Below, in pieces: positions 1-64,000 of a stretch of DNA of 64,000 nt. The DNA is taken from assembly GCA_963717995.1 (NCBI GenBank), contig CAVQXX010000015.1, forward strand, positions 1,841,857-1,905,856, given 5' to 3'. The DNA comes from an uncultured Bacteroidales bacterium (GTDB lineage Bacteria; Bacteroidota; Bacteroidia; Bacteroidales; UBA10428). A model generated the notes under the pieces. That model made no database searches, was not told where the DNA came from, and worked only from the letters and a program-made list of their open reading frames with translations. Both the position numbers and the translations under genes were made by a program. Numbering within the stretch: position 1 is the stretch's first letter; each line of letters begins with the position of its first letter.

Positions 1-578
1 TCGCCTGGAAAAGCATCAAAAATCATTTGCGGATGCAAAACGAAGCCATCCGGCTTGAACAGATCAAACTGCAACAGGAAAAGCTGGAGCGAAGAGAACA
101 GAAGATCACCGTGTTGAAAAATGAAAAACTTGAAGCTGAATTAGAACACAAAAGCAAGGAGCTGGCCAGTTCCACCATGGCGATTATCCGGAAAAATGAA
201 ATGTTACTGCAAATCAAGGCCGAAGTGGAAAATCAGAAAAAGAAACTGGGAAGTCAATATCCAAATAAATATGCTGAGCACCTCATCAGGATGATCAATG
301 AAAATATCAGCAGTGATGATGACTGGAAAATATTCCAGCAGAACTTTGATGTGATCCATGAAAATTTCTTCAGGCATATCAAAAGCAAATACCCCGAAAT
401 GACAACGCACGACCTGAAACTTTGCGCATTTATAAGGTTAAACCTGTCGACAAAAGAAATAGCGTCGCTCCTTAATATAACGGTGCGCGGGATCGAAGCC
501 GCCCGGTACCGTCTCAGAAAAAAATTCGGCATCACCGCCGAACAAAATTTAACGGAATTTCTGATTGGACTGAAATAG
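1..578 (+). CDS. C-terminal part of a LuxR/FixJ-type HTH regulator, 5'-truncated by the window edge. Probably the tail of a large Bacteroidota sensor-regulator.
   Basis: The frame is open back to position 3, so the start lies outside the window. A coiled-coil-like stretch (KLQQEKLERREQK...) is followed by the LuxR-type HTH 'LSTKEIASLLNITVRGIEAARYRLRKKFGI'. Stop TAG at 576-578. Confidence 0.7.
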   Translation, partial: AWKSIKNHLRMQNEAIRLEQIKLQQEKLERREQKITVLKNEKLEAELEHKSKELASSTMAIIRKNEMLLQIKAEVENQKKKLGSQYPNKYAEHLIRMINENISSDDDWKIFQQNFDVIHENFFRHIKSKYPEMTTHDLKLCAFIRLNLSTKEIASLLNITVRGIEAARYRLRKKFGITAEQNLTEFLIGLK

Positions 579-584
579 TGACAA

Positions 585-616
585 GCAACGAGTGACCGGC
601 AACGAGTGACCAGCAA
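585..616. repeat. 14-nt tandem repeat (GCAACGAGTGACC+N), about 2.3 copies, just after the stop codon
   Basis: gcaacgagtgacc occurs at 585-597 and 599-611, followed by gcaaaa. AGTGAC recurs three times, giving TGA in different frames. Confidence 0.8.
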
Positions 617-701
617 AAAATCCAGTTCCAATATTTCTTTTGACGTAAAACAACACCGAATATCCAAGTCAGAATATCGCTAACAGCCGGCAGAATAGAG
701 C

Positions 702-1412
702 CTAGAAAGATCCGTAAAGAGCATGCTCCTCCGAATTGCAATAGATGGAAGAGAAAAAATAAAATCCGTTGCGGTTGGTGATCAGCTTGCGCTGAAGATG
801 CAACACGGGATGTCCCGGTGGAACCTGGAGAAAATTGCAGATGCTTTCATCCGCTCTTATGGCACGGATGCGCTGCTCGCCACTTTTTACCTCAATCTGA
901 AATGATCGGCGAAGAATATCAAAAAGGGACTGGTCCTCAAACCTGCGGTTACAGAAGCGAGGAAGATTGATGTTGGGCAGGTAGTTCAAATCGTAAAAAA
1001 CAGGGATGTCATTCACCAGCCGGAGCCGTTCCAGATAAATGCAACCCGACTGGCGGAATTCGTCATTCAGCGGAAACATAAAATCTTCCGGCCATTGTAT
1101 AATAGCCGGTTTGGACAGAATTCTGGTCCTGAGATTGTGCTTGCCCAATGCTGAAGTGGTTCCGGATATCGATAATATCCCTATGCCAATGGGCGGACCA
1201 TTTACGATACTTCCCTTACCCTTGTGTTTTCGGATCATGCCCTCGTTCAGCATGGTATCCAGTGCATGCCGCACTGTTGGTCTGGTGATCCTGTACTGCT
1301 GGCAAAGGTCATTTTCGGAAGGAAGCAGATCACCAGGCCTGTAAACGCCATCCATGACCTGCTTTCTCAATACTTCATAAAGTTGCCGGTATTGTGGAAT
1401 TGAATTGCTCAT
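702..1412 (-). CDS. GntR/HutC-family transcriptional regulator (winged HTH plus UTRA-like effector domain)
   Basis: The ATG at 1410-1412 gives MSNSIPQYRQLYEVLRKQ... with the GntR wHTH 'LPSENDLCQQYRITRPTVRHALDTMLNEGMIRKHKGKGSIV'. The longer ORF-track start (1484) adds an implausible AT-rich leader. The gene is divergent from the E2/E1 genes. Confidence 0.85.
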   Translation of the reverse strand: MSNSIPQYRQLYEVLRKQVMDGVYRPGDLLPSENDLCQQYRITRPTVRHALDTMLNEGMIRKHKGKGSIVNGPPIGIGILSISGTTSALGKHNLRTRILSKPAIIQWPEDFMFPLNDEFRQSGCIYLERLRLVNDIPVFYDLNYLPNINLPRFCNRRFEDQSLFDILRRSFQIEVKSGEQRIRAIRADESICNFLQVPPGHPVLHLQRKLITNRNGFYFFSSIYCNSEEHALYGSF

Positions 1413-1432
1413 ATAAAAAAATAAGTAAAATA

Positions 1433-1448
1433 ACTTGTAATTACAAGT
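1433..1448. promoter_or_regulatory. Perfect 16-bp palindrome ACTTGTAATTACAAGT, a candidate GntR operator
   Basis: It lies 21 nt upstream of the GntR start, in the divergent promoter region. Half-sites recur as TTACAAGT (1527-1534) and ACTTGTAA (1584-1591). The GT...AC core is typical of GntR-family operators. Confidence 0.5.
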
Positions 1449-1510
1449 ATAATTAATATATTTGCGAAGACATAAACCGAACAATTATTTAGCGCTGTAA
1501 ATATAATAAT

Positions 1511-1518
1511 TAAATTTG
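1511..1518 (+). promoter_or_regulatory. Candidate Bacteroidota -7 promoter box (TAAATTTG = TAnnTTTG) for the E2/E1 genes
   Basis: Exact match to the TAnnTTTG consensus described for Bacteroides sigma-ABfr promoters. It sits about 100 nt upstream of ATG 1621, and the TTACAAGT half-site follows immediately downstream. Confidence 0.35.
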
Positions 1519-1620
1519 ACATATGTTTACAAGTTAACCATAAAATCTTAAGCAAGGAGTTTGATTATATATCCTTTATGGAAACTTGTAAAAGAATCGT
1601 TCATTTCAAAAAAAATAAAT

Positions 1621-2916
1621 ATGGCTGTTGCTGTTATTATGCCCCGACAGGGGCAATCTGTTGAAACCTGTATTATCACAGAATGGTTAAAGAAGAAAGA
1701 TGATCCTGTAAAAACAGGTGACATTCTTTTTTCTTATGAAACCGATAAGGCCTCATTTGATGGAGAAGCCATGGCAGACGGAGTGTTGCTGGAGATTTTT
1801 GCTGCGGCCGGAGATGAAGTTCCTGTTTTAACAAACATCGCTGTCATTGGCAACCCGGGAGAGGACGTTAATACTTTCAGACCAGGAGGATCAGCTAGTC
1901 CTGCAGCTGAAAGCTCCACGCCTGTGACCGAAACCGTAGCCACAGCCCCTACTGTTTTGGAAACACCGGTTACGGCTGCAAGTGATCAACGGATCAGAAT
2001 TTCCCCGCGGGCAAAAACCATGGCATTAAAAATGGGATTGAATCCTGCGCTGATAAAAGGTACCGGACCCAATGGCAGGATTATTGTCCGTGACCTGGAA
2101 AATCTACAGGGACAATCACAGGTGATTACGGCCACGGCTCAGGTTACTGCCTCTGCAAATGTTGCCTCAACTGCCACGGCTTCCGCTTTCAGTCAATTCC
2201 AGGGTGCAGCTCCAATCGGCGCATTTGAGGAGAAAAAATTATCGAACGTTCGTAAACTCATTGCCAGGGCAATGTATGAATCCATCAGCACTTCTGCCCA
2301 GCTCACCCATCATATGTCGGCTGATGTCCGGAAGCTTCTCGCCCTGCGCAGTCAGGTAAAGGCAGAACTCGATAAAGGAGGCAATGTGAATATCACACTG
2401 AATGACATGATCTGTTTTGCTGTGATCCGTGCACTTGAATTGTTTCCTGAAGTCAACACTCATTTTACAGGTACCAGCCTTCGTGAGTTTAAGAAGGTTC
2501 ACCTTGGACTGGCGGTTGACACACCTCGCGGACTCATGGTACCCGCAATTCAGAATGCAGATGATCTTTCGCTGAAGGGACTTTCAGCCCGCCTGCGTGA
2601 GGTGGCTGACCAGTGCCGTAAAGGAAATGTAAATCCCGAAATGCTGGCCAGCACCGCTGCCTCCTTTACAGTTTCCAACCTGGGAAATTATGGTGTGGAA
2701 ATGTTCACTCCCATTATTAATCTTCCACAGGTAGCCATTCTGGGAGTAAACACGATTATTTCCCGGCCGGCCGACCTGGGCAACGGGACATTTGGTTTCA
2801 TTCCGGTGATCGGTTTGTCGCTTACCTATGATCACAGGGCTGTTGACGGAGGACCCGCCACACTGTTCCTGAAGGAGATTAAAAATCAAATTGAAAATTT
2901 TAAAGAGAGTATTTAA
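1621..2916 (+). CDS. Dihydrolipoamide acyltransferase, the E2 component of a 2-oxoacid (pyruvate/acetoin/branched-chain type) dehydrogenase complex
   Basis: Start MAVAVIMPRQGQSVE at ATG 1621. Lipoyl-lysine motif 'ETDKAS', an Ala/Pro/Thr-rich linker, an E3-binding-like segment 'RISPRAKTMALKMGLNPALIKGTGPNGRI', and the catalytic 'DHRAVDG'. Confidence 0.92.
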   Translation: MAVAVIMPRQGQSVETCIITEWLKKKDDPVKTGDILFSYETDKASFDGEAMADGVLLEIFAAAGDEVPVLTNIAVIGNPGEDVNTFRPGGSASPAAESSTPVTETVATAPTVLETPVTAASDQRIRISPRAKTMALKMGLNPALIKGTGPNGRIIVRDLENLQGQSQVITATAQVTASANVASTATASAFSQFQGAAPIGAFEEKKLSNVRKLIARAMYESISTSAQLTHHMSADVRKLLALRSQVKAELDKGGNVNITLNDMICFAVIRALELFPEVNTHFTGTSLREFKKVHLGLAVDTPRGLMVPAIQNADDLSLKGLSARLREVADQCRKGNVNPEMLASTAASFTVSNLGNYGVEMFTPIINLPQVAILGVNTIISRPADLGNGTFGFIPVIGLSLTYDHRAVDGGPATLFLKEIKNQIENFKESI

Positions 2917-2924
2917 GAATGTAT

Positions 2925-2957
2925 AGTTTTTAACTTTTAGTTTTTAACTTTTAACTT
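2925..2957. repeat. AGTTTTTAACTTTT 14-nt tandem repeat (x2 plus a partial copy) in the E2-E1 spacer
   Basis: agtttttaactttt occurs at 2925-2938 and 2939-2952, followed by aactt. The repeat contains TAA and TAG. Confidence 0.8.
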
Positions 2958-2962
2958 ATATC

Positions 2963-5431
2963 ATGCCTAAGAGTCAATTCATCGATCCAAAAGATATCCG
3001 GAAAACAGGAAAAATTACATTTGGAACCATCCCGGTAAACCAATATAACAGGAATATTACCGATGAGAAAAAGAATTTTTCCAATGATGATTTTGTTCGT
3101 ATATATCGCGACATGGTCATTATCAGGGAATTCGAAAACATGATCAATGATATCAAAATTAAAAATGAGTACCGCGGTATTGCTTACAACCATCCGGGCC
3201 CTGCCCACCTGTCGATGGGACAGGAGGCTTCAGCAGTGGGGATGGCTTATGCTCTTACCGTAGATGACCTGATTTTTGGCTCACACCGTAGTCATGGTGA
3301 GATCCTTGCAAAAGGATTATCAGCAATCCACCAGCTTTCGGAAGATGCCCTCATGGAGGTTATGAAGAATTATTTTGGCGGCAAGGTTCTTGCCGTTGTG
3401 GAAAGAGATCATAAAGGAACTGTTCGAGAACTGGCGATCCGTTTCCTGCTTTATGGAACACTTGCTGAGATCTTTGCCCGTGAAAACGGATTTAATAAAG
3501 GCCTCGGCGGATCGATGCATGCCTTTTTCACTCCTTTCGGAGTATATCCCAATAATGCAATTGTGGGTGGATCAGGCGATATTTCAGTAGGTGCAGCGCT
3601 CTTTAAAAAAGTGAACGGCAAATCGGGAATTGTAGTCTGTAATATTGGTGATGCATCCATGGCATGCGGTCCGGTTTGGGAGGGAATTTCATTCGCCACC
3701 ATGGACCAGTATACCCAGCTTTGGGAAGATGCATACCGTGGCGGTCTGCCCATCATTTTCAACTGTATGAATAATCAGTACGGAATGGGAGGCCAGACCT
3801 GCGGCGAAACCATGGGATACGGCCTGGTAGCCCGGATTGGTGCAGGCGTAAATGCCGAAATGATGCATGCTGAAAGGGTGGATGGTTACAATCCGCTGGC
3901 TGTTATTGATGCCTTTAAACGCAAAAAGGCCATTTTGCTCTCTAAAAAAGGTCCGGTTTTACTTGATACCCTCACATACAGGTTCAGCGGTCACTCTCCT
4001 TCCGATGCCTCCTCTTACAGGAGCAAAGAAGAAGTAGAAGCATGGCAGAATGTGGACTCGATCATTACATACGCGCGAACTCTGAATGATGCCGGCATCA
4101 CTGCTTCGTCATCCCTGGATTCGATCAGGCAAAATATAATTGAGGAGATCACCGGCATTTTGAAACTGTCTATCGATGACAATCTCTCTCCGCGGTTAAA
4201 CCTTTCGATGAATCCGGATGCAATAGCGGAACTGATGTTTTCCAACGGATCAGTTGATTCACTGGATGATCGTAAGCCGGAATCCCTTATTCCCCTCGAA
4301 GAAAATCCAAGGGTAAAAAGTCTCAAAACCAAACAAAGGTTCTATCTCGACAAAGAAGGCAAACCCGTATCAAAAGCTAAATTATTCCAGCTCAGGGATG
4401 GCATATTCGAAGCCGTGATCGATCGCTTTTATAAGGATCCCACCCTGGTGGCCTATGGCGAGGAAAACCGTGACTGGGGCGGTGCTTTTGCCGTATATCG
4501 CGGACTTACTGAAGCTATGCCCTACCATCGCCTGTTCAATTCACCGATCGCCGAAGGTGCTATTGTGGGAACAGCAATTGGCTATGGCATGGCAGGAGGC
4601 CGGGTAATTGCTGAAATTATGTATTGCGATTTCATTGGACGCTGCGGGGATGAACTGTTCAACCAGTTGCCGAAATGGCAGGCCATGAGCGGAAACCTCA
4701 TCAAGATGCCGGTTGTTATCCGCGTCTCTGTAGGATCAAAATATGGTGCACAGCATTCACAGGATTGGTCATCACTTATTGCTCATGTTCCGGGAATTAA
4801 AGTGGTTTTCCCCACTACGCCATATGACGCCAAGGGATTAATGAACAGCGCGCTGCAAGGTACAGATCCTGTTGTGTACTTCGAAAGCCAGCGGATTTAT
4901 GATGTAGGCGAACAGTTCCATGAAGAAGGAGTTCCTGAAGGCTATTATGAAATTCCCATTGGGGATCCCGATATAAAACGCAAAGGATCAGATATCACCA
5001 TCCTTACAATTGGTTCAACGCTGTACATGGCTTTGAAGGCTGCCGACAAACTGCAGAATGAATACGGAATTTCAGCCGAGATTATTGATGCCCGTAGTCT
5101 GGTTCCGTTTAATTATGACCTGGTAATCGAATCTGTGAAAAAGACAGGCCGCATTGTGCTGGCCAGCGATGCCTGTGCACGTGGCTCGTATTTGCGCGAT
5201 GTTGCTTCCAACATAGCTGAAATGGGATTTGACTATCTCGATGCACCACCGGTGGTTGTTGGATCCCGCAATTGGATCACTCCTGCCTATGAAATGGAAG
5301 AATACTTCTTCCCCCAGGTGGAATGGATCCTGGATGCCATACATGAAAGAATTGTACCGTTGAAAAATCATAAGGTTACTTCTGATTGGTCGGTTGAAAC
5401 ACAAATGAAGAGGAGCCGGTTGGGGGTGTAA
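2963..5431 (+). CDS. Fused E1 alpha/beta subunit of a TPP-dependent 2-oxoacid dehydrogenase
   Basis: 822 aa. The N-terminal half resembles E1-alpha, with the TPP motif 'GDASMACGPVWE...FNCMNNQYGMGG' (GDG..NN type). The C-terminal half resembles E1-beta (transketolase-like Pyr and C-terminal domains: 'NSPIAEGAIVGTAIGYGMAGGR', 'IDARSLVPFNYD'). Confidence 0.9.
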   Translation: MPKSQFIDPKDIRKTGKITFGTIPVNQYNRNITDEKKNFSNDDFVRIYRDMVIIREFENMINDIKIKNEYRGIAYNHPGPAHLSMGQEASAVGMAYALTVDDLIFGSHRSHGEILAKGLSAIHQLSEDALMEVMKNYFGGKVLAVVERDHKGTVRELAIRFLLYGTLAEIFARENGFNKGLGGSMHAFFTPFGVYPNNAIVGGSGDISVGAALFKKVNGKSGIVVCNIGDASMACGPVWEGISFATMDQYTQLWEDAYRGGLPIIFNCMNNQYGMGGQTCGETMGYGLVARIGAGVNAEMMHAERVDGYNPLAVIDAFKRKKAILLSKKGPVLLDTLTYRFSGHSPSDASSYRSKEEVEAWQNVDSIITYARTLNDAGITASSSLDSIRQNIIEEITGILKLSIDDNLSPRLNLSMNPDAIAELMFSNGSVDSLDDRKPESLIPLEENPRVKSLKTKQRFYLDKEGKPVSKAKLFQLRDGIFEAVIDRFYKDPTLVAYGEENRDWGGAFAVYRGLTEAMPYHRLFNSPIAEGAIVGTAIGYGMAGGRVIAEIMYCDFIGRCGDELFNQLPKWQAMSGNLIKMPVVIRVSVGSKYGAQHSQDWSSLIAHVPGIKVVFPTTPYDAKGLMNSALQGTDPVVYFESQRIYDVGEQFHEEGVPEGYYEIPIGDPDIKRKGSDITILTIGSTLYMALKAADKLQNEYGISAEIIDARSLVPFNYDLVIESVKKTGRIVLASDACARGSYLRDVASNIAEMGFDYLDAPPVVVGSRNWITPAYEMEEYFFPQVEWILDAIHERIVPLKNHKVTSDWSVETQMKRSRLGV

Positions 5432-5435
5432 AGGC

Positions 5436-5463
5436 CGGTATTCGGTGATCGGTGATCGGTAAA
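5436..5463. repeat. CGGTRAT heptamer array (4 units) starting 5 nt after the E1 stop
   Basis: Units are cggtatt, cggtgat, cggtgat, cggtaaa. TGA/TAA recur with a 7-nt period. Confidence 0.8.
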
Positions 5464-5473
5464 TTAGAAATAA

Positions 5474-5558
5474 TTGTAGAGCCAGGGCAATGCCCTGGCT
5501 GTAAGGTCACCAGCACAGGAGAAAAATACTGTAGAGACAAGGCAATGCCTTGTCTGTA
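5474..5558. repeat. Two copies of a roughly 30-nt hairpin element (TGTAGAG-stem-AAT-stem-GTA). A third copy lies at 41819-41839.
   Basis: Copy 1 has stem AGCCAGGGC/GCCCTGGCT (5480-5500). Copy 2 has stem AGACAAGGC/GCCTTGTCT (5535-5555). Both have loop AAT, and the stem differences between copies are compensatory. Confidence 0.8.
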
Positions 5559-5587
5559 CGATTACCAACACGGATCAAAATATAGGG

Positions 5588-5657
5588 TAGAGTTAGTTTA
5601 AGTAGTAAGTTTAGTAGTTAGTAGTTAGTAGTTAGGAGTTAGGAGTTTGGAGTTGGG
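5588..5657. repeat. Degenerating AGTTAGT/AGTTAGG heptamer array (about 10 units)
   Basis: ...agtagttagtagttagtagttaggagttaggagtttggagttgggg. TAG recurs every 7 nt. Confidence 0.8.
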
Positions 5658-5679
5658 GCAGCCAGAGGGTGGCTGCCCC
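5655..5679 (+). terminator. GC-rich hairpin (9-bp stem GGGGCAGCC/GGCTGCCCC). Possible terminator or insulator between E1 and the PHP-like gene.
   Basis: The stem is perfect with a 7-nt loop and is followed by a weak T-rich tail (ttattaacaatt). It lies 29 nt before ATG 5708. Confidence 0.4.
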
Positions 5680-5707
5680 TTATTAACAATTAAAGGAAAA
5701 GCAAAAA

Positions 5708-6943
5708 ATGAAGTCGAATTTTCTTTCCACGTATCCCGATAGTCAGGCATTGCTAAAGATGACTCCTGCCAGTGAAATCCCACAGGTAAACGGTCATGTT
5801 CATACTCCTTATTCATTCAGCGCCTTTGAAAATATCGGACAGATATTTGAAATGGCACGCAAAGAAAAGATTGTGGCTGTGGGAATTAACGATTTTTTTG
5901 TATCCGACGGTTATGAACCCTTCTGCACAGAAGCTCTGAAAAACAATGTTTTTCCGCTGTTCAACATCGAGTTCATCAGTCTGCTAAAATCGGAACAACA
6001 GCAAGGGATCCGGATCAACGATCCAAATAATCCGGGTCGCTGTTATTTTAGCGGAAAGGGATTAAACTATCCTTTTTCGGTTGATAAATCCCTGGCTGAA
6101 AAACTCGGCCATATAGTGAGCCAGAGTCAGGAACAGGTAAAAGCCATGATCGAGAAATGCAATCAGTGGTTTACAGCAATAAAAGCAGACATACGGCTTA
6201 ATTACCCTGATATCCGCCTGAAATTTGCCAAGGAACTCGTCAGGGAACGTCATATTGCAAAGGCCATCCGTGTAGCGGTCTTCGAAACATTTTCAGGTGA
6301 GCATGAGCGTAAAACTTTGCTGACCCTGATATTTGATGGAAAAGAACCAAAATCAAACCTTACCGATATTCCTGCCCTTGACAATGAAATCAGGGGCAAT
6401 CTGCTGAAATCGGGGGGTAAGGCCTTTGTTGAAGAGGATGAAAATGCTTTCATGAGTTTAGATGAAGTAATAGAAATTATCCTGGCTGCCGGTGGAATTC
6501 CATGTTACCCGGTCTTACTTGATGATAAAAACGGCACCTATACCGAATATGAGCGCGATCCGGAAATTTTGTATAAAGAACTGGGCAAAAGGAATATAAA
6601 ATGCCTGGAACTTATTCCGGGAAGAAATGATGCCTCTCATCTTCAGCGTTTTGTGGAGTTTTTTCAGAAAAAGGATTTTGTTATACTCCTGGGAACTGAG
6701 CATAACGCTCCTGAAATGATTCCCCTAACCTGTGACACACGCGACAAAAAGCCTTTAAATAGCTATATCAGCCAAATTTCCTATGAAGGAGCCTGCGTGG
6801 TCGCCGCTCATCAATACCTGAAATCCAAAGGATTACACGGTTTTATCAATGAAAAGGGATTGCCTGATACTGCACGGAAATCTGAACTGGCTAAACTCGG
6901 CAGTGCTGTTATTCATTATACAAACGTAACCTATAAAGCATAA
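5708..6943 (+). CDS. PHP-domain-like metal-dependent phosphoesterase family protein
   Basis: N-terminal 'NGHVHTPYSFSAF' resembles PHP motif I (HxH..S) and a late 'GTEHN' resembles the C-terminal His motif. The stop is 2 nt before the next gene. Family assignment is by motif only. Confidence 0.5.
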   Translation: MKSNFLSTYPDSQALLKMTPASEIPQVNGHVHTPYSFSAFENIGQIFEMARKEKIVAVGINDFFVSDGYEPFCTEALKNNVFPLFNIEFISLLKSEQQQGIRINDPNNPGRCYFSGKGLNYPFSVDKSLAEKLGHIVSQSQEQVKAMIEKCNQWFTAIKADIRLNYPDIRLKFAKELVRERHIAKAIRVAVFETFSGEHERKTLLTLIFDGKEPKSNLTDIPALDNEIRGNLLKSGGKAFVEEDENAFMSLDEVIEIILAAGGIPCYPVLLDDKNGTYTEYERDPEILYKELGKRNIKCLELIPGRNDASHLQRFVEFFQKKDFVILLGTEHNAPEMIPLTCDTRDKKPLNSYISQISYEGACVVAAHQYLKSKGLHGFINEKGLPDTARKSELAKLGSAVIHYTNVTYKA

Positions 6944-6945
6944 AT

Positions 6946-8916
6946 ATGACTGACAAGTATCTTTCTGATCTCATCAGTATATCTCAGCATTTTGGTGCAG
7001 ATAAGGAATATGTCATTGCCGGAGGCGGTAATACCTCTTACAAAAATGACACCGACATCTGGGTAAAGGCAAGTGGTACATCCCTGCAGAATATCAGTAT
7101 AGCTGGTTTTGCCAAATTGCACCGGAGCCTTCTTCAGGAAATGTATACGAAGAAATACAGTCAGGAGGCCGATAAACGGGAGGCTGAGGTTAAGGCCGAC
7201 CTTTACAGGGCCTGCCATGAAGGAATTACCGTGCGGCCTTCGGTAGAAACCTCAATGCATGAGATCATCAATTATCCCTTTGTGGTTCATACCCACCCCA
7301 CCCTTGTGAATGCAATTACATGCTCAAACAAGGCGGAAGAAATAATCCTTTCGTTATTCGGCGATGAGGCCTTGTACATTCCCTGGGAAGATCCGGGTTA
7401 TATCCTGTTCGCCAAAATAAGGGATCTTCTGTGGGAATGGCGTAAAACACATTCGGCCGATCCGCAGATAATTTTCCTGCAAAATCATGGTGTTTTTGTG
7501 GCTTCCGGCACCACAGAGGATATTTTTGAAAAATACAGGAATATTGACTCAATCATACGCAAGCATCTTAAACAGATGCCTGATACAACCGCAATAGAAG
7601 TACCTGCGCAGATTGTGAGGATATTACCGGCCCTGCGAATGATCTTTTCCAGGGAAAACGCAAAAATAGCCGGCATCAGAAATAATCCGCTGGCACAGCT
7701 TTTCCTCAAAGACGCTGCCAGTTTTGCAAAGGTTGCCCTTCCGTTCATTCCCGACCAGATAGTGTATTGCAAGGCAAGAGCAATCTATCTTGAACAGGAT
7801 CAGCCCGAGGCAATCATTGCAGAATGCAACGCCAGGGTCACTGCATATGAAAAACAATACGGATATATGCCCAAAATGGTGGGCCTGAAGGGTTACGGAA
7901 TAATAGCCATTGAAGATACCTGGAAATCAGTGGATACAATGCAGGAGGTTTTTGAGGACTGGATGAAGATCAGCTTTCTGTCGGAAAATTTCGGCGGTCC
8001 TCATTTCATGAGTGAAAGGGATATCTCCTTTATCGATAACTGGGAGGTGGAAAACTACAGAAGACAGATCTCCAAATCAGCATCATCAAAAGGCAGGGCA
8101 GAAAATAAGATCGTTGTGGTAACCGGAGGTGCCCAGGGATTTGGTGCCGGAATCGCTGCACATATGATGAATGAAGGGGCCAACATGGTAATCGCCGATC
8201 TGAATGAGACTATGGGTAAAGAACTGGCTAATACCTTTAACCAGGGAAAAAACAAGGGGAAAGCAATCTTTGTAAAGACTGATGTATCCAGTGCCTCCTC
8301 CGTTGAAAACCTTATCACGGAAACAGTACGGAATTTTGGCGGACTGGATGTGTTCATCAGTAATGCGGGCATACTTCGTGCAGGCGGACTGGATGAAATG
8401 AGTCCTGAATCGTTTGAACTAATGACAAAGGTTAACTACAATGCCTATTTTCTATGTGCAAAATATGCTTCAGCCGTATTAAAACTGCAATCCACACAGA
8501 AGCCGGGATTTTTCACCGACATTATACAGATTAACTCAAAATCAGGATTAAAGGGCAGCAATAAAAACTTTGCCTATGCAGGAGGCAAATTCGGAGGAAT
8601 TGGCCTTACACAATCCTTTGCCCTTGAACTGATGCCTTTCGGTATTAAGGTGAATTCGATATGTCCGGGTAATTTCTTTGAAGGTCCATTGTGGAGTGAT
8701 CCGGAGACGGGATTGTTTGTCCAATATCTGAGAACAGGCAAGGTACCGGGAGCAAAAACGATCGAGGATGTAAAAGCCCGGTATGAAAAGCAGGTTCCGG
8801 CAGGCCGCGGCTGCAGGGTAGAGGATGTGATGAAAGCCATTTATTATGTCATTGAACAGGAATATGAAACAGGTCAGGCTGTTCCGGTAACAGGTGGACA
8901 GGAAATGCTTAGTTAG
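6946..8916 (+). CDS. Bifunctional class II aldolase/adducin-domain plus short-chain dehydrogenase fusion (rhamnulose-1-phosphate aldolase/lactaldehyde dehydrogenase RhaEW-like architecture)
   Basis: 656 aa. The N-terminal ~400 aa are class-II-aldolase-like ('FVVHTHP', 'QNHGVFV'). The C-terminal SDR has 'VVTGGAQGFGAGIA' (TGxxxGxG), 'NAG' and the catalytic 'YAGGK' (YxxxK). Confidence 0.8.
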   Translation: MTDKYLSDLISISQHFGADKEYVIAGGGNTSYKNDTDIWVKASGTSLQNISIAGFAKLHRSLLQEMYTKKYSQEADKREAEVKADLYRACHEGITVRPSVETSMHEIINYPFVVHTHPTLVNAITCSNKAEEIILSLFGDEALYIPWEDPGYILFAKIRDLLWEWRKTHSADPQIIFLQNHGVFVASGTTEDIFEKYRNIDSIIRKHLKQMPDTTAIEVPAQIVRILPALRMIFSRENAKIAGIRNNPLAQLFLKDAASFAKVALPFIPDQIVYCKARAIYLEQDQPEAIIAECNARVTAYEKQYGYMPKMVGLKGYGIIAIEDTWKSVDTMQEVFEDWMKISFLSENFGGPHFMSERDISFIDNWEVENYRRQISKSASSKGRAENKIVVVTGGAQGFGAGIAAHMMNEGANMVIADLNETMGKELANTFNQGKNKGKAIFVKTDVSSASSVENLITETVRNFGGLDVFISNAGILRAGGLDEMSPESFELMTKVNYNAYFLCAKYASAVLKLQSTQKPGFFTDIIQINSKSGLKGSNKNFAYAGGKFGGIGLTQSFALELMPFGIKVNSICPGNFFEGPLWSDPETGLFVQYLRTGKVPGAKTIEDVKARYEKQVPAGRGCRVEDVMKAIYYVIEQEYETGQAVPVTGGQEMLS

Positions 8917-8957
8917 TTGTGTTGTTAGTTGTTAGTTGTTAGTTGTTAGTTGTTAGT
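8917..8957. repeat. GTTGTTA heptamer array (about 5 units) starting at the stop codon
   Basis: ttgtgttgttagttgttagttgttagttgttagttgttagtg. TAG recurs every 7 nt, so it falls in all three frames. Confidence 0.85.
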
Positions 8958-8974
8958 GCAGATGCATTCATTTT

Positions 8975-8993
8975 CCGTGGATTTCATCCACGG
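8975..8993 (+). terminator. Hairpin CCGTGGAT-TTC-ATCCACGG, a possible intrinsic terminator of the aldolase/SDR gene
   Basis: Perfect 8-bp stem and 3-nt loop, followed by ttattgat. The T-tract is weak. Confidence 0.35.
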
Positions 8994-9026
8994 TTATTGA
9001 TATATGGCCTCTCCGGGGCCGTCACC

Positions 9027-9050
9027 ACTGCAAGACTGCAAGACTGCAAG
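9027..9050. repeat. ACTGCAAG octamer x3
   Basis: Three perfect copies. The same octamer family occurs at 28511, 36659 and 39286, and inverted at 43043. Confidence 0.85.
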
Positions 9051-9061
9051 ATCATAAAACA

Positions 9062-9165
9062 ATTAGCACATTAGCACATTGGCATATTAGCACATTAGCA
9101 TATTAGCATATTAGCATATTAGCACATTAGCACATTAGCACATTAGCACATTAGCACATTAGCAT
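9062..9165. repeat. ATTAGCAY octamer array, 13 contiguous units, ending 15 nt before ATG 9181
   Basis: 8x attagcac, 4x attagcat and 1x attggcat, counted unit by unit. An inverted copy of the family (gctaatgt) lies at 39239-39270. Confidence 0.9.
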
Positions 9166-9180
9166 ATTAATTTTTAAATT

Positions 9181-10455
9181 ATGAAAACCAAGGCAATACG
9201 AATATACGGCAAGGATGACCTGAGGCTCGATGAGTTTGAACTGCCGGAGCTCCGTGAAGATGAGATACTGGCTCATGTTATTTGCGACAGCATCTGCATG
9301 TCGTCGTATAAAGCTACAAAGCAGGGCACTGATCATAAAAGAATCCCTGATGATGTACATATCAATCCCACCATTATAGGCCATGAATTCAGCGGGGAGA
9401 TCGTAAAATCGGGAAACAAGTGGAAGGATCAGTTCAAACCCGGCATGAAATTCTCTATCCAGCCGGCCATTAATTATCCCGACGGACCCGTTGGAATATT
9501 GTCTGCACCCGGTTATTCATACCGTTATATTGGCGGGGACGCAACCTATATCATTATTCCGAACGAGGTAATGGAACTGAATTGCCTGCTGCCTTATACC
9601 GGTCCGGGATATTATCCCGGAGCACTTGCAGAGCCCCTGTCCTGTGTAATTGGCGCTATGCATGCCAATTACCATACGCGTCCCGGTTCTTATGTGCACC
9701 AGATGGAGATTGTGGACGGGGGAAACATGGCCCTGCTTGCCGGTGTCGGTCCCATGGGTCTTGCTGCCATCAATTATGTAATTAACCGGAAAGACCGTAA
9801 ACCATCACTCCTGGTGGTTACTGATATTGATCAGACCAGGCTTGACAGGGCAGCCAGTTTATTTACTCCTGAAAAGGCACTGCAAAATGGAATCAGGCTT
9901 CATTATTTGAATACAAAGAACCAGGCAGATCCGGTAAAAAGTCTGCTCCAGATCACAGATGACAAGGGATACAACGATGTATTCGTGTTTGCTCCGGTAC
10001 CTGGCGTAATTCAACAGGGAGATTCCATCCTGGCTTTTGACGGATGCCTGAACTTTTTTGCCGGCCCCTCAGATCCCCAATTTAGTTCAGCATTTAACTT
10101 TTATAATGTTCATTACAATTTCACCCACATTGTAGGCACCAGCGGGGGTAATAATGACGATATGGAAGAGGCGCTGATCCTCATGTCGGAAAACCTGGAT
10201 CCTGCCGGACTGGTAACGCACATTGGAGGGCTGGATGCAGTGATTGAAACCACCAGGCATCTTCCTGACATTCCGGGTGGAAAGAAACTGATTTATACAA
10301 ACATTTCCATGCCGCTTACGGCACTATCTGATTTTGAAGAAAAGGGGAAAATAGATCCCTTGTTCAGGGAACTGGCGGTTTTGATTGCAAAAACAAAAGG
10401 CCTCTGGAATACTGAGGCCGAGAAATATTTGATTAATAACGCCAAATCAATTTAA
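9181..10455 (+). CDS. Zinc-dependent medium-chain dehydrogenase/reductase, a long ~420-aa form (sorbose-1-phosphate-reductase-like size class)
   Basis: 'GHEFSGEIV' (the GHE Zn-ADH motif), an N-terminal Cys cluster 'HVICDSICMSS', and the Rossmann motif 'LAGVGPMGLAA'. Confidence 0.8.
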   Translation: MKTKAIRIYGKDDLRLDEFELPELREDEILAHVICDSICMSSYKATKQGTDHKRIPDDVHINPTIIGHEFSGEIVKSGNKWKDQFKPGMKFSIQPAINYPDGPVGILSAPGYSYRYIGGDATYIIIPNEVMELNCLLPYTGPGYYPGALAEPLSCVIGAMHANYHTRPGSYVHQMEIVDGGNMALLAGVGPMGLAAINYVINRKDRKPSLLVVTDIDQTRLDRAASLFTPEKALQNGIRLHYLNTKNQADPVKSLLQITDDKGYNDVFVFAPVPGVIQQGDSILAFDGCLNFFAGPSDPQFSSAFNFYNVHYNFTHIVGTSGGNNDDMEEALILMSENLDPAGLVTHIGGLDAVIETTRHLPDIPGGKKLIYTNISMPLTALSDFEEKGKIDPLFRELAVLIAKTKGLWNTEAEKYLINNAKSI

Positions 10456-10635
10456 CCATTCATCTGACGAAATACGCGAGAAAACAAAAAGGATTATCAT
10501 CAGATCCCCCAAAATTTAACGCAGAGAACGGTAAGTTTTTGTTTACCAGGCTTGAAGAGGTCGCAGAGAAATCTCATTGCATTCGATTTAACCGTTTTCA
10601 AGGTTAAAATCTGATCATCAGCGAAAATCTGCGAG

Positions 10636-10687
10636 AAAAAAAGCATTAAAAAAATGCAACTATCCCATTATTGTTAGATAGTTGCAT
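10636..10687 (-). terminator. Rho-independent terminator of the minus-strand gene 10710-11432
   Basis: 11-bp perfect stem ATGCAACTATC (10654-10664) / GATAGTTGCAT (10677-10687). On the minus strand it is followed by TTTTTTAATGCTTTTTTT. Confidence 0.75.
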
Positions 10688-10709
10688 CTAAAGTTAATTT
10701 CAGACAAGT

Positions 10710-11432
10710 TTACGGTTTTACGAAAACTGCAGGATCAACCGGCTGATTAATATCAACTTTGGTAACCGTTTCGGTAAGAAAGAACTGACCTCCGTAATTT
10801 GTTTCAACTTTGTAGGGAACAGCCAGGCCGGCATCGGTTTTCCTGTAATCAGAGAATCCGATTGTTATATCCATTGATTGTCCGCCCATGTTATTGGTTT
10901 GAACAATCTGAACGAGATAACCTGTCCCGGAATCAAAGAAATATTGAGTGTTAACACTATCCGGAGAAGTTACGATAACCTTATCAGTATTCAGATCACC
11001 AATAGCCTGTTGTCCTGCAAGCTCCAGTTTGTATCCCCTGGCGGCAAAATCAAAAAAAGGACCGCCAATATAGATCCCGTCCTTGCTTGCCTTATATTGT
11101 TCAGGAGGCATGTATTCTGCATTGTAATTGCCCGTCATGGGGTTGATTGACCATCCTGCGCTGTCGGTTACACACATGGTTACCGAGGTACCCTGTACAT
11201 CAATCTCATCCTTTGCACCTTTACCTACCAAAATGGTATGCTTAATAGTTCCTGTTCCCCCCATTACATCCAACGATCCCTCGGTATACATTGAACTGAT
11301 CTTGCTGATCTGGTCCTTGCCACCAATGGCATCAATATATTTTCCAACTATTTCATCTGCAGTTTGTGCAGGAACCATTTGCGAGGCAAACAGGGTTAAA
11401 ACTGAAAGTGTAATAAATTTTAAGGTTTTCAT
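10710..11432 (-). CDS. Secreted hypothetical protein (signal peptide; possibly a LolA-like / lipoprotein-sorting-like fold)
   Basis: The N-terminus MKTLKFITLSVLTLFASQMVPAQ is a typical Sec signal. 'TADEIVGKYIDAIGG' resembles the start of LolA-fold outer-membrane lipoprotein-sorting-like families. The functional call is weak. Confidence 0.45.
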   Translation of the reverse strand: MKTLKFITLSVLTLFASQMVPAQTADEIVGKYIDAIGGKDQISKISSMYTEGSLDVMGGTGTIKHTILVGKGAKDEIDVQGTSVTMCVTDSAGWSINPMTGNYNAEYMPPEQYKASKDGIYIGGPFFDFAARGYKLELAGQQAIGDLNTDKVIVTSPDSVNTQYFFDSGTGYLVQIVQTNNMGGQSMDITIGFSDYRKTDAGLAVPYKVETNYGGQFFLTETVTKVDINQPVDPAVFVKP

Positions 11433-11460
11433 TTGTTAGTTGTTAAGTTATTATTTAGTG
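11433..11460. repeat. TTGTTAG-type heptamer array (4 degenerate units)
   Basis: Units are ttgttag, ttgttaa, gttatta, tttagtg. It belongs to the same family as the arrays at 8917 and 5588. Confidence 0.7.
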
Positions 11461-11573
11461 TTCCGGGTTGCTTTTATTCCCTCTTGCTAAAGCGAATAAG
11501 CTATGAAATTATTAAAAAATATTTAATCCTGTCATATAAATTGCACTTTTTACCAAATGACGTTTTAAGGAAC

Positions 11574-14027
11574 TTATTCAACACCCACCTCAATGGATGC
11601 TTCTTTCAATCCTTCAGACGTTGCCACAATTATTGCCTTTCCACTGTTTGTTGTCGATTGCAGAATCATAAGGCACATGCCATTATAGGCTTTCCCCGAA
11701 TCGGCTTTGAAGGGTTCGATACTGGCCTGGAAGCCGTTGTCAACGCCTGCAATGGTAGCTTCCCCCTTACAACTGAACTTAATGAGGTTTGATGCATGGG
11801 GGACCAGATTACCCTCATCATCAAGAATCTTTACAGTGATGAATGCAAGATCCTTTCCATCCTTCATTATTGATTTTCGATCAGCTGCCATGGATATTTT
11901 AAATGGCTCTCCTGCTGTTTTGATTTCCCGTGTAAGCACTGTTTTTCCGTTTTTGCGCGAGACAGCCGTAATTTTCCCGGGTTCGAAAATTGTCCTCCAC
12001 ATTACATGCAGGTCTCCGTTCTCTTTTTTCCTTATTCCAATCGATCTGTCGTTCAGGAATAGCTCAACCTCATCCGCGTTGTTATAATAAGCCCAGATAT
12101 CAATTACCTGCCCGTTCTTCCAGTTCCAGTGCGGAAACACATGCAGAACCGGCTTGGTTGTCCACACGCTTTGATAAAGGTAATAGGCATCCTTTGGAAA
12201 TCCTGCCAGATCAATTATGCCGAAATAGGAGCTTCTGGCCGGCCACCAGTAAGGTGTTGGTTCCCCCAGGTAATCCCAGCCGGTCCATATGAATGTACCG
12301 GCCACAAAGGGAAGCCGGAAAAATTCCTTCAGTGATTCTTCATGAGTGGAAGCCCATACCGCTGAAAAATTATCATAGGATGAAGCAGTCAGATCATCCC
12401 TTAGATTCTGATTACCCCTTCCTGCACGCAGTATCTTATCCGATGGCATATGGTAATCTCCCCTTGATTCGAAGGCAGAAGCTGCTTCAGTAGCTATAAA
12501 AGGCTTCTTCGCCCATTTCTTCTGTACATCTTTCCATACAACGTGCCTGTAATTATAACCGATTATGTCAATCGCTTCTGACTGGATTACAGCATTTGTT
12601 TTGCCTTCAACCTGGTCGAGGGCAGCAATAACAGGCCGGGTAGGATCCAGTTTATGCACGATACCTGCCAGCTCCCTTGTTATGGCTTGTCCGGAACTGT
12701 CCGGGGGAAATCCGTCTCCATCCGGAAAATAGGATTGTTCGCGAATTTCATTTCCAATACTCCATATAAAAACGGAAGGATGGTTCCTGTCTCTTAACAG
12801 CTGGTCCTCAAGGTCCCTTACATGCCACTTATCCCAATCGAGATGGTAATCGAAAGAATTTTTAGGTTTCTTCCACATATCAAATGCCTCGTCAATAACA
12901 ATGAAGCCCATCCTGTCGCACAAATCAAGCAATTCAGGTGCGGGAGGATTATGGGAAGTGCGAATGCCGTTGCATCCCATCGTTTTCAGCATGTCAAGTT
13001 GTCTTTCAAGTGCCCGGACGTTCAAAGCAGAACCCAGGGCGCCAAGATCGTGATGATTACATACACCGTATATCTTCATGGATTTCCCGTTCAGGGAAAA
13101 ACCGGAATCGGCATCAAAGGAAAAATACCGCACACCGAAAGGAGTGATATACTCATCTACCAGCTTTTTCTTTTTATAAATCTGGGTGACGGCCCTGTAT
13201 AAAACCGGATGTTCAACGGACCAGAGGGTTGGGCGGGCAATGGTTATTTCCTGTGCTATCTCACCCCGGGAATTGGCTTCCAGCTTCATTGTCCGCGCAG
13301 CAAAGCCTGCCTTTGCAGAGTCACCTGCAAGCAGCGTGGTCCGGATCTCAAATTCTTCGCCTTCCGCACCCTCATTTCGAACAGCACTGGTGATACTTAC
13401 TGAGGCACTATCTTTATTCACCCGGGGAGTAGTAATAAAAGTACCCCAATGATCAACATGCAGATTGTTAGTGGTAACCATCCAAACATTCCTGTATATC
13501 CCGGAACCGGAATACCACCTTGAATTCGGCTGTTTTGAATTATCCACCCTTACAGCTATCACGTTATTTTTATGATCAAAGGCAAGATAGGGAGTAAGGT
13601 CATACCGGTAAGAAATATAACCATTGGGCCTCATTCCAAGGGAATGGCCGTTGATCCATACTTCTGCATTCCTGTATATACCATCAAAGTCAATAAATAC
13701 CTTTTTGCCCCTGGCAGCGGATGGCATATCAAATGTTTTCCTGTACCATGCAATGCCACCGGGTAATGCTCCACCGCCAGGTGTAGCAGGATTATTCACG
13801 TCAAATTTACCCTCAATGCTCCAGTCGTGCGGAAGATTCAGCTCTCTCCACCTTGTATCAATGAAATCAGACTTTTCCACGCCGGTGGTATCACCGGGAT
13901 GGAACTTCCAGTTTTCGTTAAAGCTTTCACGGCTTCGAACAGGTAATTTACCGCACGATCCCAGGAACATGGTTGCCGATAGCGCTCCAAGGAAGATCAG
14001 GTTTTTCATGGTAGTTGATTTGATCAT
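11574..14027 (-). CDS. Glycoside hydrolase family 2 (beta-galactosidase-like) lipoprotein
   Basis: 'NHPSVFIWSIGNE' (GH2 acid/base region), 'HDWSIEG', and the lipobox 'MKNLIFLGALSATMFLGSCGK'. The true start may be the ATG at 14009. Paralog of 49816-52272. Confidence 0.9.
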   Translation of the reverse strand: MIKSTTMKNLIFLGALSATMFLGSCGKLPVRSRESFNENWKFHPGDTTGVEKSDFIDTRWRELNLPHDWSIEGKFDVNNPATPGGGALPGGIAWYRKTFDMPSAARGKKVFIDFDGIYRNAEVWINGHSLGMRPNGYISYRYDLTPYLAFDHKNNVIAVRVDNSKQPNSRWYSGSGIYRNVWMVTTNNLHVDHWGTFITTPRVNKDSASVSITSAVRNEGAEGEEFEIRTTLLAGDSAKAGFAARTMKLEANSRGEIAQEITIARPTLWSVEHPVLYRAVTQIYKKKKLVDEYITPFGVRYFSFDADSGFSLNGKSMKIYGVCNHHDLGALGSALNVRALERQLDMLKTMGCNGIRTSHNPPAPELLDLCDRMGFIVIDEAFDMWKKPKNSFDYHLDWDKWHVRDLEDQLLRDRNHPSVFIWSIGNEIREQSYFPDGDGFPPDSSGQAITRELAGIVHKLDPTRPVIAALDQVEGKTNAVIQSEAIDIIGYNYRHVVWKDVQKKWAKKPFIATEAASAFESRGDYHMPSDKILRAGRGNQNLRDDLTASSYDNFSAVWASTHEESLKEFFRLPFVAGTFIWTGWDYLGEPTPYWWPARSSYFGIIDLAGFPKDAYYLYQSVWTTKPVLHVFPHWNWKNGQVIDIWAYYNNADEVELFLNDRSIGIRKKENGDLHVMWRTIFEPGKITAVSRKNGKTVLTREIKTAGEPFKISMAADRKSIMKDGKDLAFITVKILDDEGNLVPHASNLIKFSCKGEATIAGVDNGFQASIEPFKADSGKAYNGMCLMILQSTTNSGKAIIVATSEGLKEASIEVGVE

Positions 14028-14032
14028 ATTCT

Positions 14033-16669
14033 TCAGATACCCTTTGATACCAACTCCGAGGCCTTGTTCATAGCCAGCTCCAGCTTGTCCGCATCTTTGC
14101 CGCCAGCAGTAGCAAAGAAAGGTTGTCCTCCCCCGCCTCCATTGAATTCTCTGGCTGCGGCCTTTACAATCTCACCTGCATTGAGTTTTTTAGGTTGGAT
14201 CAGCTTGTCAGAAACCATAATCGCCAGATGCGGTTTACCACCAAATACTGCGCCCACGATCAGCACCAGATCATCCATCTCACCCCTGAGTTGGAAAGCA
14301 GCTTCACGGATAATTCCGGCATGGCCTATCCGGCTGTCTGCCTTGACAGATATGAGCCTGATGTCAGCGACCTGTTTTGCACTTTTCAGCAGTTCCGACT
14401 TAAACGATGCCACATGTTCCTTTTCATAAAGTTCAACCTGTTTGAGCAGGTTATTCTTTTCATCCAGGAGGGAAGCCACTGTTTTGACAATATCCTGGGG
14501 TTTAAAAAGCATATCCTCTATTTGCCTGAGCATTTTTTCCTTATCCTGGTACCATGCGATTGCCCTTTCTCCCGTAATAGCCTCAATACGTCGGATTCCT
14601 GATGCTATGGAACCTTCGGAAACAATCTTGAAAACACCAATCTGGCTTGTTACATCCACATGGGTTCCGCCGCACAACTCGATTGAATTGCCAAACTGGA
14701 TCACCCTCACCGAATCCCCATATTTTTCACCAAAAAGAGCCATGGCACCCAACTTTCTGGCTTCCTCCATGGGCAATCCCCTCTTTTCATTCTTCACAAT
14801 GCCCTCTGCTATTTTCCGGTTGACCCTTTTTTCAACTTCTGCAAGCTCTTCTTCTGTCATTTTTTGAAAATGGGAAAAATCGAACCGGAGATAATCCGGA
14901 TTCACCAGAGAACCTTTCTGCTCAACATGTTTGCCTAATACCTCACGTAAGGCATGATGCAGAAGATGGGTGGCAGTATGATTCTTTGCAGTTTCTGATC
15001 TCAGTTCTGAAGATACAATGGCTTTAAATTCAGCCGATGGGTCAGCAGGCAGGGTATCCGTAACATGAATGACAAGTCCGTGCTCTTTAAATGTATTCAG
15101 TATCTTTATTTTTTCTCCATCGCCCAGCATCAGTCCTACATCTCCAACCTGGCCACCGCTTTCAGCATAGAAAGGGGTATGATCGAAAACCATATGATAA
15201 ACCTTTTTATCACGGCTGGTTACCTTCCGATACCGGCATATGTTAACCGTTGCGCTGAGCTGGTCATAACCGGTAAATTCATTCTTTTCTGCATCCGGTT
15301 TCACTATGATCCAGTCATCGGATTCCACTACAGCAGCTGATTTCGACCTTTTTCTCTGAGCTGCCATTTCCTTGTCAAATTCCGGATTATTCACCGTAAA
15401 TCCGTTTTCTTTCAGAATAAGTTCAGTGAGGTCAAGCGGAAAGCCATAGGTATCGTAAAGTTCAAATGCTATCTTCCCGCTAAGCACTGTGTGTTTTTCT
15501 TTTTTCAAAAGGACAATGCTTTCTTTCAATCGCTTATCGCCACTTTCAAGAGTATGCAAAAAGGACTGCTCCTCTTCAAAAATAACACGCTCAATTAGAG
15601 ACTGCTGGGCGACGAGTTCGGGAAATGCCTTTCCCATGCTGGCGGTCAGAACAGGAACCAATTTAAATATCAGAGGTTTATTCTGCCCAAGGAAGGTGTA
15701 GTTATACCGTACAGCACGCCGCAGTATTCTGCGGATCACGTATCCTGCCTTGGCATTGGATGGCAACTGACCATCGGCTATCGCAAAGGCAATCGCACGA
15801 AGATGATCGGCAATGACACGCATGGCAATATCGGTTTTCTCCGAATAACCATATCGAATGGCTGCAAGAGAAGAAATTTCCTGGATAACAGGCTGGAATA
15901 TATCTGTATCGTAATTAGAGGTTTTGTGTTGAAGCACCATGCATAGCCGTTCAAATCCCATCCCGGTATCCACATGTTTTTTAGGCAGAAGAACCAGTTC
16001 TCCTGAATTTTTCCGGTTATACTGAATAAAAACAAGATTCCAGATTTCAATTACACGGGGGTCACCTTTATTGACCAGTTCGCGGCCATCCCTTATTTTC
16101 CGCTCTTCATCCGTACGCAGGTCCACATGTATCTCCGAGCAGGGTCCGCAGGGTCCTGAATCACCCATTTCCCAGAAGTTATCTTTTTTTGAACCCGTCA
16201 GTATATGTTTTTCGTCCAGAAAGGATTTCCATAGGTCAAATGCTTCCTGGTCCATTGTGATGAGATCTTCCGGACTGCCTTCAAAAACAGTCACATACAT
16301 CCGGTCAGCCGGTATTTTCATTTCCCCTGCCAGGAAATCCCATGCCCAGGTAATGGCTTCCTTTTTAAAATAGTCGCCGAAAGACCAGTTTCCCAACATT
16401 TCAAACATGGTGTGATGATAGCCGTCGTGACCCACCTCTTCAAGATCATTATGCTTGCCCGAAACACGTAAACACTTCTGTGAATTGGCAATGCGGGGGT
16501 ACTTAACAGGTGCATTATCAAGAAAAATATCCTTGAACTGGTTCATTCCCGCATTGGTAAACATCAGTGTGGGATCATCCTTTATTACCATGGGGGCGGA
16601 GGATACAATTTCATGACCCCGGGCACTGAAAAAATCGAGGAATTTTTGACGAATGGAAGCAGAATTCAT
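14033..16669 (-). CDS. alaS: Alanine--tRNA ligase
   Basis: 878 aa. 'FTNAGMNQFKDIF', the editing-domain 'HTATHLLHHAL', the 'CGGTH' Zn motif, and the C-terminal DHHA1 'GGGGGQP'. Confidence 0.97.
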   Translation of the reverse strand: MNSASIRQKFLDFFSARGHEIVSSAPMVIKDDPTLMFTNAGMNQFKDIFLDNAPVKYPRIANSQKCLRVSGKHNDLEEVGHDGYHHTMFEMLGNWSFGDYFKKEAITWAWDFLAGEMKIPADRMYVTVFEGSPEDLITMDQEAFDLWKSFLDEKHILTGSKKDNFWEMGDSGPCGPCSEIHVDLRTDEERKIRDGRELVNKGDPRVIEIWNLVFIQYNRKNSGELVLLPKKHVDTGMGFERLCMVLQHKTSNYDTDIFQPVIQEISSLAAIRYGYSEKTDIAMRVIADHLRAIAFAIADGQLPSNAKAGYVIRRILRRAVRYNYTFLGQNKPLIFKLVPVLTASMGKAFPELVAQQSLIERVIFEEEQSFLHTLESGDKRLKESIVLLKKEKHTVLSGKIAFELYDTYGFPLDLTELILKENGFTVNNPEFDKEMAAQRKRSKSAAVVESDDWIIVKPDAEKNEFTGYDQLSATVNICRYRKVTSRDKKVYHMVFDHTPFYAESGGQVGDVGLMLGDGEKIKILNTFKEHGLVIHVTDTLPADPSAEFKAIVSSELRSETAKNHTATHLLHHALREVLGKHVEQKGSLVNPDYLRFDFSHFQKMTEEELAEVEKRVNRKIAEGIVKNEKRGLPMEEARKLGAMALFGEKYGDSVRVIQFGNSIELCGGTHVDVTSQIGVFKIVSEGSIASGIRRIEAITGERAIAWYQDKEKMLRQIEDMLFKPQDIVKTVASLLDEKNNLLKQVELYEKEHVASFKSELLKSAKQVADIRLISVKADSRIGHAGIIREAAFQLRGEMDDLVLIVGAVFGGKPHLAIMVSDKLIQPKKLNAGEIVKAAAREFNGGGGGQPFFATAGGKDADKLELAMNKASELVSKGI

Positions 16670-16806
16670 GTGAAACCTTGTAAAAAATTGATTAATTTAC
16701 ATCTTGGGATTTAACAATTCTTATTTAAAATGATTTGTAAAATTAGTTTTTTTCCCATAGATTTGTTGTTTGCGTAGTTAATTAATAATTAAATAGTTGC
16801 ATTTGC

Positions 16807-17781
16807 TTGATTTTTAGAAAGAAAAAATATCATTTCAATCCGGTGACTTTAACGTTCGAGGAAATTAAAAATGACAGGAAGACCCGGGTCGTTGAATTAT
16901 TTATGTATGTCGTTGTATCTATGATGATTACAGTGCTGGTTGGCTTTCTGCTCAACCAGGTTTTCGGTTCAGCGGAATCAATATTACTGGAAAACAGGTT
17001 GTTTTCTCTCAATCAACAAATGCAGGGATTGCTCAATAAGGGACATCAATTCAGCTCTATCCTGCATAATGATCATTTTCCCAGGGATAACTCCTATAGG
17101 GCAATTCTTCAGATTGACACGTTATCAAAAAATGTAAGGGAAGCAGGAACAGGAGGATATGTTCCCCGTAACCAGTTTTCACTTAATAATGATATTAGTG
17201 ATACCGTGGAAAACCTGATTACAAAGCTCAATTTTCAACTGCAAATTCAGACGGGCTCATATGAAACCGTCTACAAAAGGGCGCTTGAACATCGAACATC
17301 CCTTTCACATATGCCAGCCATCCAGCCGATTTCCCAGAAAGACCTTATTATGATCAGCTCTAATTTCGGAATAAGGTCAGATCCGTTCCTTGAACAACCG
17401 GAAGTTCACTGCGGGCTTGATTTCGTGGCTGCAGAAGGCAAAGATGTGTATGTAACAGGCGATGGAAGTGTAACTCTGGTAAATGAATCTCGTATAGGAT
17501 ATGGTAACGAAGTTTTCATTGATCATGGATTCGGATTTGGATCGAGGTACGCGCATCTCAGCCAGATTCTGGTCAAAGAAGGACAGAAGGTCAAACGCGG
17601 ACAATTAATTGGAAAAGTGGGCGAATCCGGCAGAGCAACCGGTCCACACTTGCACTACGAAGTACTGTACGAGAATAAACCGGTCAATCCGTCGTTTTAT
17701 TTTGATAACAGTTTATCAGTAGAAGAGTACCAGGGGATTTTAAAACTGGCATCAAACAAAACACGAACTGACTTAAAATAA
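16807..17781 (+). CDS. M23 family (LytM-type) metallopeptidase with an N-terminal membrane anchor
   Basis: 'HCGLDF' (HxxxD) and 'GPHLHYEV'. A TTG start is supported because 'KKKYHFNPVTLTFEEI' aligns with 'KIKYKFNPESLKYYKV' at the N-terminus of the downstream paralog. Confidence 0.85.
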   Translation: MIFRKKKYHFNPVTLTFEEIKNDRKTRVVELFMYVVVSMMITVLVGFLLNQVFGSAESILLENRLFSLNQQMQGLLNKGHQFSSILHNDHFPRDNSYRAILQIDTLSKNVREAGTGGYVPRNQFSLNNDISDTVENLITKLNFQLQIQTGSYETVYKRALEHRTSLSHMPAIQPISQKDLIMISSNFGIRSDPFLEQPEVHCGLDFVAAEGKDVYVTGDGSVTLVNESRIGYGNEVFIDHGFGFGSRYAHLSQILVKEGQKVKRGQLIGKVGESGRATGPHLHYEVLYENKPVNPSFYFDNSLSVEEYQGILKLASNKTRTDLK

Positions 17782-17793
17782 AATATCACTCTC

Positions 17794-18765
17794 ATGGCCA
17801 AGATAAAATATAAGTTTAATCCGGAATCCCTTAAATACTATAAGGTGGAATCGACCGTGAAGCAAAATACGCTGAAGGGATTGGCTTATTTTTTCGTTTT
17901 CATGCTAAATGCATTGGTTGGTTATTTTCTGTATTCGTTTGCTTTTGATTCACCTGAAGAAAAAGGCCTCAAAAGGCAGATCAGTGAAAGGAACATCGTT
18001 ATTGAACAATTCAATAAGCAACTGGATAATATTGACAAGGTTCTGGCGGATATGCAAAACAGGGATGATAATATCTACCGGACCATCTTCGAAGCAGAAC
18101 CCCTGAATTACTCGGTAAGAAAAGCCGGCTTTGGCGGATCAAACCGGTATAAGGAACTTGAAAAGATGGAAAACTCAAAGATGGTTCTTGAAACAGCCAA
18201 ACGGCTCGATATTTTGAAAAGCAAGGTTGTAATCCAGTCGAAATCTTATGATGATCTTGTAAAGATGGCCGTCAGCAAGGAAAAAATGCTTGCCTCAATT
18301 CCAGCCATTCAGCCAATTGCCAATAAGGACCTGGAAAGAACTGCTTCAGGCTGGGGATATAGAATTCATCCAATTTACAAGATCAGGAAATTCCATTATG
18401 GCATCGACTTTACATCACCTACAGGAACTGAAATATATTCGACAGGTGACGGCATTGTGGAAAAAATAGATCGCAGCCTCAGGGGTTATGGTAATTCCAT
18501 CATCATTAATCACGGATTTGGAACAAAAACGATTTATGGCCACATGTCTGCTTTTAATATTAAACAGGGTCAGAAGGTGAAACGAGGAGACGTTATCGGT
18601 TATGTAGGCAACACCGGACTTTCCACAGCACCCCATCTACATTACGAAGTAGAACGGAACGGCGAAAAAGTCAATCCCATGAACTACTTCTTTAATGATC
18701 TAACTGCTGATGAGTATGACCGCATGATTGACCTCTCCATGCGTCCCGGACAATCCTTTGACTAG
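17794..18765 (+). CDS. M23 family metallopeptidase, tandem paralog
   Basis: 'HYGIDF' and 'APHLHYEV'. The architecture matches 16807-17781. Confidence 0.9.
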   Translation: MAKIKYKFNPESLKYYKVESTVKQNTLKGLAYFFVFMLNALVGYFLYSFAFDSPEEKGLKRQISERNIVIEQFNKQLDNIDKVLADMQNRDDNIYRTIFEAEPLNYSVRKAGFGGSNRYKELEKMENSKMVLETAKRLDILKSKVVIQSKSYDDLVKMAVSKEKMLASIPAIQPIANKDLERTASGWGYRIHPIYKIRKFHYGIDFTSPTGTEIYSTGDGIVEKIDRSLRGYGNSIIINHGFGTKTIYGHMSAFNIKQGQKVKRGDVIGYVGNTGLSTAPHLHYEVERNGEKVNPMNYFFNDLTADEYDRMIDLSMRPGQSFD

Positions 18766-18769
18766 GCTA

Positions 18770-18807
18770 TTAGGGGCTTAGGGGCTTAGGGGCTTATAGG
18801 TTGTTAG
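18770..18807. repeat. TTAGGGGC octamer array (3 units plus degenerate units) starting 5 nt after the stop
   Basis: Units are ttaggggc x3, then ttatagg and ttgttag. It is inverted relative to the array at 18917-18964. Confidence 0.85.
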
Positions 18808-18855
18808 AGACGTCGGTAAATTAAGATATTGTTACATTGGAAGAATAAATATAAT

Positions 18856-18896
18856 AAGACCTTCAGGGATTTAAAATACTGGAGGTCTTTTCTTTT
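18856..18896 (+). terminator. Rho-independent terminator after the M23 pair
   Basis: The stem AAGACCTTCAG / CTGGAGGTCTT has 11 bp with one G-U pair. It has a 12-nt loop and is followed by TTCTTTT. Confidence 0.75.
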
Positions 18897-18916
18897 GAAG
18901 CCCCTGGTTCCCCATG

Positions 18917-18964
18917 TCCCTAAACCCCAGGGCCCCTAAATCCCTAAACCCCTAAACCCCTAAT
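18917..18964. repeat. CCCCTAAA octamer array (6 units), the inverted partner of 18770-18807
   Basis: Units are tccctaaa, ccccaggg, cccctaaa, tccctaaa, cccctaaa, cccctaat. The reverse complement TTTAGGGG differs from the left unit CTTAGGGG at one position. Confidence 0.85.
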
Positions 18965-19017
18965 TTGCTATTTCAAAATTTATTTATACCTTAGAAAGTT
19001 CATTCTAACCACTTAAT

Positions 19018-19353
19018 ATGCCCTATAAAGAGAAAAAAGTTGAAAAACTCTATTATTCCATTGGCGAGGTGGCTGAGATGTTCCAGGTCAAACCTTCCCT
19101 TATCCGTTTCTGGGAAAAGGAGTTTGATATCATAAAACCAAAAAAAAACAAAAAAGGCAACCGCTTCTTCACCGTCCAGGATATTGACAATTTCCGGCTT
19201 ATTTTTCACCTTGTAAAGGAAAAGGGTCTAACCCTGCAAGGCGCCCGAAAAAAATTAAAGGAGAATAAGGAGGACACCACGAATAATTTTGAGGTGATCA
19301 AAACCCTTACTGAAATCAAATCACTTTTACTTGAAATCAAGGAATCTCTTTGA
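19018..19353 (+). CDS. MerR-family HTH transcriptional regulator (small)
   Basis: 'YYSIGEVAEMFQVKPSLIRFWEKEF' is a MerR-type HTH, and 'NRFFTVQDIDNFRLI' is the wing. Confidence 0.8.
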   Translation: MPYKEKKVEKLYYSIGEVAEMFQVKPSLIRFWEKEFDIIKPKKNKKGNRFFTVQDIDNFRLIFHLVKEKGLTLQGARKKLKENKEDTTNNFEVIKTLTEIKSLLLEIKESL

Positions 19354-19400
19354 TCCGACTTCACATAGTTGAATTCCATAGTTCTTTATCTAAATTGTAA

Positions 19401-20495
19401 ATGAATCTTGCTGAGATTATTTCGGTAATTGAATCCCATGCACCACTTGCACTGCAGGAAAGTTATGATAATACGGGACTGGCAACAGGTGATGCCGATA
19501 TGCAGGTGCGATCTGCCTTGTTATGCATTGATGTTACCGAGAGAATAATCGAAGAAGCGATTCAAATTGGAGCAAACCTGATCATATCCCATCATCCGGT
19601 ATTGTTCCATCCTCTTAAAAGACTAACCGGCTCGGCCGTGGATGAAAGAATAATCATTGCAGCCATCCGGAATAACATAGCGCTTTATAGTGCCCATACC
19701 AATCTCGATAGTATTCTTCCGGGTGTTAACCATAAGATTTGCGCCAAACTGAATATTCTTAACACGGAAATCCTTGTACCTAAAGAAGGAGTGCTTCGAA
19801 AACTGGTGACATTTGTTCCCACGGAACATGAGGAAACCGTCAGAAATGCCCTTTTCGACGCGGGTGCCGGCCATATCGGCCAATACGACCAGTGCAGTTT
19901 TAACGCAAGCGGCCAGGGTAGTTTCAGGGCATTGCGCGGAACACATCCCTATGCTGGAGAAATCGATAAATTCCACCTTGAAAAGGAAACAAGAATAGAA
20001 ACTGTATTCCCCGCTCATTTGCAAAAACAGATCATCCGGGCCCTGCTTTCTGCCCATCCCTATGAGGAAGCAGCATACGATATTTACAGGATTGAAAATG
20101 CATACGAGATGGCTGGCTCCGGGATGGTGGGTGAACTTGAACAACCCATGGCCGAAAATGATTTCTTTCAACATGTTAAAGAAGTTTTTCATTGTGGAAT
20201 TATCCGCTGCAGCCCGTTATTAAAGAAACCCGTTAAAAAGATAGCCCTGTGTGGGGGCAGCGGGGCTTTTCTGGCTGGCGCCGCAATAGCTTCCCATGCA
20301 GATGTATTCCTTACTGCTGATGTAAAATACCATCAGTTTTTTGAAGCTGATGGCAGGATCGTAATTGCCGATATCGGTCATTATGAAAGTGAGCAGTTCA
20401 CAATTGAGATTTTTTATGAGCTTCTTACGAAAAAAATTCCTAATTTTGCATTCCATTTTTCAAGAATCAATACCAATTGTATTACTTATCTTTAA
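19401..20495 (+). CDS. Nif3-like dinuclear metal centre protein (GTP cyclohydrolase 1 type 2 / NIF3 family)
   Basis: 'SYDNTGL', 'ISHHP', 'YSAHTNLD', a PII-like insert, and the C-terminal 'DIGHYESE'. Confidence 0.9.
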   Translation: MNLAEIISVIESHAPLALQESYDNTGLATGDADMQVRSALLCIDVTERIIEEAIQIGANLIISHHPVLFHPLKRLTGSAVDERIIIAAIRNNIALYSAHTNLDSILPGVNHKICAKLNILNTEILVPKEGVLRKLVTFVPTEHEETVRNALFDAGAGHIGQYDQCSFNASGQGSFRALRGTHPYAGEIDKFHLEKETRIETVFPAHLQKQIIRALLSAHPYEEAAYDIYRIENAYEMAGSGMVGELEQPMAENDFFQHVKEVFHCGIIRCSPLLKKPVKKIALCGGSGAFLAGAAIASHADVFLTADVKYHQFFEADGRIVIADIGHYESEQFTIEIFYELLTKKIPNFAFHFSRINTNCITYL

Positions 20496-20498
20496 GGT

Positions 20499-21269
20499 AT
20501 GGCAGAAGTTAAAAAACAATCAGCAGAAGTAGCAGAACTCACAGTAGAAGAAAAGCTCAGGGCCTTATACAAGCTTCAGAAAATCAATTCTGAAATTGAC
20601 AAGATCAGAACATTAAGGGGTGAATTGCCACTTGAGGTGCAGGATCTTGAAGATGAGATCGCCGGTCTGGAAACACGTATTGAAAAACTGCAGGAGGAAA
20701 TTAAGAGTTTTGATTCCGCCATGGCCAGTAAGAAAAATGATATGGTGAATTCCAAAGCCCTGATCAAGAAATATGAGGAACAGCAAAATAATGTCAGGAA
20801 TAACAGGGAATTTGATTCACTTTCAAAAGAAATTGAATATCAAACACTTGAAATCGAATTAAGCGAAAAAAGGATCAAGGAATTTTTAGGCCAGGCCAAG
20901 GAAAAGATCGAATATATTGAAGAATCAAAAAAGAACCTGGAAGAAAGAAAAAATGATCTTCAAATGAAGAAATCCGAACTGGAAGATATCACTTCGGACA
21001 CCCAGAAGGAAGAAGAAAACCTGTTGAAAAAAAGACAGGAATATGAACAGATCATTGAAGAACGGTTACTGACGGCTTACAAAAAAATCAGAAAGAACGC
21101 AAGGAACGGACTTGCCGTAGTTTCTGTAGAACGGGATGCCTGCGGTGGTTGCTTCAATCAGATACCGCCTCAGCGCCAGCTTGATATCCGGTCACGTAAA
21201 AAAATCATTGTTTGTGAATATTGCGGACGGATTCTCATCGATTTAGACCTTGTTGACGAAGAAAAATAA
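20499..21269 (+). CDS. Coiled-coil protein with a C4 zinc ribbon (COG1579-type), the usual NIF3 neighbour
   Basis: Long heptad-rich Glu/Lys sequence ending in 'CGGCFNQIPPQ...VCEYCGRIL' (CxxC...CxxC). Confidence 0.85.
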   Translation: MAEVKKQSAEVAELTVEEKLRALYKLQKINSEIDKIRTLRGELPLEVQDLEDEIAGLETRIEKLQEEIKSFDSAMASKKNDMVNSKALIKKYEEQQNNVRNNREFDSLSKEIEYQTLEIELSEKRIKEFLGQAKEKIEYIEESKKNLEERKNDLQMKKSELEDITSDTQKEEENLLKKRQEYEQIIEERLLTAYKKIRKNARNGLAVVSVERDACGGCFNQIPPQRQLDIRSRKKIIVCEYCGRILIDLDLVDEEK

Positions 21270-21386
21270 ACAGTAAAATCCTCTCTTTCAATATTCACGG
21301 GCCTTTCACTCATAATGGGAGATTTTTAACATTAAATCTTCCAAGTGAAACGTATTTTACTATCTTTGTTTAAACCCATTTGTAAG

Positions 21387-22169
21387 ATGGTAAGACGTTT
21401 CACGGCAGTGGTATTTATTCTTTGCATTGTTCTTACGGCAAATGCACAACAATGGAAATTAAAGCGGATTGAAGGCATTCTGGGCATTGGTACCACCAAT
21501 GTTTACAGTGATCTCGGCGGAAATCCCAATGCTTCAAGCATATTGTTTATTCAGGATATTACCTTTCAGAGCACCAGGCCGTCAATATATGGCGGACTTC
21601 GCTACCGTGTTGATCCCAGAAGTTCAGTAAAAGTCTCCTTCATCTACGGCTATAGCAAGACTGAAGATTTCGAGGGATCACGAAATGAGCTAAGAGGTTT
21701 CACTTCAATAACACAGCTTTTTGAATTCAGCGGTAATTATGAATTTTACTTTCTACCCGAACAGCGCCGCCTTCGTTCAGCCGCCATGTTCAACAGGAGA
21801 GGCATGATCAATGATTACTCGTCACTGGGTGCCTACGTATTTGTAGGTTTGGGAGCCACAATGTTTAAACCCCAACTTGAACTTGATGAAACCAGGCCCG
21901 GGGACGAATATAAAGATAACCTGGGCGTGACGATGGCCATCCCTGTCGGCATTGGATTAAAATATATTTTGAGCGATAAATGGATAATTGGTTATGAGAT
22001 AGGCTACCGCCAGACAATCTCCGATTTTCTGGATGGATTTAAATCGCCTTCTTCAAATCGCCCTGATGTATATTGGATATCTACGTTTAATCTTTCCTAC
22101 CGCATTGCCACCTCAAGGAGAGGATTACCCATTTTCATGGACAAGAATTGGAAACGCGCCAGATTCTGA
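21387..22169 (+). CDS. Outer-membrane beta-barrel protein (DUF6089-like)
   Basis: ATG 21387 gives MVRRFTAVVFILCIVLTANAQQ (signal peptide). The body shows alternating beta-strand patterns and 'PVGIGLKY'. It is a paralog of the disrupted gene downstream. The ORF-track GTG start at 21345 is less likely. Confidence 0.65.
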   Translation: MVRRFTAVVFILCIVLTANAQQWKLKRIEGILGIGTTNVYSDLGGNPNASSILFIQDITFQSTRPSIYGGLRYRVDPRSSVKVSFIYGYSKTEDFEGSRNELRGFTSITQLFEFSGNYEFYFLPEQRRLRSAAMFNRRGMINDYSSLGAYVFVGLGATMFKPQLELDETRPGDEYKDNLGVTMAIPVGIGLKYILSDKWIIGYEIGYRQTISDFLDGFKSPSSNRPDVYWISTFNLSYRIATSRRGLPIFMDKNWKRARF

Positions 22170-22282
22170 ACCCTTTCAAACTCCCGTATCTTTTGGATTT
22201 TTCTGTTTTTTTAATAATATTTATGATTATAAGCGCTAAAATTCTATTACTTTGCGTTTGTTTCCCATATACCATTTAATCA

Positions 22283-22955
22283 ATGTTTAAGTACCTGCTG
22301 GTTTCTTTTACAGGCGTCCTGCTGATCGGCTCTTTTTCCGTATTTTCACAACGGGCTGCCAATGTTGGTATCTTCGCAGGAACTGCTTACTATATGGGCG
22401 ACATCAATCCGAACCGCCATTTTTACAACCCATCCTTTTCGATGGGTGCCTTTTACCGTTACAATATCAATACGCGTGTTGCCGTTCGGGTGAATGGTTT
22501 TTATGCCAGTCTTTCAGGAAGTGATCTCGATTTCCCGGATCAGCTGCATCCCGACAGACCCATAAGTCCTGCCTTATTTAATACATCACTTCTGGATGTG
22601 GGTTTGCAGGTGGAATACAATTTCATGCCTTACACACCCAATGTGGCCGACCATGCCTATACACCGTATATTTCCACCGGAATTGCCAGGTGCCCTGATC
22701 CTGAGCACTGACGTTACTGCAACTAACCTGCTTAATTTTCCTTTTGGCATTGGGATTAAGATGAATGTTTCAAAAAAAATCACTGCAGGTGCTGAATGGT
22801 CATTCCGAAAATCCTTTAATGACCGGATCGATGGTCTCGAAAATCCTTCCGGAGTGCATTCGGTCATACACAATAATGACTGGTATTCCTTTATGGGTAT
22901 TTTTATTACCTATAAGTTTTTTAATTTTGCCGCTGAATGTCCGGCTTATAAATAA
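22283..22955 (+). pseudogene. DUF6089-like outer-membrane beta-barrel gene split by a +1 frameshift (ORFs 22283-22711 and 22596-22955)
   Basis: The frame-1 protein ends '...YISTGIA RCPDPEH*'. The next frame continues 'GALILSTDVTATNLLNFPFGIGIKMN...ITYKF'. Removing the A at about 22688 (gccAggt) restores 'TGIAGALIL'. Confidence 0.7.
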
Positions 22956-22960
22956 GAAAG

Positions 22961-23725
22961 ATGACCACAGTCCTAAAAGACAGGATAAATAAAGATAAAC
23001 TGCCCCGTCATATAGCCATCATTATGGATGGAAACGGGCGATGGGCACAAAAGCGGGGTAATCAGCGTATTTTCGGTCACAGGAATGCCATTGATGCGGT
23101 TAGGGATACTGTTGAAGCTGCTGCTGAATTGGGGGTTGAATACCTGACCATGTATGCTTTTTCAACAGAAAACTGGAAGAGGCCTAAAATGGAAATTGAT
23201 GCACTCATGTCCCTGCTCGTGTCTACAATCAATTCGGAAACAAAAACATTAACAACAAATAACGTTCGCCTGCTCACTATCGGAAATACAGCAAGTCTTC
23301 CCCAGGGTGTGCAGGAACAACTCCGGAATGCCCTGGAAACAACTGCAAACAATACGGGTTTGAAACTTGTCCTGGCATTAAGTTATGGAGCACGCTGGGA
23401 AATACTTCATGCTGTGAAAAAACTGGTATCTGACATTCAATCTGCCAGGCTCGAGCTAAAGGATATTGATCAGGCATTTGAAAAATATCTGGATACAGCC
23501 GGCATACCCGATCCTGAATTGTTGATAAGGACCAGCGGAGAATTCAGGATCAGTAACTTTCTGCTTTGGCAGATTGCCTACACCGAGCTCTATTTCACCG
23601 AAACTCTTTGGCCCGATTTCAGGAGAGAAAATCTCTACGAAGCCATTTTAAGTTTTCAATGCCGGGAAAGACGATTCGGTAAGACTGCCGACCAGATCAA
23701 CAATAATATCAATGTAAACAGATAA
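22961..23725 (+). CDS. uppS: Undecaprenyl-diphosphate synthase (isoprenyl transferase)
   Basis: 'HIAIIMDGNGRWA', 'GHRNA', 'LTMYAFSTENWKRP' and 'RTSGEFRISNFLLWQ'. Confidence 0.96.
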   Translation: MTTVLKDRINKDKLPRHIAIIMDGNGRWAQKRGNQRIFGHRNAIDAVRDTVEAAAELGVEYLTMYAFSTENWKRPKMEIDALMSLLVSTINSETKTLTTNNVRLLTIGNTASLPQGVQEQLRNALETTANNTGLKLVLALSYGARWEILHAVKKLVSDIQSARLELKDIDQAFEKYLDTAGIPDPELLIRTSGEFRISNFLLWQIAYTELYFTETLWPDFRRENLYEAILSFQCRERRFGKTADQINNNINVNR

Positions 23726-23731
23726 TCACGG

Positions 23732-26374
23732 ATGAAAAATACCCTTATAGCCTTTTTTCTCTTCTTTGTTACACTGCATCTTTCAGCACAATCTCCGGAT
23801 ACCCTTGTATCACGATACTTTGACTATGAAAAGCCCAGGGACTTTACTGTTGTGGATATCACCATTTCGGGTGTAAAATTTCTTCAGACCACTTATCTTG
23901 TCAATATTTCGGGAATTGCAATTGGTGATCAGATAACCATACCCGGGGAGAAAATTACTGCCGCCATTGACAAATTCTGGAGCCTGGGTTTGTTCTCCGA
24001 TGTAAAAATTTCAGCTACCAAAATTGAAGGAAGAGCTATATCACTCGACATTCATCTGACGGAGCGCCCAAGGTTATCGAGGGTTACGGTGCACGGACTC
24101 AATAAAAATGACACAAAAGATGTAACTGAAAAAATTAAACTTAAACCCGGAAATCAGATCACCGAAAATGTATTGAACAATACGGAAACAATCATAAAAA
24201 AGCACTTTCTGGATAAGGGATTTTTCAATTGCATGGTGGACATGGTTCAAAAGTCAGATACGACGCCAGGAAATAAAGTTTTTCTTGATATTACCGTTGA
24301 TAAAGGCAAAAAAGTCAAAATTCAGGATATTAATTTCATTGGAAACGATAATTTCAAGGATGCCCAGTTGCGGAAAACCCTTAAAAAGACCAAACAAAAG
24401 AGTCTGAATTTCTTTAAACCTTCCAAATATATTGATGCCCAATATAAAGAGGATAAAAAACACCTGATCGAGTTTTATAACAAGAACGGCTATCGTGATG
24501 CACGGATTGTAGCTGCAAAACTGGTACCCATCGATAAAAAAAGAATAGGTCTTGAGGTAACTGTTGAGGAAGGGATTAAATATTATGTCCGCAGTATTGT
24601 GTGGGTTGGAAATACCAAATACACCTCTGCTGCTCTTAACCGCGTTCTGAACATGAAGAAGGGTGATGTATATGACCAGTCACATATCGAAAAACGCCTT
24701 TCGACGGATGATGATGCAGTCACCTCACAGTATATGGATGAAGGATACCTGTTTTTTGGGGTAGATCCTGTTGAGGCTAATATAGAAGGAGATTCAATTG
24801 ACCTTGAAATGAGGATCTCTGAAGGAAGCCCGGCCACAATTAACCGCATTATTATCAAAGGTAATACAAAGACCAATGAGCATGTCATCCGGAGGGAAAT
24901 AAGGACGATACCCGGTGATCTCTTCAGTAAAACCAATATTGTACGTTCGGTGAGGGAACTCGCTGCCATGGGTCACTTTAATCCGGAAAACATCGCCCCG
25001 AATCCGATTCCAAATATGGCAGACGGAACGGTAGACATTGAATATTCACTGGAGGAAAGATCAAACGATCAGCTCGAAGTTTCCGGCGGATGGGGAGGAT
25101 ATGGATTTGTCGGGACCATTGGTCTGCGGTTTTCCAATTTTTCAGCCCGCAAGCTTCTTGATCTGAAAGCATGGAAGCCTGTACCAACAGGTGACGGACA
25201 AACTTTGTCAGTCCGTGCGCAGTCAAACGGCCGGTATTACCAGGCTTATAATCTCTCTTTTGTGGAACCCTGGTTTGGAGGCAAAAAACCCAATAGTTTT
25301 TCAACTTCATTCTATTATACCGTTACCAAGAGTTTTAGTAACAGGTCAATTTCCAGCGGACTTTCCCAGGATGCCTATTTCAAGGTTCTGGGTGCCTCAA
25401 TCGGCCTGGGTCGCCGTCTTAGCTGGCCCGATGACTACTTTGTACTGTATACGGCCGTGGGATTACAGAAATATTTTCTGAATCAATGGGGAAGTAATTT
25501 CATTATCAATGACGGGGTTTCCAACATCATTGACTTTAATATTTCCTTGTCAAGAAGTTCGCAGGATCAGATGATCTATCCGCGCAGGGGATCGGCATTC
25601 AGCCTGTCACTCAAAATCACCCCACCCTGGTCGCTGTTCAAGCCGGACAATTTCTGGAAATTATCCGATGCGGAAGAAATGGCCATCCGTGACGATATGG
25701 CAAATACATACCCCGGCCTCAGCGAAAATCAGTTGGACGCCTATACGGCAACAGAAATAGAAAACCAGGAAAACTCAAACAAATATAAATTTATTGAATA
25801 CCATAAATGGACTTTTAATTCTGCATGGTATACCAGTATCATAGGCAACCTGGTTCTTTCAGCCAGGTCAGAATTCGGTTATCTCGGATATTATAATGCA
25901 GATATCGGCACATCTCCGTTTGAAAAGTTCAACGTGGGTGGAAGCGGTATGATGGGATATAACTTATATGGTACAGATATCGTTGCACTCAGGGGTTATG
26001 CTGACGGTACACTGACTCCCCAGACCACAGTGAAAAGGAATGGAACAAATGTAAGGATCGATGATGGAAACGTGTATATTAAATATACCCTTGAAATGAG
26101 ATATCCCTTTTCGCTAAATCCATCTGCAACCATTTTTGGACTGGCATTCGTTGAAGGAGGTAACTGCTGGCAAAAGATCGATCAGTTTAATCCTTTTATG
26201 ATCAAACGATCAGCTGGTATCGGTTTAAGGGCATTCCTGCCGATGTTCGGAATGCTTGGAATTGACTGGGGATATGGCTTTGACCTGCCAAATGCAAGTG
26301 ATACACCACCTGATGAAATCAGGCGCGGACATCATGGAAGCGAGTTCCATTTTACCATGGGACAACAGTTTTAA
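23732..26374 (+). CDS. bamA: Outer membrane protein assembly factor BamA
   Basis: 880 aa with a signal peptide, repeated POTRA-like modules ('I..I.I.GN....'), and a C-terminal barrel ending in '...MGQQF' (terminal Phe). Conserved position after uppS. Confidence 0.93.
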   Translation: MKNTLIAFFLFFVTLHLSAQSPDTLVSRYFDYEKPRDFTVVDITISGVKFLQTTYLVNISGIAIGDQITIPGEKITAAIDKFWSLGLFSDVKISATKIEGRAISLDIHLTERPRLSRVTVHGLNKNDTKDVTEKIKLKPGNQITENVLNNTETIIKKHFLDKGFFNCMVDMVQKSDTTPGNKVFLDITVDKGKKVKIQDINFIGNDNFKDAQLRKTLKKTKQKSLNFFKPSKYIDAQYKEDKKHLIEFYNKNGYRDARIVAAKLVPIDKKRIGLEVTVEEGIKYYVRSIVWVGNTKYTSAALNRVLNMKKGDVYDQSHIEKRLSTDDDAVTSQYMDEGYLFFGVDPVEANIEGDSIDLEMRISEGSPATINRIIIKGNTKTNEHVIRREIRTIPGDLFSKTNIVRSVRELAAMGHFNPENIAPNPIPNMADGTVDIEYSLEERSNDQLEVSGGWGGYGFVGTIGLRFSNFSARKLLDLKAWKPVPTGDGQTLSVRAQSNGRYYQAYNLSFVEPWFGGKKPNSFSTSFYYTVTKSFSNRSISSGLSQDAYFKVLGASIGLGRRLSWPDDYFVLYTAVGLQKYFLNQWGSNFIINDGVSNIIDFNISLSRSSQDQMIYPRRGSAFSLSLKITPPWSLFKPDNFWKLSDAEEMAIRDDMANTYPGLSENQLDAYTATEIENQENSNKYKFIEYHKWTFNSAWYTSIIGNLVLSARSEFGYLGYYNADIGTSPFEKFNVGGSGMMGYNLYGTDIVALRGYADGTLTPQTTVKRNGTNVRIDDGNVYIKYTLEMRYPFSLNPSATIFGLAFVEGGNCWQKIDQFNPFMIKRSAGIGLRAFLPMFGMLGIDWGYGFDLPNASDTPPDEIRRGHHGSEFHFTMGQQF

Positions 26375-26441
26375 ATAATTTGGTACTGATTTTGATATAA
26401 GAACTATAAAAGACCTTTGTTTCAATTTAAAAATAATTCTT

Positions 26442-26957
26442 ATGAAAAGAATTTTTATCATGCTTACCGGATTGTTACTCCCCTTTGGACTTGCAATCGC
26501 TCAAAAATATGCCCTGGTTGATACAGAGTATATTTTAAATCACATTCCCAACTATAAATCGGCCCAGACACAACTCGATAAATTCTCGGAAGACTGGCAA
26601 AAGGAAATCGAGGGAAAATATTCCGAAATCGATAAAATGTATAAGGATTACCAGGCTGAAAGGGTGCTGCTTTCTGAAGATATGCGCAAACAACGCGAAG
26701 ATATGATCGTCAATAAGGAGAAGGAAGCCAAGGAACTTCAAAAAAGTTATTTCGGACAGGATGGAGCCTTGTTTAAAAAAAGACAGGAACTCATTCAACC
26801 CATCCAGGATGATATTTATAAGGCAATAAAGGACCTCGCAACCGAGAACGGATATGCCGTTATTTTCGACAGTTCCAGCGGGGCCACAATGGTCTATACC
26901 AACCCCAGGTACGACATCAGCGATGAAGTACTTCAAAAATTAGGATATAAAAATTAA
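26442..26957 (+). CDS. OmpH/Skp-family periplasmic chaperone
   Basis: Signal peptide plus a coiled charged core of about 170 aa, immediately after bamA. Confidence 0.88.
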   Translation: MKRIFIMLTGLLLPFGLAIAQKYALVDTEYILNHIPNYKSAQTQLDKFSEDWQKEIEGKYSEIDKMYKDYQAERVLLSEDMRKQREDMIVNKEKEAKELQKSYFGQDGALFKKRQELIQPIQDDIYKAIKDLATENGYAVIFDSSSGATMVYTNPRYDISDEVLQKLGYKN

Positions 26958-26992
26958 ATGTTTATTTTTGTGCTGCTTAAAAAACTATTCTC

Positions 26993-27517
26993 ATGAAAAA
27001 ACTATTTGTATTGCTGTCATTTGTAGGTATTACTCTGTATGGAGGAAATATATTCGGTCAAACAACGTTGAAACTTGGACATATCAACAGCCAGGAACTA
27101 TTTATTTCAATGCCTGAAAGTGACAGTGCCCAGAAAAAACTGGAAAAGGCAAAAACTGTGATGCAAACAACCCTTGAAGAGCTTCAGGTGGAGTTTAACA
27201 AGAAATATGAAGATTTTAACAAAATGGCCCAGGAACCTAACACCAGTGAATTGATCCTTAAAACCAAGGAAGATGAACTGCGGTCACTACAGGAAAGAAT
27301 ACAGGTATTTCAGCAACAGGCAGAACAGGATCTTGGAAATCAGCGTGTTGCACTGTTTAAACCCATACAGGATAAGGCCGTTAAGGCTGTTAATGATGTA
27401 GCTGCGGAGAACGGATTCACCTATATCTTCGACACTGCCGGTGGTGCCCTGGTATATACTTCTCCTGAATCGCAGGATATCCTTGCACTGGTTAAAGCCA
27501 AACTTGGTTTAAAGTAA
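26993..27517 (+). CDS. OmpH/Skp-family periplasmic chaperone, second copy
   Basis: The architecture matches 26442-26957. Confidence 0.88.
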   Translation: MKKLFVLLSFVGITLYGGNIFGQTTLKLGHINSQELFISMPESDSAQKKLEKAKTVMQTTLEELQVEFNKKYEDFNKMAQEPNTSELILKTKEDELRSLQERIQVFQQQAEQDLGNQRVALFKPIQDKAVKAVNDVAAENGFTYIFDTAGGALVYTSPESQDILALVKAKLGLK

Positions 27518-27540
27518 GATCCCGGTCAATAACGCAGTGA

Positions 27541-27580
27541 AAAGACCTGGCGGGGAAAATCCGGCAGGTCTTTTTATTTT
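27541..27580 (+). terminator. Rho-independent terminator after the uppS-bamA-skp-skp unit
   Basis: The stem AAAGACCTGGCGG / CCGGCAGGTCTTT pairs at 12 of 13 positions, with loop ggaaaat, and is followed by TTTTTATTTT. Confidence 0.8.
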
Positions 27581-27596
27581 ATGCCGATTTTCTGAT

Positions 27597-27604
27597 TATT
27601 TTTG
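27597..27604 (+). promoter_or_regulatory. Candidate -7 box TATTTTTG (TAnnTTTG) for murI
   Basis: Exact consensus match 24 nt upstream of ATG 27628, downstream of the preceding terminator. Confidence 0.35.
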
Positions 27605-27627
27605 AGCTGGCATATCCAAATAAAATC

Positions 27628-28440
27628 ATGCAAAATAATTCAGACAGGCCAGTTGGAGTTTTTGATTCCGGCGTAGGAGGATTAACCGTTGCCAACGCCA
27701 TCAGGCAGGTATTACCAGGCGAAAGGCTCATCTATTTTGGGGATACAGCCCATTTGCCCTACGGTGACAAATCAAGGGAAACCATTATTGACTACTCCAC
27801 CCGCATCACCCGGTTCCTCCTTGAACAGAACTGCAAGGTAATTGTAATAGCCTGTAATACGGCATCTGCCAATGCCTATGAGGCAATTGTGAAGGAAACC
27901 GGAAGCAGGGCGCTTGTGGTGGATGTGATCAATCCGGTAGTTGAACATGTGGCACTCCATTCGCCCTATAAGCATATAGGGGTTATTGGCACCAAGGGCA
28001 CCATCAACAGCGGTACCTACGTAAGTAAGATCATCGGAAAAAATCCCCATTTGTCTGTAGCTTCCCTGGCCACTCCCATGCTTGTACCAATGATCGAGGA
28101 AGGCTTTATTTTCGACGACATCAGTAATGCCATTATTCGCAGTTATCTGTCCAAACCTGAACTTGGGCATATAGATTCACTTATCCTGGGTTGTACCCAT
28201 TATCCCATCATAAAAAATCAAATCAGCAAGTACTATAATTTTGAAGTGGATGTAATCGATTCTTCACGGATCGTGGCAAATCACCTGAGAAACTTGCTGA
28301 TCGAAAATCAACAACTGAGTCAGCAGGCTAAACCTGAACACCGGTTCCTTGTTTCGGATTTCACCGATTATTTCCAGGTGATTTCTAAATTGTTCTTTGA
28401 GGAAAATATTAAACTGGAAAAGGTTAATCTCTGGAAATGA
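27628..28440 (+). CDS. murI: Glutamate racemase
   Basis: 'VGVFDSGVGGLTV', 'ACNTAS' and 'GCTHYP', which carry the two catalytic Cys motifs. Confidence 0.96.
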   Translation: MQNNSDRPVGVFDSGVGGLTVANAIRQVLPGERLIYFGDTAHLPYGDKSRETIIDYSTRITRFLLEQNCKVIVIACNTASANAYEAIVKETGSRALVVDVINPVVEHVALHSPYKHIGVIGTKGTINSGTYVSKIIGKNPHLSVASLATPMLVPMIEEGFIFDDISNAIIRSYLSKPELGHIDSLILGCTHYPIIKNQISKYYNFEVDVIDSSRIVANHLRNLLIENQQLSQQAKPEHRFLVSDFTDYFQVISKLFFEENIKLEKVNLWK

Positions 28441-28479
28441 TCCTGGATACTGAATGTTGGAAGAGAAATTATGAGATGA

Positions 28480-28529
28480 TGAATTATGAATTCTGAATGG
28501 GGGATCGCGAACTGCAAAACTGCAGAACT
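28480..28529. repeat. TGAATTN heptamers (x3) followed by ACTGCARA octamers (x2-3)
   Basis: Heptamers tgaatta, tgaattc, tgaatgg at 28480-28500. Octamers actgcaaa, actgcaga, act at 28511-28529. Confidence 0.7.
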
Positions 28530-28598
28530 TCTTTCATTGTTATTCCAGGCAACCAATAATTGCCGCCGCAAACCTTCCCCGGTGTTTACTGCTCGTCC

Positions 28599-29132
28599 CT
28601 AGTCCCCAGTCCCTGGTCTCTGCTTAAACCATCCCGCATACATAATATAATCATCCGCGATGCGGTTGATCATTTCAGCCGTCTGTTCCGGATCCACATC
28701 TTTCACCCGTTTCGCCGGAACCCCGGCATAAATACTGCCGGGTTCCACAAGGGTGCCGGTTAATACAACCGATCCTGCCGCTATTATTGAATTTTCTCCG
28801 ATTATGGCGTTGTCAAGTATCACTGAACCCATGCCAATGAGGACATTATTTCCAATTTTAGCGCCATGAATTACCACATTATGACCAATGGAAACATTAT
28901 CACCAATTTCTATTACTGAACGCTGGTAAAGACAATGCAATACAGTACCATCCTGTATGTTGACCTTATTACCTATGCGGATAGAATTCACATCACCCCT
29001 TACCACCACACCAAACCAGAAGCTGCATTGATCACCGGCTATTACATCACCGATGATTACAGCCGTTTCAGCCAGGTAACAATTTTCACCCAGTTGCGGT
29101 GTAAAGCCCCGTACAGATTTAATTAATGCCAT
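28599..29132 (-). CDS. Gamma-carbonic-anhydrase-like / hexapeptide-repeat (LbH) family protein
   Basis: Left-handed beta-helix hexapeptide repeats ('IGDNVSIGHNVVIHGAKIGNNVLIGMGSVILDNAIIGENSIIAAGSVV'), with His residues typical of gamma-CA/PaaY/CaiE-like proteins. Confidence 0.88.
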   Translation of the reverse strand: MALIKSVRGFTPQLGENCYLAETAVIIGDVIAGDQCSFWFGVVVRGDVNSIRIGNKVNIQDGTVLHCLYQRSVIEIGDNVSIGHNVVIHGAKIGNNVLIGMGSVILDNAIIGENSIIAAGSVVLTGTLVEPGSIYAGVPAKRVKDVDPEQTAEMINRIADDYIMYAGWFKQRPGTGD

Positions 29133-29362
29133 TTAATTAGATTTATCTTTAACCAAAATTAATATACTGGCAGCAACTATTTGCATTAACTTTAAATATT
29201 CACCTTTCTAAATACATTATAAATAAGAATGCACCTAAAAGGTTTACAGTGGTTATTAATCGACCTGATTTTTGTCATAAAACTTTTATTTACAGGTTTT
29301 AATCATGGAAAGATTATGACTATTTTGTTACTATTGCAAGTGTTTAAATCGGTACCACAAAT

Positions 29363-31216
29363 ATGAAGAAAAGAGTAAAAATTATTGAACGGGATGAAGT
29401 TGTGGTGAAATTTGCCGGTGATTCCGGTGATGGCATGCAACTAACAGGAACACAATTCTCCGATACTTCAGCATTTATTGGAAATGATCTTGCCACATTT
29501 CCGGATTACCCGGCAGAAATAAGGGCTCCCCAGGGAACTGTAGCAGGTGTTTCAGGTTTTCAGGTTCATATCGGTGCAAAGGAAGTTACAACCCCGGGTG
29601 ACCTGGCTGATGTGCTGGTTGCAATGAATCCGGCTGCTCTGAAAGCCAATATGAAATGGATAAAACCGGGTGCTACAATCATTGTTGATATTGACAATTT
29701 TGATTCAAGACATTATAAACTGGCAGATTATATCGAAGATCCGCTCGAAGATGGATCCCTCGAAGGTTTTAATGTGGTAAAAGCACCCATCACCGAAATG
29801 ACCCGTGATGTGGTTAAACAGTTTGGTCTCGATGCAAAGACTGCTGATAAGACTAAAAATCAGTTTGTTGCCGGACTATTATTCTGGCTTTTTAACCGTG
29901 ATGTCAAAATTGGAGAAGATTTTCTTCATGAACGGTTTAAAAATAAACCGGAACTGATCCAGCCCAATCTTGAGGTGTTGCGCGCCGGCTATAACTATGC
30001 CGAAACGGTTGAAGCCATTGAGTCAACATACCAGGTAAATCCGGCTGAAAAAGGTTCAGGCCTTTACAGGAATATCACCGGTAATGTCGCTGTAGCATGG
30101 GGACTTCTTGCTGCATCTGAAAAAGCCGGCAGGAAGCTCTTCCTGGGCTCCTACCCCATTACTCCTGCAACCGAAATTTTGCAGGAACTTACAAAGATGA
30201 AAAAACTGGGTGCAGTTGTCTTCCAGGCAGAAGATGAAATTGCCGGCGTGTGCTCGGCTATCGGCGCTTCGTTTGCCGGATGCCTTGGAGCAACTTCCAC
30301 CTCGGGTCCCGGACTTTCACTCAAAAGTGAAGGCATCGGGCTGGCTGTTATCACAGAATTACCGCTGGTAGTTGTGGATGTCCAGCGTGGCGGACCTTCA
30401 ACGGGATTACCGACAAAAACAGAACAATCCGACCTTTTTCAGGCCCTTTACGGACGCCATGGTGAAAGCCATGTGGTGGTGCTTGCCTCCTCAACCCCGG
30501 CAAATTGTTTTGACTATGCCTTTGAAGCATCCCGCATTGCCCTGGAACACATGACACCGGTGATCCTGCTGTCAGATGGTTACCTGGCAAACGGCTCTGA
30601 ATTGTGGAAAATACCTAAAATGGCGGATCTTCCTGAAATTCATGCTCCCCTTGTTGAAGATAATGACTGCGAATACAAGCCCTATAAACGCGATCCGGAA
30701 ACGCTGGTACGTTCATGGGCGATCCCGGGACAGGAAGGACTCAGACACCATATAGGCGGACTTGAGAAATCCGATATCACCGGGGAAATTTCTTATGATC
30801 CGATTAACCATGAGAAAATGACAATCTACCGAACGGAAAAGGTTGCCCGTGTGGCTAACGATATTCCCCGACAAGCAGTGTATGGCCCTGCAAAGGGTGA
30901 CCTGTTGATCGTAGGCTGGGGCGGAACCTATGGTGCCCTGTATACTGCCGTAACTGAAATGCAGGAAGAAGGAAAGAAAATAAGTCTGGCGCAGTTCAAT
31001 TACATCAACCCCCTGCCGGTGAATACAGAAGAAATTTTTTCACAATACAAAAAGATACTTGTCTGTGAACTAAACCTTGGACAATTTTCCGGGTACCTCC
31101 GAAGCAAGCTGCCCCAGTATAATTATCTTCAATTTAACAAATTACAGGGACTTCCCTTCATGATTTCAGAGTTGAAGCATAAGTTTAATGAGATTTTGAA
31201 CCAGATAGAAAACTAA
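29363..31216 (+). CDS. korA: 2-oxoglutarate/2-oxoacid:ferredoxin oxidoreductase, alpha subunit (fused gamma-alpha type)
   Basis: 617 aa. 'KFAGDSGDGMQLTG...FPDYPAEIRAP' and 'SYPITPATEIL'. It is followed after 5 nt by the TPP-binding beta subunit. Confidence 0.88.
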   Translation: MKKRVKIIERDEVVVKFAGDSGDGMQLTGTQFSDTSAFIGNDLATFPDYPAEIRAPQGTVAGVSGFQVHIGAKEVTTPGDLADVLVAMNPAALKANMKWIKPGATIIVDIDNFDSRHYKLADYIEDPLEDGSLEGFNVVKAPITEMTRDVVKQFGLDAKTADKTKNQFVAGLLFWLFNRDVKIGEDFLHERFKNKPELIQPNLEVLRAGYNYAETVEAIESTYQVNPAEKGSGLYRNITGNVAVAWGLLAASEKAGRKLFLGSYPITPATEILQELTKMKKLGAVVFQAEDEIAGVCSAIGASFAGCLGATSTSGPGLSLKSEGIGLAVITELPLVVVDVQRGGPSTGLPTKTEQSDLFQALYGRHGESHVVVLASSTPANCFDYAFEASRIALEHMTPVILLSDGYLANGSELWKIPKMADLPEIHAPLVEDNDCEYKPYKRDPETLVRSWAIPGQEGLRHHIGGLEKSDITGEISYDPINHEKMTIYRTEKVARVANDIPRQAVYGPAKGDLLIVGWGGTYGALYTAVTEMQEEGKKISLAQFNYINPLPVNTEEIFSQYKKILVCELNLGQFSGYLRSKLPQYNYLQFNKLQGLPFMISELKHKFNEILNQIEN

Positions 31217-31221
31217 GCATT

Positions 31222-32238
31222 ATGGAAAACACGTGCATCCCAACGATACAGGATTTTAAAATGAGCTCGGCAGCACGTTGGTGCCCGGGGTGTGGTGGAC
31301 ATGCCGTTCTTGCGGCTGTTCAGCGTGCTCTCCCTGAAACCGGCGTGACAAAGGAAAAAGTCGTTTTTGTTTCAGGAATTGGCTGCTCATCGCGGTTCCC
31401 TTATTATATTCATACCTATGGATTCCATGGCCTGCATGGTCGCGGTGCAGCCATTGCCTCGGGTATCAAACTTGCCAATCCCGGACTGAGCGTATGGCTC
31501 GTCACCGGTGACGGCGATTCGTTAGCCATAGGAGGAAATCACTTTATCCACCTGCTCAGAAGGAATTTAGATATTAACGTCCTTCTATTTAACAATAAGA
31601 TCTACGGGCTGACCAAAGGACAATACTCACCCACAACACCAAAAGGAAGCATTACAAAATCCTCACCCGATGGTACGATCGAAAATCCTTTTCTTCCCGG
31701 TGAACTGGCCATGGGTGCACAGGGCAACTTCTTTGCCAGGGTTGTGGACAATGATCTTGAACTGATGAAGGATGTATTTATTCAGGCTGCCAGGCATAAA
31801 GGCACATCCCTTGTTGAAGTACTGCAGAATTGCGTGATCTTCAATGATGACATCCATGCTGAAATTACAGGCAAGGAATTACGTGAAGAGCACCAGCTTC
31901 GCCTTGAGCATGGTAAACCCATGATCTTTGGAAAAAACAAGGATTTAGGACTTATCCAGGAAGGCGCCCGCTTTAAAGTTGTTAAAATCGGGGAAAACGG
32001 CATCCGCAAAGAAGATATTCTCATCCATGATGCTGTAAATCCCGACGACACAAGGCATTATATGCTCGCCCGTATGACGCTGCCCGAGTTTCCGATTGCT
32101 ACCGGTGTGATCAAGGCATGCAAAAGCACGGTTTACGAGGAAATGCTATATGACCAGATAAAGACCATACGGTCAAAATCAAAGATCCTCAATATGGACG
32201 ATCTGCTGGCAAGTGGCAATACATTTAAACTGGAATAA
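31222..32238 (+). CDS. korB: 2-oxoglutarate/2-oxoacid:ferredoxin oxidoreductase, beta subunit
   Basis: 'WCPGCGGHAVL', 'GIGCSSRFP', and 'GDGDSLAIGGNHFIH...NNKIYGLTKGQ' (the TPP motif). Confidence 0.9.
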   Translation: MENTCIPTIQDFKMSSAARWCPGCGGHAVLAAVQRALPETGVTKEKVVFVSGIGCSSRFPYYIHTYGFHGLHGRGAAIASGIKLANPGLSVWLVTGDGDSLAIGGNHFIHLLRRNLDINVLLFNNKIYGLTKGQYSPTTPKGSITKSSPDGTIENPFLPGELAMGAQGNFFARVVDNDLELMKDVFIQAARHKGTSLVEVLQNCVIFNDDIHAEITGKELREEHQLRLEHGKPMIFGKNKDLGLIQEGARFKVVKIGENGIRKEDILIHDAVNPDDTRHYMLARMTLPEFPIATGVIKACKSTVYEEMLYDQIKTIRSKSKILNMDDLLASGNTFKLE

Positions 32239-32297
32239 GCTGGTGCATAAGGAAAGGTTTTTTTGACTAAATTTCATCCACACAATTACCCTGAACC

Positions 32298-35297
32298 ATG
32301 TCAAAGCGAGTGGAAGAAAGTCATATCGAAACCTACTATTTTTCAGATACTTCCTTTAACCTCTTGATGCAGAATCGCATCAGGAAGGTTCTGGTGATTT
32401 GCAGCAGTTATGATTTCTACATGCTCGAAGAGGATGGTCGTATTGATGAGCAGATATTTAATGAATATGTATCCCTGAATCTGCGGTATCCCCCCGTCTT
32501 TATTCACGCTGACTCTGCCAAAAAAGCGCTGAAAATACTTGAAGAAGACAGGATAGACCTTGTCATTGAGATGTTAAGCATCGGGGATGTCGACACGTTT
32601 GAGCTTGCCAGGCACCTGAAGGAAAAACATCCCAGGATACCCATTGTTGTATTGACCCATTTTTCAAGAGAAGTGTCTCTGAAACTGGAAAATGAGGACC
32701 TCAGCGCCATCGATTATGTATTTTGCTGGCTTGGCAACAGTGACTTGTTGCTGGCCATCATTAAACTGATTGAAGATCGTATGAACGCGGAATTCGATAT
32801 TCAGGAAGTAGGCGTCCAATCGATATTGCTCATTGAGGATTCGGTGCGCTTTATATCTTCCTACCTTCCTGTTCTGTATAAGGTGGTACTTGAACAATCC
32901 ATGGAATTTATGAAGGAGGCATTGAATGAGCATCAGAAAATGCTTCGCCGCAGGGGAAGGCCTAAGATCCTGCTGGCCCAGAATTATGAGGATGCACTGA
33001 ACATCTACCGGAAATACAAGAGTAACATCATGGGGATCATTTCGGATGTGAGTTATAAAATGACATCCAACCGGAAAGATCCTAAATTCCGTGGCGGGAT
33101 TGATCTCTGCAGGCTTGTAAAATCAGAAGACAAGAATATTCCCTTTCTGCTGCAGTCATCTGACCTTTCCAATCAAACCTATGCAAATGAACTGAATGCA
33201 GGCTTTCTTCATAAACACTCAAAAAATCTTTCATATGATCTGAAAGATTATATCCTCAGGAATTTCGGATTTGGTGAATTCATATTCAGGGATCCGGAAA
33301 CCATGGTGGAATATTGTGTGGCAGCAAATCTCCGCGATCTGCAGCAGATGATCATGACAGTTCCTGATAATATCCTGATATATCACACCCAGCGCGACGA
33401 TATTTCCAAGTGGCTCAATGCCCGTGCTTTGTTTCCAATTGCCCAGATCTTTAAACCGGCTAAACTCGAGGACTTTAGAAGTCTGCTGGATGTTAGAAAA
33501 TACATTTATAAAGCCATTTCGAGTTTCCGTACAAGCAAGGCCAAGGGGGTAATTGCCGAATTCGACAGGCATCTGTATGACGAGTATGTCGGGTTTTCCC
33601 GTATCGGTGAAGGCTCTATTGGTGGAAAGGCCAGGGGCCTGGCTTTTTTCGACAGCTTTCTGAAAAAGGACCTGTTCTTTGGAAAATATCCGAATGTTTC
33701 GATTTCAATCCCCCATACTGTTGTTCTCAGTACAGAGGTATTTGATGAGTTTATGGATGAAAATGATCTGTACACACTGGCTGTTTCGGGTAGCACTGAT
33801 GAAGAGATATTGAACAGCTTTGTAAATGCAAGGCTGCCCGAACATATTTACCAGGACCTGGGCTCAATCATCCTACAGGCCAGGAACCCGATTGCCATCA
33901 GATCATCTAGCAAGCTTGAAGATTCTTATTATCAGCCATTTGCCGGGATCTATAATACTTACATGATCCCCATCGTTCCCGTGAAGGCCCTGGCAATCCG
34001 CATGCTTGAGAATGCTATAAAATGTGTCTATGCATCTGTTTTCTTCAAATCAAGCAAGGCATATGCAATGGCCACATCCAACCTGATCGATGAGGAAAAG
34101 ATGGGCATCATTATCCAGGAAGTCTGCGGCCGGCAGTATGGAGACCGCTTTTATCCGTCCATATCGGGAGTTGCCCGATCCATTAATTTTTACCCGATCA
34201 GTCCGGAAAAAACCAATGACGGAATTGCCACAATCGCTTTCGGACTGGGTAAACTGATCGCTGAAGGCGGTACCGGGCTTCGTTTTTCACCAAAATATCC
34301 ACGAAAGATAATTCAGTTGTCAAATCCCGATCTGGCCATCAAATCTACCCAGAAGTATTTTTATGCCCTTGACATGAATCCGGAAAGTTTTGTCCCGTCT
34401 CCTGATGATACAATTAATCTCAAGCGGCTTAACATACAGGATGCCGTTCAGGATGGTACATTAAAGATGGTGGCTTCCGTGTACGATCTCGAAAACCAGA
34501 CTATAATTGATGATTATGATACCCCTGGCAAAAAGATCGTCACATTCTCTCATATTCTGAACCATGACATCTTTCCCCTGGCAGAAATCCTGGATAATCT
34601 GCTCCAGTTAGGTCAAAAAGCCATGAATAACCCCGTAGAAATAGAATTTGCCGTTGACCTGGATATGACTTCCAAAAATCCTGTTTCATTTAATCTTCTC
34701 CAGATCAGGCCTATTGTTATCAATGAACAAAGCCTTAACTTCAGGATTGATAAGATTAATCAGGATGAAGTAATCATCTATTCTGAGAAGGCGCTTGGCA
34801 ATGGGGTTTATAACCAGATCGCCGATGTGGTATACGTGAAACCAGAGGCTTTCAGGCCGGCTGAAAGCGTGAAAATCGCCCGCGAACTGGAGAAGATAAA
34901 TGATCATTTTGTTCAGTCACAACATGCTTACATGCTTGTTGGACCTGGAAGATGGGGTTCAAGTGATCCATGGCTTGGAATCCCGATCAAATGGGCTCAT
35001 ATTTCGCAGGCAAGGATTATTGTTGAATCGGGACTGGAACATTTCCGCGTTGATCCAAGCCAGGGAACTCATTTCTTTCACAATCTTACAAGTTTTGGAG
35101 TAGGCTACCTAACCGTGAATCCGTTTTTGAATGATGGCATTTACTGCGTTGATTTTCTTAATGCACAGCCGGCTATAACAGAAACCGGATTTCTGAGGCA
35201 TGTAAAATTTTCAAAATCCCTCAAGATTGAAATTGACGGAAAAACAAACCGGGCCGTGGTGTACAAGCCTGTTAATTCATCGGTCACAGCGGTTTAG
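32298..35297 (+). CDS. Multidomain signalling protein with two N-terminal receiver-like domains and a PEP/pyruvate-binding (PPDK_N, ATP-grasp) domain, followed by a conserved C-terminal 'GPGRWGS' domain
   Basis: REC-like 1 is 'KVLVICSSYD...DLVIEMLS...IVVLT', with the acceptor position apparently Glu. REC-like 2 is 'ILLIEDS...GIISDVSY...FLLQSS...LHK'. The PPDK_N-type motif is 'GEGSIGGKARGLAF' with 'IRSSSKLEDS'. I saw no phospho-His swivel or PEP-utilizer TIM barrel. Confidence 0.65.
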   Translation: MSKRVEESHIETYYFSDTSFNLLMQNRIRKVLVICSSYDFYMLEEDGRIDEQIFNEYVSLNLRYPPVFIHADSAKKALKILEEDRIDLVIEMLSIGDVDTFELARHLKEKHPRIPIVVLTHFSREVSLKLENEDLSAIDYVFCWLGNSDLLLAIIKLIEDRMNAEFDIQEVGVQSILLIEDSVRFISSYLPVLYKVVLEQSMEFMKEALNEHQKMLRRRGRPKILLAQNYEDALNIYRKYKSNIMGIISDVSYKMTSNRKDPKFRGGIDLCRLVKSEDKNIPFLLQSSDLSNQTYANELNAGFLHKHSKNLSYDLKDYILRNFGFGEFIFRDPETMVEYCVAANLRDLQQMIMTVPDNILIYHTQRDDISKWLNARALFPIAQIFKPAKLEDFRSLLDVRKYIYKAISSFRTSKAKGVIAEFDRHLYDEYVGFSRIGEGSIGGKARGLAFFDSFLKKDLFFGKYPNVSISIPHTVVLSTEVFDEFMDENDLYTLAVSGSTDEEILNSFVNARLPEHIYQDLGSIILQARNPIAIRSSSKLEDSYYQPFAGIYNTYMIPIVPVKALAIRMLENAIKCVYASVFFKSSKAYAMATSNLIDEEKMGIIIQEVCGRQYGDRFYPSISGVARSINFYPISPEKTNDGIATIAFGLGKLIAEGGTGLRFSPKYPRKIIQLSNPDLAIKSTQKYFYALDMNPESFVPSPDDTINLKRLNIQDAVQDGTLKMVASVYDLENQTIIDDYDTPGKKIVTFSHILNHDIFPLAEILDNLLQLGQKAMNNPVEIEFAVDLDMTSKNPVSFNLLQIRPIVINEQSLNFRIDKINQDEVIIYSEKALGNGVYNQIADVVYVKPEAFRPAESVKIARELEKINDHFVQSQHAYMLVGPGRWGSSDPWLGIPIKWAHISQARIIVESGLEHFRVDPSQGTHFFHNLTSFGVGYLTVNPFLNDGIYCVDFLNAQPAITETGFLRHVKFSKSLKIEIDGKTNRAVVYKPVNSSVTAV

Positions 35298-35304
35298 TTA
35301 AACC

Positions 35305-36234
35305 CTAGGAATGGAAGACCAAAAGCGGAATACCACTGTGATAGAATAGCTTTTTGGGCAGATTCGGCTTAAACAGTTTCTCAATGATGCTCCGGCGATG
35401 AGAGGTAAGTGAAACAATGTTGATGTTTTTTTCTCGTACAAGGTTATCCAGGTTTTCCAGCAGGTTTTTCTGATTGATGAAGCTGTAGGTCACCTGTGTC
35501 TTTCCATATGCCTTACTGAAATAAGCCATTAGCCCGTCCATTTTTATCTGGTCCCATTCTTTCGGATCCTCCCCGATATGCACACAGTGTATGTCAAGAT
35601 CAAGCTGTTCGGTAATATTCATCAGTTTTTTGAGAGAGAGAAAATCAGATTCATCAAAATCAGTCACATACAATACATTCTTAACATTTTTCTCCCCTAT
35701 AAAGATGTATTTCTCAGGCACGGCTATGATTGGAAATGTTATCCGGTTGATGACAGCCGCAGTGACACTGCCAATAATGGAGCCGACACCGGTTCCTTTA
35801 CCATGGGTACCCATAACCACCAGGTCGGGTTCATATTCCTGGCTGAATTGAATGATCTCATCTTCAGGAACTCCGGGTGCAATGTCATAACTAAATAGGG
35901 TGGCCTTCATGCCGCATTCGGCAACATAATCCTTCATTTGCTGGATAAAGCTTTCGATAGTGGCCCTTTCACTTTCCTCAAGATTGGTAGTTACCTCTTC
36001 ACGCAGTTGTGTCTGGGTTTGAACCGCACCTGCCAGTTCAATCAGGTCAAAAGCCGGGGAATAATACGTGTGAAAAAATTTGATTTCGGCACCCACCTTG
36101 CAGGCTATTTTAATCGCATAGCGGCAGGCGAACTTTGAACATTCAGAATAATCCACAGGAACAAAGATCTTTCGAATAACACCCGAGAAGGCCGTCTTAT
36201 CTGAAATATGGCTGGCTGCTTTCATATCCCACAA
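35305..36234 (-). CDS. Tandem universal stress protein (2x UspA domain)
   Basis: 'DLVVMGTHGKGTGVGSIIGSVTAAVI' is the Usp ATP-binding G-2x-G-9x-G(S/T) region, and a second Usp-like half follows. Convergent with the preceding gene, with a 7-nt gap. Confidence 0.8.
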   Translation of the reverse strand: MWDMKAASHISDKTAFSGVIRKIFVPVDYSECSKFACRYAIKIACKVGAEIKFFHTYYSPAFDLIELAGAVQTQTQLREEVTTNLEESERATIESFIQQMKDYVAECGMKATLFSYDIAPGVPEDEIIQFSQEYEPDLVVMGTHGKGTGVGSIIGSVTAAVINRITFPIIAVPEKYIFIGEKNVKNVLYVTDFDESDFLSLKKLMNITEQLDLDIHCVHIGEDPKEWDQIKMDGLMAYFSKAYGKTQVTYSFINQKNLLENLDNLVREKNINIVSLTSHRRSIIEKLFKPNLPKKLFYHSGIPLLVFHS

Positions 36235-36390
36235 TATTTAAGGAATTAAAACCTTGTACAAGTTAGTTAAAAAATGGGTCGATTGCAATATCTGCTTGAG
36301 AAGATATGAGAGTTGAGTAGGGAGTCCCTCAGCATTTATCAATTTTGCCCCAAAATAATTAACTGAAATGGAAAATGCGAACAAAGTGAG

Positions 36391-36569
36391 CATTCATCTG
36401 CGTGCCGAAGGCATCCCTTCGGGAAAATCTGCGGAATCTGCGAGAGAAGTTTTTGGAATTTATGACTTTACAGGGAATATGTAAAAGTTTTACCGCCGAG
36501 GTCACGAAGGAATACGCAAAGTTCACAAAGTTTAATTTTGAGGCGCTTTGCTTTTTTGAGGTCGCAGAG
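36391..36569. repeat. Degenerate word-repeat region sharing 10-12-nt strings with 10457-10636
   Basis: cattcatctg occurs at 36391 and 10457. gaaaatctgcg / atctgcgaga occurs at 36423-36445 and 10623-10636. gaggtcgcagag occurs at 36558 and 10557. There is also a hairpin CCGAAGG-catc-CCTTCGG at about 36404-36421. Confidence 0.7.
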
Positions 36570-36658
36570 TTTAGCGACCCTGCCTTTGTGCCTTTGTTAC
36601 AGTCATTTAAAATCTAGTTATTTAAGAGTAAGGAGTAGGGAGATTCCACTCTGAAGAG

Positions 36659-36688
36659 ACTGCAAGACTGCAAGACCGCAAGACTGCC
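36659..36688. repeat. ACTGCAAG octamer array (about 3.7 units)
   Basis: Units are actgcaag, actgcaag, accgcaag, actgcc. The unit is identical to that at 9027-9050. Confidence 0.85.
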
Positions 36689-36817
36689 TTGAGATTTCAG
36701 TTGCAGACTTTTGACAGATCGTTATCAAGACACAATATAAATAAATGGAGGCAACACCCCCGAAATAATAAAATATATATTTTCGGGAATTAAATCAGGA
36801 TCACTCTTACAGGTTAC

Positions 36818-38308
36818 ATGAAAAAGGATAAAACTGCTGTCATAATTGGTGCAGGTATAGCCGGAATTACAACTGCCCTTTACCTGGCCCGGGAAGGTTT
36901 TAATGTAACTGTTTATGAAAAGAATTCCTTCCCCGGAGGCCGCTGTGGCCAGATTCTCCGTGATGGTCACAGGTTTGATCTTGGTGCCACTATTTTCCTG
37001 ATGCCCGGGATATACAGAAAGGTATTCAAATCACTTGGACTGACAATTGATGAATGTTTTGATTCGACCCCTTTATCTACATTATATACAATGCATTTTG
37101 GGGACGGCACAACTCTTTGCTTTTCAACTGATAAATCTGTATTGAAGGAAGAACTGGAGAAATTAGAAAAGGGGAGTTTTGAAAAATCCCAGCAGTTTAT
37201 CAAAACCGGATACCACCTTTTTCAATTGTCGATGGATCATCTTCTCAGCAGAAATTTTTACAGGATGAGGGATTTTATAACCCTTGACAATGCTTTGCTT
37301 TTACTGCGATTGAAAACGTACATGAAGCATATGACGTTTGTAAAGCGGTATTTTAAAAATAAAAACCTTCAGAAGGCTTTCTCGTTTCAGAATATTTATG
37401 TAGGACAGGACCCTTATAAGGCACCTGCCCTTTTCGCCATGCTGCCGGCCGCCGAGTTGACCGAAGGTTCCCTCTTTCCTGCCGGAGGTATGTTCAGTGT
37501 TACTGAAAAAATGATGTCACTGGCCACCGGGGCCGGAGCCCGTTTTGTATACAGCATGCCTGTTGCCAGAATTCAAACCGACGGGGATCATGTGAACGGT
37601 GTTGTCTTACAGAACGGTCAAACCATACTGGCTGATCTGGTCATTGCCAATGCTGATCTTCCTTACGTTTACCGGGAACTGCTCCCGGATAAAAGAAAAT
37701 CAAATCGCATCGGGAAACTGCGCTATTCCTGCTCGGCTATCGTAATTCACTGGGGACTGGATAAGGTTTATCCTCAGTTTAGTCATCATAATGTATTTTT
37801 ATCTGATGATTACGAGAATAACCTCCATAAAATTTTTCATGATCAATCGATTTCCGATCATCCCAGTTTTTATGTGCATGCACCGGTCAGATCCGATCCA
37901 GCAGCCGCACCTACAGGACACGATACAATATCAATCATTATTCCCTCGGGCCATTACAGTGAAACAGATGATCAAAACTGGAATGAGCTGAAAAACAAAG
38001 CCCGGGTATCCGTCATATCAAGGCTAAAAAAACTTGGCATGACTGATATTGAAGAACATATCAAATTTGAAATCTGTTATCTGCCCCAAACCTGGAAAAA
38101 TATGTTCAATCTCTCAAAGGGCGCTACATTTGGAAGTCTCGGTCACAATATATTTCAGATGGGATATTTCAGACCCCATAACCGGCATAACCGGTATAAA
38201 AACCTTTATTTCGCCGGTGGCAGTACACATCCGGGCAGCGGCATACCTCTCGTGTTACTTTCAGCACAGCTCACTTCTGAACGCATAATAAAAGAATATT
38301 CATCATGA
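36818..38308 (+). CDS. crtI: Phytoene-desaturase-family FAD oxidoreductase (CrtI/CrtN type)
   Basis: N-terminal dinucleotide fold 'AVIIGAGIAGITTALYLAREGFNVTVYEKNSFPGGRCG' and C-terminal 'LYFAGGSTHPGSGIPLV'. Whether the substrate is C40 or C30 cannot be decided from sequence alone. Confidence 0.8.
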   Translation: MKKDKTAVIIGAGIAGITTALYLAREGFNVTVYEKNSFPGGRCGQILRDGHRFDLGATIFLMPGIYRKVFKSLGLTIDECFDSTPLSTLYTMHFGDGTTLCFSTDKSVLKEELEKLEKGSFEKSQQFIKTGYHLFQLSMDHLLSRNFYRMRDFITLDNALLLLRLKTYMKHMTFVKRYFKNKNLQKAFSFQNIYVGQDPYKAPALFAMLPAAELTEGSLFPAGGMFSVTEKMMSLATGAGARFVYSMPVARIQTDGDHVNGVVLQNGQTILADLVIANADLPYVYRELLPDKRKSNRIGKLRYSCSAIVIHWGLDKVYPQFSHHNVFLSDDYENNLHKIFHDQSISDHPSFYVHAPVRSDPAAAPTGHDTISIIIPSGHYSETDDQNWNELKNKARVSVISRLKKLGMTDIEEHIKFEICYLPQTWKNMFNLSKGATFGSLGHNIFQMGYFRPHNRHNRYKNLYFAGGSTHPGSGIPLVLLSAQLTSERIIKEYSS

Positions 38309-39228
38309 ATGAGCAATACTCTTCCATTTTCAATACAATTGATTTCGAGAAAATAATCGATCATCCCAATATTCTGATTGCTGCTGCATTTTGGGATGAT
38401 AAGCGATATAAAGCTGCCCGTATATGCTACAAATATATGCGGGCCATTGATGACCTGATCGACTGCCACAAATCGGCCCATAAAACCATTGCGGAAAGTG
38501 AGAAGGAAAAATTCATGGATAATGTCAATGCCTGGATTGCCATGGCCCATGAATCAAAAAAACATGGAAAGGAAGGAGATGAGTTGCTGGATACGATCCG
38601 GACATTTCATATACCCGTATGGCCATTGGAAGCCTTTGCAAAATCAATGATATATGATATTGACCATGTTGGATTCCGAACGATAGAAGATTTTATTGAA
38701 TATTCCCAGGGCGCATCGGTTGCACCCGCGTCAATTTTTGTGCATTTGAGCGGATTGACCCAAAATGGCCAGGGATATAAGGAACCTCTGTTTGATGTAA
38801 GATCAGCAGCCACACCTTGTGCAATGTTCAGTTACCTGGTTCATATTATCCGTGATTTTCAAAAAGACCAGCTAAACAACCTGAACTATTTTTCAGATGA
38901 AAGTCTGAGCCGGAACGGCCTTACAACAGAAGACCTGTATGCCATGGCCCGGGGTGCGGAAATTAAGGATGGCTTCAGGAAAATGATAAAGGAATACTGC
39001 ATCCTGGCTGAAAAATACAGGCAGCAAACATACCAGGTGATCCAAAATATATGGCCCTTGCTGGAACCAAGGTATAGGCTCAGCCTGCTCATTATCTTCA
39101 ATCTGTACCTGATGGTATTTGAACGAATTGATGCGGATCATGGAAATTTCACCACAGCTGAACTAAATCCCACACCGGAAGAAATCCGAATCCGGGTTAA
39201 GGAAACAATCTATCATTTCAGGGAATAA
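38305..39228 (+). CDS. crtB: Phytoene/squalene synthase family protein (CrtB/CrtM type)
   Basis: Asp-rich motif 1 'YMRAIDDLID' and motif-2 region 'VHIIRDFQKD'. A 4-nt ATGA overlap with crtI indicates translational coupling. Confidence 0.75.
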   Translation: MNEQYSSIFNTIDFEKIIDHPNILIAAAFWDDKRYKAARICYKYMRAIDDLIDCHKSAHKTIAESEKEKFMDNVNAWIAMAHESKKHGKEGDELLDTIRTFHIPVWPLEAFAKSMIYDIDHVGFRTIEDFIEYSQGASVAPASIFVHLSGLTQNGQGYKEPLFDVRSAATPCAMFSYLVHIIRDFQKDQLNNLNYFSDESLSRNGLTTEDLYAMARGAEIKDGFRKMIKEYCILAEKYRQQTYQVIQNIWPLLEPRYRLSLLIIFNLYLMVFERIDADHGNFTTAELNPTPEEIRIRVKETIYHFRE

Positions 39229-39238
39229 TGAACAATCT

Positions 39239-39317
39239 GCTAATGTGCTAATGTGCTAATTTGCAAATGTGTTCCGGAGACTTTCGACTGCATGACTGCA
39301 TAACTGCATAACTGCAA
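39239..39317. repeat. GCTAATGT octamers (4 units, 39239-39270) and RACTGCAT octamers (4 units, 39286-39317) between convergent genes
   Basis: The first array is the reverse complement of the ATTAGCAC family at 9062. The second belongs to the ACTGCA family. A 12-bp palindrome AATTTGCAAATT lies within the first array. Confidence 0.85.
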
Positions 39318-39344
39318 AACTTCCTCTACCGGTCAGCTTATACG

Positions 39345-39788
39345 TCAATTTTTTGTATACACCGCGGTACAATGGTCCACAGTCCCACTGCCATCATCTA
39401 CAGTATATGAAAGGTTGATTTTTTCGAAATTGGATGATATAGTTCCGGAACCTGAAACTGAAAATCCTCCTTCTACATTCTGATTGGGTATGATAAGGCT
39501 CATGCCGGAAACATTTGCCTTCGCACTTGCATTAAGTCCGTAAAAATTATCAATGATCACCCCTGATGGATTGTCAGCATCGGCAGACAAGGTAACTGTA
39601 TATACCTCAGATGTGGCCTTAAATATCTCACTTTGCTCATCGCAGGTCCAATCTCCTTCAAGCTTGGCAACAGTGGCTGCCGAACCGGTCAATGAATCAA
39701 TGGTTTCGCATGAGTAGGTAAACAGAAAAGGAACTATGAATGCAAGTAAAAAAAGTTTGCGTCCTGTTGTGGGTAGATAACGTTTCAT
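39345..39788 (-). CDS. Small hypothetical lipoprotein
   Basis: Signal peptide and lipobox 'LLAFIVPFLFTYSC', followed by a beta-rich 120-aa body. No family recognised. Confidence 0.6.
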   Translation of the reverse strand: MKRYLPTTGRKLFLLAFIVPFLFTYSCETIDSLTGSAATVAKLEGDWTCDEQSEIFKATSEVYTVTLSADADNPSGVIIDNFYGLNASAKANVSGMSLIIPNQNVEGGFSVSGSGTISSNFEKINLSYTVDDGSGTVDHCTAVYTKN

Positions 39789-39932
39789 AATCCGGAAGTT
39801 TATGATTTAACTAATTTCATACCAAAATTATGCCAAATCCAATGGATTGTATTATTTTCGGCATGAAGATTGGTAAGCATGTGTACGTGATATCATCTGA
39901 CTAAGTTAGAAACAAACCTAAAAAAAAGCCTT

Positions 39933-40523
39933 ATGAAAACTGGCCGAATTGTACTGATCGTAGTAGCCTTCCTCCTTGTAATTTTCATTTTCAGGGGATG
40001 CGGTAAATATAACAGTCTGGTTACCATGCGCGAACAGGTAAACAGAGACTGGTCAAACGTTGAAAACGTTTATCAGCGCCGTGCTGACCTGATCCCAAAT
40101 CTGGTAAATACTGTAAAAGGTTATGCTAACCATGAACAGGAAACCTTTACAAAAGTGACCGAAGCAAGGTCAAAAGCCACTTCGGTTACCATTGATGCTG
40201 CCAATATGACAGACGAAGATATGAAACGTTTCCAGGCAGCCCAGGGTGAGGTAACATCTGCTCTCTCCAGATTGCTGGCCGTAGCTGAAGCTTATCCTGA
40301 TCTGAAAGCAAACCAGAATTTTCTGGAATTGCAGTCACAGCTTGAAGGTACGGAAAACAGGATTGCAGTGGAACGGCGAAAATTTAATGAAACTGCCACC
40401 ACCTATAATACAGAACTTAAAAGATTTCCGACAATATTATATGCCGGAATGTTAGGATTTAAAGACAGGCCCTATTTCCAGGCAGAAGAAGGATCACAGG
40501 TAGCTCCAAAAGTTCAATTTTAA
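39933..40523 (+). CDS. lemA: LemA family protein
   Basis: N-terminal TM helix followed by 'YNSLV..RE.V...WSNVENVYQRRADLIPNLV' and 'AYPDLKANQNF..LQ..LEGTENRIAVERRKFN'. Confidence 0.9.
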   Translation: MKTGRIVLIVVAFLLVIFIFRGCGKYNSLVTMREQVNRDWSNVENVYQRRADLIPNLVNTVKGYANHEQETFTKVTEARSKATSVTIDAANMTDEDMKRFQAAQGEVTSALSRLLAVAEAYPDLKANQNFLELQSQLEGTENRIAVERRKFNETATTYNTELKRFPTILYAGMLGFKDRPYFQAEEGSQVAPKVQF

Positions 40524-40527
40524 TACT

Positions 40528-40977
40528 ATGTCTATGCGTGCATCTGATTTATTTACTCCCGAAGAACGGAAGCGGATTATGCAGGCCATTGAAGCGGCTG
40601 AGATGAATACCTCGGGTGAAATCAGGGTACATGTCGAGGTTTCATATAACGGGGCTTTGCTTGACCGGGCAGCAACAGTTTTTGCCCGCTTGGGTATGCA
40701 CAAAACAGCCCTCCGGAATGGGGTTCTGTTTTACCTGGCAGTACAGAAACGACAGTTTGCTGTGATCGGAGATGCCGGCATCAACAAGGTTGTGCCTACT
40801 TCATTCTGGGATGAAACCCGGTCAGTGATGGAAGGATACTTTAAGAATTCTGAATTTGGTGAAGGTTTATCAAAAGGGATACTAATGACCGGCGAACAGC
40901 TGAAGAAGCACTTTCCCTATAAAACCGGTGACTTAAATGAACTTCCCAATGAAATTTCATTTGGCAAGGATGAATGA
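40528..40977 (+). CDS. TPM-domain protein (TLP18.3/Psb32/MOLO-1 phosphatase-like), soluble form
   Basis: 'I..AE..TSGEIRVHV' and 'NGVLFYLAVQKRQFAVIGDAGI'. Position after lemA is conserved. Confidence 0.8.
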   Translation: MSMRASDLFTPEERKRIMQAIEAAEMNTSGEIRVHVEVSYNGALLDRAATVFARLGMHKTALRNGVLFYLAVQKRQFAVIGDAGINKVVPTSFWDETRSVMEGYFKNSEFGEGLSKGILMTGEQLKKHFPYKTGDLNELPNEISFGKDE

Positions 40978-40978
40978 T

Positions 40979-41773
40979 ATGGTAAAGAACATTCGATATA
41001 TATCTGCTTTTCTGCTGATCCTTATTGTCACAGTTAAAGCAAGCGGTCAGCAACTTCCGGAGCCGATGGTTCCGCTGCGGCTCGTAAATGATTTCACCGG
41101 ATTTTTAAGTGAGGATCAGCAAATCGCTCTCAATAACAAGCTCCTGGATTTCAATAATCAAACTTCAACACAGATTTATGTGGTGACCTATGATGAGCTG
41201 CAGGATTACCCGATTGAAGAATTTGCCGACAAATTGGCGGAAAAATGGGGCATCGGTCAAAAGGGGAAGGATAATGGCATAATTATACTTATCAGTCCTC
41301 AAAACCGTCAGCGCGGAATTACTATCCAAACGGGTTATGGCCTTGAAGGAGCAGTCCCTGATGCCATTGCTAAAAGGATTATTGAGAAAGTAATCGTTCC
41401 GGATTTCAAGCAGGGTAATTATTATGCCGGGTTGGATTCAGCTACAAATGTACTCATGTCGCTTACCCGCGGAGAATTTACAGCGGATAACTACATGAAA
41501 AAAAGCGGCGGTGATGGTAAAATTCCGGGTGCGGCATTCTTTATTATTATTATAATATTCCTGCTGTTCTCCAAAATATTTGGAAATAGAAGACGCACCA
41601 TTGGAAGACGCGGATCCATACTTCCATGGCTGCTATTGGGAGCCGGAACTCATTCCGGAAGCGGTTGGGGAAACTTTTCTTCAGGCAGCGGCTCCTTTGG
41701 TGGCGGTGGAGGAGGCTTCGGTGGCGGTGGTGGCGGAAGTTTTGGTGGCGGCGGAGCTTCTGGAGGCTGGTAA
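40979..41773 (+). CDS. TPM-domain protein (YgcG-like) with a signal peptide, a C-terminal TM helix and a Gly-rich tail
   Basis: 'V.D....LS..Q...L...L..F...TS.QI.VVT', 'NGIIILISPQNR', a TM helix 'AAFFIIIIIFLLF', and the tail 'GGGGGFGGGGGGSFGGGGASGGW'. The start is ATG 40979 or 40970. Confidence 0.8.
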   Translation: MVKNIRYISAFLLILIVTVKASGQQLPEPMVPLRLVNDFTGFLSEDQQIALNNKLLDFNNQTSTQIYVVTYDELQDYPIEEFADKLAEKWGIGQKGKDNGIIILISPQNRQRGITIQTGYGLEGAVPDAIAKRIIEKVIVPDFKQGNYYAGLDSATNVLMSLTRGEFTADNYMKKSGGDGKIPGAAFFIIIIIFLLFSKIFGNRRRTIGRRGSILPWLLLGAGTHSGSGWGNFSSGSGSFGGGGGGFGGGGGGSFGGGGASGGW

Positions 41774-41805
41774 TCAGTATCCGGTAATCGGTATCCAGTA
41801 ATTGG
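41771..41805. repeat. 14-nt tandem repeat TAATCRGTATCCRG x2.5 that begins with the stop codon
   Basis: Units are taatcagtatccgg, taatcggtatccag, taattgg. Confidence 0.8.
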
Positions 41806-41818
41806 AAAAATATAGTAG

Positions 41819-41851
41819 GGACAAGGCAATGCCTTGTCCTGTCTTTTTATT
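41819..41851 (+). terminator. Rho-independent terminator, the third member of the GGCAATGCC hairpin family
   Basis: Stem GGACAAGGC / GCCTTGTCC with loop AAT, followed by tgtcTTTTTATT. Confidence 0.75.
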
Positions 41852-41923
41852 CGTGTTTATCCAATTTCAAACATAAATCGGAATCATTCGTTTAATGGTA
41901 TAACGTTTTAATTTGAAATTCAG

Positions 41924-43036
41924 TTGAAAAATACCCTCTCTTTCATAGTACTGTCAATCCTTTTTTCCTGGAATGCAGTTTCACAAACCGGTGACACTTC
42001 CCGCGTAAGTCTTCTTTTTGCCGGAGATATCATGGGCCATAATGAACAAATTACGGGTGCCCGTGACACAAGCAATGGCACATATAATTATGAACCTACT
42101 TTCCGCTTTGTAAAACCGGTGATCGAAAAGGCTGACATAGCCATTGCCAATCTTGAAGTTACCCTGGCCGGCCCACCTTTCAGCGGTTACCCCCAGTTTT
42201 CAAGTCCCGACGCACTTGCCTTTGCTGCCAAAGAGGCAGGATTTGATGTAATGATACAGGCTAACAATCATGCACTTGACAGGGGAGCGGCGGGATTTAA
42301 AAGAACACTCCATGTTCTTGATTCCCTGCAAATTATGCATACCGGTACCTTTATCGATTCAACCGACCGACGTTTACAGTACCCGCTTATGCTGGAAAAA
42401 AATAATATACGCATTGCATTGCTCAATTATTCCTATGGTACAAACGGACTTGAAATACCGCAGCCCTATATTATTAACCGGATTGATACTGATATAATTA
42501 ACAAAGATCTTATTAAGGCTAGGCAATCCTCTCCCGATTATGTGATTGTGACAATTCACTGGGGATTGGAATATGAAAGACTTGCCAACGCTCAACAGAA
42601 GAAACTCGCCTCTTTCTTACTCAGTCACGGTGCAGATGTGATCATTGGTTCACATCCGCATGTGGTTCAGCCGGTAGAATTGATATATAGTGCGGATTCT
42701 TCCGTTAACCAACTCGTAGTCTATTCCCTGGGCAATTACGTATCTAATCAGCGGGCCCAGTACAAAGACGGAGGGATCATGTTTAACCTCAACCTGTTTA
42801 AAACTGATTCAGGCACACGAATTGACAACTACAGCTATATCCCATCATGGGTCTATCGTAAAGATCTCGCCGGGAGATCGATATTCTATATTCTCCCTGT
42901 AAGTTTATATGAACAGGACAGCAATGTGATCGAATTAAAAGAATATGACCAGTACAAACTTTCCCGGTTTGCGAATGATACAAGGGAGCATTTGAAGAAT
43001 ATTCCGGAGGAGAAGGTTGAAGTCGGTAATCGGTGA
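41924..43036 (+). CDS. CapA/PGA_cap-family metallophosphatase-like protein
   Basis: TTG start, signal peptide, 'LLFAGDIMGH', 'ANLEVTL', 'QANNHALD', 'HWGLEY' and 'GSHPHVVQP'. Confidence 0.75.
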   Translation: MKNTLSFIVLSILFSWNAVSQTGDTSRVSLLFAGDIMGHNEQITGARDTSNGTYNYEPTFRFVKPVIEKADIAIANLEVTLAGPPFSGYPQFSSPDALAFAAKEAGFDVMIQANNHALDRGAAGFKRTLHVLDSLQIMHTGTFIDSTDRRLQYPLMLEKNNIRIALLNYSYGTNGLEIPQPYIINRIDTDIINKDLIKARQSSPDYVIVTIHWGLEYERLANAQQKKLASFLLSHGADVIIGSHPHVVQPVELIYSADSSVNQLVVYSLGNYVSNQRAQYKDGGIMFNLNLFKTDSGTRIDNYSYIPSWVYRKDLAGRSIFYILPVSLYEQDSNVIELKEYDQYKLSRFANDTREHLKNIPEEKVEVGNR

Positions 43037-43042
43037 GAAGAA

Positions 43043-43106
43043 GTTCTGCAGTTCTGCAGTTCTGCTTCATGGGCTTCGCCTCTCACCTCTCACCTCTCCC
43101 TACTCC
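43043..43106. repeat. GTTCTGCA octamers x3 (43043-43066) and CCTCTCA heptamers x4 (43079-43106) between convergent genes
   Basis: The octamer is the reverse complement of the ACTGCAGA family. On the minus strand (the nadK side) the heptamer reads TGAGAGG, giving TGA every 7 nt. Confidence 0.85.
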
Positions 43107-43110
43107 CTTT

Positions 43111-43986
43111 TTAGTTCCTCACATCCTCTCCCCACTTCAACTTATCCCTCAGGGTAGTGTAAAAACTGGTGTTGGGAAGTTTCAGGAGTTTCAGGGTGTA
43201 ATCCGATTTGGTAATTTCAAATTCCTCATTCGTGTCCATAATTACAGACCGGTTATCTGCAGTAAGGATGAATTTTCCGCTTCGGCTATGAACCTTAAGC
43301 CTGATCACACTCGAATCGGGAAGGACCAGAGGGCGGACTGTAAGATTATGGGGAGCAATTGGCGCAATAATAAGGCTTCCTGTTCCCGGCACCATAACTG
43401 GCCCTCCCACACTCAAAGAATAAGCCGTGGATCCGGTAGGTGTACTGATGATCAGCCCGTCAGTCCAGTAAGTATTTAAGAATTCCTGGTTAATGTACGC
43501 ATCAATATTGACCATGGTAGAATCGCCCTTGATCGTAATGTCATTCAGGGCAAAATTCATCCCGTCGAAAAGTGCGGGATGACTTGAGAATTCAATCAAC
43601 GGGCGGTACTCAAAACCATAATGCCGTTCCAGGATGTTTGCAAAAGCATCCCGTATATTTTCCTTTGATATATTCGATAAAAAACCCAGCCGGCCCGAAT
43701 TAATACCGATAATAGGTGTACTGTGGCGGATAATAAAAGGAATTGACTCCAGGAAGGTACCATCTCCGCCGATACTCACCATGATGTCACAAGATGTATC
43801 GTAATCGTCGGGGCCGGTAAAAATCCTGTCTACCTTATATTCCTTACAGGTTTCACAGCAAATAAAATCGAAAAAAGGCTTATAAACCACCAGTTCAGTA
43901 TTGTGTTCAGCAAGCACATCCAACATTTCGGTGATGTATGGCCTGAATCCCACGTTGAATGTTTTCCCGTAAACAGCAATCCTCAT
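43111..43986 (-). CDS. nadK: NAD+ kinase
   Basis: 'MVSIGGDGTFL', 'GINSGRLGFL' and 'TPTGSTAYSLSVGGP'. Confidence 0.94.
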   Translation of the reverse strand: MRIAVYGKTFNVGFRPYITEMLDVLAEHNTELVVYKPFFDFICCETCKEYKVDRIFTGPDDYDTSCDIMVSIGGDGTFLESIPFIIRHSTPIIGINSGRLGFLSNISKENIRDAFANILERHYGFEYRPLIEFSSHPALFDGMNFALNDITIKGDSTMVNIDAYINQEFLNTYWTDGLIISTPTGSTAYSLSVGGPVMVPGTGSLIIAPIAPHNLTVRPLVLPDSSVIRLKVHSRSGKFILTADNRSVIMDTNEEFEITKSDYTLKLLKLPNTSFYTTLRDKLKWGEDVRN

Positions 43987-44648
43987 ATACTCAAATACTT
44001 CATAAACATATCGTACCTGTTTTCATACAAACTATCCATATCATCATGATCCATAAAGGTACTTTGAATGGTGTAATTATAGCGGGTAAAGGTCTGTATA
44101 ATAGAGGTCAGATCACTTTTGTTGATCTTTAGTGTGAGTTCAAGCCGCGTGGATGAAGAATGGGAACTGATGTATAAACTCAGGATCTTTGCATCATTGC
44201 TTTCCACAATCTGGGATATCTGCGACAGGGAATAATCATGGATGCTCATTTCAAGAATTATTATGGCTCCTGGTTCCTTGAGTGCAGAAAAATCAGCGAA
44301 GTAATGAATAAGATCATTCTGCGTGATCACTCCCTTGTAATGGCTGTTGACTGAAAGAACCGGAACAATGGACAGGCTTAATCTCGATGCCAGTTCTATC
44401 ACTTCATATACATGCTGGTCCTCAGTCACATATGGACTGAATAAGGAGAGGTTATGATTCCCTATTGGCTCCTCTGCCATATTGTAATCGTAAATATCCT
44501 TGTCTGATATCAGGCCAAGAAAATCTTCATTGTTCACAATAGGCAATTGAGATATCCTGAAAATATCCATCCAGTACAGCGCCTTCTGACCGCTATCAGA
44601 AGTGCGAAGGGCCGGTATAACATCAGATATCAAATCTTTTGCCAGCAT
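43983..44648 (-). CDS. CBS-domain pair protein
   Basis: Two CBS-like modules ('LPIVNNEDFLGLISDKDI', 'VPVLSVNSHYKGVITQNDL'). A 4-nt overlap with nadK. Confidence 0.75.
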   Translation of the reverse strand: MLAKDLISDVIPALRTSDSGQKALYWMDIFRISQLPIVNNEDFLGLISDKDIYDYNMAEEPIGNHNLSLFSPYVTEDQHVYEVIELASRLSLSIVPVLSVNSHYKGVITQNDLIHYFADFSALKEPGAIIILEMSIHDYSLSQISQIVESNDAKILSLYISSHSSSTRLELTLKINKSDLTSIIQTFTRYNYTIQSTFMDHDDMDSLYENRYDMFMKYLSI

Positions 44649-44739
44649 AGCAAAGGTATTTATAAAACCTGCTAAATTTGTTCCGGAAAGCAGTGATTAA
44701 AATTAGCTGTTATTTACATAAAATGCAAACCAGGAAATC

Positions 44740-45453
44740 ATGACCAAACTGAGCGTCAATATCAACAAAATTGCGACGATCCGCAATGCGCGGGGGGGGA
44801 ACGTACCCAATGTTGCCGAAGCTGCCATATATTGTCAGAAATTTGGTGCCCAGGGAATTACAGTACATCCCCGCCCCGATGAAAGGCATATTCGATATCA
44901 GGATGTAAGGGAGATCAAACCCATTATTACAACGGAATTCAATATTGAGGGTTATCCGTCACAGCGCTTTATCGACCTGGTGCAGGAGGTAAAACCAAAC
45001 CAGGCGACCCTGGTTCCTGATTCCCATGAGGTGATCACATCAAACCAGGGATGGAACGTGATCAAGTATGAAAGATTTCTGCGCGATGTGGTTACTGAAT
45101 TGCAGCACAATGGAATCCGCACTTCCTTGTTCATCGACCCGGACCTCGAACAGATCGAATGCGCCGCAGCTACCGGAACTAACCGGATAGAATTATACAC
45201 CGAACCCTACGCGAGCAAATATCAATCCGACAGGGCGAAGGCTATTGCTCCCTATATCCGTGCCGCGCAAAAAGCAGGTGAACTCAAACTTGAACTAAAT
45301 GCAGGTCATGATCTGAGCCTGCAAAACCTCCGTTACTTTAAAGACAATATACCCGGATTACTCGAAGTGTCCATTGGACATGCCCTTATATCGGATGCCC
45401 TGTATTTCGGTTTGGAAAAGACCATTCGCCTTTATCTTGACCAGATCTCCTGA
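44740..45453 (+). CDS. pdxJ: Pyridoxine 5'-phosphate synthase
   Basis: '[17 protein letters not shown]', '[13 protein letters not shown]', 'ATLVPD' and 'NAGHDL'. Confidence 0.95.
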
Positions 45454-46256
45454 TGAAACTTTTTTTCAGAAGATTAGGTTTTGGTAAACCCATCGTTATT
45501 CTTCACGGATTGTACGGATCATCCGACAATTGGTACACCATAGGTAGGGCGTTGGCCGATCAATATGAAGTATTCATACCTGATCAGCGAAATCATGGTA
45601 ATTCACCTCATCATCAGCACCATGATTACAATGTATTGATGGATGATCTCAACGATTTCTTCATTCAGCATAATCTCACCCGCGCAGTGATCCTGGGACA
45701 TTCGATGGGCGGTAAAACGGCACTGGCATTTGGACTTAAGTATCCCGAAAAGGTTGAAAAAATGATCGTGGTGGATATTTCTCCATTTGGATACGATGAA
45801 ACATCGGCTCCTGAAGTTATTTCACATGAACATATCATGAGAAGCCTGATGACTCTTCAGCCCGAAACGCTAAAAGGCAGGCAGGATGCCGATAATAGTC
45901 TTCAGAAACAAATTCGGTCGGAATCGGTAAGGCAGTTTCTGCTTAAAAACCTGAAAAGGGACAGCAAGGGGGTTTTCTATTGGGCAATGAATTTGACAGT
46001 ATTGCTACAGCACCTGACCGACATATACGCCTCTATCATTCCCTCTGAACAAATCAGCACCGATGATATCCCGGTCTTTCCCCTGATGTTTATCAAGGGC
46101 AAAAATTCAGGATACCTGAGAAAAGAAGAGTTCGTCCACATCCGGCATTTTTTCCCCCATGCAGTGCTGGCTGAAATCGCAGGTGCCGGTCACTGGGTGC
46201 ATGCTGAACAACCTGACGAGTTCCTGAGAACTATCAGGGATTTCATTTCAAAATAA
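45453..46256 (+). CDS. Alpha/beta-fold hydrolase
   Basis: Nucleophile elbow 'GHSMGG' and a C-terminal 'GAGHWVHAE' His motif. The start overlaps the pdxJ stop (TGATG). Confidence 0.85.
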   Translation: MKLFFRRLGFGKPIVILHGLYGSSDNWYTIGRALADQYEVFIPDQRNHGNSPHHQHHDYNVLMDDLNDFFIQHNLTRAVILGHSMGGKTALAFGLKYPEKVEKMIVVDISPFGYDETSAPEVISHEHIMRSLMTLQPETLKGRQDADNSLQKQIRSESVRQFLLKNLKRDSKGVFYWAMNLTVLLQHLTDIYASIIPSEQISTDDIPVFPLMFIKGKNSGYLRKEEFVHIRHFFPHAVLAEIAGAGHWVHAEQPDEFLRTIRDFISK

Positions 46257-46357
46257 GCAGGAGAATTCTTCGTTTTATTACCACCGAATTCTCGTTTTTG
46301 GCAAACCCTAAAAGACGGTTTTACGTATATAATCCAACACTTTAAATCATAAGATAC

Positions 46358-47140
46358 ATGAATAGTAAAATGATCATTTATGTTACCGGAATTCTGGTGT
46401 TTTTCACCGTTATTATTATTGCTTGTGAAAAGGAAAAAAAATCTTCCGCACCTGAACTTCCGCCTCTTTCAACTTTTTCGATGCAGATAGATGACCTTTC
46501 TATGGCTGAAAAAGCTGCTGGTTCCTATAATAATATAATTACTGCCGCGTTGGCCACAGGCTACTGGAATACAGTATTGACGGCTTACCTGGCGGTTCCT
46601 GTAGCATCCTATGCTGAAGCCTTTAATCATCCTGCCCAGAGACTGGATAATAACACCTGGGAATGGACATACCAGGTAGTGGTTCAGGATACCACCTATA
46701 CCGCCAATTTATTTGCCTTTATTGAAAGCAATGGCATTAATATGGAAATGCATGTTTCCAAAGAGGGAGGATTTCAGGATTTTGTATGGTATACAGGGAC
46801 TTTCAATTTGGAGAGAACAGAGGGACAATGGACCATTCAGGATAATCCTGAAAACGATATGACCTGGCTGAACATCATCTGGCATCATGATTACGTGGCT
46901 AAAACCTTTGATATTCAATATACAAACGTATATCCAACAGGTGATTACAAAGACAGTTTTATTAAATATGGTATCCGGAAGGATAATGCCTATGACGCCT
47001 TTTATAACATTTACAGTTCACCGGATGACAAAACCTATGAAATAGATTTTAACACAACCACGCACGAGGGCAGAATATATTATGAATCATTATGGCATTG
47101 CTGGGATGCAAATTTACAGGATGTGATTTGCCCCAATTAA
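46358..47140 (+). CDS. Hypothetical lipoprotein
   Basis: Signal peptide and lipobox 'VFFTVIIIACEKE'. No recognisable family. Confidence 0.55.
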   Translation: MNSKMIIYVTGILVFFTVIIIACEKEKKSSAPELPPLSTFSMQIDDLSMAEKAAGSYNNIITAALATGYWNTVLTAYLAVPVASYAEAFNHPAQRLDNNTWEWTYQVVVQDTTYTANLFAFIESNGINMEMHVSKEGGFQDFVWYTGTFNLERTEGQWTIQDNPENDMTWLNIIWHHDYVAKTFDIQYTNVYPTGDYKDSFIKYGIRKDNAYDAFYNIYSSPDDKTYEIDFNTTTHEGRIYYESLWHCWDANLQDVICPN

Positions 47141-47210
47141 TTTACGATCTACGATTTACGATTTATGATGTAAGACACCAATCGTAAATCGTATATCGTA
47201 AATCGTAAAT
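47141..47210. terminator. Inverted heptamer arrays (TACGATT x4 / AATCGTA x4) forming a ~30-bp-arm hairpin, probably a bidirectional terminator
   Basis: Left arm 47141-47170 and right arm 47180-47210, with a 9-nt spacer (taagacacc). The arms are complementary except at 3-4 positions. The element fills the 75-nt gap between the convergent genes almost completely. Confidence 0.6.
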
Positions 47211-47215
47211 AATAT

Positions 47216-48253
47216 TTATTCCGCAATATATTTCTTCAATCCTTTGGTGTAATACACCTTAAAATTCCCATTTTCATCGGAGTAAATAAGGTAGGCATCC
47301 AGGAACCTGTTTTCATTTAGAAATTTTATCGACCGGTCGGTTCCCATGACCATGAATGCAGTTGCATAGGCATCAGCAGTCATACAATCACCTGCAACCA
47401 CGGTAGCGCTGAGAAGATTTGATATCACCGGGTAACCCGTCTTTGGATTAATCGTATGCACATATTTTATTCCGTTCTTCTCATAAAACTTCCTGTAATT
47501 ACCCGATGTTGCCAGGGAATGATCATTCAACTTCACAATGGACTGCAAGTCTGTACCAGGAATATTATTACCATCAACCGGCTTATCAATGCCGATGCGC
47601 CAGTAATCGCCCTGTTCATTTTTTCCCCGGGCACGTACCTCTCCGCCAATTTCAACCATGTAGTTTTTTATTTTCCGTTTATCCAGATAATCTGCAACAA
47701 CATCAACTGAATACCCCTGTGCCAGGGCATTCACATCCAGGGTAACATGGCTGTCGGTTTTCACCAGTGTATCCCCCTGAAGCTTCACCTTTTCCATTCC
47801 TATATATTGCAGCAGACTGTCAATCATAGTGCTGTCCACGTTCAGCGTGTCGGTGGTACCAAATCCAAGGGCATTTATCACAGGAGCTACAGTAATGTCA
47901 AAGGCACCATCTGTTTTTTTGAATACCTCATATGATTTAATGAATACATCAGTGAATTTCTTATCTGCATGTAAACCAGGCTCATTTTTGTTGAACCGTG
48001 TGATCAGTGAAGCAGGCAGGTATGTTGACAGTGATCTGTCAAAATCCGCCAGCATGGAATCCACCGATGTTTTAAGGTCTTCTCCGCTTCTGCTTTCATA
48101 GGTGATATGGTAGGTAGTGCCCTGGGTAAAACCTGCAATCCGCATATACTCCCCTTTTTTGTGTGAACGACTGATTAGGAAAACAACAAGGAGGATAGCA
48201 GCGATTATGATAAGCTGCAGATAAAGTTTTTTGAATTTACGCGGTGAAGCCAT
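47216..48253 (-). CDS. apbE: FAD:protein FMN transferase (ApbE family)
   Basis: 'AFDITV', 'ALAQGYSVD', 'MVEIGGEV', 'SLATSGNYRKF' and 'HTINPKTGYP'. Confidence 0.92.
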   Translation of the reverse strand: MASPRKFKKLYLQLIIIAAILLVVFLISRSHKKGEYMRIAGFTQGTTYHITYESRSGEDLKTSVDSMLADFDRSLSTYLPASLITRFNKNEPGLHADKKFTDVFIKSYEVFKKTDGAFDITVAPVINALGFGTTDTLNVDSTMIDSLLQYIGMEKVKLQGDTLVKTDSHVTLDVNALAQGYSVDVVADYLDKRKIKNYMVEIGGEVRARGKNEQGDYWRIGIDKPVDGNNIPGTDLQSIVKLNDHSLATSGNYRKFYEKNGIKYVHTINPKTGYPVISNLLSATVVAGDCMTADAYATAFMVMGTDRSIKFLNENRFLDAYLIYSDENGNFKVYYTKGLKKYIAE

Positions 48254-48285
48254 GAATTGAATGTTTTTTGAAAAACAAAAATAGG

Positions 48286-48293
48286 TAAATTTG
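48286..48293 (+). promoter_or_regulatory. Candidate -7 box TAAATTTG
   Basis: Exact TAnnTTTG match 20 nt upstream of ATG 48313. This favours ATG 48313 over the ORF-track TTG at 48301. Confidence 0.35.
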
Positions 48294-48312
48294 AATCCCC
48301 TTGAAATTCAAA

Positions 48313-49605
48313 ATGAAAATGTTCCTATCTGCGTTTATATCCATATTTTTTATCCTGTTCACAGCTCCCTTGCTGTCTGCTGAAAGCGGGCAATCTGAAA
48401 AAGAAACCGGTCAATTTAAAAATGAGGTTCTTTCGGACAAAATTCATACGGTTAAGGTGAGAAGTACAACCTGGGAGTTTTCCTTTCCTGTGATTGAACT
48501 TGGATCGGAACAACGTCTCGAGTTGATTTTTGATGAACTTTCGGCCAATCAGCATACATATGGTTACACAATGGTTCATTGCGATGCAAACTGGAATGAA
48601 TCTGATCTTCAGAAGCAGGAATACCTGTCGGGTTTGGGAGAAGGTACCATCCGGGAATCAGATCCTTCCTATAATACAACCTATGATTATACCCACTACA
48701 GGCTTGAATTTCCCGAAGAGGACTGCATACCTGTTCTCAGTGGAAATTATGCCCTCGTAGTCTATGAAGCCGATGTTCCCGATAAAGTAATCCTTACACA
48801 CCGTTTTTATGTGGTTGAAAAAGCTGTTCAGCTTACAGGTCACGTGCAGCAGGCACCCTCCGGTGAATTCCGCGAGACATCGCAACGGGTTGTATTTAGA
48901 ATGGATTATTCCGGATTACCGGTACAGGATCCGATGAGGGATTTTACAATCGTGATCCGCCAAAATGGTTGTGATAATAACAGCATCAGAAACATGAAAC
49001 CCTCTTCCATTACAAGTGGGAAAATTGAGTTTGACAGACTGGATGAGGGAATATTCAATGCCGGGAATGAATACAGAACCCTGGATCTGAAAAGCATGAA
49101 ATACCAGACCGAAAATATAGCCGCCATTGATTTTCAAAATCCTCACTTTCATGTTTACCTGAAGCCGGATAAAAGCAGGGATGGCAATCCATATTTCAGC
49201 AAGGCTGATCTGAACGGGCAGTATTTCATAAATCAGGAAAAGGCCCGGAATAAACATATTGAGGCAGATTACATATTTGTCCATTTTACACTGGCGGAAC
49301 CCTATCCCCTGCCTGAAGATGTATTTGTGACCGGGGAACTTACCGGCTGGGCTTCTTCAGCTTCCGGCAAAATGCAATATAATGCAGATAAGGGTTTCTA
49401 TGAGTGCACGCTGTTGCTGAAACAGGGCCTCTATGATTATGCTTATTGTACAACAGATAAAAAGACCGGCCGGACAAACGAGGAAGTATTCGAGGGAAGC
49501 TTTTACGAAACGGGTAATGACTATGAGATATATGTATATTTACACGACAGCCGAAGTCAGTTTGACCGGCTGATCGGATATCTTCCTTTAAAAACAGGGA
49601 AATAA
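48313..49605 (+). CDS. Secreted hypothetical protein with a C-terminal AMPK-beta/CBM48-like (E-set) module (possibly DUF5103-like)
   Basis: Signal peptide 'MKMFLSAFISIFFILFTAPLLSAE'. The C-terminal 'VFVTGELTGWASSASGKMQYNADKGFYECTLLLKQGLYDYAY' fits the G.F..W...M......F...L.L..G.Y.Y pattern of glycogen-binding-type modules. The family name is uncertain. Confidence 0.5.
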   Translation: MKMFLSAFISIFFILFTAPLLSAESGQSEKETGQFKNEVLSDKIHTVKVRSTTWEFSFPVIELGSEQRLELIFDELSANQHTYGYTMVHCDANWNESDLQKQEYLSGLGEGTIRESDPSYNTTYDYTHYRLEFPEEDCIPVLSGNYALVVYEADVPDKVILTHRFYVVEKAVQLTGHVQQAPSGEFRETSQRVVFRMDYSGLPVQDPMRDFTIVIRQNGCDNNSIRNMKPSSITSGKIEFDRLDEGIFNAGNEYRTLDLKSMKYQTENIAAIDFQNPHFHVYLKPDKSRDGNPYFSKADLNGQYFINQEKARNKHIEADYIFVHFTLAEPYPLPEDVFVTGELTGWASSASGKMQYNADKGFYECTLLLKQGLYDYAYCTTDKKTGRTNEEVFEGSFYETGNDYEIYVYLHDSRSQFDRLIGYLPLKTGK

Positions 49606-49815
49606 CCTTACACTTTATTTTTACTATGCCATGGTAAAAGACGAAAGTTTCGTAAAGCGTTTTTCCGAAAAGGCGTTGCTCAGTCTGAGTGTGGCTGCCC
49701 TTAGATTTGGCGTAGAATTTATCCTGCGCAGATTCATGGGAATTGAGGTATAATCCGGGTTCAACGTCCTTCTTTTTTTTGTATATTTCAGCTATGAATT
49801 ATAAATTCAATTCCC

Positions 49816-52272
49816 ATGAACAGCATTATCCTTCGTTCCTTGCGCCTGGTTTTCCCCCTGTCGTTTCTTATTTTGGCCGGATGTAATACGTCCAGCCGTT
49901 TTGATTCCGTCAAACGTGATCAGTCATTCAATGCAGAATGGATGTTTGTACTTGACAGTATGGCTTCAGGGCTGGAACAGCCTGCATTTGATGATTCACA
50001 ATGGCAGAAGGTAGACCTTCCCCATGACTGGAGCATCATGGGCATCAGGGATACCGGACACATAGGACCTTTTTCCAGAAGAAGTCCGGGTGCCACCGCC
50101 ACCGGTTATGTGCTGGGCGGAATCGGATGGTACAGGAAGCATTTTACCCTCGACAAAAAAGACCAGGGGAAAACGGCTATTCTCTGTTTTGATGGTGTTT
50201 ATATGGAATCCACTGTATGGGTCAATGGAAAAAAAGCCGGAAATCATACCTATGGATATACACCATTCTGGTTCGATATTACATCCCTTCTAAATCCGGC
50301 AGGAAAAGAAAACATCATTGCCGTGAAAGTAGAAAATACAGGACGTAACAGCAGGTGGTATTCCGGTTCCGGCATTTACAGGAACGTAAAGCTAACATTG
50401 GTAGAGCCAGTGCATGTGTCGGTATGGGGAGCGTTTGCATCGTCAAAAATTGTTGCCGATACCCTCGCCAGGATAACATTTGATGTATCTGTACAGAATG
50501 ATGCACAAAACGATGCCGGTATAAAAATAACTACAAGGGTCCTTGGACCGGATAAGAGGGATGCCGGGAAAATAATAAGTACTGGCAACGTTAAATCAAA
50601 AAACCAGGTGGAAATTACCCAGTCGGTTGATATTTTAAAACCCATTTTATGGTCGGTTGAATCCCCTGAATTGTATACTGCTGAAATTGAAATTGAAACC
50701 GGTGGCAAAGTAACTGACCGGTACAATATAGCCTTCGGCATACGCACCATTGAAGTCTCCGCAGAAAAAGGATTTTTGCTGAATGGCAAACCGCTGGAAC
50801 TTAAAGGCGGCTGCCTGCATCACGATAATGGTTTGCTGGGTTCCGCCGCCTTCGACCGGGCTGAGGAACGGCGGGTAGAGATCATGAAAGCCAACGGATT
50901 CAATGCCATTCGCACCAGTCATAACCCTCCCTCTGAAGCCTTTCTGGACGCCTGCGACCGGCTGGGAATGATCGTGATCGATGAAACTTATGACATGTGG
51001 GAAAAACCCAAAAATCCACAGGATTATCATCGTTTTTTCAAAGATTGGTGGCAAAAGGATGTAGAAGCTATGATCCTGCGTGACCGCAACCATCCTTCCG
51101 TTGTATTCTGGAGTATTGGAAATGAAATACCCGAACGTGCTGATACTAGCGGCATTCGTATTGCCAAATCCCTCATATCGTTCATCCGTACCCTTGACAC
51201 AACCCGCTTTATTACGAATGCCATCTGCGAATTCTGGGATCAGCCGGGCAGAAAATGGGAAACCACGGCACCGGCATTTGAACTTCTCAACGTGGGTGGC
51301 TATAATTACCAGTGGAAAAGATATGAAGATGATCACAAGGCTTTCCCCACGCGCATTATGATGGGAACTGAATCATTTCCTTTAGAAGCTTATGAGAACT
51401 GGCAGCAGGTAGTGAACAACCCATGGGTGATCGGCGACTTTGTATGGACGGGCATGGATTACCTGGGAGAAACCGGAATTGGACATACACAAAATCTTAC
51501 GCCAAAAGACAAGGATGTTTTTGCAATGACCTGGCCCTGGTTCAATGCGTGGTGCGGGGATATTGACATTACCGGCAATAAAAAGCCACAGATGCTCTAC
51601 AAGGATGTTATATGGGGAAACAGCCAGCTTGAAATGAATGTCCATGCGCCGGTTCCTGAAGGCAAGACCGAAAAAATCAGCTGGTGGGGATGGTATGATG
51701 AATACCCCAGCTGGAACTGGAATGGAAATGAAGATAAGCTTTTGCAGGTATCTGTATACTCTGCAGGGGACTCTGTCAGGCTTGAGCTGAATGGCCGCGT
51801 GATCGGCCAGAAGGAGGTCTCGGCTGCAACGAAACTGAAAGCTGTCTTTGATGTACCCTATGAACCCGGGGAAATAAAAGCAATTGCGCTTGCAAACGGG
51901 AAAGAGATCGCTGAAAAATTCTTGAAAACAACCGGCACACCTGCGGCCTTGAAACTCACTCCCGACCGCAATCCAATCCGGGCCGACCGCAATGATCTTT
52001 GTTTTGTAACGATTGAAGTGGTGGATGAATTCGGGCAGCTTGTTACAGATGCAGCCCTAACGGTTAATCTTTCATTTTCAGGAAGCGGTGAGCTTATCGG
52101 CAGCGGAAATGCCTGCCCCTTTGATATGGAAAGTGTAGGAAACCTGGCAGTAAAAACATACAGGGGAAGGGCACAAGCAATTCTTCGCCCATTTTCGAAA
52201 GCGGGGACAATTACTATGAATGTAACTTCCGGAAATCTGCAAAAAGGAGTAATGGAATTGAAAACGGAATAA
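49816..52272 (+). CDS. Glycoside hydrolase family 2 (beta-galactosidase-like) lipoprotein, paralog of 11574-14027
   Basis: Lipobox 'FLILAGCN', 'HDWSIMG', 'NHPSVVFWSIGNE', and a C-terminal Ig-like domain similar to that of the other copy. Confidence 0.9.
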   Translation: MNSIILRSLRLVFPLSFLILAGCNTSSRFDSVKRDQSFNAEWMFVLDSMASGLEQPAFDDSQWQKVDLPHDWSIMGIRDTGHIGPFSRRSPGATATGYVLGGIGWYRKHFTLDKKDQGKTAILCFDGVYMESTVWVNGKKAGNHTYGYTPFWFDITSLLNPAGKENIIAVKVENTGRNSRWYSGSGIYRNVKLTLVEPVHVSVWGAFASSKIVADTLARITFDVSVQNDAQNDAGIKITTRVLGPDKRDAGKIISTGNVKSKNQVEITQSVDILKPILWSVESPELYTAEIEIETGGKVTDRYNIAFGIRTIEVSAEKGFLLNGKPLELKGGCLHHDNGLLGSAAFDRAEERRVEIMKANGFNAIRTSHNPPSEAFLDACDRLGMIVIDETYDMWEKPKNPQDYHRFFKDWWQKDVEAMILRDRNHPSVVFWSIGNEIPERADTSGIRIAKSLISFIRTLDTTRFITNAICEFWDQPGRKWETTAPAFELLNVGGYNYQWKRYEDDHKAFPTRIMMGTESFPLEAYENWQQVVNNPWVIGDFVWTGMDYLGETGIGHTQNLTPKDKDVFAMTWPWFNAWCGDIDITGNKKPQMLYKDVIWGNSQLEMNVHAPVPEGKTEKISWWGWYDEYPSWNWNGNEDKLLQVSVYSAGDSVRLELNGRVIGQKEVSAATKLKAVFDVPYEPGEIKAIALANGKEIAEKFLKTTGTPAALKLTPDRNPIRADRNDLCFVTIEVVDEFGQLVTDAALTVNLSFSGSGELIGSGNACPFDMESVGNLAVKTYRGRAQAILRPFSKAGTITMNVTSGNLQKGVMELKTE

Positions 52273-52279
52273 AGACTCG

Positions 52280-52861
52280 TCACTTCTTCCCCCATCGCAT
52301 CGCCTTTATCCAGTCCCCGGCTTCGGAAGAGGATATCAGTTCGTCAAGCCTTTTCAGCTGAGTATCTTTGAGTTTGGCACTCAGCACCCACCGGATGGTT
52401 ATTTTGCGATAGGAAGGCGCCTGTGACTGGAAATACTGCCAGGCGGCAACATTTTTAATGAATTCATCGGCCATTTCTTTCGGCAAATGGAATTCATTAA
52501 CGTTCTCATAACTATATATACGTGATTTGCTGTCCTTTCTTTTTGAATAAGCTGCCAGTCCAGCTTCCGTCATTCTTCCGGACCGTATCAGGTTCTCCAT
52601 TTTTTCAATGTTCACAGCGCTCCAGTTGCTTCCTGGTTTTCGTGGCGTAAACCGGATACTGTAACCCTCTTCATCAATTGATCTCCTGATGCTGTCAATC
52701 CATCCAAAGCAAAGCGCCTCATCAACTGATTCACTCCAGGTTATAGTCGCCTTTTTTGTCGCGGTTTTATAAAAACCAACCAGCAACTCAGTGGCTTTTA
52801 GGTGGTTTTCTTCATACCACTTTCTCAGCGATTCCGTGTTTGGAAAAAAAATTGGCTCCAT
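52280..52861 (-). CDS. YdeI/OmpD-associated family protein
   Basis: 'LRKWYEENH', 'EALCFGWIDS.RRSIDEEGYSIRFTPRK..S.WS..N', and a C-terminal helical region. Convergent with GH2, with a 7-nt gap. Confidence 0.7.
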   Translation of the reverse strand: MEPIFFPNTESLRKWYEENHLKATELLVGFYKTATKKATITWSESVDEALCFGWIDSIRRSIDEEGYSIRFTPRKPGSNWSAVNIEKMENLIRSGRMTEAGLAAYSKRKDSKSRIYSYENVNEFHLPKEMADEFIKNVAAWQYFQSQAPSYRKITIRWVLSAKLKDTQLKRLDELISSSEAGDWIKAMRWGKK

Positions 52862-52890
52862 AATTCATACACCCCGACGGGGTGGCAGGT

Positions 52891-54849
52891 TTATCCCTTT
52901 GTGAGAATAATCGTTTTTTTATTGAAGTCGGCAGCAGCATTGATCACCTTTCTGAATGCCTCAAAACGGTCTGCCGGATAATCGTTTTCGGTATAGTATT
53001 CACGCGAATAGACAATAAGTTTATTTCCCGAAACCTCATACCATGATGTGAAACAACAACTTAATCTGCCATTGTTCTGCATTTCGACGTTCATATTAAG
53101 ATCAGACAGGTTAGATATTGTATATCCTTCAGGTATGTTAAAAATCAATTTACGGAAATAGTTGTGCACCGCATCCACTACAATCGGAAGTTTCCGCTTT
53201 GTTTCCTGGTACAACTCCGATTGTTCCCCGATGGTTTCCCCTATCTTAACGATCATTTCATTCCCGGCCTGTTCAACAAGCGAATTGGCTGTTAAATCCA
53301 CATTCAACTGCAGCGGATTGACTGCGATATCCGATTGACTTTCATGAGTGACTTTATATGAGTTAATCGTTGTATTCTGGTTTCCCATGTTAAAGATCTC
53401 GCTGATCATATTCTGATGTCTCTCTTCATTCATATAACCCCAGAATGATTGAATTGATGCAGCCCATTCCCCATAAAATACCCTGTAAATGCTAGCATCC
53501 AGATTCAATTTGGATAAATTCAGCGAAAGATCCACAACCATTGTATCTGCATTCATCTCGTATGAATCCACAGGTAATCGTTTTACCTCATAAGCCAGGG
53601 TTTTCAGTTTTTCCCCGTATGATATGGGATGAAGGAATAAACCATAGGATCCCTGGTAAGCTGAAGGATTGATTCCCAGTCGGTACACCGGGTTCTCAGG
53701 CAGAATGAACTGATTCAATTCAGGAAAATAGATCAGGTAATCTTCGAGATAATTAAAACCATTAAAATCAGGATCAAAGGTCCGCTCACTCTTATCACAG
53801 GTAGCAACAAGCTCAAAATTTAATCCCGCCTCATTTAAAAGGGCTACCATGATCCGGAGGGCCCCTGACTTGGTGGTTTGCTTTAATTTAATCATCTGAA
53901 CAATATCTGGTGCACTGGTCAACTCTTCAGAGACTGCGATCTCCGTTTTAACCCAATCTTCAATTTTCCGGGCTATCTGTCTGTTGTCAAGTCCCGTTAA
54001 TTTTAGTTTCTTAATGACCGATTTGGCGGCTGACTTTTCATTCTTGCCAAGCTCATATACATTTTCATACAGATTTGCCGATATCCTGGTAAATGAATAG
54101 GTTCTGAAAAGGGTGTTGTAATTATTATAGGCAAGGGTAAATTCATACCTCTGCAAGTTGGCTTTATATGCCGCATATTTTTCTGACAATAGTGAAGGAA
54201 TTACGGCTACATCTGCCTGCAGCCAGGTTTTTCCGGTAAGGGTATCTGTCTTGCTTGTAAATGCCGGAAAACCATTATAACTTTTTACAAAGTATTCTAA
54301 TTTAGACGGATAAACAAATATGACCTGCACATTCGTCCTGGGCTGTTCACCCTGAATAACCTGTGTGCCATACGGACTGTACTTTTTACGAAGTTTGTAA
54401 TAATATTCGATCTCTCCCCCGGTTTCAGCACCCTCAATGGCAAATGATTTATAGTCCCCTTTGTTTTCGAGGTTTTCAACCTGGTGAATACTTTCCTTAG
54501 GTAATTCGGTTATTTTTCCTTCGGGAGATATAAACCTTGCCCTTATATCAAGGATCTCAATGACATTACTAACCGGGACATATATTTTGTTGAAGTCATT
54601 GACTGCTTCATGCGTCATCACCCTGATCTTGCGGTGAAATATCCCGATCTCCTCAAATATGTTATCCTTGTTGGCATATACATCAGTTATGCGACGTTCT
54701 AATGTTATTACTGACCCGTTCACTGCCTTCACCGTATCGATCTCCTTTGCCGGCGGAAAAGTGGACCAGTTATATCCTGAATATTCAGGTACCTGCCCGG
54801 TAAGCCATGTACAAAAAATTATAAAAAGAGATATTAATATGTTTTTCAT
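52891..54849 (-). CDS. DUF3857-like plus degenerate transglutaminase-like domain protein (catalytic Cys, His and Asp not conserved)
   Basis: It has a signal peptide and is collinear with the 640-aa neighbour. The position of 'YGDCKD' is 'TKSGAL', and the 'DHMIAVW...ILDGT' region is 'EDYLIYF...FILPEN'. Confidence 0.6.
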   Translation of the reverse strand: MKNILISLFIIFCTWLTGQVPEYSGYNWSTFPPAKEIDTVKAVNGSVITLERRITDVYANKDNIFEEIGIFHRKIRVMTHEAVNDFNKIYVPVSNVIEILDIRARFISPEGKITELPKESIHQVENLENKGDYKSFAIEGAETGGEIEYYYKLRKKYSPYGTQVIQGEQPRTNVQVIFVYPSKLEYFVKSYNGFPAFTSKTDTLTGKTWLQADVAVIPSLLSEKYAAYKANLQRYEFTLAYNNYNTLFRTYSFTRISANLYENVYELGKNEKSAAKSVIKKLKLTGLDNRQIARKIEDWVKTEIAVSEELTSAPDIVQMIKLKQTTKSGALRIMVALLNEAGLNFELVATCDKSERTFDPDFNGFNYLEDYLIYFPELNQFILPENPVYRLGINPSAYQGSYGLFLHPISYGEKLKTLAYEVKRLPVDSYEMNADTMVVDLSLNLSKLNLDASIYRVFYGEWAASIQSFWGYMNEERHQNMISEIFNMGNQNTTINSYKVTHESQSDIAVNPLQLNVDLTANSLVEQAGNEMIVKIGETIGEQSELYQETKRKLPIVVDAVHNYFRKLIFNIPEGYTISNLSDLNMNVEMQNNGRLSCCFTSWYEVSGNKLIVYSREYYTENDYPADRFEAFRKVINAAADFNKKTIILTKG

Positions 54850-56768
54850 AGTGTTTCTGATTTTTCTAAAGGCAGGGTCCTGGAATAATTGTGGTTCAGT
54901 AGCGACAACATCTCCCGGAATGCATTCAGATCGGGTCCGTCAATAACCTGGAAGTTAATCGTGACCTTTGAACTTAGTACAATCCTCCCGGTATCCCCCG
55001 AATACTTTTCCTTAAAGCTAAAACCGGGATGATCATAAGCTGTACCTTCCGGCAGCTGATTGACCCTGAGTCCGCCGGGGACCTCCATGGAACATACAAA
55101 AGAATGGTCAAGTGTCATTTCTGATTCCAGCGGCATCCACCTGTCTTCACGAACGATAAGTTTTTGAAGGAACCTGTCGAGGTATAAATTAATGTAAGTA
55201 TTCTGTTTGGTTTTAACCAAATAATCAGGCAGGTTGAAGTCGTACTCAATTGAAAATGGAGCATCAATATCATAAATATTCGAAATTCTCACCGACCGGA
55301 TGCTCGTTTTATTGCTGGCCATCGGCAAATGCCTCATAACGATTTCCTTCCATGCAGAAGAATCTTTCCCTTCAAATTCATAAATAATATCTGCTTTTGA
55401 TTCTCCTTCAAAACGTGCATATCCCCTGCCCCGGACAGTGTCCCCCTGCAGTGAGATCGAAAGTGAATCGTATACCGCATTATGAACTGGCGCAGCAACA
55501 GGAATTGTGTACAGATAATATTCATCTTTCCCCTTTTCAATAAGGCATTCCTTACCCTGGATAAAGGCAGGCACGCTTTCCATACTATGACTGTAGGTTG
55601 TTCCGTCAAGTATTACGGGTGTATCATTATCATCCCACCACACCGCGATCATGTGATCATCATCAACAAGAGAAGCAAATTCTGAATATTTATAGGGCAG
55701 ATGCCTTGATCCGATCCATGCATAACTTGCTTTCAGGCCCTGCGACCTGATCATGGCAACTAATATGCTGGTCTTGTCCTTGCAATCACCATAACGGCGT
55801 TTAAGCACCAGTGAGGCCTCGCGAGGTACAAACCCGTTATCACCATCCTCAATGGCAATATACTTAATGTTTTTCTGCACCCATTTAAAAATGGACCTTA
55901 CTTTTTCCCGCCCGCTCATCGCCTGGTTTGTGATGGAGTCGGCCAGAGTCTTGATATCGGCTGAGGGATTGGTTTGCAGATTAGTTACATTGGAATAATT
56001 AAAGGCATATAAATCCTTTAGTGTACCGATTACAGGCGTATATGTGTTATTCACCGTATATCCGGCCAGCTGAATGATCAGGTGGGGAAGGAAATAGCGC
56101 AATCCCGGCGCCTCCGAATCCCTGTCATAGCATTTTGGATTTGAAGCCTGCCATTGGTAGATTACCTTATCTCCTTTTGACGTTTTTTTAAACTGCACTA
56201 TACTGGTGTCTTTTCCGAATAACTTGAAACTGATTTGAATTGTCTTCGGACACGTAAGCGTAATGATCATGTTTTCAGACGGAATTCTACCTCCAAAGTC
56301 GAACATGACCGGCATGTAGACCGAACTGTTAGTTGCTGTATATTTTGTGACCAGCCTGGCGCCTTTCACTACTGAAGGAAACGTAAATCCATAGGCGTAC
56401 TGATCATCATAAAATACACTGTTATCAATTTCCATTGATTTTTTAAAGGTCTCAACAGTCAGCTTTTTATATTGATTACGCTCCGGAACCAGACTATAAG
56501 CTTCCAGCTTTTTCATTTCAAGATGACTGCTGAAATATTCCTTTGAATCGGAAAGAAATGAAACATTCTCGCCCAGAACAGTCAATTCTTTATAACTATC
56601 CATGTTAATAACCGGAACATTGTTAACCAGGATGATACTAACGTCGAGTTTCTTTTGACTTACGATAACCGCCTGCTTTGGATATTTTTGCTGCAGATCG
56701 TTTATTTCTGACAGTGATCCTGCCTGTAATCTTCCCCCAGTGCAATGGATTGTGATTCCAATCCCCAA
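54846..56768 (-). CDS. DUF3857-like plus transglutaminase-like cysteine protease/cross-linking domain protein (intact Cys-His-Asp)
   Basis: 'RYGDCKDKTSILVAMIRSQGL' (Cys), 'DDDHMIAVWW' (His) and 'VILDGT' (Asp). The ORF-track start is TTG. A 4-nt ATGA-type overlap with the downstream paralog. Confidence 0.7.
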   Translation of the reverse strand: MGIGITIHCTGGRLQAGSLSEINDLQQKYPKQAVIVSQKKLDVSIILVNNVPVINMDSYKELTVLGENVSFLSDSKEYFSSHLEMKKLEAYSLVPERNQYKKLTVETFKKSMEIDNSVFYDDQYAYGFTFPSVVKGARLVTKYTATNSSVYMPVMFDFGGRIPSENMIITLTCPKTIQISFKLFGKDTSIVQFKKTSKGDKVIYQWQASNPKCYDRDSEAPGLRYFLPHLIIQLAGYTVNNTYTPVIGTLKDLYAFNYSNVTNLQTNPSADIKTLADSITNQAMSGREKVRSIFKWVQKNIKYIAIEDGDNGFVPREASLVLKRRYGDCKDKTSILVAMIRSQGLKASYAWIGSRHLPYKYSEFASLVDDDHMIAVWWDDNDTPVILDGTTYSHSMESVPAFIQGKECLIEKGKDEYYLYTIPVAAPVHNAVYDSLSISLQGDTVRGRGYARFEGESKADIIYEFEGKDSSAWKEIVMRHLPMASNKTSIRSVRISNIYDIDAPFSIEYDFNLPDYLVKTKQNTYINLYLDRFLQKLIVREDRWMPLESEMTLDHSFVCSMEVPGGLRVNQLPEGTAYDHPGFSFKEKYSGDTGRIVLSSKVTINFQVIDGPDLNAFREMLSLLNHNYSRTLPLEKSETL

Positions 56769-56782
56769 CAGGTATATACATT

Positions 56783-58093
56783 TTATTTACTGATAATTTC
56801 ATCGATATCTCCGTTATTGTAAAGTAAAACCTCTGTCTCCCTTCCTTCCTTATTATACACATGCCATTCACCGCAACGGGTGTTGGCAATGTAATTTCCT
56901 TCCAGCTTCTTCTTACCATTTTCGTAATAAAGGCAATAGGATCCCGAACGGTCGTCGTTAAAATAATTGATAGTCTCCTGCAGTTTCCCTGAAGGATAAA
57001 ATGATTTCTCCAATCCGGTCGCATCATCATTTTCATACAACGATTCCCGCAAAGGAACTCCCGTGATATAAAAGGAGCGGTACTCTCCCTGGTATAGCCC
57101 ATTCCTTAAGCCAAAACGTGCGGCAACCTTGCCATTGGGATAATACGCCACGATTTGCTTTGTGTTTTTGTCAATAGCAATATCAGGCAACAGTTTGCCT
57201 GTTTTATCTTTATAAGCATAGCTTACCAGTGAACCATCATTATACTTCAACCTGTACATGAGATTTCCATCGGGAGCATAATAATCTGCATAACCATTTC
57301 GCTCATCATTGCTGAAGCTGATTTCACGTGAGATTTTTCCATTGATATAATAACCTGTACATTTCCCCTGGTACTGTCCCTGTTCAAAATCAGCAGTATA
57401 AACCAGTTTTCCATCCTCATACCATTTCCCCTGTCCATTGAGCTCTCCAAAAAGATAAGGAAACTCCCGCATCGGATTTCCTTTGTAATCAAAGGTGCTA
57501 AAAATTCCTTCCGGTTTACCATACAGGTAATCGGATTTCGAGGCTAGATTTCCGTTCGGAAAATAAGATGTCTGAATGCCATGCAGAAGGTTATCGCAAT
57601 AACTGATTTTTGCCTTTGTCTGTCCGCCCGGATAATTTATATCCGAATTACAGGACCCCCACTCATAATCCACATCTGCGATGATATGGCCCGAATGATC
57701 ATACACGATGGATCTTATTGTTTCTCCATCATTATTGAAAAATTCTTCTGAAGTAATTTTACCATCCGTTCCATAGTTCAAAAGACGGCCTGCCTGAACT
57801 CCGTCAACATAAAATGACCGGCTTTCAAGCGTATCATTGGAATAATAGTACAACCATTCCCCGTTACGGCCTTCTTTGTTATACTGGCCAATCACTTCCG
57901 GATGTCCGTTGATCCTGTATTTTTTGTAGGTCCCGATTATATTGTTGCTGTCGCAGCTATATTCCTCCTTCAAAGTACCATTGGCATAATATGTTTTTTG
58001 AGGTCCCGAAAGAAGTTCATCATCATATAGATAATCCTCGATCAACAGTCCCAGGGGATTGTACTTTTTCCAAACTGCCCTGCCATACCCCAT
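56783..58093 (-). CDS. MORN-variant (YwqK-type) repeat protein. Probably the 3' portion of a gene interrupted by a frameshift.
   Basis: More than 12 repeats of the Y..NG.....Y..G...G.W..Y type. It has no signal peptide, and its start overlaps the upstream ORF by 71 nt. Confidence 0.6.
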   Translation of the reverse strand: MGYGRAVWKKYNPLGLLIEDYLYDDELLSGPQKTYYANGTLKEEYSCDSNNIIGTYKKYRINGHPEVIGQYNKEGRNGEWLYYYSNDTLESRSFYVDGVQAGRLLNYGTDGKITSEEFFNNDGETIRSIVYDHSGHIIADVDYEWGSCNSDINYPGGQTKAKISYCDNLLHGIQTSYFPNGNLASKSDYLYGKPEGIFSTFDYKGNPMREFPYLFGELNGQGKWYEDGKLVYTADFEQGQYQGKCTGYYINGKISREISFSNDERNGYADYYAPDGNLMYRLKYNDGSLVSYAYKDKTGKLLPDIAIDKNTKQIVAYYPNGKVAARFGLRNGLYQGEYRSFYITGVPLRESLYENDDATGLEKSFYPSGKLQETINYFNDDRSGSYCLYYENGKKKLEGNYIANTRCGEWHVYNKEGRETEVLLYNNGDIDEIISK

Positions 58094-60080
58094 TCACCAG
58101 TTTTCCTTCTTTCCTGAGCGTTCCGTCAGAATAGTAAATCTTTGAATATATTTCATTTCCCGATTCTTCAGCAACATACAGGGTATTTCCTTTCGAATCA
58201 AAAGATTCAATTCGTTTCAGGGTATCCTGCCTGTAAAATCGCTTCATTTGTTCCTTTCCATCCTGAAAATACTCTGTGCAGGTTCCATGGAGTAATCCTT
58301 TCCTGAATTCATTCTGAATATTGGTCACCTTCCCGAACATGTCAAAAGACTTGAATTCCCCTGTAAGATCTCCCTCGGAGTCGTATTCCCCGCTTTCCTC
58401 CAGCACCCCGTTAACATGATACTTTGAATATTTGCCGGTTTTTACACCCTTTACATAATTGTATTCAGATTCTGGCTTGCCATTAGCAAACCAGGTTGAA
58501 TACTTTCCGTCGTAATCGCCTTTCACAAAGTGGCATTCCTGTTTAGGCATCCCGTTCATCCATTTTTCAATCTGACGGCCTTCAACTGTATCGTTTACAT
58601 AACTGAACTCCCTTGAGAATCCGGCCTCATAATTATTGAAAACACCCGGGCCATTCAACACATTATCTGTATATACATTCTCAGAGACAAGGTTGCCGGA
58701 TGCAGTATATTCCTCTACTTTTCCGTTTTTGCGACCTGCTTTCATGGGATAAAAGCCTGATTTGGCCCCGTTGGGATAATAGGTAATGCATGGGCCGTCA
58801 AGCAATCCGTCATGAAAGGAAAGTCGTTGCTTTACTGCTCCATTTGGCCAAAAGATCAGCCACTCTCCTTCTATTTTGTCATTAATATATTTCCCCTTTT
58901 GACTGATGCCGCCATCTTTATTGAGTTCGATAAAGTCCCCGTTTTTGATATTCGCATCTCCTTCCATGTTTCCAATGGAAGACAAATTGCCATCATCATC
59001 GAAATGATAAAATGTGATATTCTTTTCTTTTCTTTCCATTGAAAAAGCACTCGCGCGACAGGAGTTTATCATATTCTGTGAATGGCTTATAAAGTCATTC
59101 ACCATTGCCGTGTTATTATTCATCCAGGCAGTTACTTCCTCACTGCCTGTATTTTTCAGTAAAAAATGCAGATATAATTCAAGGTAACCTGTCCTGATCA
59201 TATCAGTAAAGAACTGTGCATAACAGCTGCTATAAAATGATGTATCCGATTTGCTGAACTGAAGGCTGTTGAGCAGGATGTATGATTGCTTTGAAACCAT
59301 ATAATTCAGATCATACGGATATTCAAAATCATCTTTAAAGGCAAATTCGGCCTGAAGCAGGGCTGACGATCTGTCCCAATGACTGTGATCATATCCGGCC
59401 GGATAAGGATACAGATAAGAGCGTGGAATAACGTTCAACCGGCCTGTGATGGCATTATCGAATTCCTTGAGGTTTTTCAGACCCGGAGAAATTAAAATAG
59501 CCATATTGTAAGCCAGGTATGACTGTGCAATCCTTCCCATGGCAAAATTGGCCTTAGCTACCGCCATGTGGCTTTTTGCATGAAATGGATTAATTCGCAG
59601 ACTCTTCAGCAGTACCTCCTCTGCTTTCACCGGATCTCCTGCGTTCAGATAGCAGACACCCAGGTTATACAACAGGTTGGTATTATAAGGCCACTGTTGC
59701 AGGGCTTTTTTTAAAATTACTATGCCCTCTCCGGGTTTTCCATTGTCATCATAAATGCTTCCTGTTAAACTGTAAACGCCGGGTTCATCGTAATGCAGAA
59801 ATTCAGCCTCCCTGCATTTGGCAAGCGCCTTTTCCAAATCGCCGGAATAGTAATAACTGAGGCCCATCTCATAGCATACCCGTGCATATTCAGGATCACA
59901 GGGACTGACTTTCTGCAATATTTGAACCGCGGTTATATAATCACTTTTGTCATGATACTCAATCGCCTTTTTAATCAACTCATCTGATGTTCTGCCTGCC
60001 AGGGAGTCGGGTTGTGAAAAAAGGATTTGCGAAGTAAGAAGAAAGAAAAAGACAAGAAAAACCTGAAAAAATATCTTCAT
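58023..60080 (-). CDS. Secreted TPR-repeat plus MORN-variant (YwqK-type) repeat protein
   Basis: Signal peptide 'MKIFFQVFLVFFFLLTSQILFSQ' and about 5 TPR-like repeats (residues 30-200). The C-terminal half carries MORN-variant repeats that continue into ORF 56783-58093 in another frame. Confidence 0.7.
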   Translation of the reverse strand: MKIFFQVFLVFFFLLTSQILFSQPDSLAGRTSDELIKKAIEYHDKSDYITAVQILQKVSPCDPEYARVCYEMGLSYYYSGDLEKALAKCREAEFLHYDEPGVYSLTGSIYDDNGKPGEGIVILKKALQQWPYNTNLLYNLGVCYLNAGDPVKAEEVLLKSLRINPFHAKSHMAVAKANFAMGRIAQSYLAYNMAILISPGLKNLKEFDNAITGRLNVIPRSYLYPYPAGYDHSHWDRSSALLQAEFAFKDDFEYPYDLNYMVSKQSYILLNSLQFSKSDTSFYSSCYAQFFTDMIRTGYLELYLHFLLKNTGSEEVTAWMNNNTAMVNDFISHSQNMINSCRASAFSMERKEKNITFYHFDDDGNLSSIGNMEGDANIKNGDFIELNKDGGISQKGKYINDKIEGEWLIFWPNGAVKQRLSFHDGLLDGPCITYYPNGAKSGFYPMKAGRKNGKVEEYTASGNLVSENVYTDNVLNGPGVFNNYEAGFSREFSYVNDTVEGRQIEKWMNGMPKQECHFVKGDYDGKYSTWFANGKPESEYNYVKGVKTGKYSKYHVNGVLEESGEYDSEGDLTGEFKSFDMFGKVTNIQNEFRKGLLHGTCTEYFQDGKEQMKRFYRQDTLKRIESFDSKGNTLYVAEESGNEIYSKIYYSDGTLRKEGKLVNGVWQGSLEKVQSPGTVDRGLSI

Positions 60081-60243
60081 GGTAAACTAATCATGAATGA
60101 ATAAACCAATCGTTGAATCCATCGCCACTTTATGTTAGTATAGGTTACTGTTTCCTGAAAGAAAATGTTTCATTTTAACAGCTATTTAACGAATGGTATT
60201 CCCATAAAATTTTAACATTTTTTTTAATTTCCGCTATTGTATT

Positions 60244-60283
60244 TACGAAACTCTTCGTATATATTTGTACGAAGATTATCGTA
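60244..60283. promoter_or_regulatory. Two TACGAA/TTCGTA dyads, candidate BlaI-family operators
   Basis: TACGAA-actc-TTCGTA at 60244-60259 and TACGAA-gatta-TCGTA at 60268-60283. They flank a TAnnTTTG box about 100 nt upstream of the repressor gene. Confidence 0.5.
60258..60265 (+). promoter_or_regulatory. Candidate -7 box TATATTTG between the two dyads
   Basis: Exact TAnnTTTG match that overlaps the right arm of dyad 1. Confidence 0.4.
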
Positions 60284-60371
60284 GATGAAGAATATGTTAC
60301 CTGAGACCATAAATGTTGAGATGGATTTGAAACCCATCTCTACAAAATCTGACAATTAATAATTATCCAAA

Positions 60372-60776
60372 ATGTCAAAACTACGCACAACCGATTCCGA
60401 ACTCGAAATCCTCGAAATCCTCTGGGAAACAGGTACTGCCACAGTCCGCCAGGTGAATGAGGAACTGGAATACAAAGGAAAAAACGTGGGTTATACCACA
60501 ACGCTTAAAATGATGCAGATAATGACAGAAAAAGGATTACTGGATAGGGAAATGGACGGGCGCACGCATGTTTACCGGCCCCTGATCCAGGCCGGGGCGG
60601 CACGGAATGCGCTGATTGACCGGGTAGCAAATGCTGCATTTGGCGGATCTGCCATGAAACTGGTTTTGCAGGCGCTTGGCAATCATAAGGCCACCCCGGA
60701 TGAACTCAGGGAAATAAAAGCCCTTATTGACAAACTCGAAAAAGAACAAAAAACTGACCATCATGGAAATCAATAG
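60372..60776 (+). CDS. BlaI/MecI/CopY-family transcriptional repressor
   Basis: 'SELEILEILWETGTATVRQVNEEL......GYTTTLKMMQIMTEKGLL.RE.DGRTHVY.P' is the winged-helix penicillinase-repressor fold pattern. Confidence 0.9.
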   Translation: MSKLRTTDSELEILEILWETGTATVRQVNEELEYKGKNVGYTTTLKMMQIMTEKGLLDREMDGRTHVYRPLIQAGAARNALIDRVANAAFGGSAMKLVLQALGNHKATPDELREIKALIDKLEKEQKTDHHGNQ

Positions 60777-62538
60777 TGAATTGATTCGATCGCTGGGGAT
60801 GGCATTGGTTCATTCCCTCTGGGAGGGACTGGTCATCCTGGTCCTGGTATTATTCGCCCTCTCACTGACGCATAGGTCAAATGCCAGGCTTCGTTACGTA
60901 CTGCTTGTTTCAGGTCATTTCCTGCTGCTGGCTGCATTTATCGCCACCTGGTATAGTACCTATCACCATAATATGGCAACGGCTATAAAACCTTTGACCC
61001 TGGTTTATTCACAGGTGAATGGATTAGCCAGTACATCATCCATTGCATTGAAAACGGCTGATTATGCAACCACTCTCAGTCAATTTCTCGAACCTCTGTA
61101 CCCAGCTCTGGCTGTGGGATGGACACTGGGTTTCATCTTTATGCTGATAAGGATGACCGGTGGATTTTATTTTTCTTATACCATCATGAGGAAAGATATT
61201 TTTCTCCCCGATCCTTCCCTTCTGGACCTGTTTGAAAAGGCAAAAACCAGGTTGTTGATGCCCGTCGCTCTGAATTTACGGATGTCGGCCCGGCAAATCA
61301 GCCCCATGGTTTTGGGCATCTTTAAACCTTGTGTAATAGTACCTGCTGCCATCTTGTCCGGTTTAAACACCGAACAGGTGGAAGCCATACTGGTCCATGA
61401 ACTGGCACATATCCGCAGGCATGATCATATTCTGATGATCCTGCAGGCAATCATCACACAGATCCTGTTTTTTCACCCGGTGGCATGGTATTTCTCATCC
61501 GAAATCAACCGCGAACGTGAAAACTGTTGTGATGATCTTGTTATTAAATCGTTTCCGAATCCGATTAACTATATAAAAGCACTCACCATGATACAAGAAT
61601 TGAATGTTGACGGACAAGTTCCGGCAAACGCCCTCGTTGGGCGGTCAAAACGCCTGCTCGGCAGAGTAAAACGTTTGTTGAAAACTGAAAAAAGTCATGC
61701 ACCTGTATTTCGAATGGCCGTGATATTCCTTTTATTGGTTACCCTTGGCGTTGCCGCCGTTACAATTGCCTCGGCAGGTAATCAGGGAACCAAAAAAAGC
61801 ATTGGAAAGTTCTTTTCAGTTAAGCCAGAGAAGATGCAGGTTGTGGCTGATACAACCAAAACCAAAAAGCACGAAAAAACTACAGTAAAACCAGAATCAG
61901 GCAATGCTGAAGACAGTAAAAAGCAGAAAGAAATGGCAGAGGCCGGCCGTAAGCTTGAAAAAGCCCAGCTAGAAATGCAAAAGGCTCAGCTTGAACTGGA
62001 AAAGGCCAGGGAGGAGTTTATGCGTGCCGGCGGGCAGATGCGAAGCCATGATATGGCCGACCTGTCGGAAGAACGAGCGAAACATCTCATGATGGAAGAC
62101 CAGATGCGGGAATTTAAACTGCAACATGAAAAGGAATTTGATGAACAGCGAAGGGTTATGGAGTTACGTCGCCGTGACATGGAAGAACATATGCGCAGAT
62201 CACAGGAAGATATGCGCAGATCAGAGGAGGAAATGCAGGGCGAAATAATGCGTCGACAGGAGATGAAAAGGCAAATGGAGCATTTTTATCAAATGAAAAA
62301 GGACAGTAACTTTCTCATGAAACATCGAAATCCCTATATGCATGCATATCCTCATGCACCGGTACCTCCTCCTCTGCCCCCGGCTGATATCAGTGCTCCT
62401 GATCTTCCTGACCTTGAAAACCTGGTTCAACCAGAGCCTGTTGAACCCTTGCAGCTAATTAATGAAGATCGGGGTACTCAGGATAAGGAAAAAGCTGAAC
62501 AACTGGATTCAAAACTGAAGGAAGTAGAAACAGAATAA
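60763..62538 (+). CDS. BlaR1-like M56 family membrane metallopeptidase with an atypical coiled-coil/Met-Arg-Glu-rich and Pro-rich C-terminus
   Basis: Multiple TM helices and 'VHELAHIRRHDH' (HExxH). The start is probably ATG 60763, overlapping the repressor stop. The C-terminal ~220 aa are low-complexity charged coiled coil ('EEHMRRSQEDMRRSEEEMQGEIMRRQEMKRQMEHF') followed by 'PHAPVPPPLPPADISAPDLPDLE'. No penicillin-binding or TonB C-terminal domain is recognisable. Confidence 0.8.
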   Translation: MEINSELIRSLGMALVHSLWEGLVILVLVLFALSLTHRSNARLRYVLLVSGHFLLLAAFIATWYSTYHHNMATAIKPLTLVYSQVNGLASTSSIALKTADYATTLSQFLEPLYPALAVGWTLGFIFMLIRMTGGFYFSYTIMRKDIFLPDPSLLDLFEKAKTRLLMPVALNLRMSARQISPMVLGIFKPCVIVPAAILSGLNTEQVEAILVHELAHIRRHDHILMILQAIITQILFFHPVAWYFSSEINRERENCCDDLVIKSFPNPINYIKALTMIQELNVDGQVPANALVGRSKRLLGRVKRLLKTEKSHAPVFRMAVIFLLLVTLGVAAVTIASAGNQGTKKSIGKFFSVKPEKMQVVADTTKTKKHEKTTVKPESGNAEDSKKQKEMAEAGRKLEKAQLEMQKAQLELEKAREEFMRAGGQMRSHDMADLSEERAKHLMMEDQMREFKLQHEKEFDEQRRVMELRRRDMEEHMRRSQEDMRRSEEEMQGEIMRRQEMKRQMEHFYQMKKDSNFLMKHRNPYMHAYPHAPVPPPLPPADISAPDLPDLENLVQPEPVEPLQLINEDRGTQDKEKAEQLDSKLKEVETE

Positions 62539-62629
62539 TCAATTTTCGCCGAAATCCCGGGCCTGGCAGTGAGGGTAGTTTGGCAATCATGTTTACTTTG
62601 GCTATTTTTAGCCGCAAATTAAAGAAAAC

Positions 62630-64000
62630 ATGGCTCCCCGAACTACCCTTCTGCTTTCCGGATTATTGATCACATCAGCTATTTTCGGCCAGAATTCAAA
62701 TATCAAACAGATACAGCTAACTGACTTTGACCTTCAATCCGGCGCAATCATCAGTGCATCGGGTGAACAATTATCAATGCCAGCGTATCATTCCCCGGTT
62801 TACTGGTTTCCGGTAAAAGTTCCTTCCACAGTACTTACCGGACTAGTCGCCAACCGGGTTTATCCTGATCCCTATTCCGGCATGAACAACATGCTGATAC
62901 CGGATGCCTCTGACAGCTTCAATATACAATATGACCTCGGCAAATACAGCCATATTCCGAATGTTTCAAATCCCTGGAAAAATCCATACTGGTACCGGAC
63001 AACGTTTGCGGTACCTGCAGGGGATAAGGGACGAAGGTTCCAGCTGATTTTCAAAGGTATCAATTACAGGGCTGGTGTATGGGTAAACGGACACCAGGTT
63101 GCTGATTCCTCTAGGATGGCTGGTATGTTCGCTGAATATTTTCTCGATGTTACCGACTATGTGAAGGCTGGAGAACAAAATGCCCTTGCCGTGAAGATCT
63201 ATCCGCTCGATTACCCCGGATTACCTGCACGTGAGCAGCTTAAAGCGCTGGATGATTTTTATGAAAACGGCGGCCCAACAGGAGATATAGGAAAGAACGT
63301 AACCATGTTGTGTTCCGTAGGATGGGACTGGATACCGCCGGTAAGGGACCGGAATATGGGTATCTGGCAGCCGGTTTTCCTGAGAACCACAGGCGGCGTT
63401 ACAATCAGCCATCCCCATGTGATCACTGAATTGCCCGGCCTCCCGGATACAAGCACGGCCAGGCTTTCACTCAGCTTCGTGCTTCAGAATCTGACAGGTG
63501 CCAGGACAAAAGGAAAACTCGCCATTGTAATCAGACCCGAAAATTTCAAGGGTGAATCCATACAGTTTTCCAAAGAGATCACACTGAATGAAGGTTATAC
63601 CGGTAAAATAGAATTAAACAGCGCCACCTTCAGCCAATTGCTGATATCCCAACCCCACCTGTGGTGGCCGATTCATTATGGCCGGCCGGATCTTTACCGG
63701 CTGGAGGCGGAATTTGTCACCCCGTCAGGAGTAACCGACAAGTCAACCGTAGTATTTGGTATCCGTACAGTCAGTTCCAAAACAGTACAAACTCCACAGA
63801 GCTTCCACCGTGATTTTTATGTGAATGGACAGCGCGTTTACCTCCTGGGAGGTGCATGGGTGCCTGATATGATGCTGAATACCGATTCAACCCGCTACGA
63901 TGATGAATTAAGGCTTTGCAGGAATGCCAATGTCAATCTGCTTCGAATCTGGGGCGGTGGAATAACACCTCCGGATGTATTTTTTGACCTGGCTGACCGG
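62630..64000 (+). CDS. Glycoside hydrolase family 2, beta-mannosidase / exo-beta-glucosaminidase-like subgroup (3'-truncated by the window edge). Absent from the supplied ORF track.
   Basis: My own translation from ATG 62630 is open for 457 codons to the window end: 'MAPRTTLLLSGLLITSAIFGQ' (signal peptide), 'FQLIFKGINYRAGVWVNGHQV', 'VGWDWIPPVRDRNMGIW', 'LWWPIHYGRPDLYRLEAEF' and 'NVNLLRIWGGGITPPDVFF'. Confidence 0.85.
   Translation, partial: MAPRTTLLLSGLLITSAIFGQNSNIKQIQLTDFDLQSGAIISASGEQLSMPAYHSPVYWFPVKVPSTVLTGLVANRVYPDPYSGMNNMLIPDASDSFNIQYDLGKYSHIPNVSNPWKNPYWYRTTFAVPAGDKGRRFQLIFKGINYRAGVWVNGHQVADSSRMAGMFAEYFLDVTDYVKAGEQNALAVKIYPLDYPGLPAREQLKALDDFYENGGPTGDIGKNVTMLCSVGWDWIPPVRDRNMGIWQPVFLRTTGGVTISHPHVITELPGLPDTSTARLSLSFVLQNLTGARTKGKLAIVIRPENFKGESIQFSKEITLNEGYTGKIELNSATFSQLLISQPHLWWPIHYGRPDLYRLEAEFVTPSGVTDKSTVVFGIRTVSSKTVQTPQSFHRDFYVNGQRVYLLGGAWVPDMMLNTDSTRYDDELRLCRNANVNLLRIWGGGITPPDVFFDLADR

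Follow-up and report, generated by a model that had tools for sequence, protein, structure and literature searches.

Fast-changing 7- and 8-base tandem repeats densely fill the stop-side spacers of an uncultured Bacteroidales bacterium

Our analysis of a 64-kb stretch of DNA (the window) and of related loci demonstrates that tandem repeats of 7- and 8-base units, which change quickly, really do crowd the stop-side spacers of this uncultured Bacteroidales. The arrays exceed chance expectation, keep to the ends of genes, are biased between the strands, and differ in unit and copy number among relatives.

Excess and placement of the arrays

Of the 21 array sites given in the original prediction, TRF confirms 20 (Table 1), with the array at 5436 reported from 5442 and two arrays doubly reported (5591/5611 and 18901/18918). 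The exception, at 11433, gave no TRF array and comprises about two imperfect copies adjoining a start codon rather than a stop, and a further CGGTRAT array placed at about 43023 proved to lie within a CDS. The predicted density is well beyond chance: at a score of at least 30, TRF finds 19 arrays in spacers, as against 2.0±1.3 (maximum 6) in 200 dinucleotide shuffles, and at a score of at least 40 it finds 17 as against 0.36. Arrays account for ~15% of the spacer DNA, which totals 4.66 kb, or ~7% of the window. Spacer arrays are limited to periods of 7, 8, 14 and 24 nt, and the six arrays that score at least 40 in the 59.7 kb of CDS all have periods that are multiples of 3. The assertion that array periods are never a multiple of 3 holds for the base units of the window and fails among relatives, whose spacers include periods of 21, 9, 12 and 6. 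The array at 28595 is not purely intergenic, as it overlaps the 3'-terminal part of a CDS.

Table 1. Tandem arrays in spacers of the window; genes were called by greedy ORF mapping, which makes their start positions approximate.
Position	Strand	Unit and copies	Basis	Setting
577..616	+	(AGTGACCAGCAACG)x2.9, two alternating heptamers	TRF	convergent spacer; begins within TAG stop of ORF ending at 578
2924..2957	+	(TAGTTTT/TTTTAAC)x4.3, or 14-mer x2.1	TRF	7 nt past stop at 2916; occupies most of 46-nt spacer
5436..5460	+	(CGGTGAT)x~3	TRF	4-10 nt past stop at 5431
5591..5654	+	(TTAGTAG/TTAGGAG) heptamers, x~6.3-9	TRF	GC-rich hairpin and start at 5708 both downstream
8912..8957	+	(GTTAGTT)x6.9	TRF	includes TAG stop (8914-8916) of aldolase/SDR gene
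9027..9051	+	(ACTGCAAG)x3.1, ACTGCARR family	TRF, unit comparison	
9062..9169	+	(ATTAGCAC)x13.5, 'right-arm' orientation of this widespread family	TRF	ends 11 nt upstream of ATG at 9181
18770..18796	+	(TTAGGGGC)x3.4, left arm of inverted pair	TRF	4 nt past stop 18765
18901..18963	+	(CCCTAAAC)x5.8, also 24-nt higher-order period	TRF	right arm, complementary to 18770 array; terminator-like hairpin between both arms
28467..28498	+	(AATTATG)x4.4	TRF	convergent spacer, 26 nt past stop 28440
28510..28529	+	(AACTGCAA)x2.5, ACTGCARR family	TRF, unit comparison	
28595..28613	-	(GTCCCCA)x2.7, sense-strand reading TGGGGAC	TRF	covers stop and last codons of hexapeptide-transferase gene 28599-29132(-)
36657..36687	+	(AGACTGCA)x3.9, ACTGCARR family	TRF	spacer type uncertain
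39234..39271	+	(AATGTGCT)x4.8, ATTAGCAC reverse complement ('left-arm')	TRF	convergent spacer, 5 nt past stop at 39228
39287..39321	+	(ACTGCATA)x4.4, ACTGCARR family	TRF	23 nt from stop of 39345-39788(-)
41769..41802	+	(GGTAATCAGTATCC)x2.4	TRF	includes TAA stop 41771-41773; then REP-like hairpin GACAAGGCAATGCCTTGTC and T-tract; fold z=-2.9
43042..43065	+	(AGTTCTGC)x3.0, inverted ACTGCAGA unit	TRF	5 nt past stop 43036
43079..43098	-	(CCTCTCA)x2.9, sense-strand TGAGAGG	TRF	12 nt from stop of 43111-43986(-)
47140..47169	+	(ATTTACG)x4.3, left arm	TRF	begins on final base of TAA stop
47180..47210	+	(AATCGTA)x4.4, right arm	TRF	5 nt from stop of 47216-48253(-); reverse complement of 47140 array, near-perfect inverted pair

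A bias toward 3' ends and an absence from promoter spacers had both been proposed, and both are borne out. Within the window, arrays occur in five of the six convergent spacers of at least 70 nt and in none of the seven divergent (promoter) spacers, with the qualification that the 71-aa ORF 36402-36617 is doubtful, so that the spacer holding the array at 36657 may be a divergent one; about half of the arrays adjoin or overlap a stop codon, and ~12 overlap a stop or sit 0-12 nt from one. Across 31 clade loci, arrays are found in 20/46 convergent, 56/160 tandem and 6/54 divergent spacers (Fisher P=2e-4). Half of the arrays in tandem spacers (32/64) lie within 10 nt of a stop, as against 15.0±2.8 for random placement, and 17/64 lie within 10 nt of a start, about the random expectation. 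On the sense strand, stop-proximal units are rich in G (0.29) and poor in C (0.15), with G exceeding C in 28 and falling below it in 4 (P=2e-5), and start-proximal units are A-rich (0.40) and G-poor (0.10).

Unit families, shared modules and turnover

Unit families recur in both orientations, as predicted: 12 unit pairs in the window differ by at most one mismatch, compared with 2.2±1.4 for shuffled units, and none of 3000 shuffles reaches 12. Larger modules are shared as well. The composite GGAAGTTTT-(GCAGTYNT)n-TCGRAAGTCTYCGGA-(ACATTAGC)n, linker included, is common to the aldolase spacer of relatives L011 and L001 and to the window at 39229-39344, a spacer whose whole reverse complement aligns with it. 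Similarly, GGCCGTCA-(ACTGCARA)n is common to the window at 9017 and to L002 at 8638, where the unit of the 43042 array recurs together with its flank; the ACTGCARR array of 9027 is inverted at the orthologous place in L011 and L001, and the REP-like palindrome GACAAGGCAATGCCTTGTC is present at several places. Arrays of (ATTAGCAC)n also occur in at least 120 metagenome contigs (GC 25-59%) and 11 viral contigs, nearly always paired as 5'-(TAATGTGC)n…(GCACATTA)n-3', with an inverted-pair polarity of 41:1.

Promoter spacers are constant in length across relatives (76/76/77/73/76 nt; 137/138/138/137... nt), and stop-side spacers vary widely (54-264, 36-276 and 50-355 nt). The suggested hypermutability is supported by copy numbers that change by whole units among relatives: the ATTAGCAC array has 13.5 copies in the window, 9.8 in L011, 6.1 in L001 and 5.5 in L003; the heptamer array at 5591 has 6.3 in the window, 5.3 in L003, 6.3 in L011 and 4.1 in L001; one array differs by 8 nt between L182 and L183; and array length differs by 32 nt, or 4 units, between two samples in which the neighbouring protein is identical. 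Orthologues of the 2924 spacer in L003, L011 and L001 carry related TTTTAGC/CTTTTAA arrays at other copy numbers, the place corresponding to 5436 holds (CGGTAAT)x5.3-5.4 in L003 and L011 and ~8 copies in L185 and L187, and the 18770/18901 units recur in L002, L003 and L011, again with other copy numbers. The units themselves also turn over, with other units at the 8912 place in other species, different units at a single junction among relatives of 55-97% protein identity, and wholly different arrays in relatives at ~96-97% protein identity, a pattern more suggestive of the exchange of modules than of slippage in single steps. As arrays occur at the same junctions in independent assemblies from different projects, they are real and not an assembly artefact. 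Individual arrays appear to be dispensable, as in close relatives they are missing or have other arrays in their place.

Origin and possible roles

The most likely origin of the arrays is slippage or recombination, with persistence only at tolerated sites. Slipped-strand mispairing would give birth to arrays and alter their copy number, and whole array modules may move between spacers via recombination or some form of mobility. They would persist only in insertion-tolerant DNA, just past stops, within operons or between convergent genes, and would not survive in short promoter spacers. Selection or transcription-linked mutation may then act as a filter on orientation, leaving stop-side arrays with much G, little C and frequent stop triplets on the sense strand, and start-side arrays with much A and little G; many inverted array pairs would form long hairpins in transcripts, and any one array could be lost. 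We consider this combined account of slippage, module movement, tolerance and filtered orientation probable. Plain neutral slippage, in contrast, does not explain the restriction to 7- and 8-nt units, the families recurring tens of kb apart, the composites and linkers common to unrelated spacers, the spread of (ATTAGCAC)n over at least 120 metagenome contigs with inverted pairs of 41:1 polarity, or the wholly different arrays in relatives as close as ~96-97%.

Arrays may instead be selected for RNA or DNA structure, with inverted pairs terminating transcription in both directions, stabilising 3' ends or offering RNase III processing sites, and tandem repetition as the mere mode of stem growth, a possibility that we regard as rather unlikely. 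A terminator or structural role had been proposed originally, and three spacers do have predicted folds far beyond those of shuffles (47135-47221, z=-8.1; 8911-9180, z=-5.0; 18760-18970, z=-3.8), the first as an 87-nt hairpin of -32.5 kcal/mol formed by the 47140/47180 pair. In the second, the 8912 array is predicted to pair with the 9062 array, and because (GUUAGUU)n and (AUUAGCAY)n pair only via G-U, the RNA level is indicated. Inverted pairs of the same unit recur at many loci, and such stems bracket PF05635 genes, as do the stems of 23S rRNA intervening sequences. However, among seven short spacers tested, four have folds that do not surpass those of shuffles (z -0.9 to +0.8), most arrays have no complementary partner, and L003, at 97% protein identity, lacks the left arm and centre of the 8917-9180 structure. 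Canonical hairpin-plus-T terminators adjoin arrays in several spacers, and arrays are therefore unnecessary for termination there.

We are similarly doubtful that the arrays are small dispersed mobile modules, either MITE-like hairpins or PF05635-related cassettes, that insert between a stop and the next start, such that window arrays would be "empty" copies or relics. The modules common to non-orthologous spacers, the metagenomic and viral spread and polarity of the ATTAGCAC arrays, and the replacement of whole modules between close relatives are consistent with mobility. So are the PF05635 four-helix-bundle genes that form the loop of such an inverted pair in 6 loci, and a second PF05635 copy that some related contigs have, and others lack, between two ABC transporter genes. 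Yet the units are so diverse that no single transposase could recognise all arrays, neither target-site duplications nor a transposase were found, and the window holds neither a PF05635 gene nor any trace of one. Where PF05635 genes encoded identical proteins, the setting was always the one conserved location downstream of radC, and arrays of arbitrary octamers exist too, as a shuffled control unit gave three viral matches.

It is improbable that the arrays are frame-independent translational backstops, in which stop-bearing units whose period is not divisible by 3 would halt read-through or frameshifted ribosomes. In partial agreement with this role, also raised originally, stop triplets occur on the sense strand of 32/47 stop-proximal units versus 24.5±2.8 in composition-matched shuffles (P=0.006) and on the antisense strand of 19/49 units, and many arrays start in or at a stop codon. 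The excess becomes marginal once arrays containing the gene's own stop are excluded (16/25 versus 12.1 expected, P about 0.05), about a third of units are stop-free (including ACTGCAAG, ATTTACG and AGTTCTGC), in close relatives the corresponding gene lacks an array or has another, and start-proximal and interior arrays could not act in this way. Least probable of all, by analogy with ribbon-helix-helix proteins, which bind heptad or 8-bp boxes, or with sponge-like RNA-binding proteins, arrays might be bound by proteins that assemble into polymers along DNA or RNA in 7-8 nt steps: some few unit families appear repeatedly in the genome, ATTAGCAC and its relatives recur across metagenome contigs with fixed polarity, and omega and MetJ-type repressors use 7-8 bp spacing, but a single genome, or a single junction compared between species, shows dozens of unrelated units, no DNA-binding gene consistently adjoins them, and arrays avoid promoter spacers, where repressor sites would be expected.

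Relation to known repeats

The PF05635 cassettes recall the 23S rRNA intervening sequences of Leptospira and Coxiella that carry a PF05635 ORF, sharing a ~120-aa four-helix-bundle gene within long inverted repeats and a potential closing stem, but they lie between protein-coding genes, outside the window, and their stems are tandem octamer arrays. The BIME/REP elements of E. coli and the NIMEs of Neisseria are intergenic mosaic elements, and window spacers are likewise assembled from small dispersed modules, namely the GACAAGGCAATGCCTTGTC palindrome and the shared array modules. In contrast to the arrays here, BIMEs and NIMEs are not composed of 7-8 nt tandem units, and no RAYT-type transposase was seen in our material. 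A closer parallel is provided by cyanobacterial short tandemly repeated repetitive (STRR) sequences, reportedly described by Mazel et al. in 1990 (reference 39 of PMC4692102), which are tandem heptamers of several unit families per genome, dispersed in non-coding DNA, with spacers that vary by strain. The 28595 unit, GTCCCCA, is a rotation of STRR1 (CCCCAGT), although cyanobacteria are another phylum and octamers are here as common as heptamers.

The original prediction held that such DNA is atypical for bacteria, a view that published work shows to be overstated, even though the literature searched contains no earlier description of such repeats for this Bacteroidales group. As summarised in PMC4679880, Mrazek et al. 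(2007) surveyed long simple sequence repeats (LSSRs, with 5-11 nt units) in many genomes and reported arrays beyond chance length, with heptamers as the commonest class, multiple-of-3 periods only in coding DNA, and polymerase slippage as the proposed origin. The window, compared with that summary, agrees in its heptamers, non-chance lengths and multiple-of-3 periods in CDS; the ten richest genomes given there are from Burkholderia, cyanobacteria, actinobacteria and Xanthomonas, and the summary names no Bacteroidales genome. TAACTGA heptamer direct repeats are found in Beggiatoaceae and cyanobacteria and also in five Bacteroidetes, among them Paludibacter, Gramella and Aequorivita, where in some cases a spacer holds arrays of further heptamers too (MacGregor, 2015; PMC4679880). 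These too are intergenic heptamer arrays, but they consist of one unit, mostly directly upstream of starts, whereas the Bacteroidales arrays comprise many units, mostly directly downstream of stops.

The nearest match is to the intergenic heptamers of Xanthomonas (GGGAATC) and Nostoc (GGGGA(C/T)T), which occur in 2 to >20 tandem copies, ~90% of them intergenic, favour co-oriented ORFs and are rarer than expected between divergent ones (Rehm et al., 2015; PMC4692102). Near stops, at distances of up to 50 bp, their G-rich strand is the sense strand, and ahead of starts it is the antisense strand; a number of them run across the stop codon or are arranged as inverted pairs, and presence and copy number vary between related genomes (PMC4692102). 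The Bacteroidales arrays are alike in placement, strand bias, stop overlap, inverted pairs and copy variation. In Xanthomonas and Nostoc, however, one G-tract unit capable of forming G-quadruplexes dominates and 4 copies are preferred (PMC4692102), while the window has many unrelated units, octamers as numerous as heptamers, and GGGG tracts in only 2-3 arrays (18770, 18901 and 28595). The kind of repeat is thus already known from cyanobacteria and Xanthomonas. Because the arrays match the published heptameric long SSRs of Nostoc and Xanthomonas, we assign them to this kind: they are genuine, STRR-like long simple sequence repeats, typical of an uncultured environmental Bacteroidales clade.

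Excess, placement and strand bias of the arrays

The short tandem arrays of the window are real and strong as a finding, and the original prediction described them largely correctly: Tandem Repeats Finder recovers arrays at 20 of the 21 coordinates it had listed and calls none at 11433, where about two imperfect copies adjoin a start codon. On a gene map built from the longest non-overlapping open reading frames, which leaves about 4.4 kb of intergenic DNA (6.8% of the window), 19 spacer arrays reach a score of at least 30, as against 2.0±1.3 (maximum 6) in 200 dinucleotide-preserving shuffles of the spacers, and 17 reach a score of at least 40, as against 0.36, bearing out within the window the predicted density above shuffled spacers. 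The arrays make up about 15% of the spacer DNA, with periods of 7, 8, 14 (two heptamers) and 24 (three octamers) only; the 59.7 kb of coding DNA holds six arrays at a score of at least 40, with periods of 9, 15, 21 and 24, all multiples of 3. Long SSRs and STRR-like elements consist of 5-11 nt units that follow one another head to tail for longer than chance allows, with heptamers and their neighbours predominant and periods divisible by 3 restricted to coding sequence; the base units of the window show this pattern. Across 31 Bacteroidales loci, on which the clade statistics rest, spacer periods are dominated by 7 (37 arrays), 8 (20), 21 (12) and 14 (10); the claim that the period is never a multiple of 3 stands for base units in the window, but it is no rule, since clade spacers also show periods of 9, 12 and 6 besides 21.

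The window has over 15 distinct units, with G/C tracts of 3-4 bases only in TTAGGGGC/CCCTAAAC and GTCCCCA. That unit families recur in both orientations (Table) was likewise upheld: with rotations and both orientations allowed, 12 pairs of units agree to within one mismatch, compared with 2.2±1.4 pairs for shuffled units, a count reached in 0 of 3000 shuffles.

Other repeats were seen alongside the arrays. A 24-nt glycine-rich coding repeat (GGCGGTGGAGGAAGCTTCGG...) occupies 41698-41754 at the C-terminus of the gene at 40937-41773 and immediately precedes the 14-mer array at 41769. Another gene, which ends at 62538 and lies downstream of one for a BlaI/Penicillinase_R-type repressor (60372-60776), contains two 21-nt coding repeats, at 61958-62007 (2.4 copies) and 62185-62236 (2.5 copies). 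Motifs of the type ATCTGCG(A/T)G, spaced at about 10 nt, occupy 36395-36450 and 10470-10640, in two spacers without 7/8-mer arrays; the orthologous convergent spacer of the close relative L003 (13444-13620) holds 9-10 nt arrays of this motif type.

Arrays are found in none of the seven divergent (start-start) spacers of the window and in five of the six convergent (stop-stop) spacers of at least 70 nt, and about 12 of them contain a stop codon or start 0-12 nt from it (for example 577, 8912, 41769, 47140 and 28595). The 71-aa open reading frame at 36402-36617, which begins with GTG, matches no Pfam family and overlaps ATCTGCG-type repeats, is probably no real gene; if so, 36235-36817 would be a 583-nt divergent spacer and its array at 36657 the one exception. 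The (GTCCCCA) array at 28595-28613 crosses a stop codon into the last codons of a hexapeptide-transferase gene (28599-29132, minus strand), whose C-terminus is thus partly repeat-encoded. Throughout the 31 loci, arrays occupy 20 of 46 convergent, 56 of 160 tandem (stop-start) and 6 of 54 divergent spacers, the last differing from all others (76/206) at Fisher P=2e-4, in agreement with the predicted lack of arrays on the promoter side. Of the 64 arrays in tandem spacers of these loci, 32 are at most 10 nt from the stop, where uniform placement predicts 15.0±2.8, confirming the expected 3' bias, and 17 are equally close to the start, near the uniform expectation. Read along the sense strand, stop-proximal units contain much G and little C (G 0.29, C 0.15), with G exceeding C in 28 units and falling below it in 4 (P=2e-5); units near starts contain much A and little G (A 0.40, G 0.10).

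Turnover of stop-side spacers among relatives

Judged by the aldolase/SDR protein encoded at 6946-8916, the close relatives among the species-representative genomes scanned are uncultured Bacteroidales MAGs only, with identities of 97% (L003), 92% (L011), 88% (L001) and 84% (L002), then 71% or less. Gene order is conserved across these loci. Two promoter-bearing orthologous spacers, both without arrays, measure 76/76/77/73/76 nt and 137/138/138/137/137/137/136 nt; stop-side orthologous spacers range over 54-264 nt past the aldolase gene, 36-276 nt past the E1 gene, and 50-355 and 77-267 nt elsewhere, a variation in length that is made up of arrays. The content of the aldolase spacer changes from locus to locus (Table).

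Features of the window and of compared loci and contigs (L numbers), with their positions and array content
Feature	Source	Position	Content
ACTGCARR unit family	window	9027, 28510, 36657, 39287; inverted 43042	
ATTAGCAC unit family	window	9062; inverted 39234	
CGGTRAT unit family	window	5442, 41769	
TTAGTWG unit family	window	5591, 8912	
REP-like palindrome	window	5482-5500, 5536-5554, 41820-41838	GACAAGGCAATGCCTTGTC
REP-like palindrome	L001; L002; L003; L011	728, 8597; 827; 8618; 610, 8610	GACAAGGCAATGCCTTGTC
Aldolase spacer	window		(GTTAGTT)7, hairpins, (ACTGCAAG)3, (ATTAGCAC)13.5
Aldolase spacer	L011, L001		(TTGATAG)n, inverted ACTGCAAG-type array, (ACATTAGC)n
Aldolase spacer	L003		54 nt, sole array (ATTAGCAC)5.5
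Aldolase spacer	L185-L189 (neighbouring protein 96% identical)		unrelated inverted pair (TAAAAGA)n...(TTTTTAG)n
Aldolase spacer	L190 (97%)		palindrome only, no array
Aldolase spacer	L004	11962-12000	(TTATGAA)x5.3, filling the whole 30-nt spacer and including both the aldolase gene's TAA stop and the next gene's ATG
Aldolase spacer	L006, L018, L037		other heptamers again
Aldolase spacer	L009, L010, L016, L017, L022		plain, 25-50 nt
PF05635 gene bracketed by inverted octamer/heptamer arrays, host stop to next start	L114; L125; L012	5325-5796; 7931-8435; 12029-12442	
Further PF05635 genes bracketed by inverted arrays	L051, L044, L122, L141, L178-L184, L191-L204		

Copy number also changes by whole units between related genomes, as in long SSRs and as the suggestion of hypermutable arrays had anticipated: ATTAGCAC is present in 13.5, 9.8, 6.1 and 5.5 copies in four relatives and TTAGGAG in 6.3, 5.3, 6.3 and 4.1, and near-identical contigs from separate samples show octamer arrays whose lengths are exactly 8 nt and 32 nt apart. 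The arrays are no assembly artefact, since independent short-read and long-read assemblies from several projects place them at the same junctions. Fixed gene order together with fast array turnover provides a natural comparative series for the birth, growth and replacement of arrays; in practice, such arrays serve as strain-typing markers and cause breaks in assemblies and miscalled 3' gene ends.

Candidate origins and roles

The arrays are probably hypervariable long SSRs, which would be generated by slippage and module exchange, retained solely where the DNA tolerates insertion, past stop codons, and filtered in orientation by what the neighbouring stop and start regions require. Simple in-place slippage is insufficient as an explanation of the spacers, which are mosaics of small common modules, as shared composites and a REP-like palindrome indicate. 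When reverse-complemented, window 39229-39344 matches the aldolase-spacer composite of L011 and L001 across the linker as well, the common arrangement being GGAAGTTTT-(GCAGTYNT)n-TCGRAAGTCTYCGGA-(ACATTAGC)n, and GGCCGTCA-(ACTGCARA)n occurs at window 9017 and again in L002, in a different spacer. The palindrome (four matches in the window, 0.02 expected) often lies inside TGTAGAG...CTCTACA and recurs in stop-side spacers of the species group.

That the arrays are themselves dispersed hairpin or cassette modules is possible, if unlikely. MITEs and transposon ends are recognised by terminal inverted repeats, a target-site duplication and copies alike in their internal sequence; inverted array pairs and shared composites do occur here, loop sequences differ between loci, and the comparison found no target-site duplication and no transposase. 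The ATTAGCAC family extends well beyond the lineage: an exact 21-nt probe detects its arrays in at least 120 metagenome contigs (GC 25-59% among the matches listed) and in 11 viral contigs (L164-L174, IMG/VR). The viral arrays frequently form inverted pairs that enclose a GGCTGCGCC loop, and some adjoin a putative portal protein gene or small genes. Control probes in the viral set gave 0 matches for ACTGCAAG and 3 for a shuffled octamer, so that octamer arrays are not rare there and the ATTAGCAC unit is favoured. Among the matches listed, the metagenome contigs hold 455 arrays in 766 kb, mostly of periods 8, 7, 14, 16 and 21, and the inverted pair 5'-(TAATGTGC)n...(GCACATTA)n-3' occurs in 41 loci, as against one locus with the opposite configuration, an asymmetry that is real because each configuration reads identically on either strand. 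Tandem spacers of these matches have the TAATGTGC orientation close to the stop (median 25 nt) and GCACATTA nearer the next start, a rule that both window copies follow; other unit families yielded only nine inverted pairs, split 5 to 3 with one tie. A literature search did not find a tandem ATTAGCAC or GTGCTAAT dimer.

No protein family generally adjoins ATTAGCAC arrays, the largest cluster among the matches listed being PF05635 (6 of 120 loci): in six inverted-pair loci the loop is a gene of about 120 aa for this protein, annotated as 23S rRNA intervening-sequence protein or 'four helix bundle protein'. PF05635 four-helix-bundle proteins are related to the Avd protein of diversity-generating retroelements. 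The left array of such a cassette opens with the host gene's TAA stop, the gene's own TAG stop lies within the right array, and in the clearest cases (L125, for example) the right array ends at the following gene's ATG. Homologues in Paludibacter-like contigs are bracketed likewise by (TGATGTGA)n...(TCACATCA)n, and in L012 a PF05635 gene occupies the aldolase spacer itself, with GATTCAG/CTGAATC repeats on its flanks. L184, L191, L192 and L194 carry a second copy, placed between two genes for an ABC transporter; it is absent from L182 and L183, where those genes overlap (ATGA). Many arrays might be closing stems or landing hairpins of PF05635 cassettes, and the window's ATTAGCAC/AATGTGCT arrays and other inverted pairs empty or decayed sites, which we consider rather improbable. 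Insertion would then be confined precisely to the interval from a stop codon to the following start codon, and arrays of the form 5'-(TRATGTGM)n ... (KCACATYA)n-3' would enclose the cassette, supply the host stop and end at the next ATG; PF05635 cassettes would be the protein-gene counterpart of rRNA intervening sequences. The window holds no PF05635 gene or remnant, and a literature search found nothing on PF05635 genes bracketed by arrays. Identical PF05635 proteins, sought in different gene contexts as a sign of recent transposition, were found in a single conserved context only, downstream of radC. The link of PF05635 cassettes to one widespread octamer family is a concrete and testable lead, not an explanation of the window arrays.

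Of the functions first proposed, selected RNA stems are partly supported at best and doubtful as an account of the arrays. Three spacers with inverted array pairs fold far better than shuffles (47135-47221, z=-8.1; 8911-9180, z=-5.0; 18760-18970, z=-3.8), with (GUUAGUU)n predicted to pair with (AUUAGCAY)n through G-U pairs in 8911-9180. Four other array spacers fold like shuffles (z -0.9 to +0.8), and the 8911-9180 structure is not conserved in L003, so that a structural role is possible for some arrays and is not general. Rfam gives no match at gathering score anywhere in the window, and a consensus terminator scan of it found 23 sites where 20±5 are expected. Translational backstops are very unlikely: in the 31 loci, 32 of 47 stop-proximal units carry a sense-strand stop triplet, compared with 24.5±2.8 in composition-matched shuffles (P=0.006), but the excess becomes marginal once arrays holding the gene's own stop are set aside (16/25 versus 12.1, P about 0.05). 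Protein-binding arrays are the most improbable of the proposals and, like backstops, less likely than RNA stems or dispersed modules.

Relation to known repeat systems

Few unexplained features of bacterial genomes have been known for as long as heptamer and octamer arrays: the STRR literature goes back to 1990 and Mrazek's survey to 2007. Classical cyanobacterial STRR units include CCCCAGT (STRR1), of which the unit of the window's (GTCCCCA) array at 28595 is a rotation. A cyanobacterial origin, considered on account of the STRR-like arrays, was rejected: HIP1 sites (GCGATCGC) are absent from the window, so that its DNA is not cyanobacterial, and its relatives and proteins, which include AlaRS, BamA, a 2-oxoacid:acceptor oxidoreductase, a GalA/GalB-type beta-galactosidase and CrtI-family enzymes, are those of Bacteroidales. 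CRISPR loci have repeats of 23-50 nt that alternate with unique spacers of similar length; the array units are 7-8 nt long and directly abutting. Phase-variation SSRs, whose copy number turns a gene on or off from a promoter or 5' coding position, are a poor match as well, the arrays sitting past stops and avoiding both promoter (divergent) spacers and coding DNA.

The supposed rarity of such arrays in bacteria was overstated. The Mrazek (2007) survey, in the part relayed by MacGregor (2015; PMC4679880), has units of 5-11 nt over-represented in scattered lineages, with heptamers commonest and polymerase slippage proposed as the origin, and MacGregor (2015; PMC4679880) also reported such heptamers from five Bacteroidetes, Paludibacter among them. 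The literature examined establishes no mechanism that would account for a step of 7-8 nt or for a position on the stop side. The closest published rules are those of heptameric SSRs in Xanthomonas and Nostoc, which are about 90% intergenic, prefer spacers between co-oriented ORFs and are under-represented between divergent ones, lie within 50 bp of the stop with a G-rich sense strand or upstream of ORFs on the antisense strand, in some cases overlie stop codons or form inverted pairs, and are mostly transcribed (Rehm et al., 2015; PMC4692102). Like them, the arrays of the window's clade are rare in divergent spacers, lie near stops and are G-rich on the sense strand, and since placement and strand rules are the same, the window arrays belong to a known kind of element; that an uncultured environmental Bacteroidales clade obeys these rules favours a general cause over a lineage-specific function. 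Unlike the published heptamers, with their one dominant GGGNATC G-quadruplex unit and preference for four units, the window arrays comprise many units, and they differ further in host lineage, in an equal share of octamers, in the number of unit families and in the sharing of modules.

Follow-up and report, generated by a model that had tools for sequence, protein, structure and literature searches.

Related systems and genomic context

In Klebsiella, SorE is encoded in the sorCDFBAME operon, where it is paired with an SDR glucitol-6-phosphate dehydrogenase. RhaW, the SDR of RhaEW, is reported to be 22% identical to the E. coli sorbitol-6-phosphate dehydrogenase. In some bacteria, lactate dehydrogenase genes belong to the RhaEW regulons (PMC3870299). 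No literature was found on the operon described here, a widely conserved and uncharacterised one which couples sugar-phosphate enzymes to a lipoic-acid-dependent C-C-cleaving complex and suggests that a (deoxy)sugar phosphate is converted to acetyl-CoA by a pathway not yet described. It lies in a window of 64,000 nt, the whole stretch of DNA analysed, from an uncultured Bacteroidales bacterium (GCA_963717995.1, CAVQXX010000015.1, positions 1,841,857-1,905,856 of the forward strand).

Gene organization of the cluster

The cluster contains six ORFs, at 702-1484 (-), 1561/1621-2916 (+), 2963-5431 (+), 5708-6943 (+), 6946-8916 (+) and 9181-10455 (+), and the coordinates and domains of the original prediction were borne out by the ORF list and a Pfam search. 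The first gene encodes a GntR/HutC-family regulator with a GntR HTH (59 bits) and a UTRA effector domain (72 bits). Its ORF reaches a TTG at 1484, which had been taken as the start, but the ATG at 1412 is the likely one (702-1412, -), giving a protein of 236 aa in agreement with its relatives (236-246 aa); the start proposed for the E2 gene, at 1621, was right. This gene (1621-2916, +) encodes a dihydrolipoyl acyltransferase with Biotin_lipoyl, E3_binding and 2-oxoacid_dh domains, a lipoyl Lys in ETDKA (residues 40-44) and DHRAVDG at 404. The next gene (2963-5431, +) encodes a fused E1 alpha/beta ThDP-dependent component of 822 aa, with E1_dh, Transket_pyr and Transketolase_C domains. After a 276-nt spacer are located a gene for a PHP-fold metal-dependent enzyme (5708-6943, +) and, beginning 2 nt past it, a gene whose product joins a class II aldolase domain of the RhaE type to an SDR domain (6946-8916, +; Aldolase_II and adh_short). 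A 264-nt spacer separates the latter from a gene encoding a long (424 aa) Zn-dependent MDR dehydrogenase (9181-10455, +; ADH_N and ADH_zinc_N). Motif inspection shows intact catalytic motifs in E2, the SDR domain, the MDR and the aldolase domain. As predicted, there is no E3 gene in the cluster, and tblastn found none in the 64-kb window. Since the window has in addition a gene for a 2-oxoacid:ferredoxin oxidoreductase, lipoyl complexes are not indispensable to this bacterium for its use of 2-oxoacids.

Regulator and putative operator

The GntR gene is divergent from the operon in all 20 loci with room upstream, and every GntR-E2 intergenic region examined contains one perfect palindrome, ACTTGTA-N2-TACAAGT. 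In the window this palindrome (ACTTGTAATTACAAGT, 1433-1448) has a single copy, with 0 expected by chance, and is just upstream of TATATTTG (1457-1464, +), a Bacteroidetes-type -7 box; the Bacteroidetes -7 consensus is TAnnTTTG. The E2 leader contains two extra half-sites, TACAAGTT (1528-1590), one at 1528-1535 (+) and the other at 1583-1590 (-), and the half-site ...TTTACAAGTT / TAACAAGTT is found again at the corresponding position of related loci. The palindrome is probably the operator of GntR.

Conservation and extended versions of the cluster

The original prediction depended on co-conservation of E1/E2 with the PHP, aldolase/SDR and MDR genes, and this is found in around 90 loci with different flanks, which hold gene order and orientation down to a PHP identity of 48%. 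Counted in those related loci whose flanking DNA is long enough, a fused E1 gene precedes the PHP gene in 28 of 32, an aldolase/SDR gene comes after PHP in 46 of 48, an MDR gene follows in 33 of 36, and E2 and GntR are found in all 20. E1/E2 are the most conserved part and always at the operon start; identity across loci ranges from 74 to 99% for the fused E1, the most conserved protein, and from 61 to 97% for the MDR. The adjacency of the six genes is not accidental: they form one conserved unit, and its probable palindromic operator is conserved with it. That GntR-E2-E1 and PHP-AldSDR-MDR are two unrelated modules which merely adjoin is highly improbable: in the window long spacers and a terminator-like hairpin part three blocks, and a few loci (L092, L089 and L068) have PHP-AldSDR without E1/E2, but order and orientation persist among unrelated flanks, the spacers of most relatives have only 30-60 nt, and accessory genes inserted between E1 and PHP leave the unit unbroken.

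The window shows the minimal version of the cluster. In most relatives the cluster also has genes for two HAD phosphatases, a free class II aldolase and a YdjG-like aldo-keto reductase, together with a convergent gene for a PfkB kinase, the last present in 19 of 32 loci; one relative carries an E3 gene. The statement that the cluster has no kinase is thus true of the window and untrue of the family; it is a peculiarity of the window's lineage that kinase, phosphatase and E3 genes are missing. In the L003 lineage the cluster is kept and the aldolase core (residues 1-221) is absent, which indicates that the SDR/MDR/E1/E2 part can persist without it.

The PHP protein and phosphatase-type genes

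The product of 5708-6943 scores 25.3 bits on Pfam PHP, slightly below the cut-off of 26.4, and searches of NCBIfam and PDB sequences gave no match for it. Its PHP fold, which is TrpH-like, is confirmed by the AlphaFold model (pLDDT 95) and by Foldseek matches to PHP phosphoesterases of the TrpH type, the best of which (3e0f, 2yb1 and RNase AM) show 12-15% identity. The protein founds a new family of around 410 aa, with 472 clusters at 50% identity, which includes fusions with a RhaE-type aldolase (P0215) and with an MtlD-like dehydrogenase (P0183). While the PHP part of its earlier description as a PHP-like phosphoesterase stands, the phosphoesterase activity is only putative, since two canonical metal ligands are missing.

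These proteins bear on a reading, improbable in our estimate, of the cluster as an anabolic or overflow module, in which central sugar phosphates would be reduced to alditol phosphates, from which PHP and HAD enzymes would remove the phosphate to give a free polyol or rare sugar, or alternatively sugar-phosphate stress would be relieved, with E1/E2 co-regulated for another purpose. It accords with the absence of a transporter gene in every Bacteroidales version, with up to three phosphatase-type genes per cluster, with the similarity of the HAD-IA enzyme of the extended clusters to the hexitol phosphatase HxpB, with the MtlD-like+PHP fusions, which recall bifunctional mannitol-1-phosphate dehydrogenase/phosphatase, and with the HAD-IIA/PHP pair kept in a distant context (L096). 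However, catabolic operons are the usual targets of HutC-type regulators with a divergent operator, the most conserved genes, first in the operon, are E1/E2, PfkB is common, and the window version has no HAD phosphatase.

The aldolase/SDR fusion

The fusion contains the aldolase domain at residues ~1-380, with the Zn and phosphate motifs SVET, VHTHP and NHG, and the SDR domain at ~385-656, with TGG..GFG and Y544xxxK. It aligns with TIGR02632 over residues 8-652, which bears out the full RhaEW architecture that had been noticed, but its score of 233 bits against a cut-off of 568 rules it out as a RhaEW equivalog. The SDR half resembles sorbitol-6-phosphate dehydrogenase, with 36% identity over 270 aa to 5o3z, compared with the 22% of RhaW to the E. 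coli enzyme, and 219 bits on NF009050.

An extended rhamnose/fucose-type pathway is unlikely, though it has several points in its favour. The RhaE-like aldolase would split a ketose 1-phosphate into DHAP and lactaldehyde, the SDR domain would oxidise lactaldehyde to lactate in the manner of RhaW, lactate would go on to pyruvate, and E1/E2 would be a dedicated pyruvate dehydrogenase giving acetyl-CoA, with side roles for the MDR and PHP proteins. The architecture, the retained Zn-binding residues, the pyruvate dehydrogenase models as top E1/E2 matches and the lactate dehydrogenase genes of RhaEW regulons (PMC3870299) agree with it, as does locus L092, with a true RhaA directly upstream of PHP-AldSDR and neither MDR nor E1/E2. 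Against it, RhaA is found in just one of 93 loci, TIGR02632 is missed widely (233-266 bits against 568, L092 included), the SDR is closer to sorbitol-6-phosphate dehydrogenase, no cluster has a lactate dehydrogenase gene, and the second most conserved protein, a SorE/YggP homologue, has no role in the scheme. In addition, orthologues of the fused E1 in aerobic Rhizobiales, where a housekeeping pyruvate dehydrogenase would be expected, sit with an AcoC-type E2 and sugar kinases.

The MDR dehydrogenase

The MDR shows the motifs GHE and GVGPMG. Its identity is 49% with Klebsiella SorE, 54% with E. coli YggP and 46% with the MDR of the L. plantarum sorbose plasmid. By these identities it is shown to belong to the SorE/YggP ketose-1-phosphate reductase family, the class to which it had been assigned. 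A catabolic operon for acetoin or 2,3-butanediol, with E1/E2 as acetoin dehydrogenase and the SDR and MDR as butanediol/acetoin dehydrogenases, is very unlikely. Acetoin reductases are also among the matches of the SDR domain (1geg, 3e-30), a Pleomorphomonas member of the E1 family is annotated acoB, and the MDR has matches to butanediol dehydrogenase, but these are all weak (one to 6ie0 with E = 4.6e-4, and one of 28% identity over half its length) beside those to SorE/YggP. Moreover, there would be no role for PfkB, the SorC regulators, the HAD sugar phosphatases, the PHP enzyme or the class II aldolase with its phosphate-binding site.

E1/E2 and their Rhizobiales relatives

E1 and E2 give their top scores with pyruvate dehydrogenase models, yet below every cut-off; in the family-model search E2 missed every PDH/OGDH equivalog cut-off. 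The fused E1 is 52% identical to, and collinear including the linker with, those of Rhizobium pRL8, Agrobacterium pAt15955 and Pleomorphomonas. Six Rhizobiales (Hyphomicrobiales) loci were compared: these three, Kaistia, Pelagibacterium and one other genome. In all six, E1ab is accompanied by a lipoyl protein, a SorC sugar-phosphate regulator and an acyltransferase of the AcoC type (AcoC-like alpha/beta hydrolase). Five have a PfkB or XylB kinase next to the module, within a few kb; the sixth (L106) has no kinase other than an FGGY one encoded ~8.5 kb downstream. The neighbourhood of the module includes sugar ABC transporters in pRL8, pAt15955 and Kaistia and a phosphatase in Pelagibacterium; pRL8 further encodes a RhaS-like binding protein and a FucU-like protein. 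The acetoin- or ketol-type substrate proposed for E1/E2 gains support from these orthologues.

Proposed pathway

Our tentative first choice is a single GntR/HutC-repressed operon for degradation of a ketose or alditol phosphate whose most likely origin is a deoxy-sugar, ending in Aco-type cleavage to acyl-CoA. The MDR and SDR would act as in the sorbose pathway, moving the carbonyl of a ketose 1-phosphate from the phosphate end to the opposite one, with an alditol phosphate as intermediate. Should the skeleton be that of a 6-deoxyhexose or 5-deoxypentose, with a methyl group at this opposite end, a methyl ketol, a 1-deoxyketose phosphate, would result. The Aco-type E1 would split it, passing acetyl to lipoyl-E2 and CoA and releasing an aldose phosphate, and an E3 encoded elsewhere would reoxidise lipoate. 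The PHP enzyme may form a coupled pair with the RhaE-type aldolase domain, acting on a DHAP-derived ketose 1-phosphate or bisphosphate, a pair which either feeds the pathway or recondenses the aldose phosphate with DHAP and strips the 1-phosphate. A sugar phosphate would free GntR from its operator.

This pathway is suggested by the co-conservation and the palindrome kept in all intergenic regions examined, by the resemblance of the MDR and SDR to the Klebsiella sor pairing, by MtlD-like genes adjoining the PHP gene (L028, L063 and L048) together with the MtlD-like+PHP fusion, by the company of the Rhizobiales E1ab relatives (AcoC-like proteins, SorC and sugar kinases), by the PfkB, HAD, aldolase and aldo-keto reductase genes of the extended Bacteroidales clusters, by the survival of the L003 cluster after loss of the aldolase core, and by the 2-oxoacid:ferredoxin oxidoreductase of the window. 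The deoxy-sugar part is based on RhaA in L092, fucosidase or rhamnosidase genes near L089, L023 and L012, and the RhaS- and FucU-like proteins of pRL8; that these hints are confined to few loci counts against it. The pyruvate dehydrogenase scores and the YR..GHS..D..YR motif retained in E1, typical of 2-oxoacid E1 alpha subunits, also count against the proposed pathway. So do the fused aldolase, present in nearly every cluster, yet not needed by the carbonyl-shift route, the gene content of L092, which better fits a plain RhaEW-like role, and the lack of a transporter in Bacteroidales versions and of a kinase in the window. Also against it, by our own reasoning, the aldose phosphate from L-rhamnulose or L-fuculose would have a stereochemistry unlike that of D-erythrose 4-phosphate.

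Intergenic spacers

The spacers were found to be structured and repeat-rich, as had been predicted. The first (5432-5707, +) shows three strong hairpins (MFE -89.8 kcal/mol, z = -5.5), 7-nt tandem repeats and a palindrome repeated at 5476-5503 and 5531-5558; it has counterparts only in L006 and L008 and is lineage-specific filler sequence, unlike a conserved element. The second (8917-9180, +) is for the most part an array of 7-8-nt tandem repeats and includes a single terminator-like hairpin at 8975-8993. In L001 the two spacers have ~60 nt (E1-PHP) and ~30 nt (before the MDR gene). The 7-8-nt repeats occupy many intergenic regions of the window, are otherwise present only in its closest relatives and match no Rfam family, which indicates a lineage trait with no part in the function of the cluster.

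Gene content and conservation of the cluster

The cluster (702-10455) contains six genes: one on the reverse strand, which encodes a GntR/UTRA regulator (702-1484, with a likely start at 1412), and five on the forward strand, which encode an E2 with lipoyl, E3-binding and catalytic domains (1621-2916), an E1 alpha/beta fusion of 822 aa (E1ab, 2963-5431), a PHP-like protein of 411 aa (5708-6943), a class II aldolase fused to a short-chain dehydrogenase of 656 aa (AldSDR, 6946-8916, 2 nt after the PHP gene), and a Zn-dependent MDR dehydrogenase of 424 aa (9181-10455). The ORF list and the domain scans reproduce in this way the gene map of the original prediction. The catalytic motifs of the E2, the SDR, the MDR and the aldolase domain are all intact, and none of the proteins of the cluster reaches an NCBIfam equivalog cut-off. 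As had also been predicted, the cluster shows no lipoamide dehydrogenase (E3) gene, and a tblastn search with the E3 of the related locus L012 as query detects none in the 64-kb window.

A set of 93 related loci was gathered through the PHP protein and every protein of the cluster was mapped on them by tblastn; for the neighbourhood counts, duplicates were removed and only loci with sufficient flanking DNA were used. E1ab is upstream of the PHP gene in 28 of 32 loci, AldSDR is downstream of it in 46 of 48, the MDR gene follows in 33 of 36, and the E2 and GntR genes are present in 20 of 20. Since the identity of the PHP protein falls as low as 48% across these loci and the outer flanks vary, the cluster is a conserved unit. 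The co-conservation of the E1/E2 pair with the PHP, AldSDR and MDR genes, on which the original prediction depended, survives these counts, and an accidental adjacency of separate modules, rejected on the same counts, keeps only a very slight probability.

The window shows the minimal version of the cluster. Most relatives at about 50% PHP identity carry additional genes between E1 and PHP, which encode a HAD-IIA phosphatase, a free class II aldolase of about 210 aa (FucA/AraD/OtnC-like), a HAD-IA phosphatase (beta-PGM/HxpB-like) and a YdjG-like aldo-keto reductase. A convergent gene encoding a PfkB kinase is found in 19 of 32 loci, and genes encoding a KdsD-like SIS protein, an isochorismatase-like protein, a second classical MDR or a Gfo/Idh/MocA oxidoreductase appear occasionally. 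No version of the cluster contains a transporter gene, and only L012 has an E3 gene inside the cluster, directly upstream of E1. In L033, L060, L062, L079 and L091 an RND efflux set (outer-membrane factor, HlyD-type adaptor and AcrB-type pump) is located between E1 and the HAD-IIA gene, and L012, on a 6.2-Mb MAG contig, has a small gene of the bAvd/23S-rRNA-intervening-sequence type (4663-5034) between both HAD genes.

The extended clusters of Bacteroidales resemble the E. coli ydj cluster, which reportedly, from work of the Raushel laboratory, encodes an AKR (YdjG), a PfkB kinase (YdjH), an aldolase (YdjI) and two MDRs (YdjJ/YdjL); they likewise have a YdjG-like AKR, a PfkB kinase, aldolases and one or two MDRs. 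However, their AKR reaches 260 bits, below the cut-off of 550, and the ydj aldolase is said to belong to another superfamily. To our knowledge, the ydj cluster has neither E1/E2 nor PHP genes.

Three loci are true exceptions to the layout: L092, L089 and L068. L092 (8744-13237) shows a genuine L-rhamnose isomerase gene (623 bits, cut-off 572), followed 6 nt later by the PHP gene and then by an AldSDR gene of the same subfamily, and this operon has no E1/E2, MDR or kinase genes. L089 shows a fucosidase gene, a HAD gene and the PHP gene, and in L068 the PHP gene is flanked by acetyltransferase genes. In addition, the AldSDR of L003 and L004 (11243-12463) has only 406 aa and lacks residues 1-221, which correspond to the aldolase catalytic core; their GntR, E2, E1, PHP and MDR genes are intact.

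The operon is common, yet its distinctive proteins have no assigned function: at least 595 relatives were confirmed in JGI metagenomes by a pattern scan, and the protein search finds thousands of homologues. The MAGs nearest to the organism of the window are Danish. A search of genome contigs with one protein finds only six close Bacteroidales MAGs, with no cultured host among them, and the members of the protein clusters yield no isolate names.

The aldolase/SDR fusion and the MDR dehydrogenase

RhaEW (YuxG/Caur_2283) is a bifunctional L-rhamnulose-1-phosphate aldolase/L-lactaldehyde dehydrogenase (PMC3870299); the AldSDR subfamily and its context are not described in that work. The original prediction ascribed the RhaEW architecture to AldSDR, and this part stands: AldSDR aligns end to end with the RhaEW model TIGR02632 (residues 8-652) and has its full-length two-domain organization; the RhaE-type aldolase domain retains the Zn-binding HxH and H residues (in VHTHP and NHG), the Glu and the phosphate-binding motifs, including SVET; and the SDR domain shows Y544xxxK548 and TGG..GFG. 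Membership of the RhaEW equivalog does not stand, as the protein of the window scores 233 bits and those of L092 and L012 score 266 and 243 bits, respectively, against a cut-off of 567.75. The SDR half differs further from RhaEW in being much closer to sorbitol-6-phosphate dehydrogenase (S6PDH), with 36% identity over 270 aa to the Erwinia enzyme, its best PDB match by a wide margin; moreover, one AldSDR lineage lacks the aldolase core. AldSDR is usually encoded with E1/E2, PHP and a SorE-like MDR rather than with rha genes. The window contains no rhamnose isomerase, kinase or transporter gene, as originally stated, and this rha setting is also absent from 92 of the 93 related loci, the exception being L092, the only one with rhaA, where a relative of AldSDR lies in an operon with it.

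The MDR shows 49% identity to Klebsiella SorE, encoded in the sorCDFBAME operon, along its full length (423 aa), 46% to the homologue from the sorbose plasmid of L. plantarum and 54% to E. coli YggP. Many of its orthologues are named L-sorbose 1-phosphate reductase in JGI, and the identity to SorE bears out the earlier remark that its class includes ketose-1-phosphate reductases. The MDR and SDR pair of the cluster thus resembles the pair formed in the sorbose system by SorE (L-sorbose-1-phosphate reductase) and SorD/SrlD (glucitol-6-phosphate dehydrogenase). Several features set the cluster apart from that system: no PTS is found at any locus; its SDR differs in the fusion to an aldolase and in a low identity to SorD (only 26-29%); its regulator belongs to the GntR/HutC type instead of SorC; and the MDR is slightly nearer to YggP than to SorE. 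Polyol synthesis or sugar-phosphate relief as the function of the operon is quite improbable.

YggP is the closest named relative of the MDR. Its gene is located in the E. coli locus L098 (5127-10481, cmtB-cmtA-yggP-glpX/yggF-fumE-yggC), with the genes of a cryptic mannitol-type PTS on one side and that of a class II fructose-bisphosphatase on the other, and yggP-glpX/yggF is another pairing of a dehydrogenase with a sugar bisphosphatase.

The E1/E2 pair and its orthologues in Hyphomicrobiales

Among the proteins of the cluster, E1ab shows the highest conservation (74-99% identity). The domains of the 2-oxoacid complexes are all present: the ThDP-binding and pyrimidine-binding domains in E1, and the lipoyl Lys, the E3-binding domain and the catalytic DHRxxDG in E2. 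The scores of both proteins are below the equivalog cut-offs, the best being those to pyruvate dehydrogenase (PDH) E1 beta (231 vs 321 bits), PDH E1 alpha (191 vs 394 bits) and E2 (260 vs 445 bits), and the cognate E3 of a 2-oxoacid complex is missing from the window. The residues YR..GHS..D..YR are kept in E1ab of the window and in the Rhizobiales proteins, and these motifs do not separate Aco-type from 2-oxoacid-type E1.

A tblastn search of plasmids finds fused homologues of E1ab with 52% identity, collinear over the whole length including the linker, and the next tier of matches shows only about 33% identity. Six contexts in Hyphomicrobiales were examined: Rhizobium pRL8, Agrobacterium pAt15955, Pleomorphomonas, Kaistia, Pelagibacterium and one MAG. 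In all six, E1ab is followed by genes encoding a lipoyl protein of about 79 aa, an alpha/beta hydrolase that corresponds to the C-terminal half of AcoC (NF011457, 153 bits vs a cut-off of 307) and a SorC-type regulator with a sugar-phosphate-binding domain. This four-gene module (L100 12001-17649, L101 10001-14494, L102 8366-14534, and L105-L107) is often on plasmids, such as pRL8 and pAt15955, and is unannotated. A PfkB or XylB-type kinase gene is nearby in five of the six contexts; in the MAG (L106) the sole kinase gene, of the FGGY type, lies about 8.5 kb downstream. Sugar ABC transporter genes are nearby in pRL8, pAt15955 and Kaistia. Other neighbours encode a RhaS/LsrB-like binding protein, a FucU-like protein and a psicose-epimerase-like protein in pRL8, a mannitol-dehydrogenase-family protein and LipA in pAt15955, a GH32 protein in Kaistia, and an inositol-monophosphatase-family phosphatase in Pelagibacterium.

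The module therefore shares with the cluster a collinear E1 and an association with PfkB/FGGY sugar kinases and, in one case, with a sugar phosphatase; it differs in its split, AcoC-type E2, in its regulator family, in the presence of ABC sugar transporters, and in having no PHP, aldolase/SDR or SorE-like genes. Taken together, the Hyphomicrobiales and Bacteroidales contexts tie this E1 family to sugar kinases and sugar-phosphate regulators in two phyla, and the former pair it with an acetoin-type E2 in one phylum. The AcoC-like hydrolase beside an orthologous E1ab offers indirect support for E1/E2 as a candidate for cleavage of a ketol, not for decarboxylation of a 2-oxoacid.

The cluster is like the acetoin dehydrogenase enzyme system (AcoA/AcoB/AcoC/AcoL) in having a ThDP-dependent E1 and a lipoyl E2 without a 2-oxoacid context, and its Rhizobiales E1ab orthologues pair with an AcoC-type alpha/beta-hydrolase acyltransferase. 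However, its E1 alpha and beta are fused, it has no AcoR-type regulator, its E3 is usually missing and it is embedded among sugar-phosphate genes; acetoin catabolism itself is a highly improbable function.

In the chief alternative reading, a dedicated PDH would carry a RhaEW-like pathway on to acetyl-CoA; the arrangement of L092 and the PDH-like family matches of E1/E2 lend it some weight. It is weakened in that the TIGR02632 cut-off is missed, the SDR resembles S6PDH and the MDR resembles SorE, no lactate dehydrogenase is present, and E1ab occurs in the Rhizobiales contexts described above; we regard it as unlikely.

The PHP protein

The PHP protein scores 25.3 bits against PF02811, just under the gathering threshold of 26.4, and shows no sequence match in the PDB, NCBIfam or plasmids. 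Its predicted model (pLDDT 95) has the (beta/alpha)7 barrel of the PHP fold, with a Foldseek probability of 1.0 to 3e0f, 2yb1 and 9etk and a TM-score of about 0.7 on the target. The proteins that match it best in structure are PHP phosphoesterases of the TrpH type (12-15% identity). Like these (the Cv1693 pAp phosphatase 2yb1, BAD_1165 3e0f and RNase AM), it shows a PHP barrel with an inserted helical domain and keeps the HxH, the Glu and three His ligands; HxH (H30, H32), E88, H182, H332 and H368 are invariant in the family, which comprises about 470 clusters at 50% identity. Unlike them, it has about 120 additional residues, the Asp of motif I and the His of 'TDH' appear to be replaced (S/F; 'INDF'), the family has the new invariant motifs NDPxNPGR, ERH and GTEHN, and its context is sugar-related, whereas that of the TrpH-type proteins is nucleotide-related. 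When the ligands of the trinuclear metal site (HxH, D, H, E, H, H, D/H) are compared in an HMM alignment with PolC, the Asp of motif I is located in an insert and F/Y stands opposite the His of 'TDH'; the third metal site may have been lost.

Fusion partners of the PHP protein elsewhere are a RhaE-type aldolase (P0215) and a mannitol-1-phosphate-dehydrogenase-like protein (P0183), and MtlD-like genes are beside PHP in L028, L063 and L048. The distant homologues L095-L097 are in unrelated contexts. From the 2-nt gap between their genes and the fusion found elsewhere, the aldolase and the PHP enzyme are clearly predicted to be coupled to each other.

The layout of L092 raises the question of whether the PHP protein stands in for a missing step of rhamnulose metabolism. 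That it is a replacement kinase is a minor possibility, prompted by the succession of RhaA, PHP and AldSDR without a kinase in L092 and by the absence of a kinase from the window; the presence of PfkB in most clusters argues against it.

Proposed pathway

All parts of the cluster belong to known superfamilies, and the whole is classed as a catabolic sugar operon. Following the logic of SorE and SorD, the MDR and the SDR would act together on a ketose 1-phosphate, with an alditol phosphate as intermediate and, as product, a ketose that has its phosphate at the far end. From a 6-deoxyhexose or 5-deoxypentose skeleton the product would be a methyl ketol, the kind of substrate that an acetoin-type E1 could cleave into acetyl-CoA and an aldose phosphate. 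The aldolase and the PHP protein would act on a ketose 1-phosphate or bisphosphate derived from DHAP. This reading, a SorE/SorD-type carbonyl shift followed by acetoin-type E1 cleavage, accounts for most of the evidence; because the role of the aldolase is loose and the substrate putative, we hold it tentatively, at somewhat below even chances.

More speculatively, and with a probability that we set well below even, E1ab/E2 could be a lipoate-dependent 'sugar ketolase', which would cleave a phosphorylated sugar ketol oxidatively to an acyl-CoA and an aldose phosphate; its substrate could be, for example, a 1-deoxyketose phosphate that the SorE-like and SrlD-like dehydrogenases would form from a 5- or 6-deoxy sugar. 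We know of no report of lipoate-dependent ketol cleavage of carbohydrates; literature searches find none, and find nothing that describes the cluster, YggP or the Rhizobiales module. Such an enzyme, if real, would be common to environmental Bacteroidales and plant-associated Hyphomicrobiales and would allow anaerobes to keep all the carbons of deoxy-sugars without excretion of propanediol. The PHP family would then represent a new type of enzyme that processes sugar (bis)phosphates and is coupled to a class II aldolase. Action of E1/E2 on a sugar-derived ketol would add a new cut of the carbohydrate skeleton to those of aldolases, transketolases and phosphoketolases, and could account for the formation of acetyl-CoA from deoxy-sugars or related compounds in anaerobic Bacteroidales. 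The new PHP family, the YggP/SorE-like dehydrogenases and the four-gene module on plasmids of Rhizobium and Agrobacterium, whose hosts are genetically tractable, would each gain a function as well.

Regulation, intergenic regions and other genes of the window

The GntR protein contains an N-terminal GntR winged helix and a C-terminal UTRA domain, both above the Pfam cut-off, which places it in the HutC subfamily; it reaches no NCBIfam equivalog. All the GntR-E2 intergenic regions contain the palindrome ACTTGTA-N2-TACAAGT. In the window it is perfect, ACTTGTAATTACAAGT (1433-1448), has a single occurrence in 64 kb, and is immediately upstream of a box with the Bacteroidetes-type -7 consensus TAnnTTTG. 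The E2 leader shows two operator half-sites. The predicted operator and the half-sites are consistent with a HutC-type regulator that represses the operon and is itself autoregulated.

The two long spacers of the original prediction are real: the first contains three strong hairpins (z = -5.5) and the second consists almost entirely of tandem repeats of 7-8 nt. A role as regulatory RNAs was rejected, since the elements are not conserved beyond the closest relatives and resemble repeats in other intergenic regions. Because such repeats occur elsewhere in the window, only the nearest relatives share the spacer elements, other relatives have 30-60 nt at the same junctions and Rfam gives no match in 1-11600 of the window, the spacers are treated as a lineage trait, outside the mechanism of the cluster. 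Tandem repeats of 7-8 nt, often beside GC-rich hairpins, are found in many intergenic regions of the window (577-616, 2924-2957, 5591-5654, 8912-9169, 18770-18963, 36657-36687, 39234-39321, 43042-43098 and 47140-47210), and related loci show other units, for example ACAACTTT and runs of AACCAAT in L056, L042 and L067. These repeats look like a fast-evolving lineage trait.

Outside the cluster, the region 29363-32238 encodes a 2-oxoacid:ferredoxin oxidoreductase (POR and POR_N, 617 aa) and its probable second subunit, which marks the organism as an anaerobe with 2-oxoacid oxidation independent of lipoyl complexes. The gene at 32298-35297 encodes a protein of 999 aa with an unusual combination of a response-regulator receiver and a pyruvate phosphate dikinase-type nucleotide-binding domain. 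On the reverse strand, the gene at 10710-11432 encodes a protein of 240 aa that has no match in Pfam or NCBIfam; it is conserved together with a GalB-like GH2 beta-galactosidase gene (11574-14027) and alaS in the closest relatives only.

Follow-up and report, generated by a model that had tools for sequence, protein, structure and literature searches.

A 13-unit ATTAGCAY octamer array before a dehydrogenase gene and its counterparts among the intergenic 7- and 8-nt arrays of an uncultured Bacteroidales lineage

The window, i.e., the whole 64,000-nucleotide stretch of uncultured Bacteroidales DNA that we analyzed, contains a bifunctional class II aldolase/short-chain dehydrogenase (SDR) gene followed by a zinc-type MDR dehydrogenase gene, homologues of which are named by JGI as 'L-sorbose 1-phosphate reductase' or 'threonine dehydrogenase-like'. 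The two genes are separated by a spacer of 264 nt (8917-9180) which holds, besides an array of the octamer ATTAGCAY, two more arrays and a hairpin. The initial annotation had described these two further arrays and the hairpin upstream of the ATTAGCAY array, and we found all three in 8912-9051. The features, in their order along the window, are:

6946-8916, + strand: bifunctional class II aldolase/short-chain dehydrogenase (SDR) gene, 656 aa, the upstream gene.
8912-8957, + strand: heptamer array, (GTTAGTT)x6.9, which begins in the last codons of the aldolase/SDR gene and overlaps its stop codon TAG (8914-8916).
8975-8993, + strand: terminator-like hairpin, CCGTGGAT-TTC-ATCCACGG, with an 8-bp stem and a 3-nt loop, followed by TTATTGATAT.
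9027-9051, + strand: octamer array, (ACTGCAAG)x3.1, of the CTGCA-type unit family.
9062-9169, + strand: array of ATTAGCAY octamers, with a partial ATTA after 13 full units.
9166-9180, + strand: A/T-rich leader, ATTAATTTTTAAATT, directly 5' of the start codon.
9181-10455, + strand: zinc-type MDR dehydrogenase gene, 424 aa, downstream of the array.

A direct reading of the letters placed the full octamer units at 9062-9165 and identified eight as ATTAGCAC, four as ATTAGCAT, and one as ATTGGCAT, arranged as ATTAGCAC, ATTAGCAC, ATTGGCAT, ATTAGCAC, three ATTAGCAT, five ATTAGCAC, and a last ATTAGCAT. This is an exact match to the 13 units and 8/4/1 composition given in the initial annotation; its blockwise arrangement (C C G C T T T C C C C C T) was read again in the same order, and its account of the sequence after the array (ATTAATTTTTAAATT, then ATG 9181) was likewise confirmed. 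Tandem Repeats Finder (TRF) assigned the array a period of 8, 13.5 copies, 93% matches, and a score of 174, which is the top TRF score in the 64-kb window; a chance origin of the array is not viable. The start codon ATG 9181 is separated from the array end (9169) by 11 nt and from the last full unit by 15 nt. Each frame, on both strands, contains three to five stop codons inside the array, and because there are stops in all six frames, the array is noncoding and a coding role was ruled out. We also dropped, on sequence reasoning, its reading as a set of DnaA boxes or centromere iterons: the unit departs from TTATNCACA, and sites spaced 8 bp apart fall on differing faces of the helix. No Shine-Dalgarno-like sequence was visible in the leader (9166-9180), an absence that fits Bacteroidota, and Rfam gave 0 matches at gathering score anywhere in the 64-kb window.

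The GTTAGTT array is seeded by the 3' end of the aldolase/SDR gene (...CTTAGTTAG), and relatives without the array (loci L001, L004, and L161) also carry the AGTTAG seed where the gene ends, which indicates that GTTAGTT expanded in place. The CTGCA-type family has further members at 28510, 36657, 39287, and 43042, and its array in the spacer recurs with matching orientation and position in L199-L201 and in reversed orientation in L002 and L003. The hairpin at 8975-8993 was absent in L001, L002, and L003, and neither the rest of the window nor any of 198 loci contained a copy of the hairpin segment, which is specific to the window. A mobile origin for this segment (8958-9026) was rejected, the segment being unique. 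When close relatives were aligned, the leader (its last 10-15 nt, ATTAAT...ATG) was the sole part of the spacer that was conserved.

Although 90.4% of the window is coding, all 16 of its arrays with TRF scores of 38 or higher and a period of 7, 8, or 14 were noncoding, an outcome with a probability of ~5e-17 if placement were random by length. For many of the strong arrays, the first base lies no more than a few bases from a stop codon. Among intergenic gaps of at least 40 nt, arrays were present in five of six convergent gaps versus one of eight divergent, promoter-only gaps (Fisher p = 0.026), this one being 592 nt long, and in about 5 of 16 co-directional gaps. Given this distribution, we conclude that the arrays track gene ends rather than promoters. 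Of the 14 arrays that reach 2.8 copies or more, 12 have a period of 7 or 8 and 2 a period of 14. Arrays of period 7/8 number 1-3.6 per 10 kb both in the window and in the genomes closest to it, and were sporadic elsewhere in the order. They are not limited to surface, host-interaction, or restriction-modification genes; the neighboring genes are metabolic. True inverted array pairs were also found, in the window at 47140/47180 (hairpin 47140-47210) and 18770/18918 (hairpin 18770-18963) and outside it in L061 and L137.

The ATTAGCAY unit occurs at a second locus in the window:

39234-39271, - strand: second array of ATTAGCAY units, ATTAGCAC/ATTTGCAA, 4.8 copies, in a convergent gap.

This second array adjoins a CTGCA-type array (39287-39321), and the nonrepetitive linker at 39273-39291 matches the MDR spacer of L002. 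The shared linker suggests that a composite module may have been copied between loci.

With the MDR protein as the query, 80 species-representative genomes and 80 metagenome contigs were retrieved, and the closest relatives of the MDR locus were uncultured Bacteroidales MAGs. The adjacency of the aldolase/SDR and MDR genes was resolved in 135 of 170 fetched loci and is order-wide; in these 135 loci, the median of the spacer length was 86 nt and its lower decile 12 nt. The adjacency count and the spacer lengths therefore indicate a gene pair that is old and often tightly packed. Arrays of 7/8-nt units were held by 21 of the 135 spacers, and their units are mutually unrelated (AATTATG, AAGATTA, AAGATTC, ATTACAG, TTTGTTGA, CGCAAAGT, CTCTGAAC, GCAACTA, and others). 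The (AATTATG)n arrays of L007 and L090 grow from AATTATG, which is leader together with start codon; at 90.9% nt identity, these loci are one unit apart. Arrays growing from local sequence, as seen for GTTAGTT and AATTATG, are what slippage expansion in place predicts.

The window's own clade shares 82 to 96% nt identity in the MDR gene. The orthologous spacers hold:

L199-L201: about 3 ATTAGCAY-type units.
L001: 5 ATTAGCAY units, right after the stop codon, with nothing else in the spacer.
L003: 5.5 ATTAGCAY units.
L002: about 9 degenerate ATTAGCAY units.
Window: 13.5 ATTAGCAY units.
L166, L167, L168, L170, and L004: REP-like hairpin (TGTAGAGATGGGTTTGAAACCCATCTCTACA or GTAGAGACAAGGCAGTGCCTTGTCTCTAC).
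L161-L165 and L169: inverted heptamer arrays of the AAAAGAT/ATCTTTT type.

ATTAGCAY units were absent from the spacers of L004, L161, L166, L167, and L170, and the spacers of L161 and L167 are unrelated at 97.3% gene identity. The sister lineages with REP-like hairpins or heptamer arrays in place of the tract are interleaved with those that carry it, and this rapid turnover falls among lineages sharing 85-96% nt identity in the MDR gene. Since the ATTAGCAY tract is found in lineages spanning the clade, it is old; it is also length-variable and repeatedly lost. This comparison with related genomes, which the initial annotation had proposed, shows the tract to be mutable between species, at about 3 to 13.5 units. 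In the window, L001, L002, L003, and L199, the tract keeps its position abutting ATTAAT...ATG down to ~85% MDR nt identity, and such persistence over ~15% gene divergence exceeds the expectation for pure junk. In the sister species (L161), the 3-9-copy arrays in the same spacer were length-invariant in six metagenome samples, with point changes only, indicating that short arrays are not wildly unstable. Exact-protein look-ups with three window genes and P0001 returned no second assembly of the window's species, and in the metagenome scan, the closest relatives stood at 92 to 94%. P0001 is identical to the window protein and is thus probably the source of the window itself.

We searched for promoters that could serve the MDR gene. 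The exact Bacteroidota -7 motif, TAnnTTTG, was found neither within 250 nt upstream of 9181 nor in the internal spacers of the 1621-10455 gene string, and a sigma-70-type scan gave no site in the SDR-MDR spacer. The near-match TAATTTTT at 9168-9175 was rejected as a -7 motif, not being conserved in L001 or L003. The sole exact TAnnTTTG motifs upstream of the gene string, at 1457 and 1511, lie in a gap at its head:

1413-1620, + strand: divergent gap between a GntR-family regulator gene (702-1412, - strand) and the first cluster gene (1621).

To judge from these motifs, the gap is probably the promoter region of a putative operon. That a transcript bound for the MDR gene must cross the array, as the initial annotation held, was borne out; some independent MDR transcription may also occur, given the terminator-like hairpin (8975-8993) between the genes. 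In thermodynamic predictions, the array by itself was essentially unstructured (MFE -7.9 kcal/mol over 108 nt), and when the number of units was titrated from 2 to 24, the mean unpaired probability of the start region (-15 to +12) stayed at 0.57 to 0.60, versus 0.47 with zero units.

The octamer also occurs in phages. We scanned IMG/VR for exact (ATTAGCAY)3, with two composition-matched scrambled octamers as controls, and found it in 16 contigs versus 2 and 9 for the controls; we dropped the idea of a specific viral enrichment of ATTAGCAY, the excess being modest only. ACTGCARG was found in 0 contigs of IMG/VR. Nine of the 16 contigs belonged to siphoviruses with a large terminase that shares 68% identity with the one encoded by Bacteroides phage Bacuni_F1. 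In these uncultured relatives of Bacuni_F1, the CACATTAG octamer takes the form of inverted array hairpins between genes, laid out as (CTAATGTG)n, a short loop, and (CACATTAG)n, also with the variant CACATTTG. The hairpins fill many spacers between co-directional structural genes, from the stop codon to the next ATG, and phage L173 has at least seven array hairpin pairs in 12.8 kb. Although their flanks are 95-98% identical, these phage genomes differ greatly in the length of the ATG-proximal arm (spacer lengths 234, 138, and 106 nt; 122 and 154 nt), the difference amounting to 4 to about 16 units. The Bacuni_F1 genome, scanned in the same connection, contained no arrays, and L173 had no nucleotide-level match to deposited phages.

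We considered whether the copy number, or the whole tract, could stem from mis-assembled repetitive reads. Short-read contigs of relatives do break here, L081 ending 19 nt before the ATG and the contigs of L199-L201 ending inside the ACTGCA array, with their other end inside the REP-like hairpin, so arrays of this sort are hard to assemble. However, the unit variants show an ordered pattern, the flanks are collinear with relatives, and orthologous arrays are present in five independent assemblies, including long-read MAGs, which makes an artefact scarcely credible. The initial annotation had instead read the locus as an expression switch, in which gain or loss of octamers by strand slippage would change the promoter geometry or the length of the 5'-UTR and thereby switch or grade MDR expression within populations. 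Such a contingency SSR would be consistent with an array that ends 11-15 nt before ATG 9181 and with the mutability seen in its blockwise variants and its range of 3-13.5 units among relatives; transcribed heptamer repeats 5' of H. influenzae hmw1A grade expression (PMC12721329), and the terminator-like hairpin upstream of the array leaves room for a separate promoter. The two proposed routes found no support: no TAnnTTTG motif or -33/-7 pair flanks the array, and its 104 bp are longer than any -33/-7 spacer, which speaks against altered promoter-element spacing, and the flat predicted accessibility of -15 to +12 across 2 to 24 units against an effect of UTR length. In addition, similar arrays lie genome-wide in convergent gaps and past stop codons, the same-spacer arrays of the sister species were invariant across the six samples, and the MDR gene, one of a conserved pair, encodes a catabolic enzyme of the housekeeping type, unlike surface or restriction-modification contingency loci. 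The mutability in the original proposal thus stands, between species, whereas the dedicated switch is unsupported, the arrays being generic and the promoter motif missing; we consider a switch unlikely, and a graded effect of copy number on MDR expression may nevertheless exist.

Two other readings assign the array a role in the RNA. As one arm of a long hairpin with (GUUAGUU)n 105 nt upstream, it would be an intercistronic processing, termination, or stability element, comparable to the hmw1A hairpin cut by RNase III or to the RNase III sites between T7 cistrons. RNAfold does pair UGUUAGU with AUUAGCA (7 bp, including 2 G.U; z = -3.2 versus dinucleotide shuffles), and there are precedents both in the true inverted array pairs of the window, L061, and L137 and in the Bacuni_F1-like phages, which form inverted hairpins of the same octamer between genes. 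However, the unit duplex reached only the 6.8th percentile among noncognate array pairs, arrays of permuted units folded at least as well in a fraction of 0.38 (window), 0.93 (L002), 0.45 (L003), and 0.95 (L001), and L001 carries an ATTAGCAY array without any upstream partner. Across neighboring arrays, complementarity was not significantly greater in cognate than in noncognate pairs (Mann-Whitney p = 0.07); a subclass of four to five near-perfect inverted array pairs is real. We rejected the GTTAGTT/ATTAGCAY pairing, the signal of which vanishes under two repeat-preserving nulls, and a hairpin arm is very unlikely. The real unit was less structured than 93 to 95% of permuted units in L001 and L002, and this low predicted structure could reflect selection for an open leader. 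Alternatively, the AUUAGCAY repeat, (AUUAGCAC)n, would be a sequence-specific platform common to host and phages, to which a host factor (a protein binding either single-stranded RNA or DNA) would attach, setting translation, stability, or termination of the adjacent cistron. Two window loci, the MDR site of four to five related species, and numerous intercistronic positions in Bacuni_F1-like phages carry its units (CACATTAG/CACATTTG), and the array persists at about 85% gene identity. For TAACTGA arrays just before start codons, MacGregor put forward binding of the S1, Csp, or CsrA type (PMC4679880). The second locus with its shared linker, together with the recurrence in phages, hints at sequence-specific selection or at module copying. 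Against a platform, the orthologous spacer holds unrelated units across the order, so that no single motif is needed, the viral enrichment of (ATTAGCAY)3 is modest (16 versus 2 and 9), and at the second window locus, a convergent gap, no start codon follows the array. Because unrelated units fill the same spacer across the order, we rank a sequence-specific role below the neutral reading and regard the platform as quite improbable.

We conclude that the ATTAGCAY array is probably a long SSR born of slippage, a mutable and tolerated unstructured intercistronic spacer and not a programmed switch. In the mechanism we propose, replication slippage in a noncoding spacer between co-directional genes of a conserved sugar-catabolism cluster would give rise to, and then keep resizing, a minisatellite of 8-nt units, which would be one of the lineage-wide 7-/8-nt arrays that lie mostly just past stop codons in these uncultured Bacteroidales. 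The array would be co-transcribed on a polycistronic mRNA starting near 1457-1511, on which it would form a G-poor open spacer before the A/T-rich MDR leader, tolerated rather than required. Gain or loss of units would shift the intercistronic distance, with start-site accessibility predicted to be unchanged, and between lineages the copy number would drift (about 3 to 13.5) or the tract would be replaced outright. On this basis, we infer that the array is nearly neutral. A more far-reaching proposal, which we consider a long shot, is that the 7/8-nt arrays form a lineage-wide regulatory layer in host and phage, in which hundreds of operons would have their processing, termination, or translation heritably tuned by whole-unit slippage and the ATTAGCAY tract, as a half-hairpin or open-leader version, would set MDR output. 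The elements of such a layer would be single arrays before start codons and inverted pairs forming long hairpins, and it would amount to a counterpart of the hmw1A rheostat acting across the whole genome of a nonpathogenic Bacteroidales lineage.

As a slippage-born spacer, the window array is of a known kind, that of Mrázek's long SSRs and MacGregor's intergenic heptamer arrays. Long SSRs have units of 5-11 nt in the summary of Mrázek et al. (2007) given in PMC4679880, among prokaryotic long SSRs heptamers are the most frequent, and slippage of the polymerase has been proposed as the cause (PMC4679880). MacGregor (2015) described TAACTGA and other intergenic heptamers in Beggiatoaceae, Cyanobacteria, and five Bacteroidetes; for the Bacteroidetes heptamer spacers, those of close relatives are shorter and repeat-free, and contigs often end in repeats (PMC4679880). 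Like these, the arrays described here consist of head-to-tail units with a length that is not a multiple of 3, occur at many loci almost exclusively in intergenic DNA and often right before a start or after a stop codon, and show whole-unit indels, shorter repeat-free spacers in relatives, and contig breaks. Unlike MacGregor's arrays, octamers are as common as heptamers, there are dozens of units instead of one dominant heptamer, gene 3' ends and convergent gaps are favored over start codons, and some arrays form inverted pairs; the host, an uncultured freshwater/soil Bacteroidales lineage, also differs from MacGregor's cases. Cyanobacterial STRR sequences are tandem heptamer families, intergenic and spread through a whole lineage, with few fixed units at high copy number. 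The arrays resemble them in being families dispersed in the intergenic regions of a lineage, but they belong to another phylum, and the units of the window lineage are highly diverse and include octamers.

The best-documented case of expression graded by such an array is H. influenzae hmw1A/hmw2A, in which the 5'-UTR folds into a long hairpin, with an (ATCTTTC)n repeat as left arm opposite a G-rich right arm, that RNase III cuts, expression being inversely proportional to repeat number (PMC12721329; PMC8262952). The likenesses are a 7-8-nt unit in more than 10 copies and in variable number, located between transcription start and start codon, co-transcription being presumed in our case. Unlike hmw, the window array has no partner arm that survives the repeat-preserving test, and the hmw genes are adhesins under host selection, whereas the window gene is a catabolic dehydrogenase. 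The TAAA tract of Neisseria nadA is an SSR switch acting on promoter/operator spacing (PMC2791445), and Moraxella uspA1/uspA2 are described in PMC4679880 as having homopolymer or tetranucleotide tracts upstream. The switches of Neisseria, Haemophilus, and Moraxella share with the window a mutable tandem tract upstream of a gene; however, their tracts have 1-4-nt units at defined promoter/operator elements of a few dozen contingency genes, whereas the window tract has an 8-nt unit, 104 bp, no flanking promoter elements, and similar tracts throughout the intergenic DNA. For the phage hairpins, and not for the window array, a comparison can be drawn with phage T7, in which early mRNA carries intercistronic RNase III hairpins. 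The hairpins of the Bacuni_F1-like phages similarly lie between consecutive genes, from stop codon to next start, but they are built of tandem octamers, and their arm length varies among near-identical genomes.

Dense intergenic 7/8-nt arrays are also present in some cultured relatives such as Mangrovibacterium marinum DSM 28823, in which the SDR-MDR spacer holds (GCAACTA)x7.7, and Gaoshiqia hydrogeniformans Z1-71. If the plain reading is true, its value is mostly practical: such arrays break short-read assemblies, inflate the intergenic distances of operons, and can be misread as regulatory switches. They also offer a natural setting in which to study the preference of prokaryotic slippage for 7-8-nt registers. 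Known phase variation in Bacteroidota runs on invertases. If the arrays do tune expression, repeat-driven variation would reach metabolic operons in environmental Bacteroidota and would go beyond a handful of pathogen surface genes. The octamer-array hairpins of the Bacuni_F1-like phages are an unannotated class of element and candidate sites of intercistronic processing or termination, with an arm length that evolves rapidly. The main carriers of interest are the lineage-wide pattern and the phage hairpins, rather than the ATTAGCAY tract as a regulator.

Arrays built on a CTGCA core recur in this DNA. Octamer arrays of this family, with units ACTGCAAG, AACTGCAA, AGACTGCA, ACTGCATA and AGTTCTGC, lie at five places within the 64 kb and also in related Bacteroidales loci (L002, L003, L004 and L199), at the following positions.

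Window 9027, 28510, 36657, 39287 and 43042: CTGCA-core octamer arrays
L002 3855-3897, L003 3901-3926, L004 554-584 and the 5' end of L199: CTGCA-core octamer arrays in relatives

These arrays occur in both orientations, mostly with a second, unlike array 10-15 nt away. Slippage acting only in place does not account for the return of one and the same family of units.

Elsewhere, arrays are paired as inverted or near-inverted repeats, at two places in the window and in L137, a metagenome contig of a more distant Bacteroidales member.

Window 47140-47169: (ATTTACG)x4.3 heptamer array
Window 47180-47210: (AATCGTA)x4.4 heptamer array
Window 18770-18796: (TTAGGGGC)x3.4 array, directly 3' of a stop codon
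Window 18918-18963: (CCCTAAAC)x5.8 array, 121 nt downstream of the TTAGGGGC array
L137 2649-2953: nested inverted arrangement with two arrays per arm

Each of the two heptamer arrays is the exact reverse complement of the other, and the pair fills the 75-nt convergent gap between the genes at 46358-47140 (+) and 47216-48253 (-), forming a hairpin whose tandem-repeat arms match over 24 nt at 96% complementarity; this hairpin looks like a bidirectional terminator made of repeats. The units of the second pair are near-inverse (7/8 positions); the unit duplex, at -34 kcal/mol, falls at the 0.4th percentile of the null distribution, and a terminator-like hairpin (AGACCTTCAGGG...CTGGAGGTCTTTTC) sits between the two arrays. 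The G-runs in these units could form a quadruplex. The same units are similar to eukaryotic telomere repeats, a likeness that is probably coincidental. In L137, the order (AAAAATG)x5.6, (GGAGTTCA)x4.1, 128 nt, (AACTCCTG)x2.9 and (TTTTCAT)x4.1 makes up one long composite hairpin of tandem repeats.

Hairpins armed with octamers were also found in phage contigs from IMG/VR (L171-L173, L175, L176, L180-L182 and L185), which belong to siphoviruses with 68% amino acid identity in TerL to their relative, Bacteroides phage Bacuni_F1. Numerous hairpins lie between their cistrons, with arms made up of the tandem octamers CTAATGTG/CACATTAG and AATGTGCA/TGCACATT, and arm length differs between genomes sharing 95-98% identity. 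Octamer-array hairpins are absent from Bacuni_F1 itself, and we found no description of octamer-armed intercistronic phage hairpins in the literature searched.

Upstream of the gene for the zinc-type MDR dehydrogenase, the spacer varies among relatives. In L007 and L090, (AATTATG)n arrays abut the MDR gene and the last unit supplies its start codon, each additional unit adding one upstream AUG; the in-frame AUG at -21 is followed by five sense codons and then TGA, a tiny upstream ORF. The L004 spacer has, in place of arrays, a member of a REP-like palindrome family (GTAGAGNCARGGCAATGCCYTGNCTNTAC) that recurs in intergenic gaps, and the spacer of four close relatives (L166, L167, L168 and L170) holds a second palindromic element that shares its GTAGAG...CTCTAC ends.

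Window 5476-5499, 5531-5559 and 41815-41838; L004 upstream spacer; 3' ends of L081 and L199-L201: REP-like palindrome GTAGAGNCARGGCAATGCCYTGNCTNTAC
Window 60318-60340, one divergent gap: palindrome (TGTA)GAGATGGRTTTGAAACCCATCTC(TACA)

Short-read contigs terminate within the GTAGAGNCARGGCAATGCCYTGNCTNTAC palindrome, which suggests that its copy number is high.

The gene map, which counted ATG starts only, shows an apparent 920-nt gap at 57103-58022. On the minus strand this stretch is an open reading frame, free of stops and of in-frame ATG codons, with a Y/G/N repeat-rich translation; it is probably the front part of the gene ending at 56638, with a non-ATG start, and therefore not intergenic.

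Two short motifs, GAGGTCGCAGAG and AATCTGCGAGA, occur both in the convergent gap 3' of the MDR gene and in the gap of 592 nt at 36226-36817.

10557-10568 with 36558-36569: first shared-motif pair
10626-10636 with 36435-36445: second shared-motif pair

The shared motifs hint that both sites contain a small RNA or one more non-coding element of the dispersed kind.
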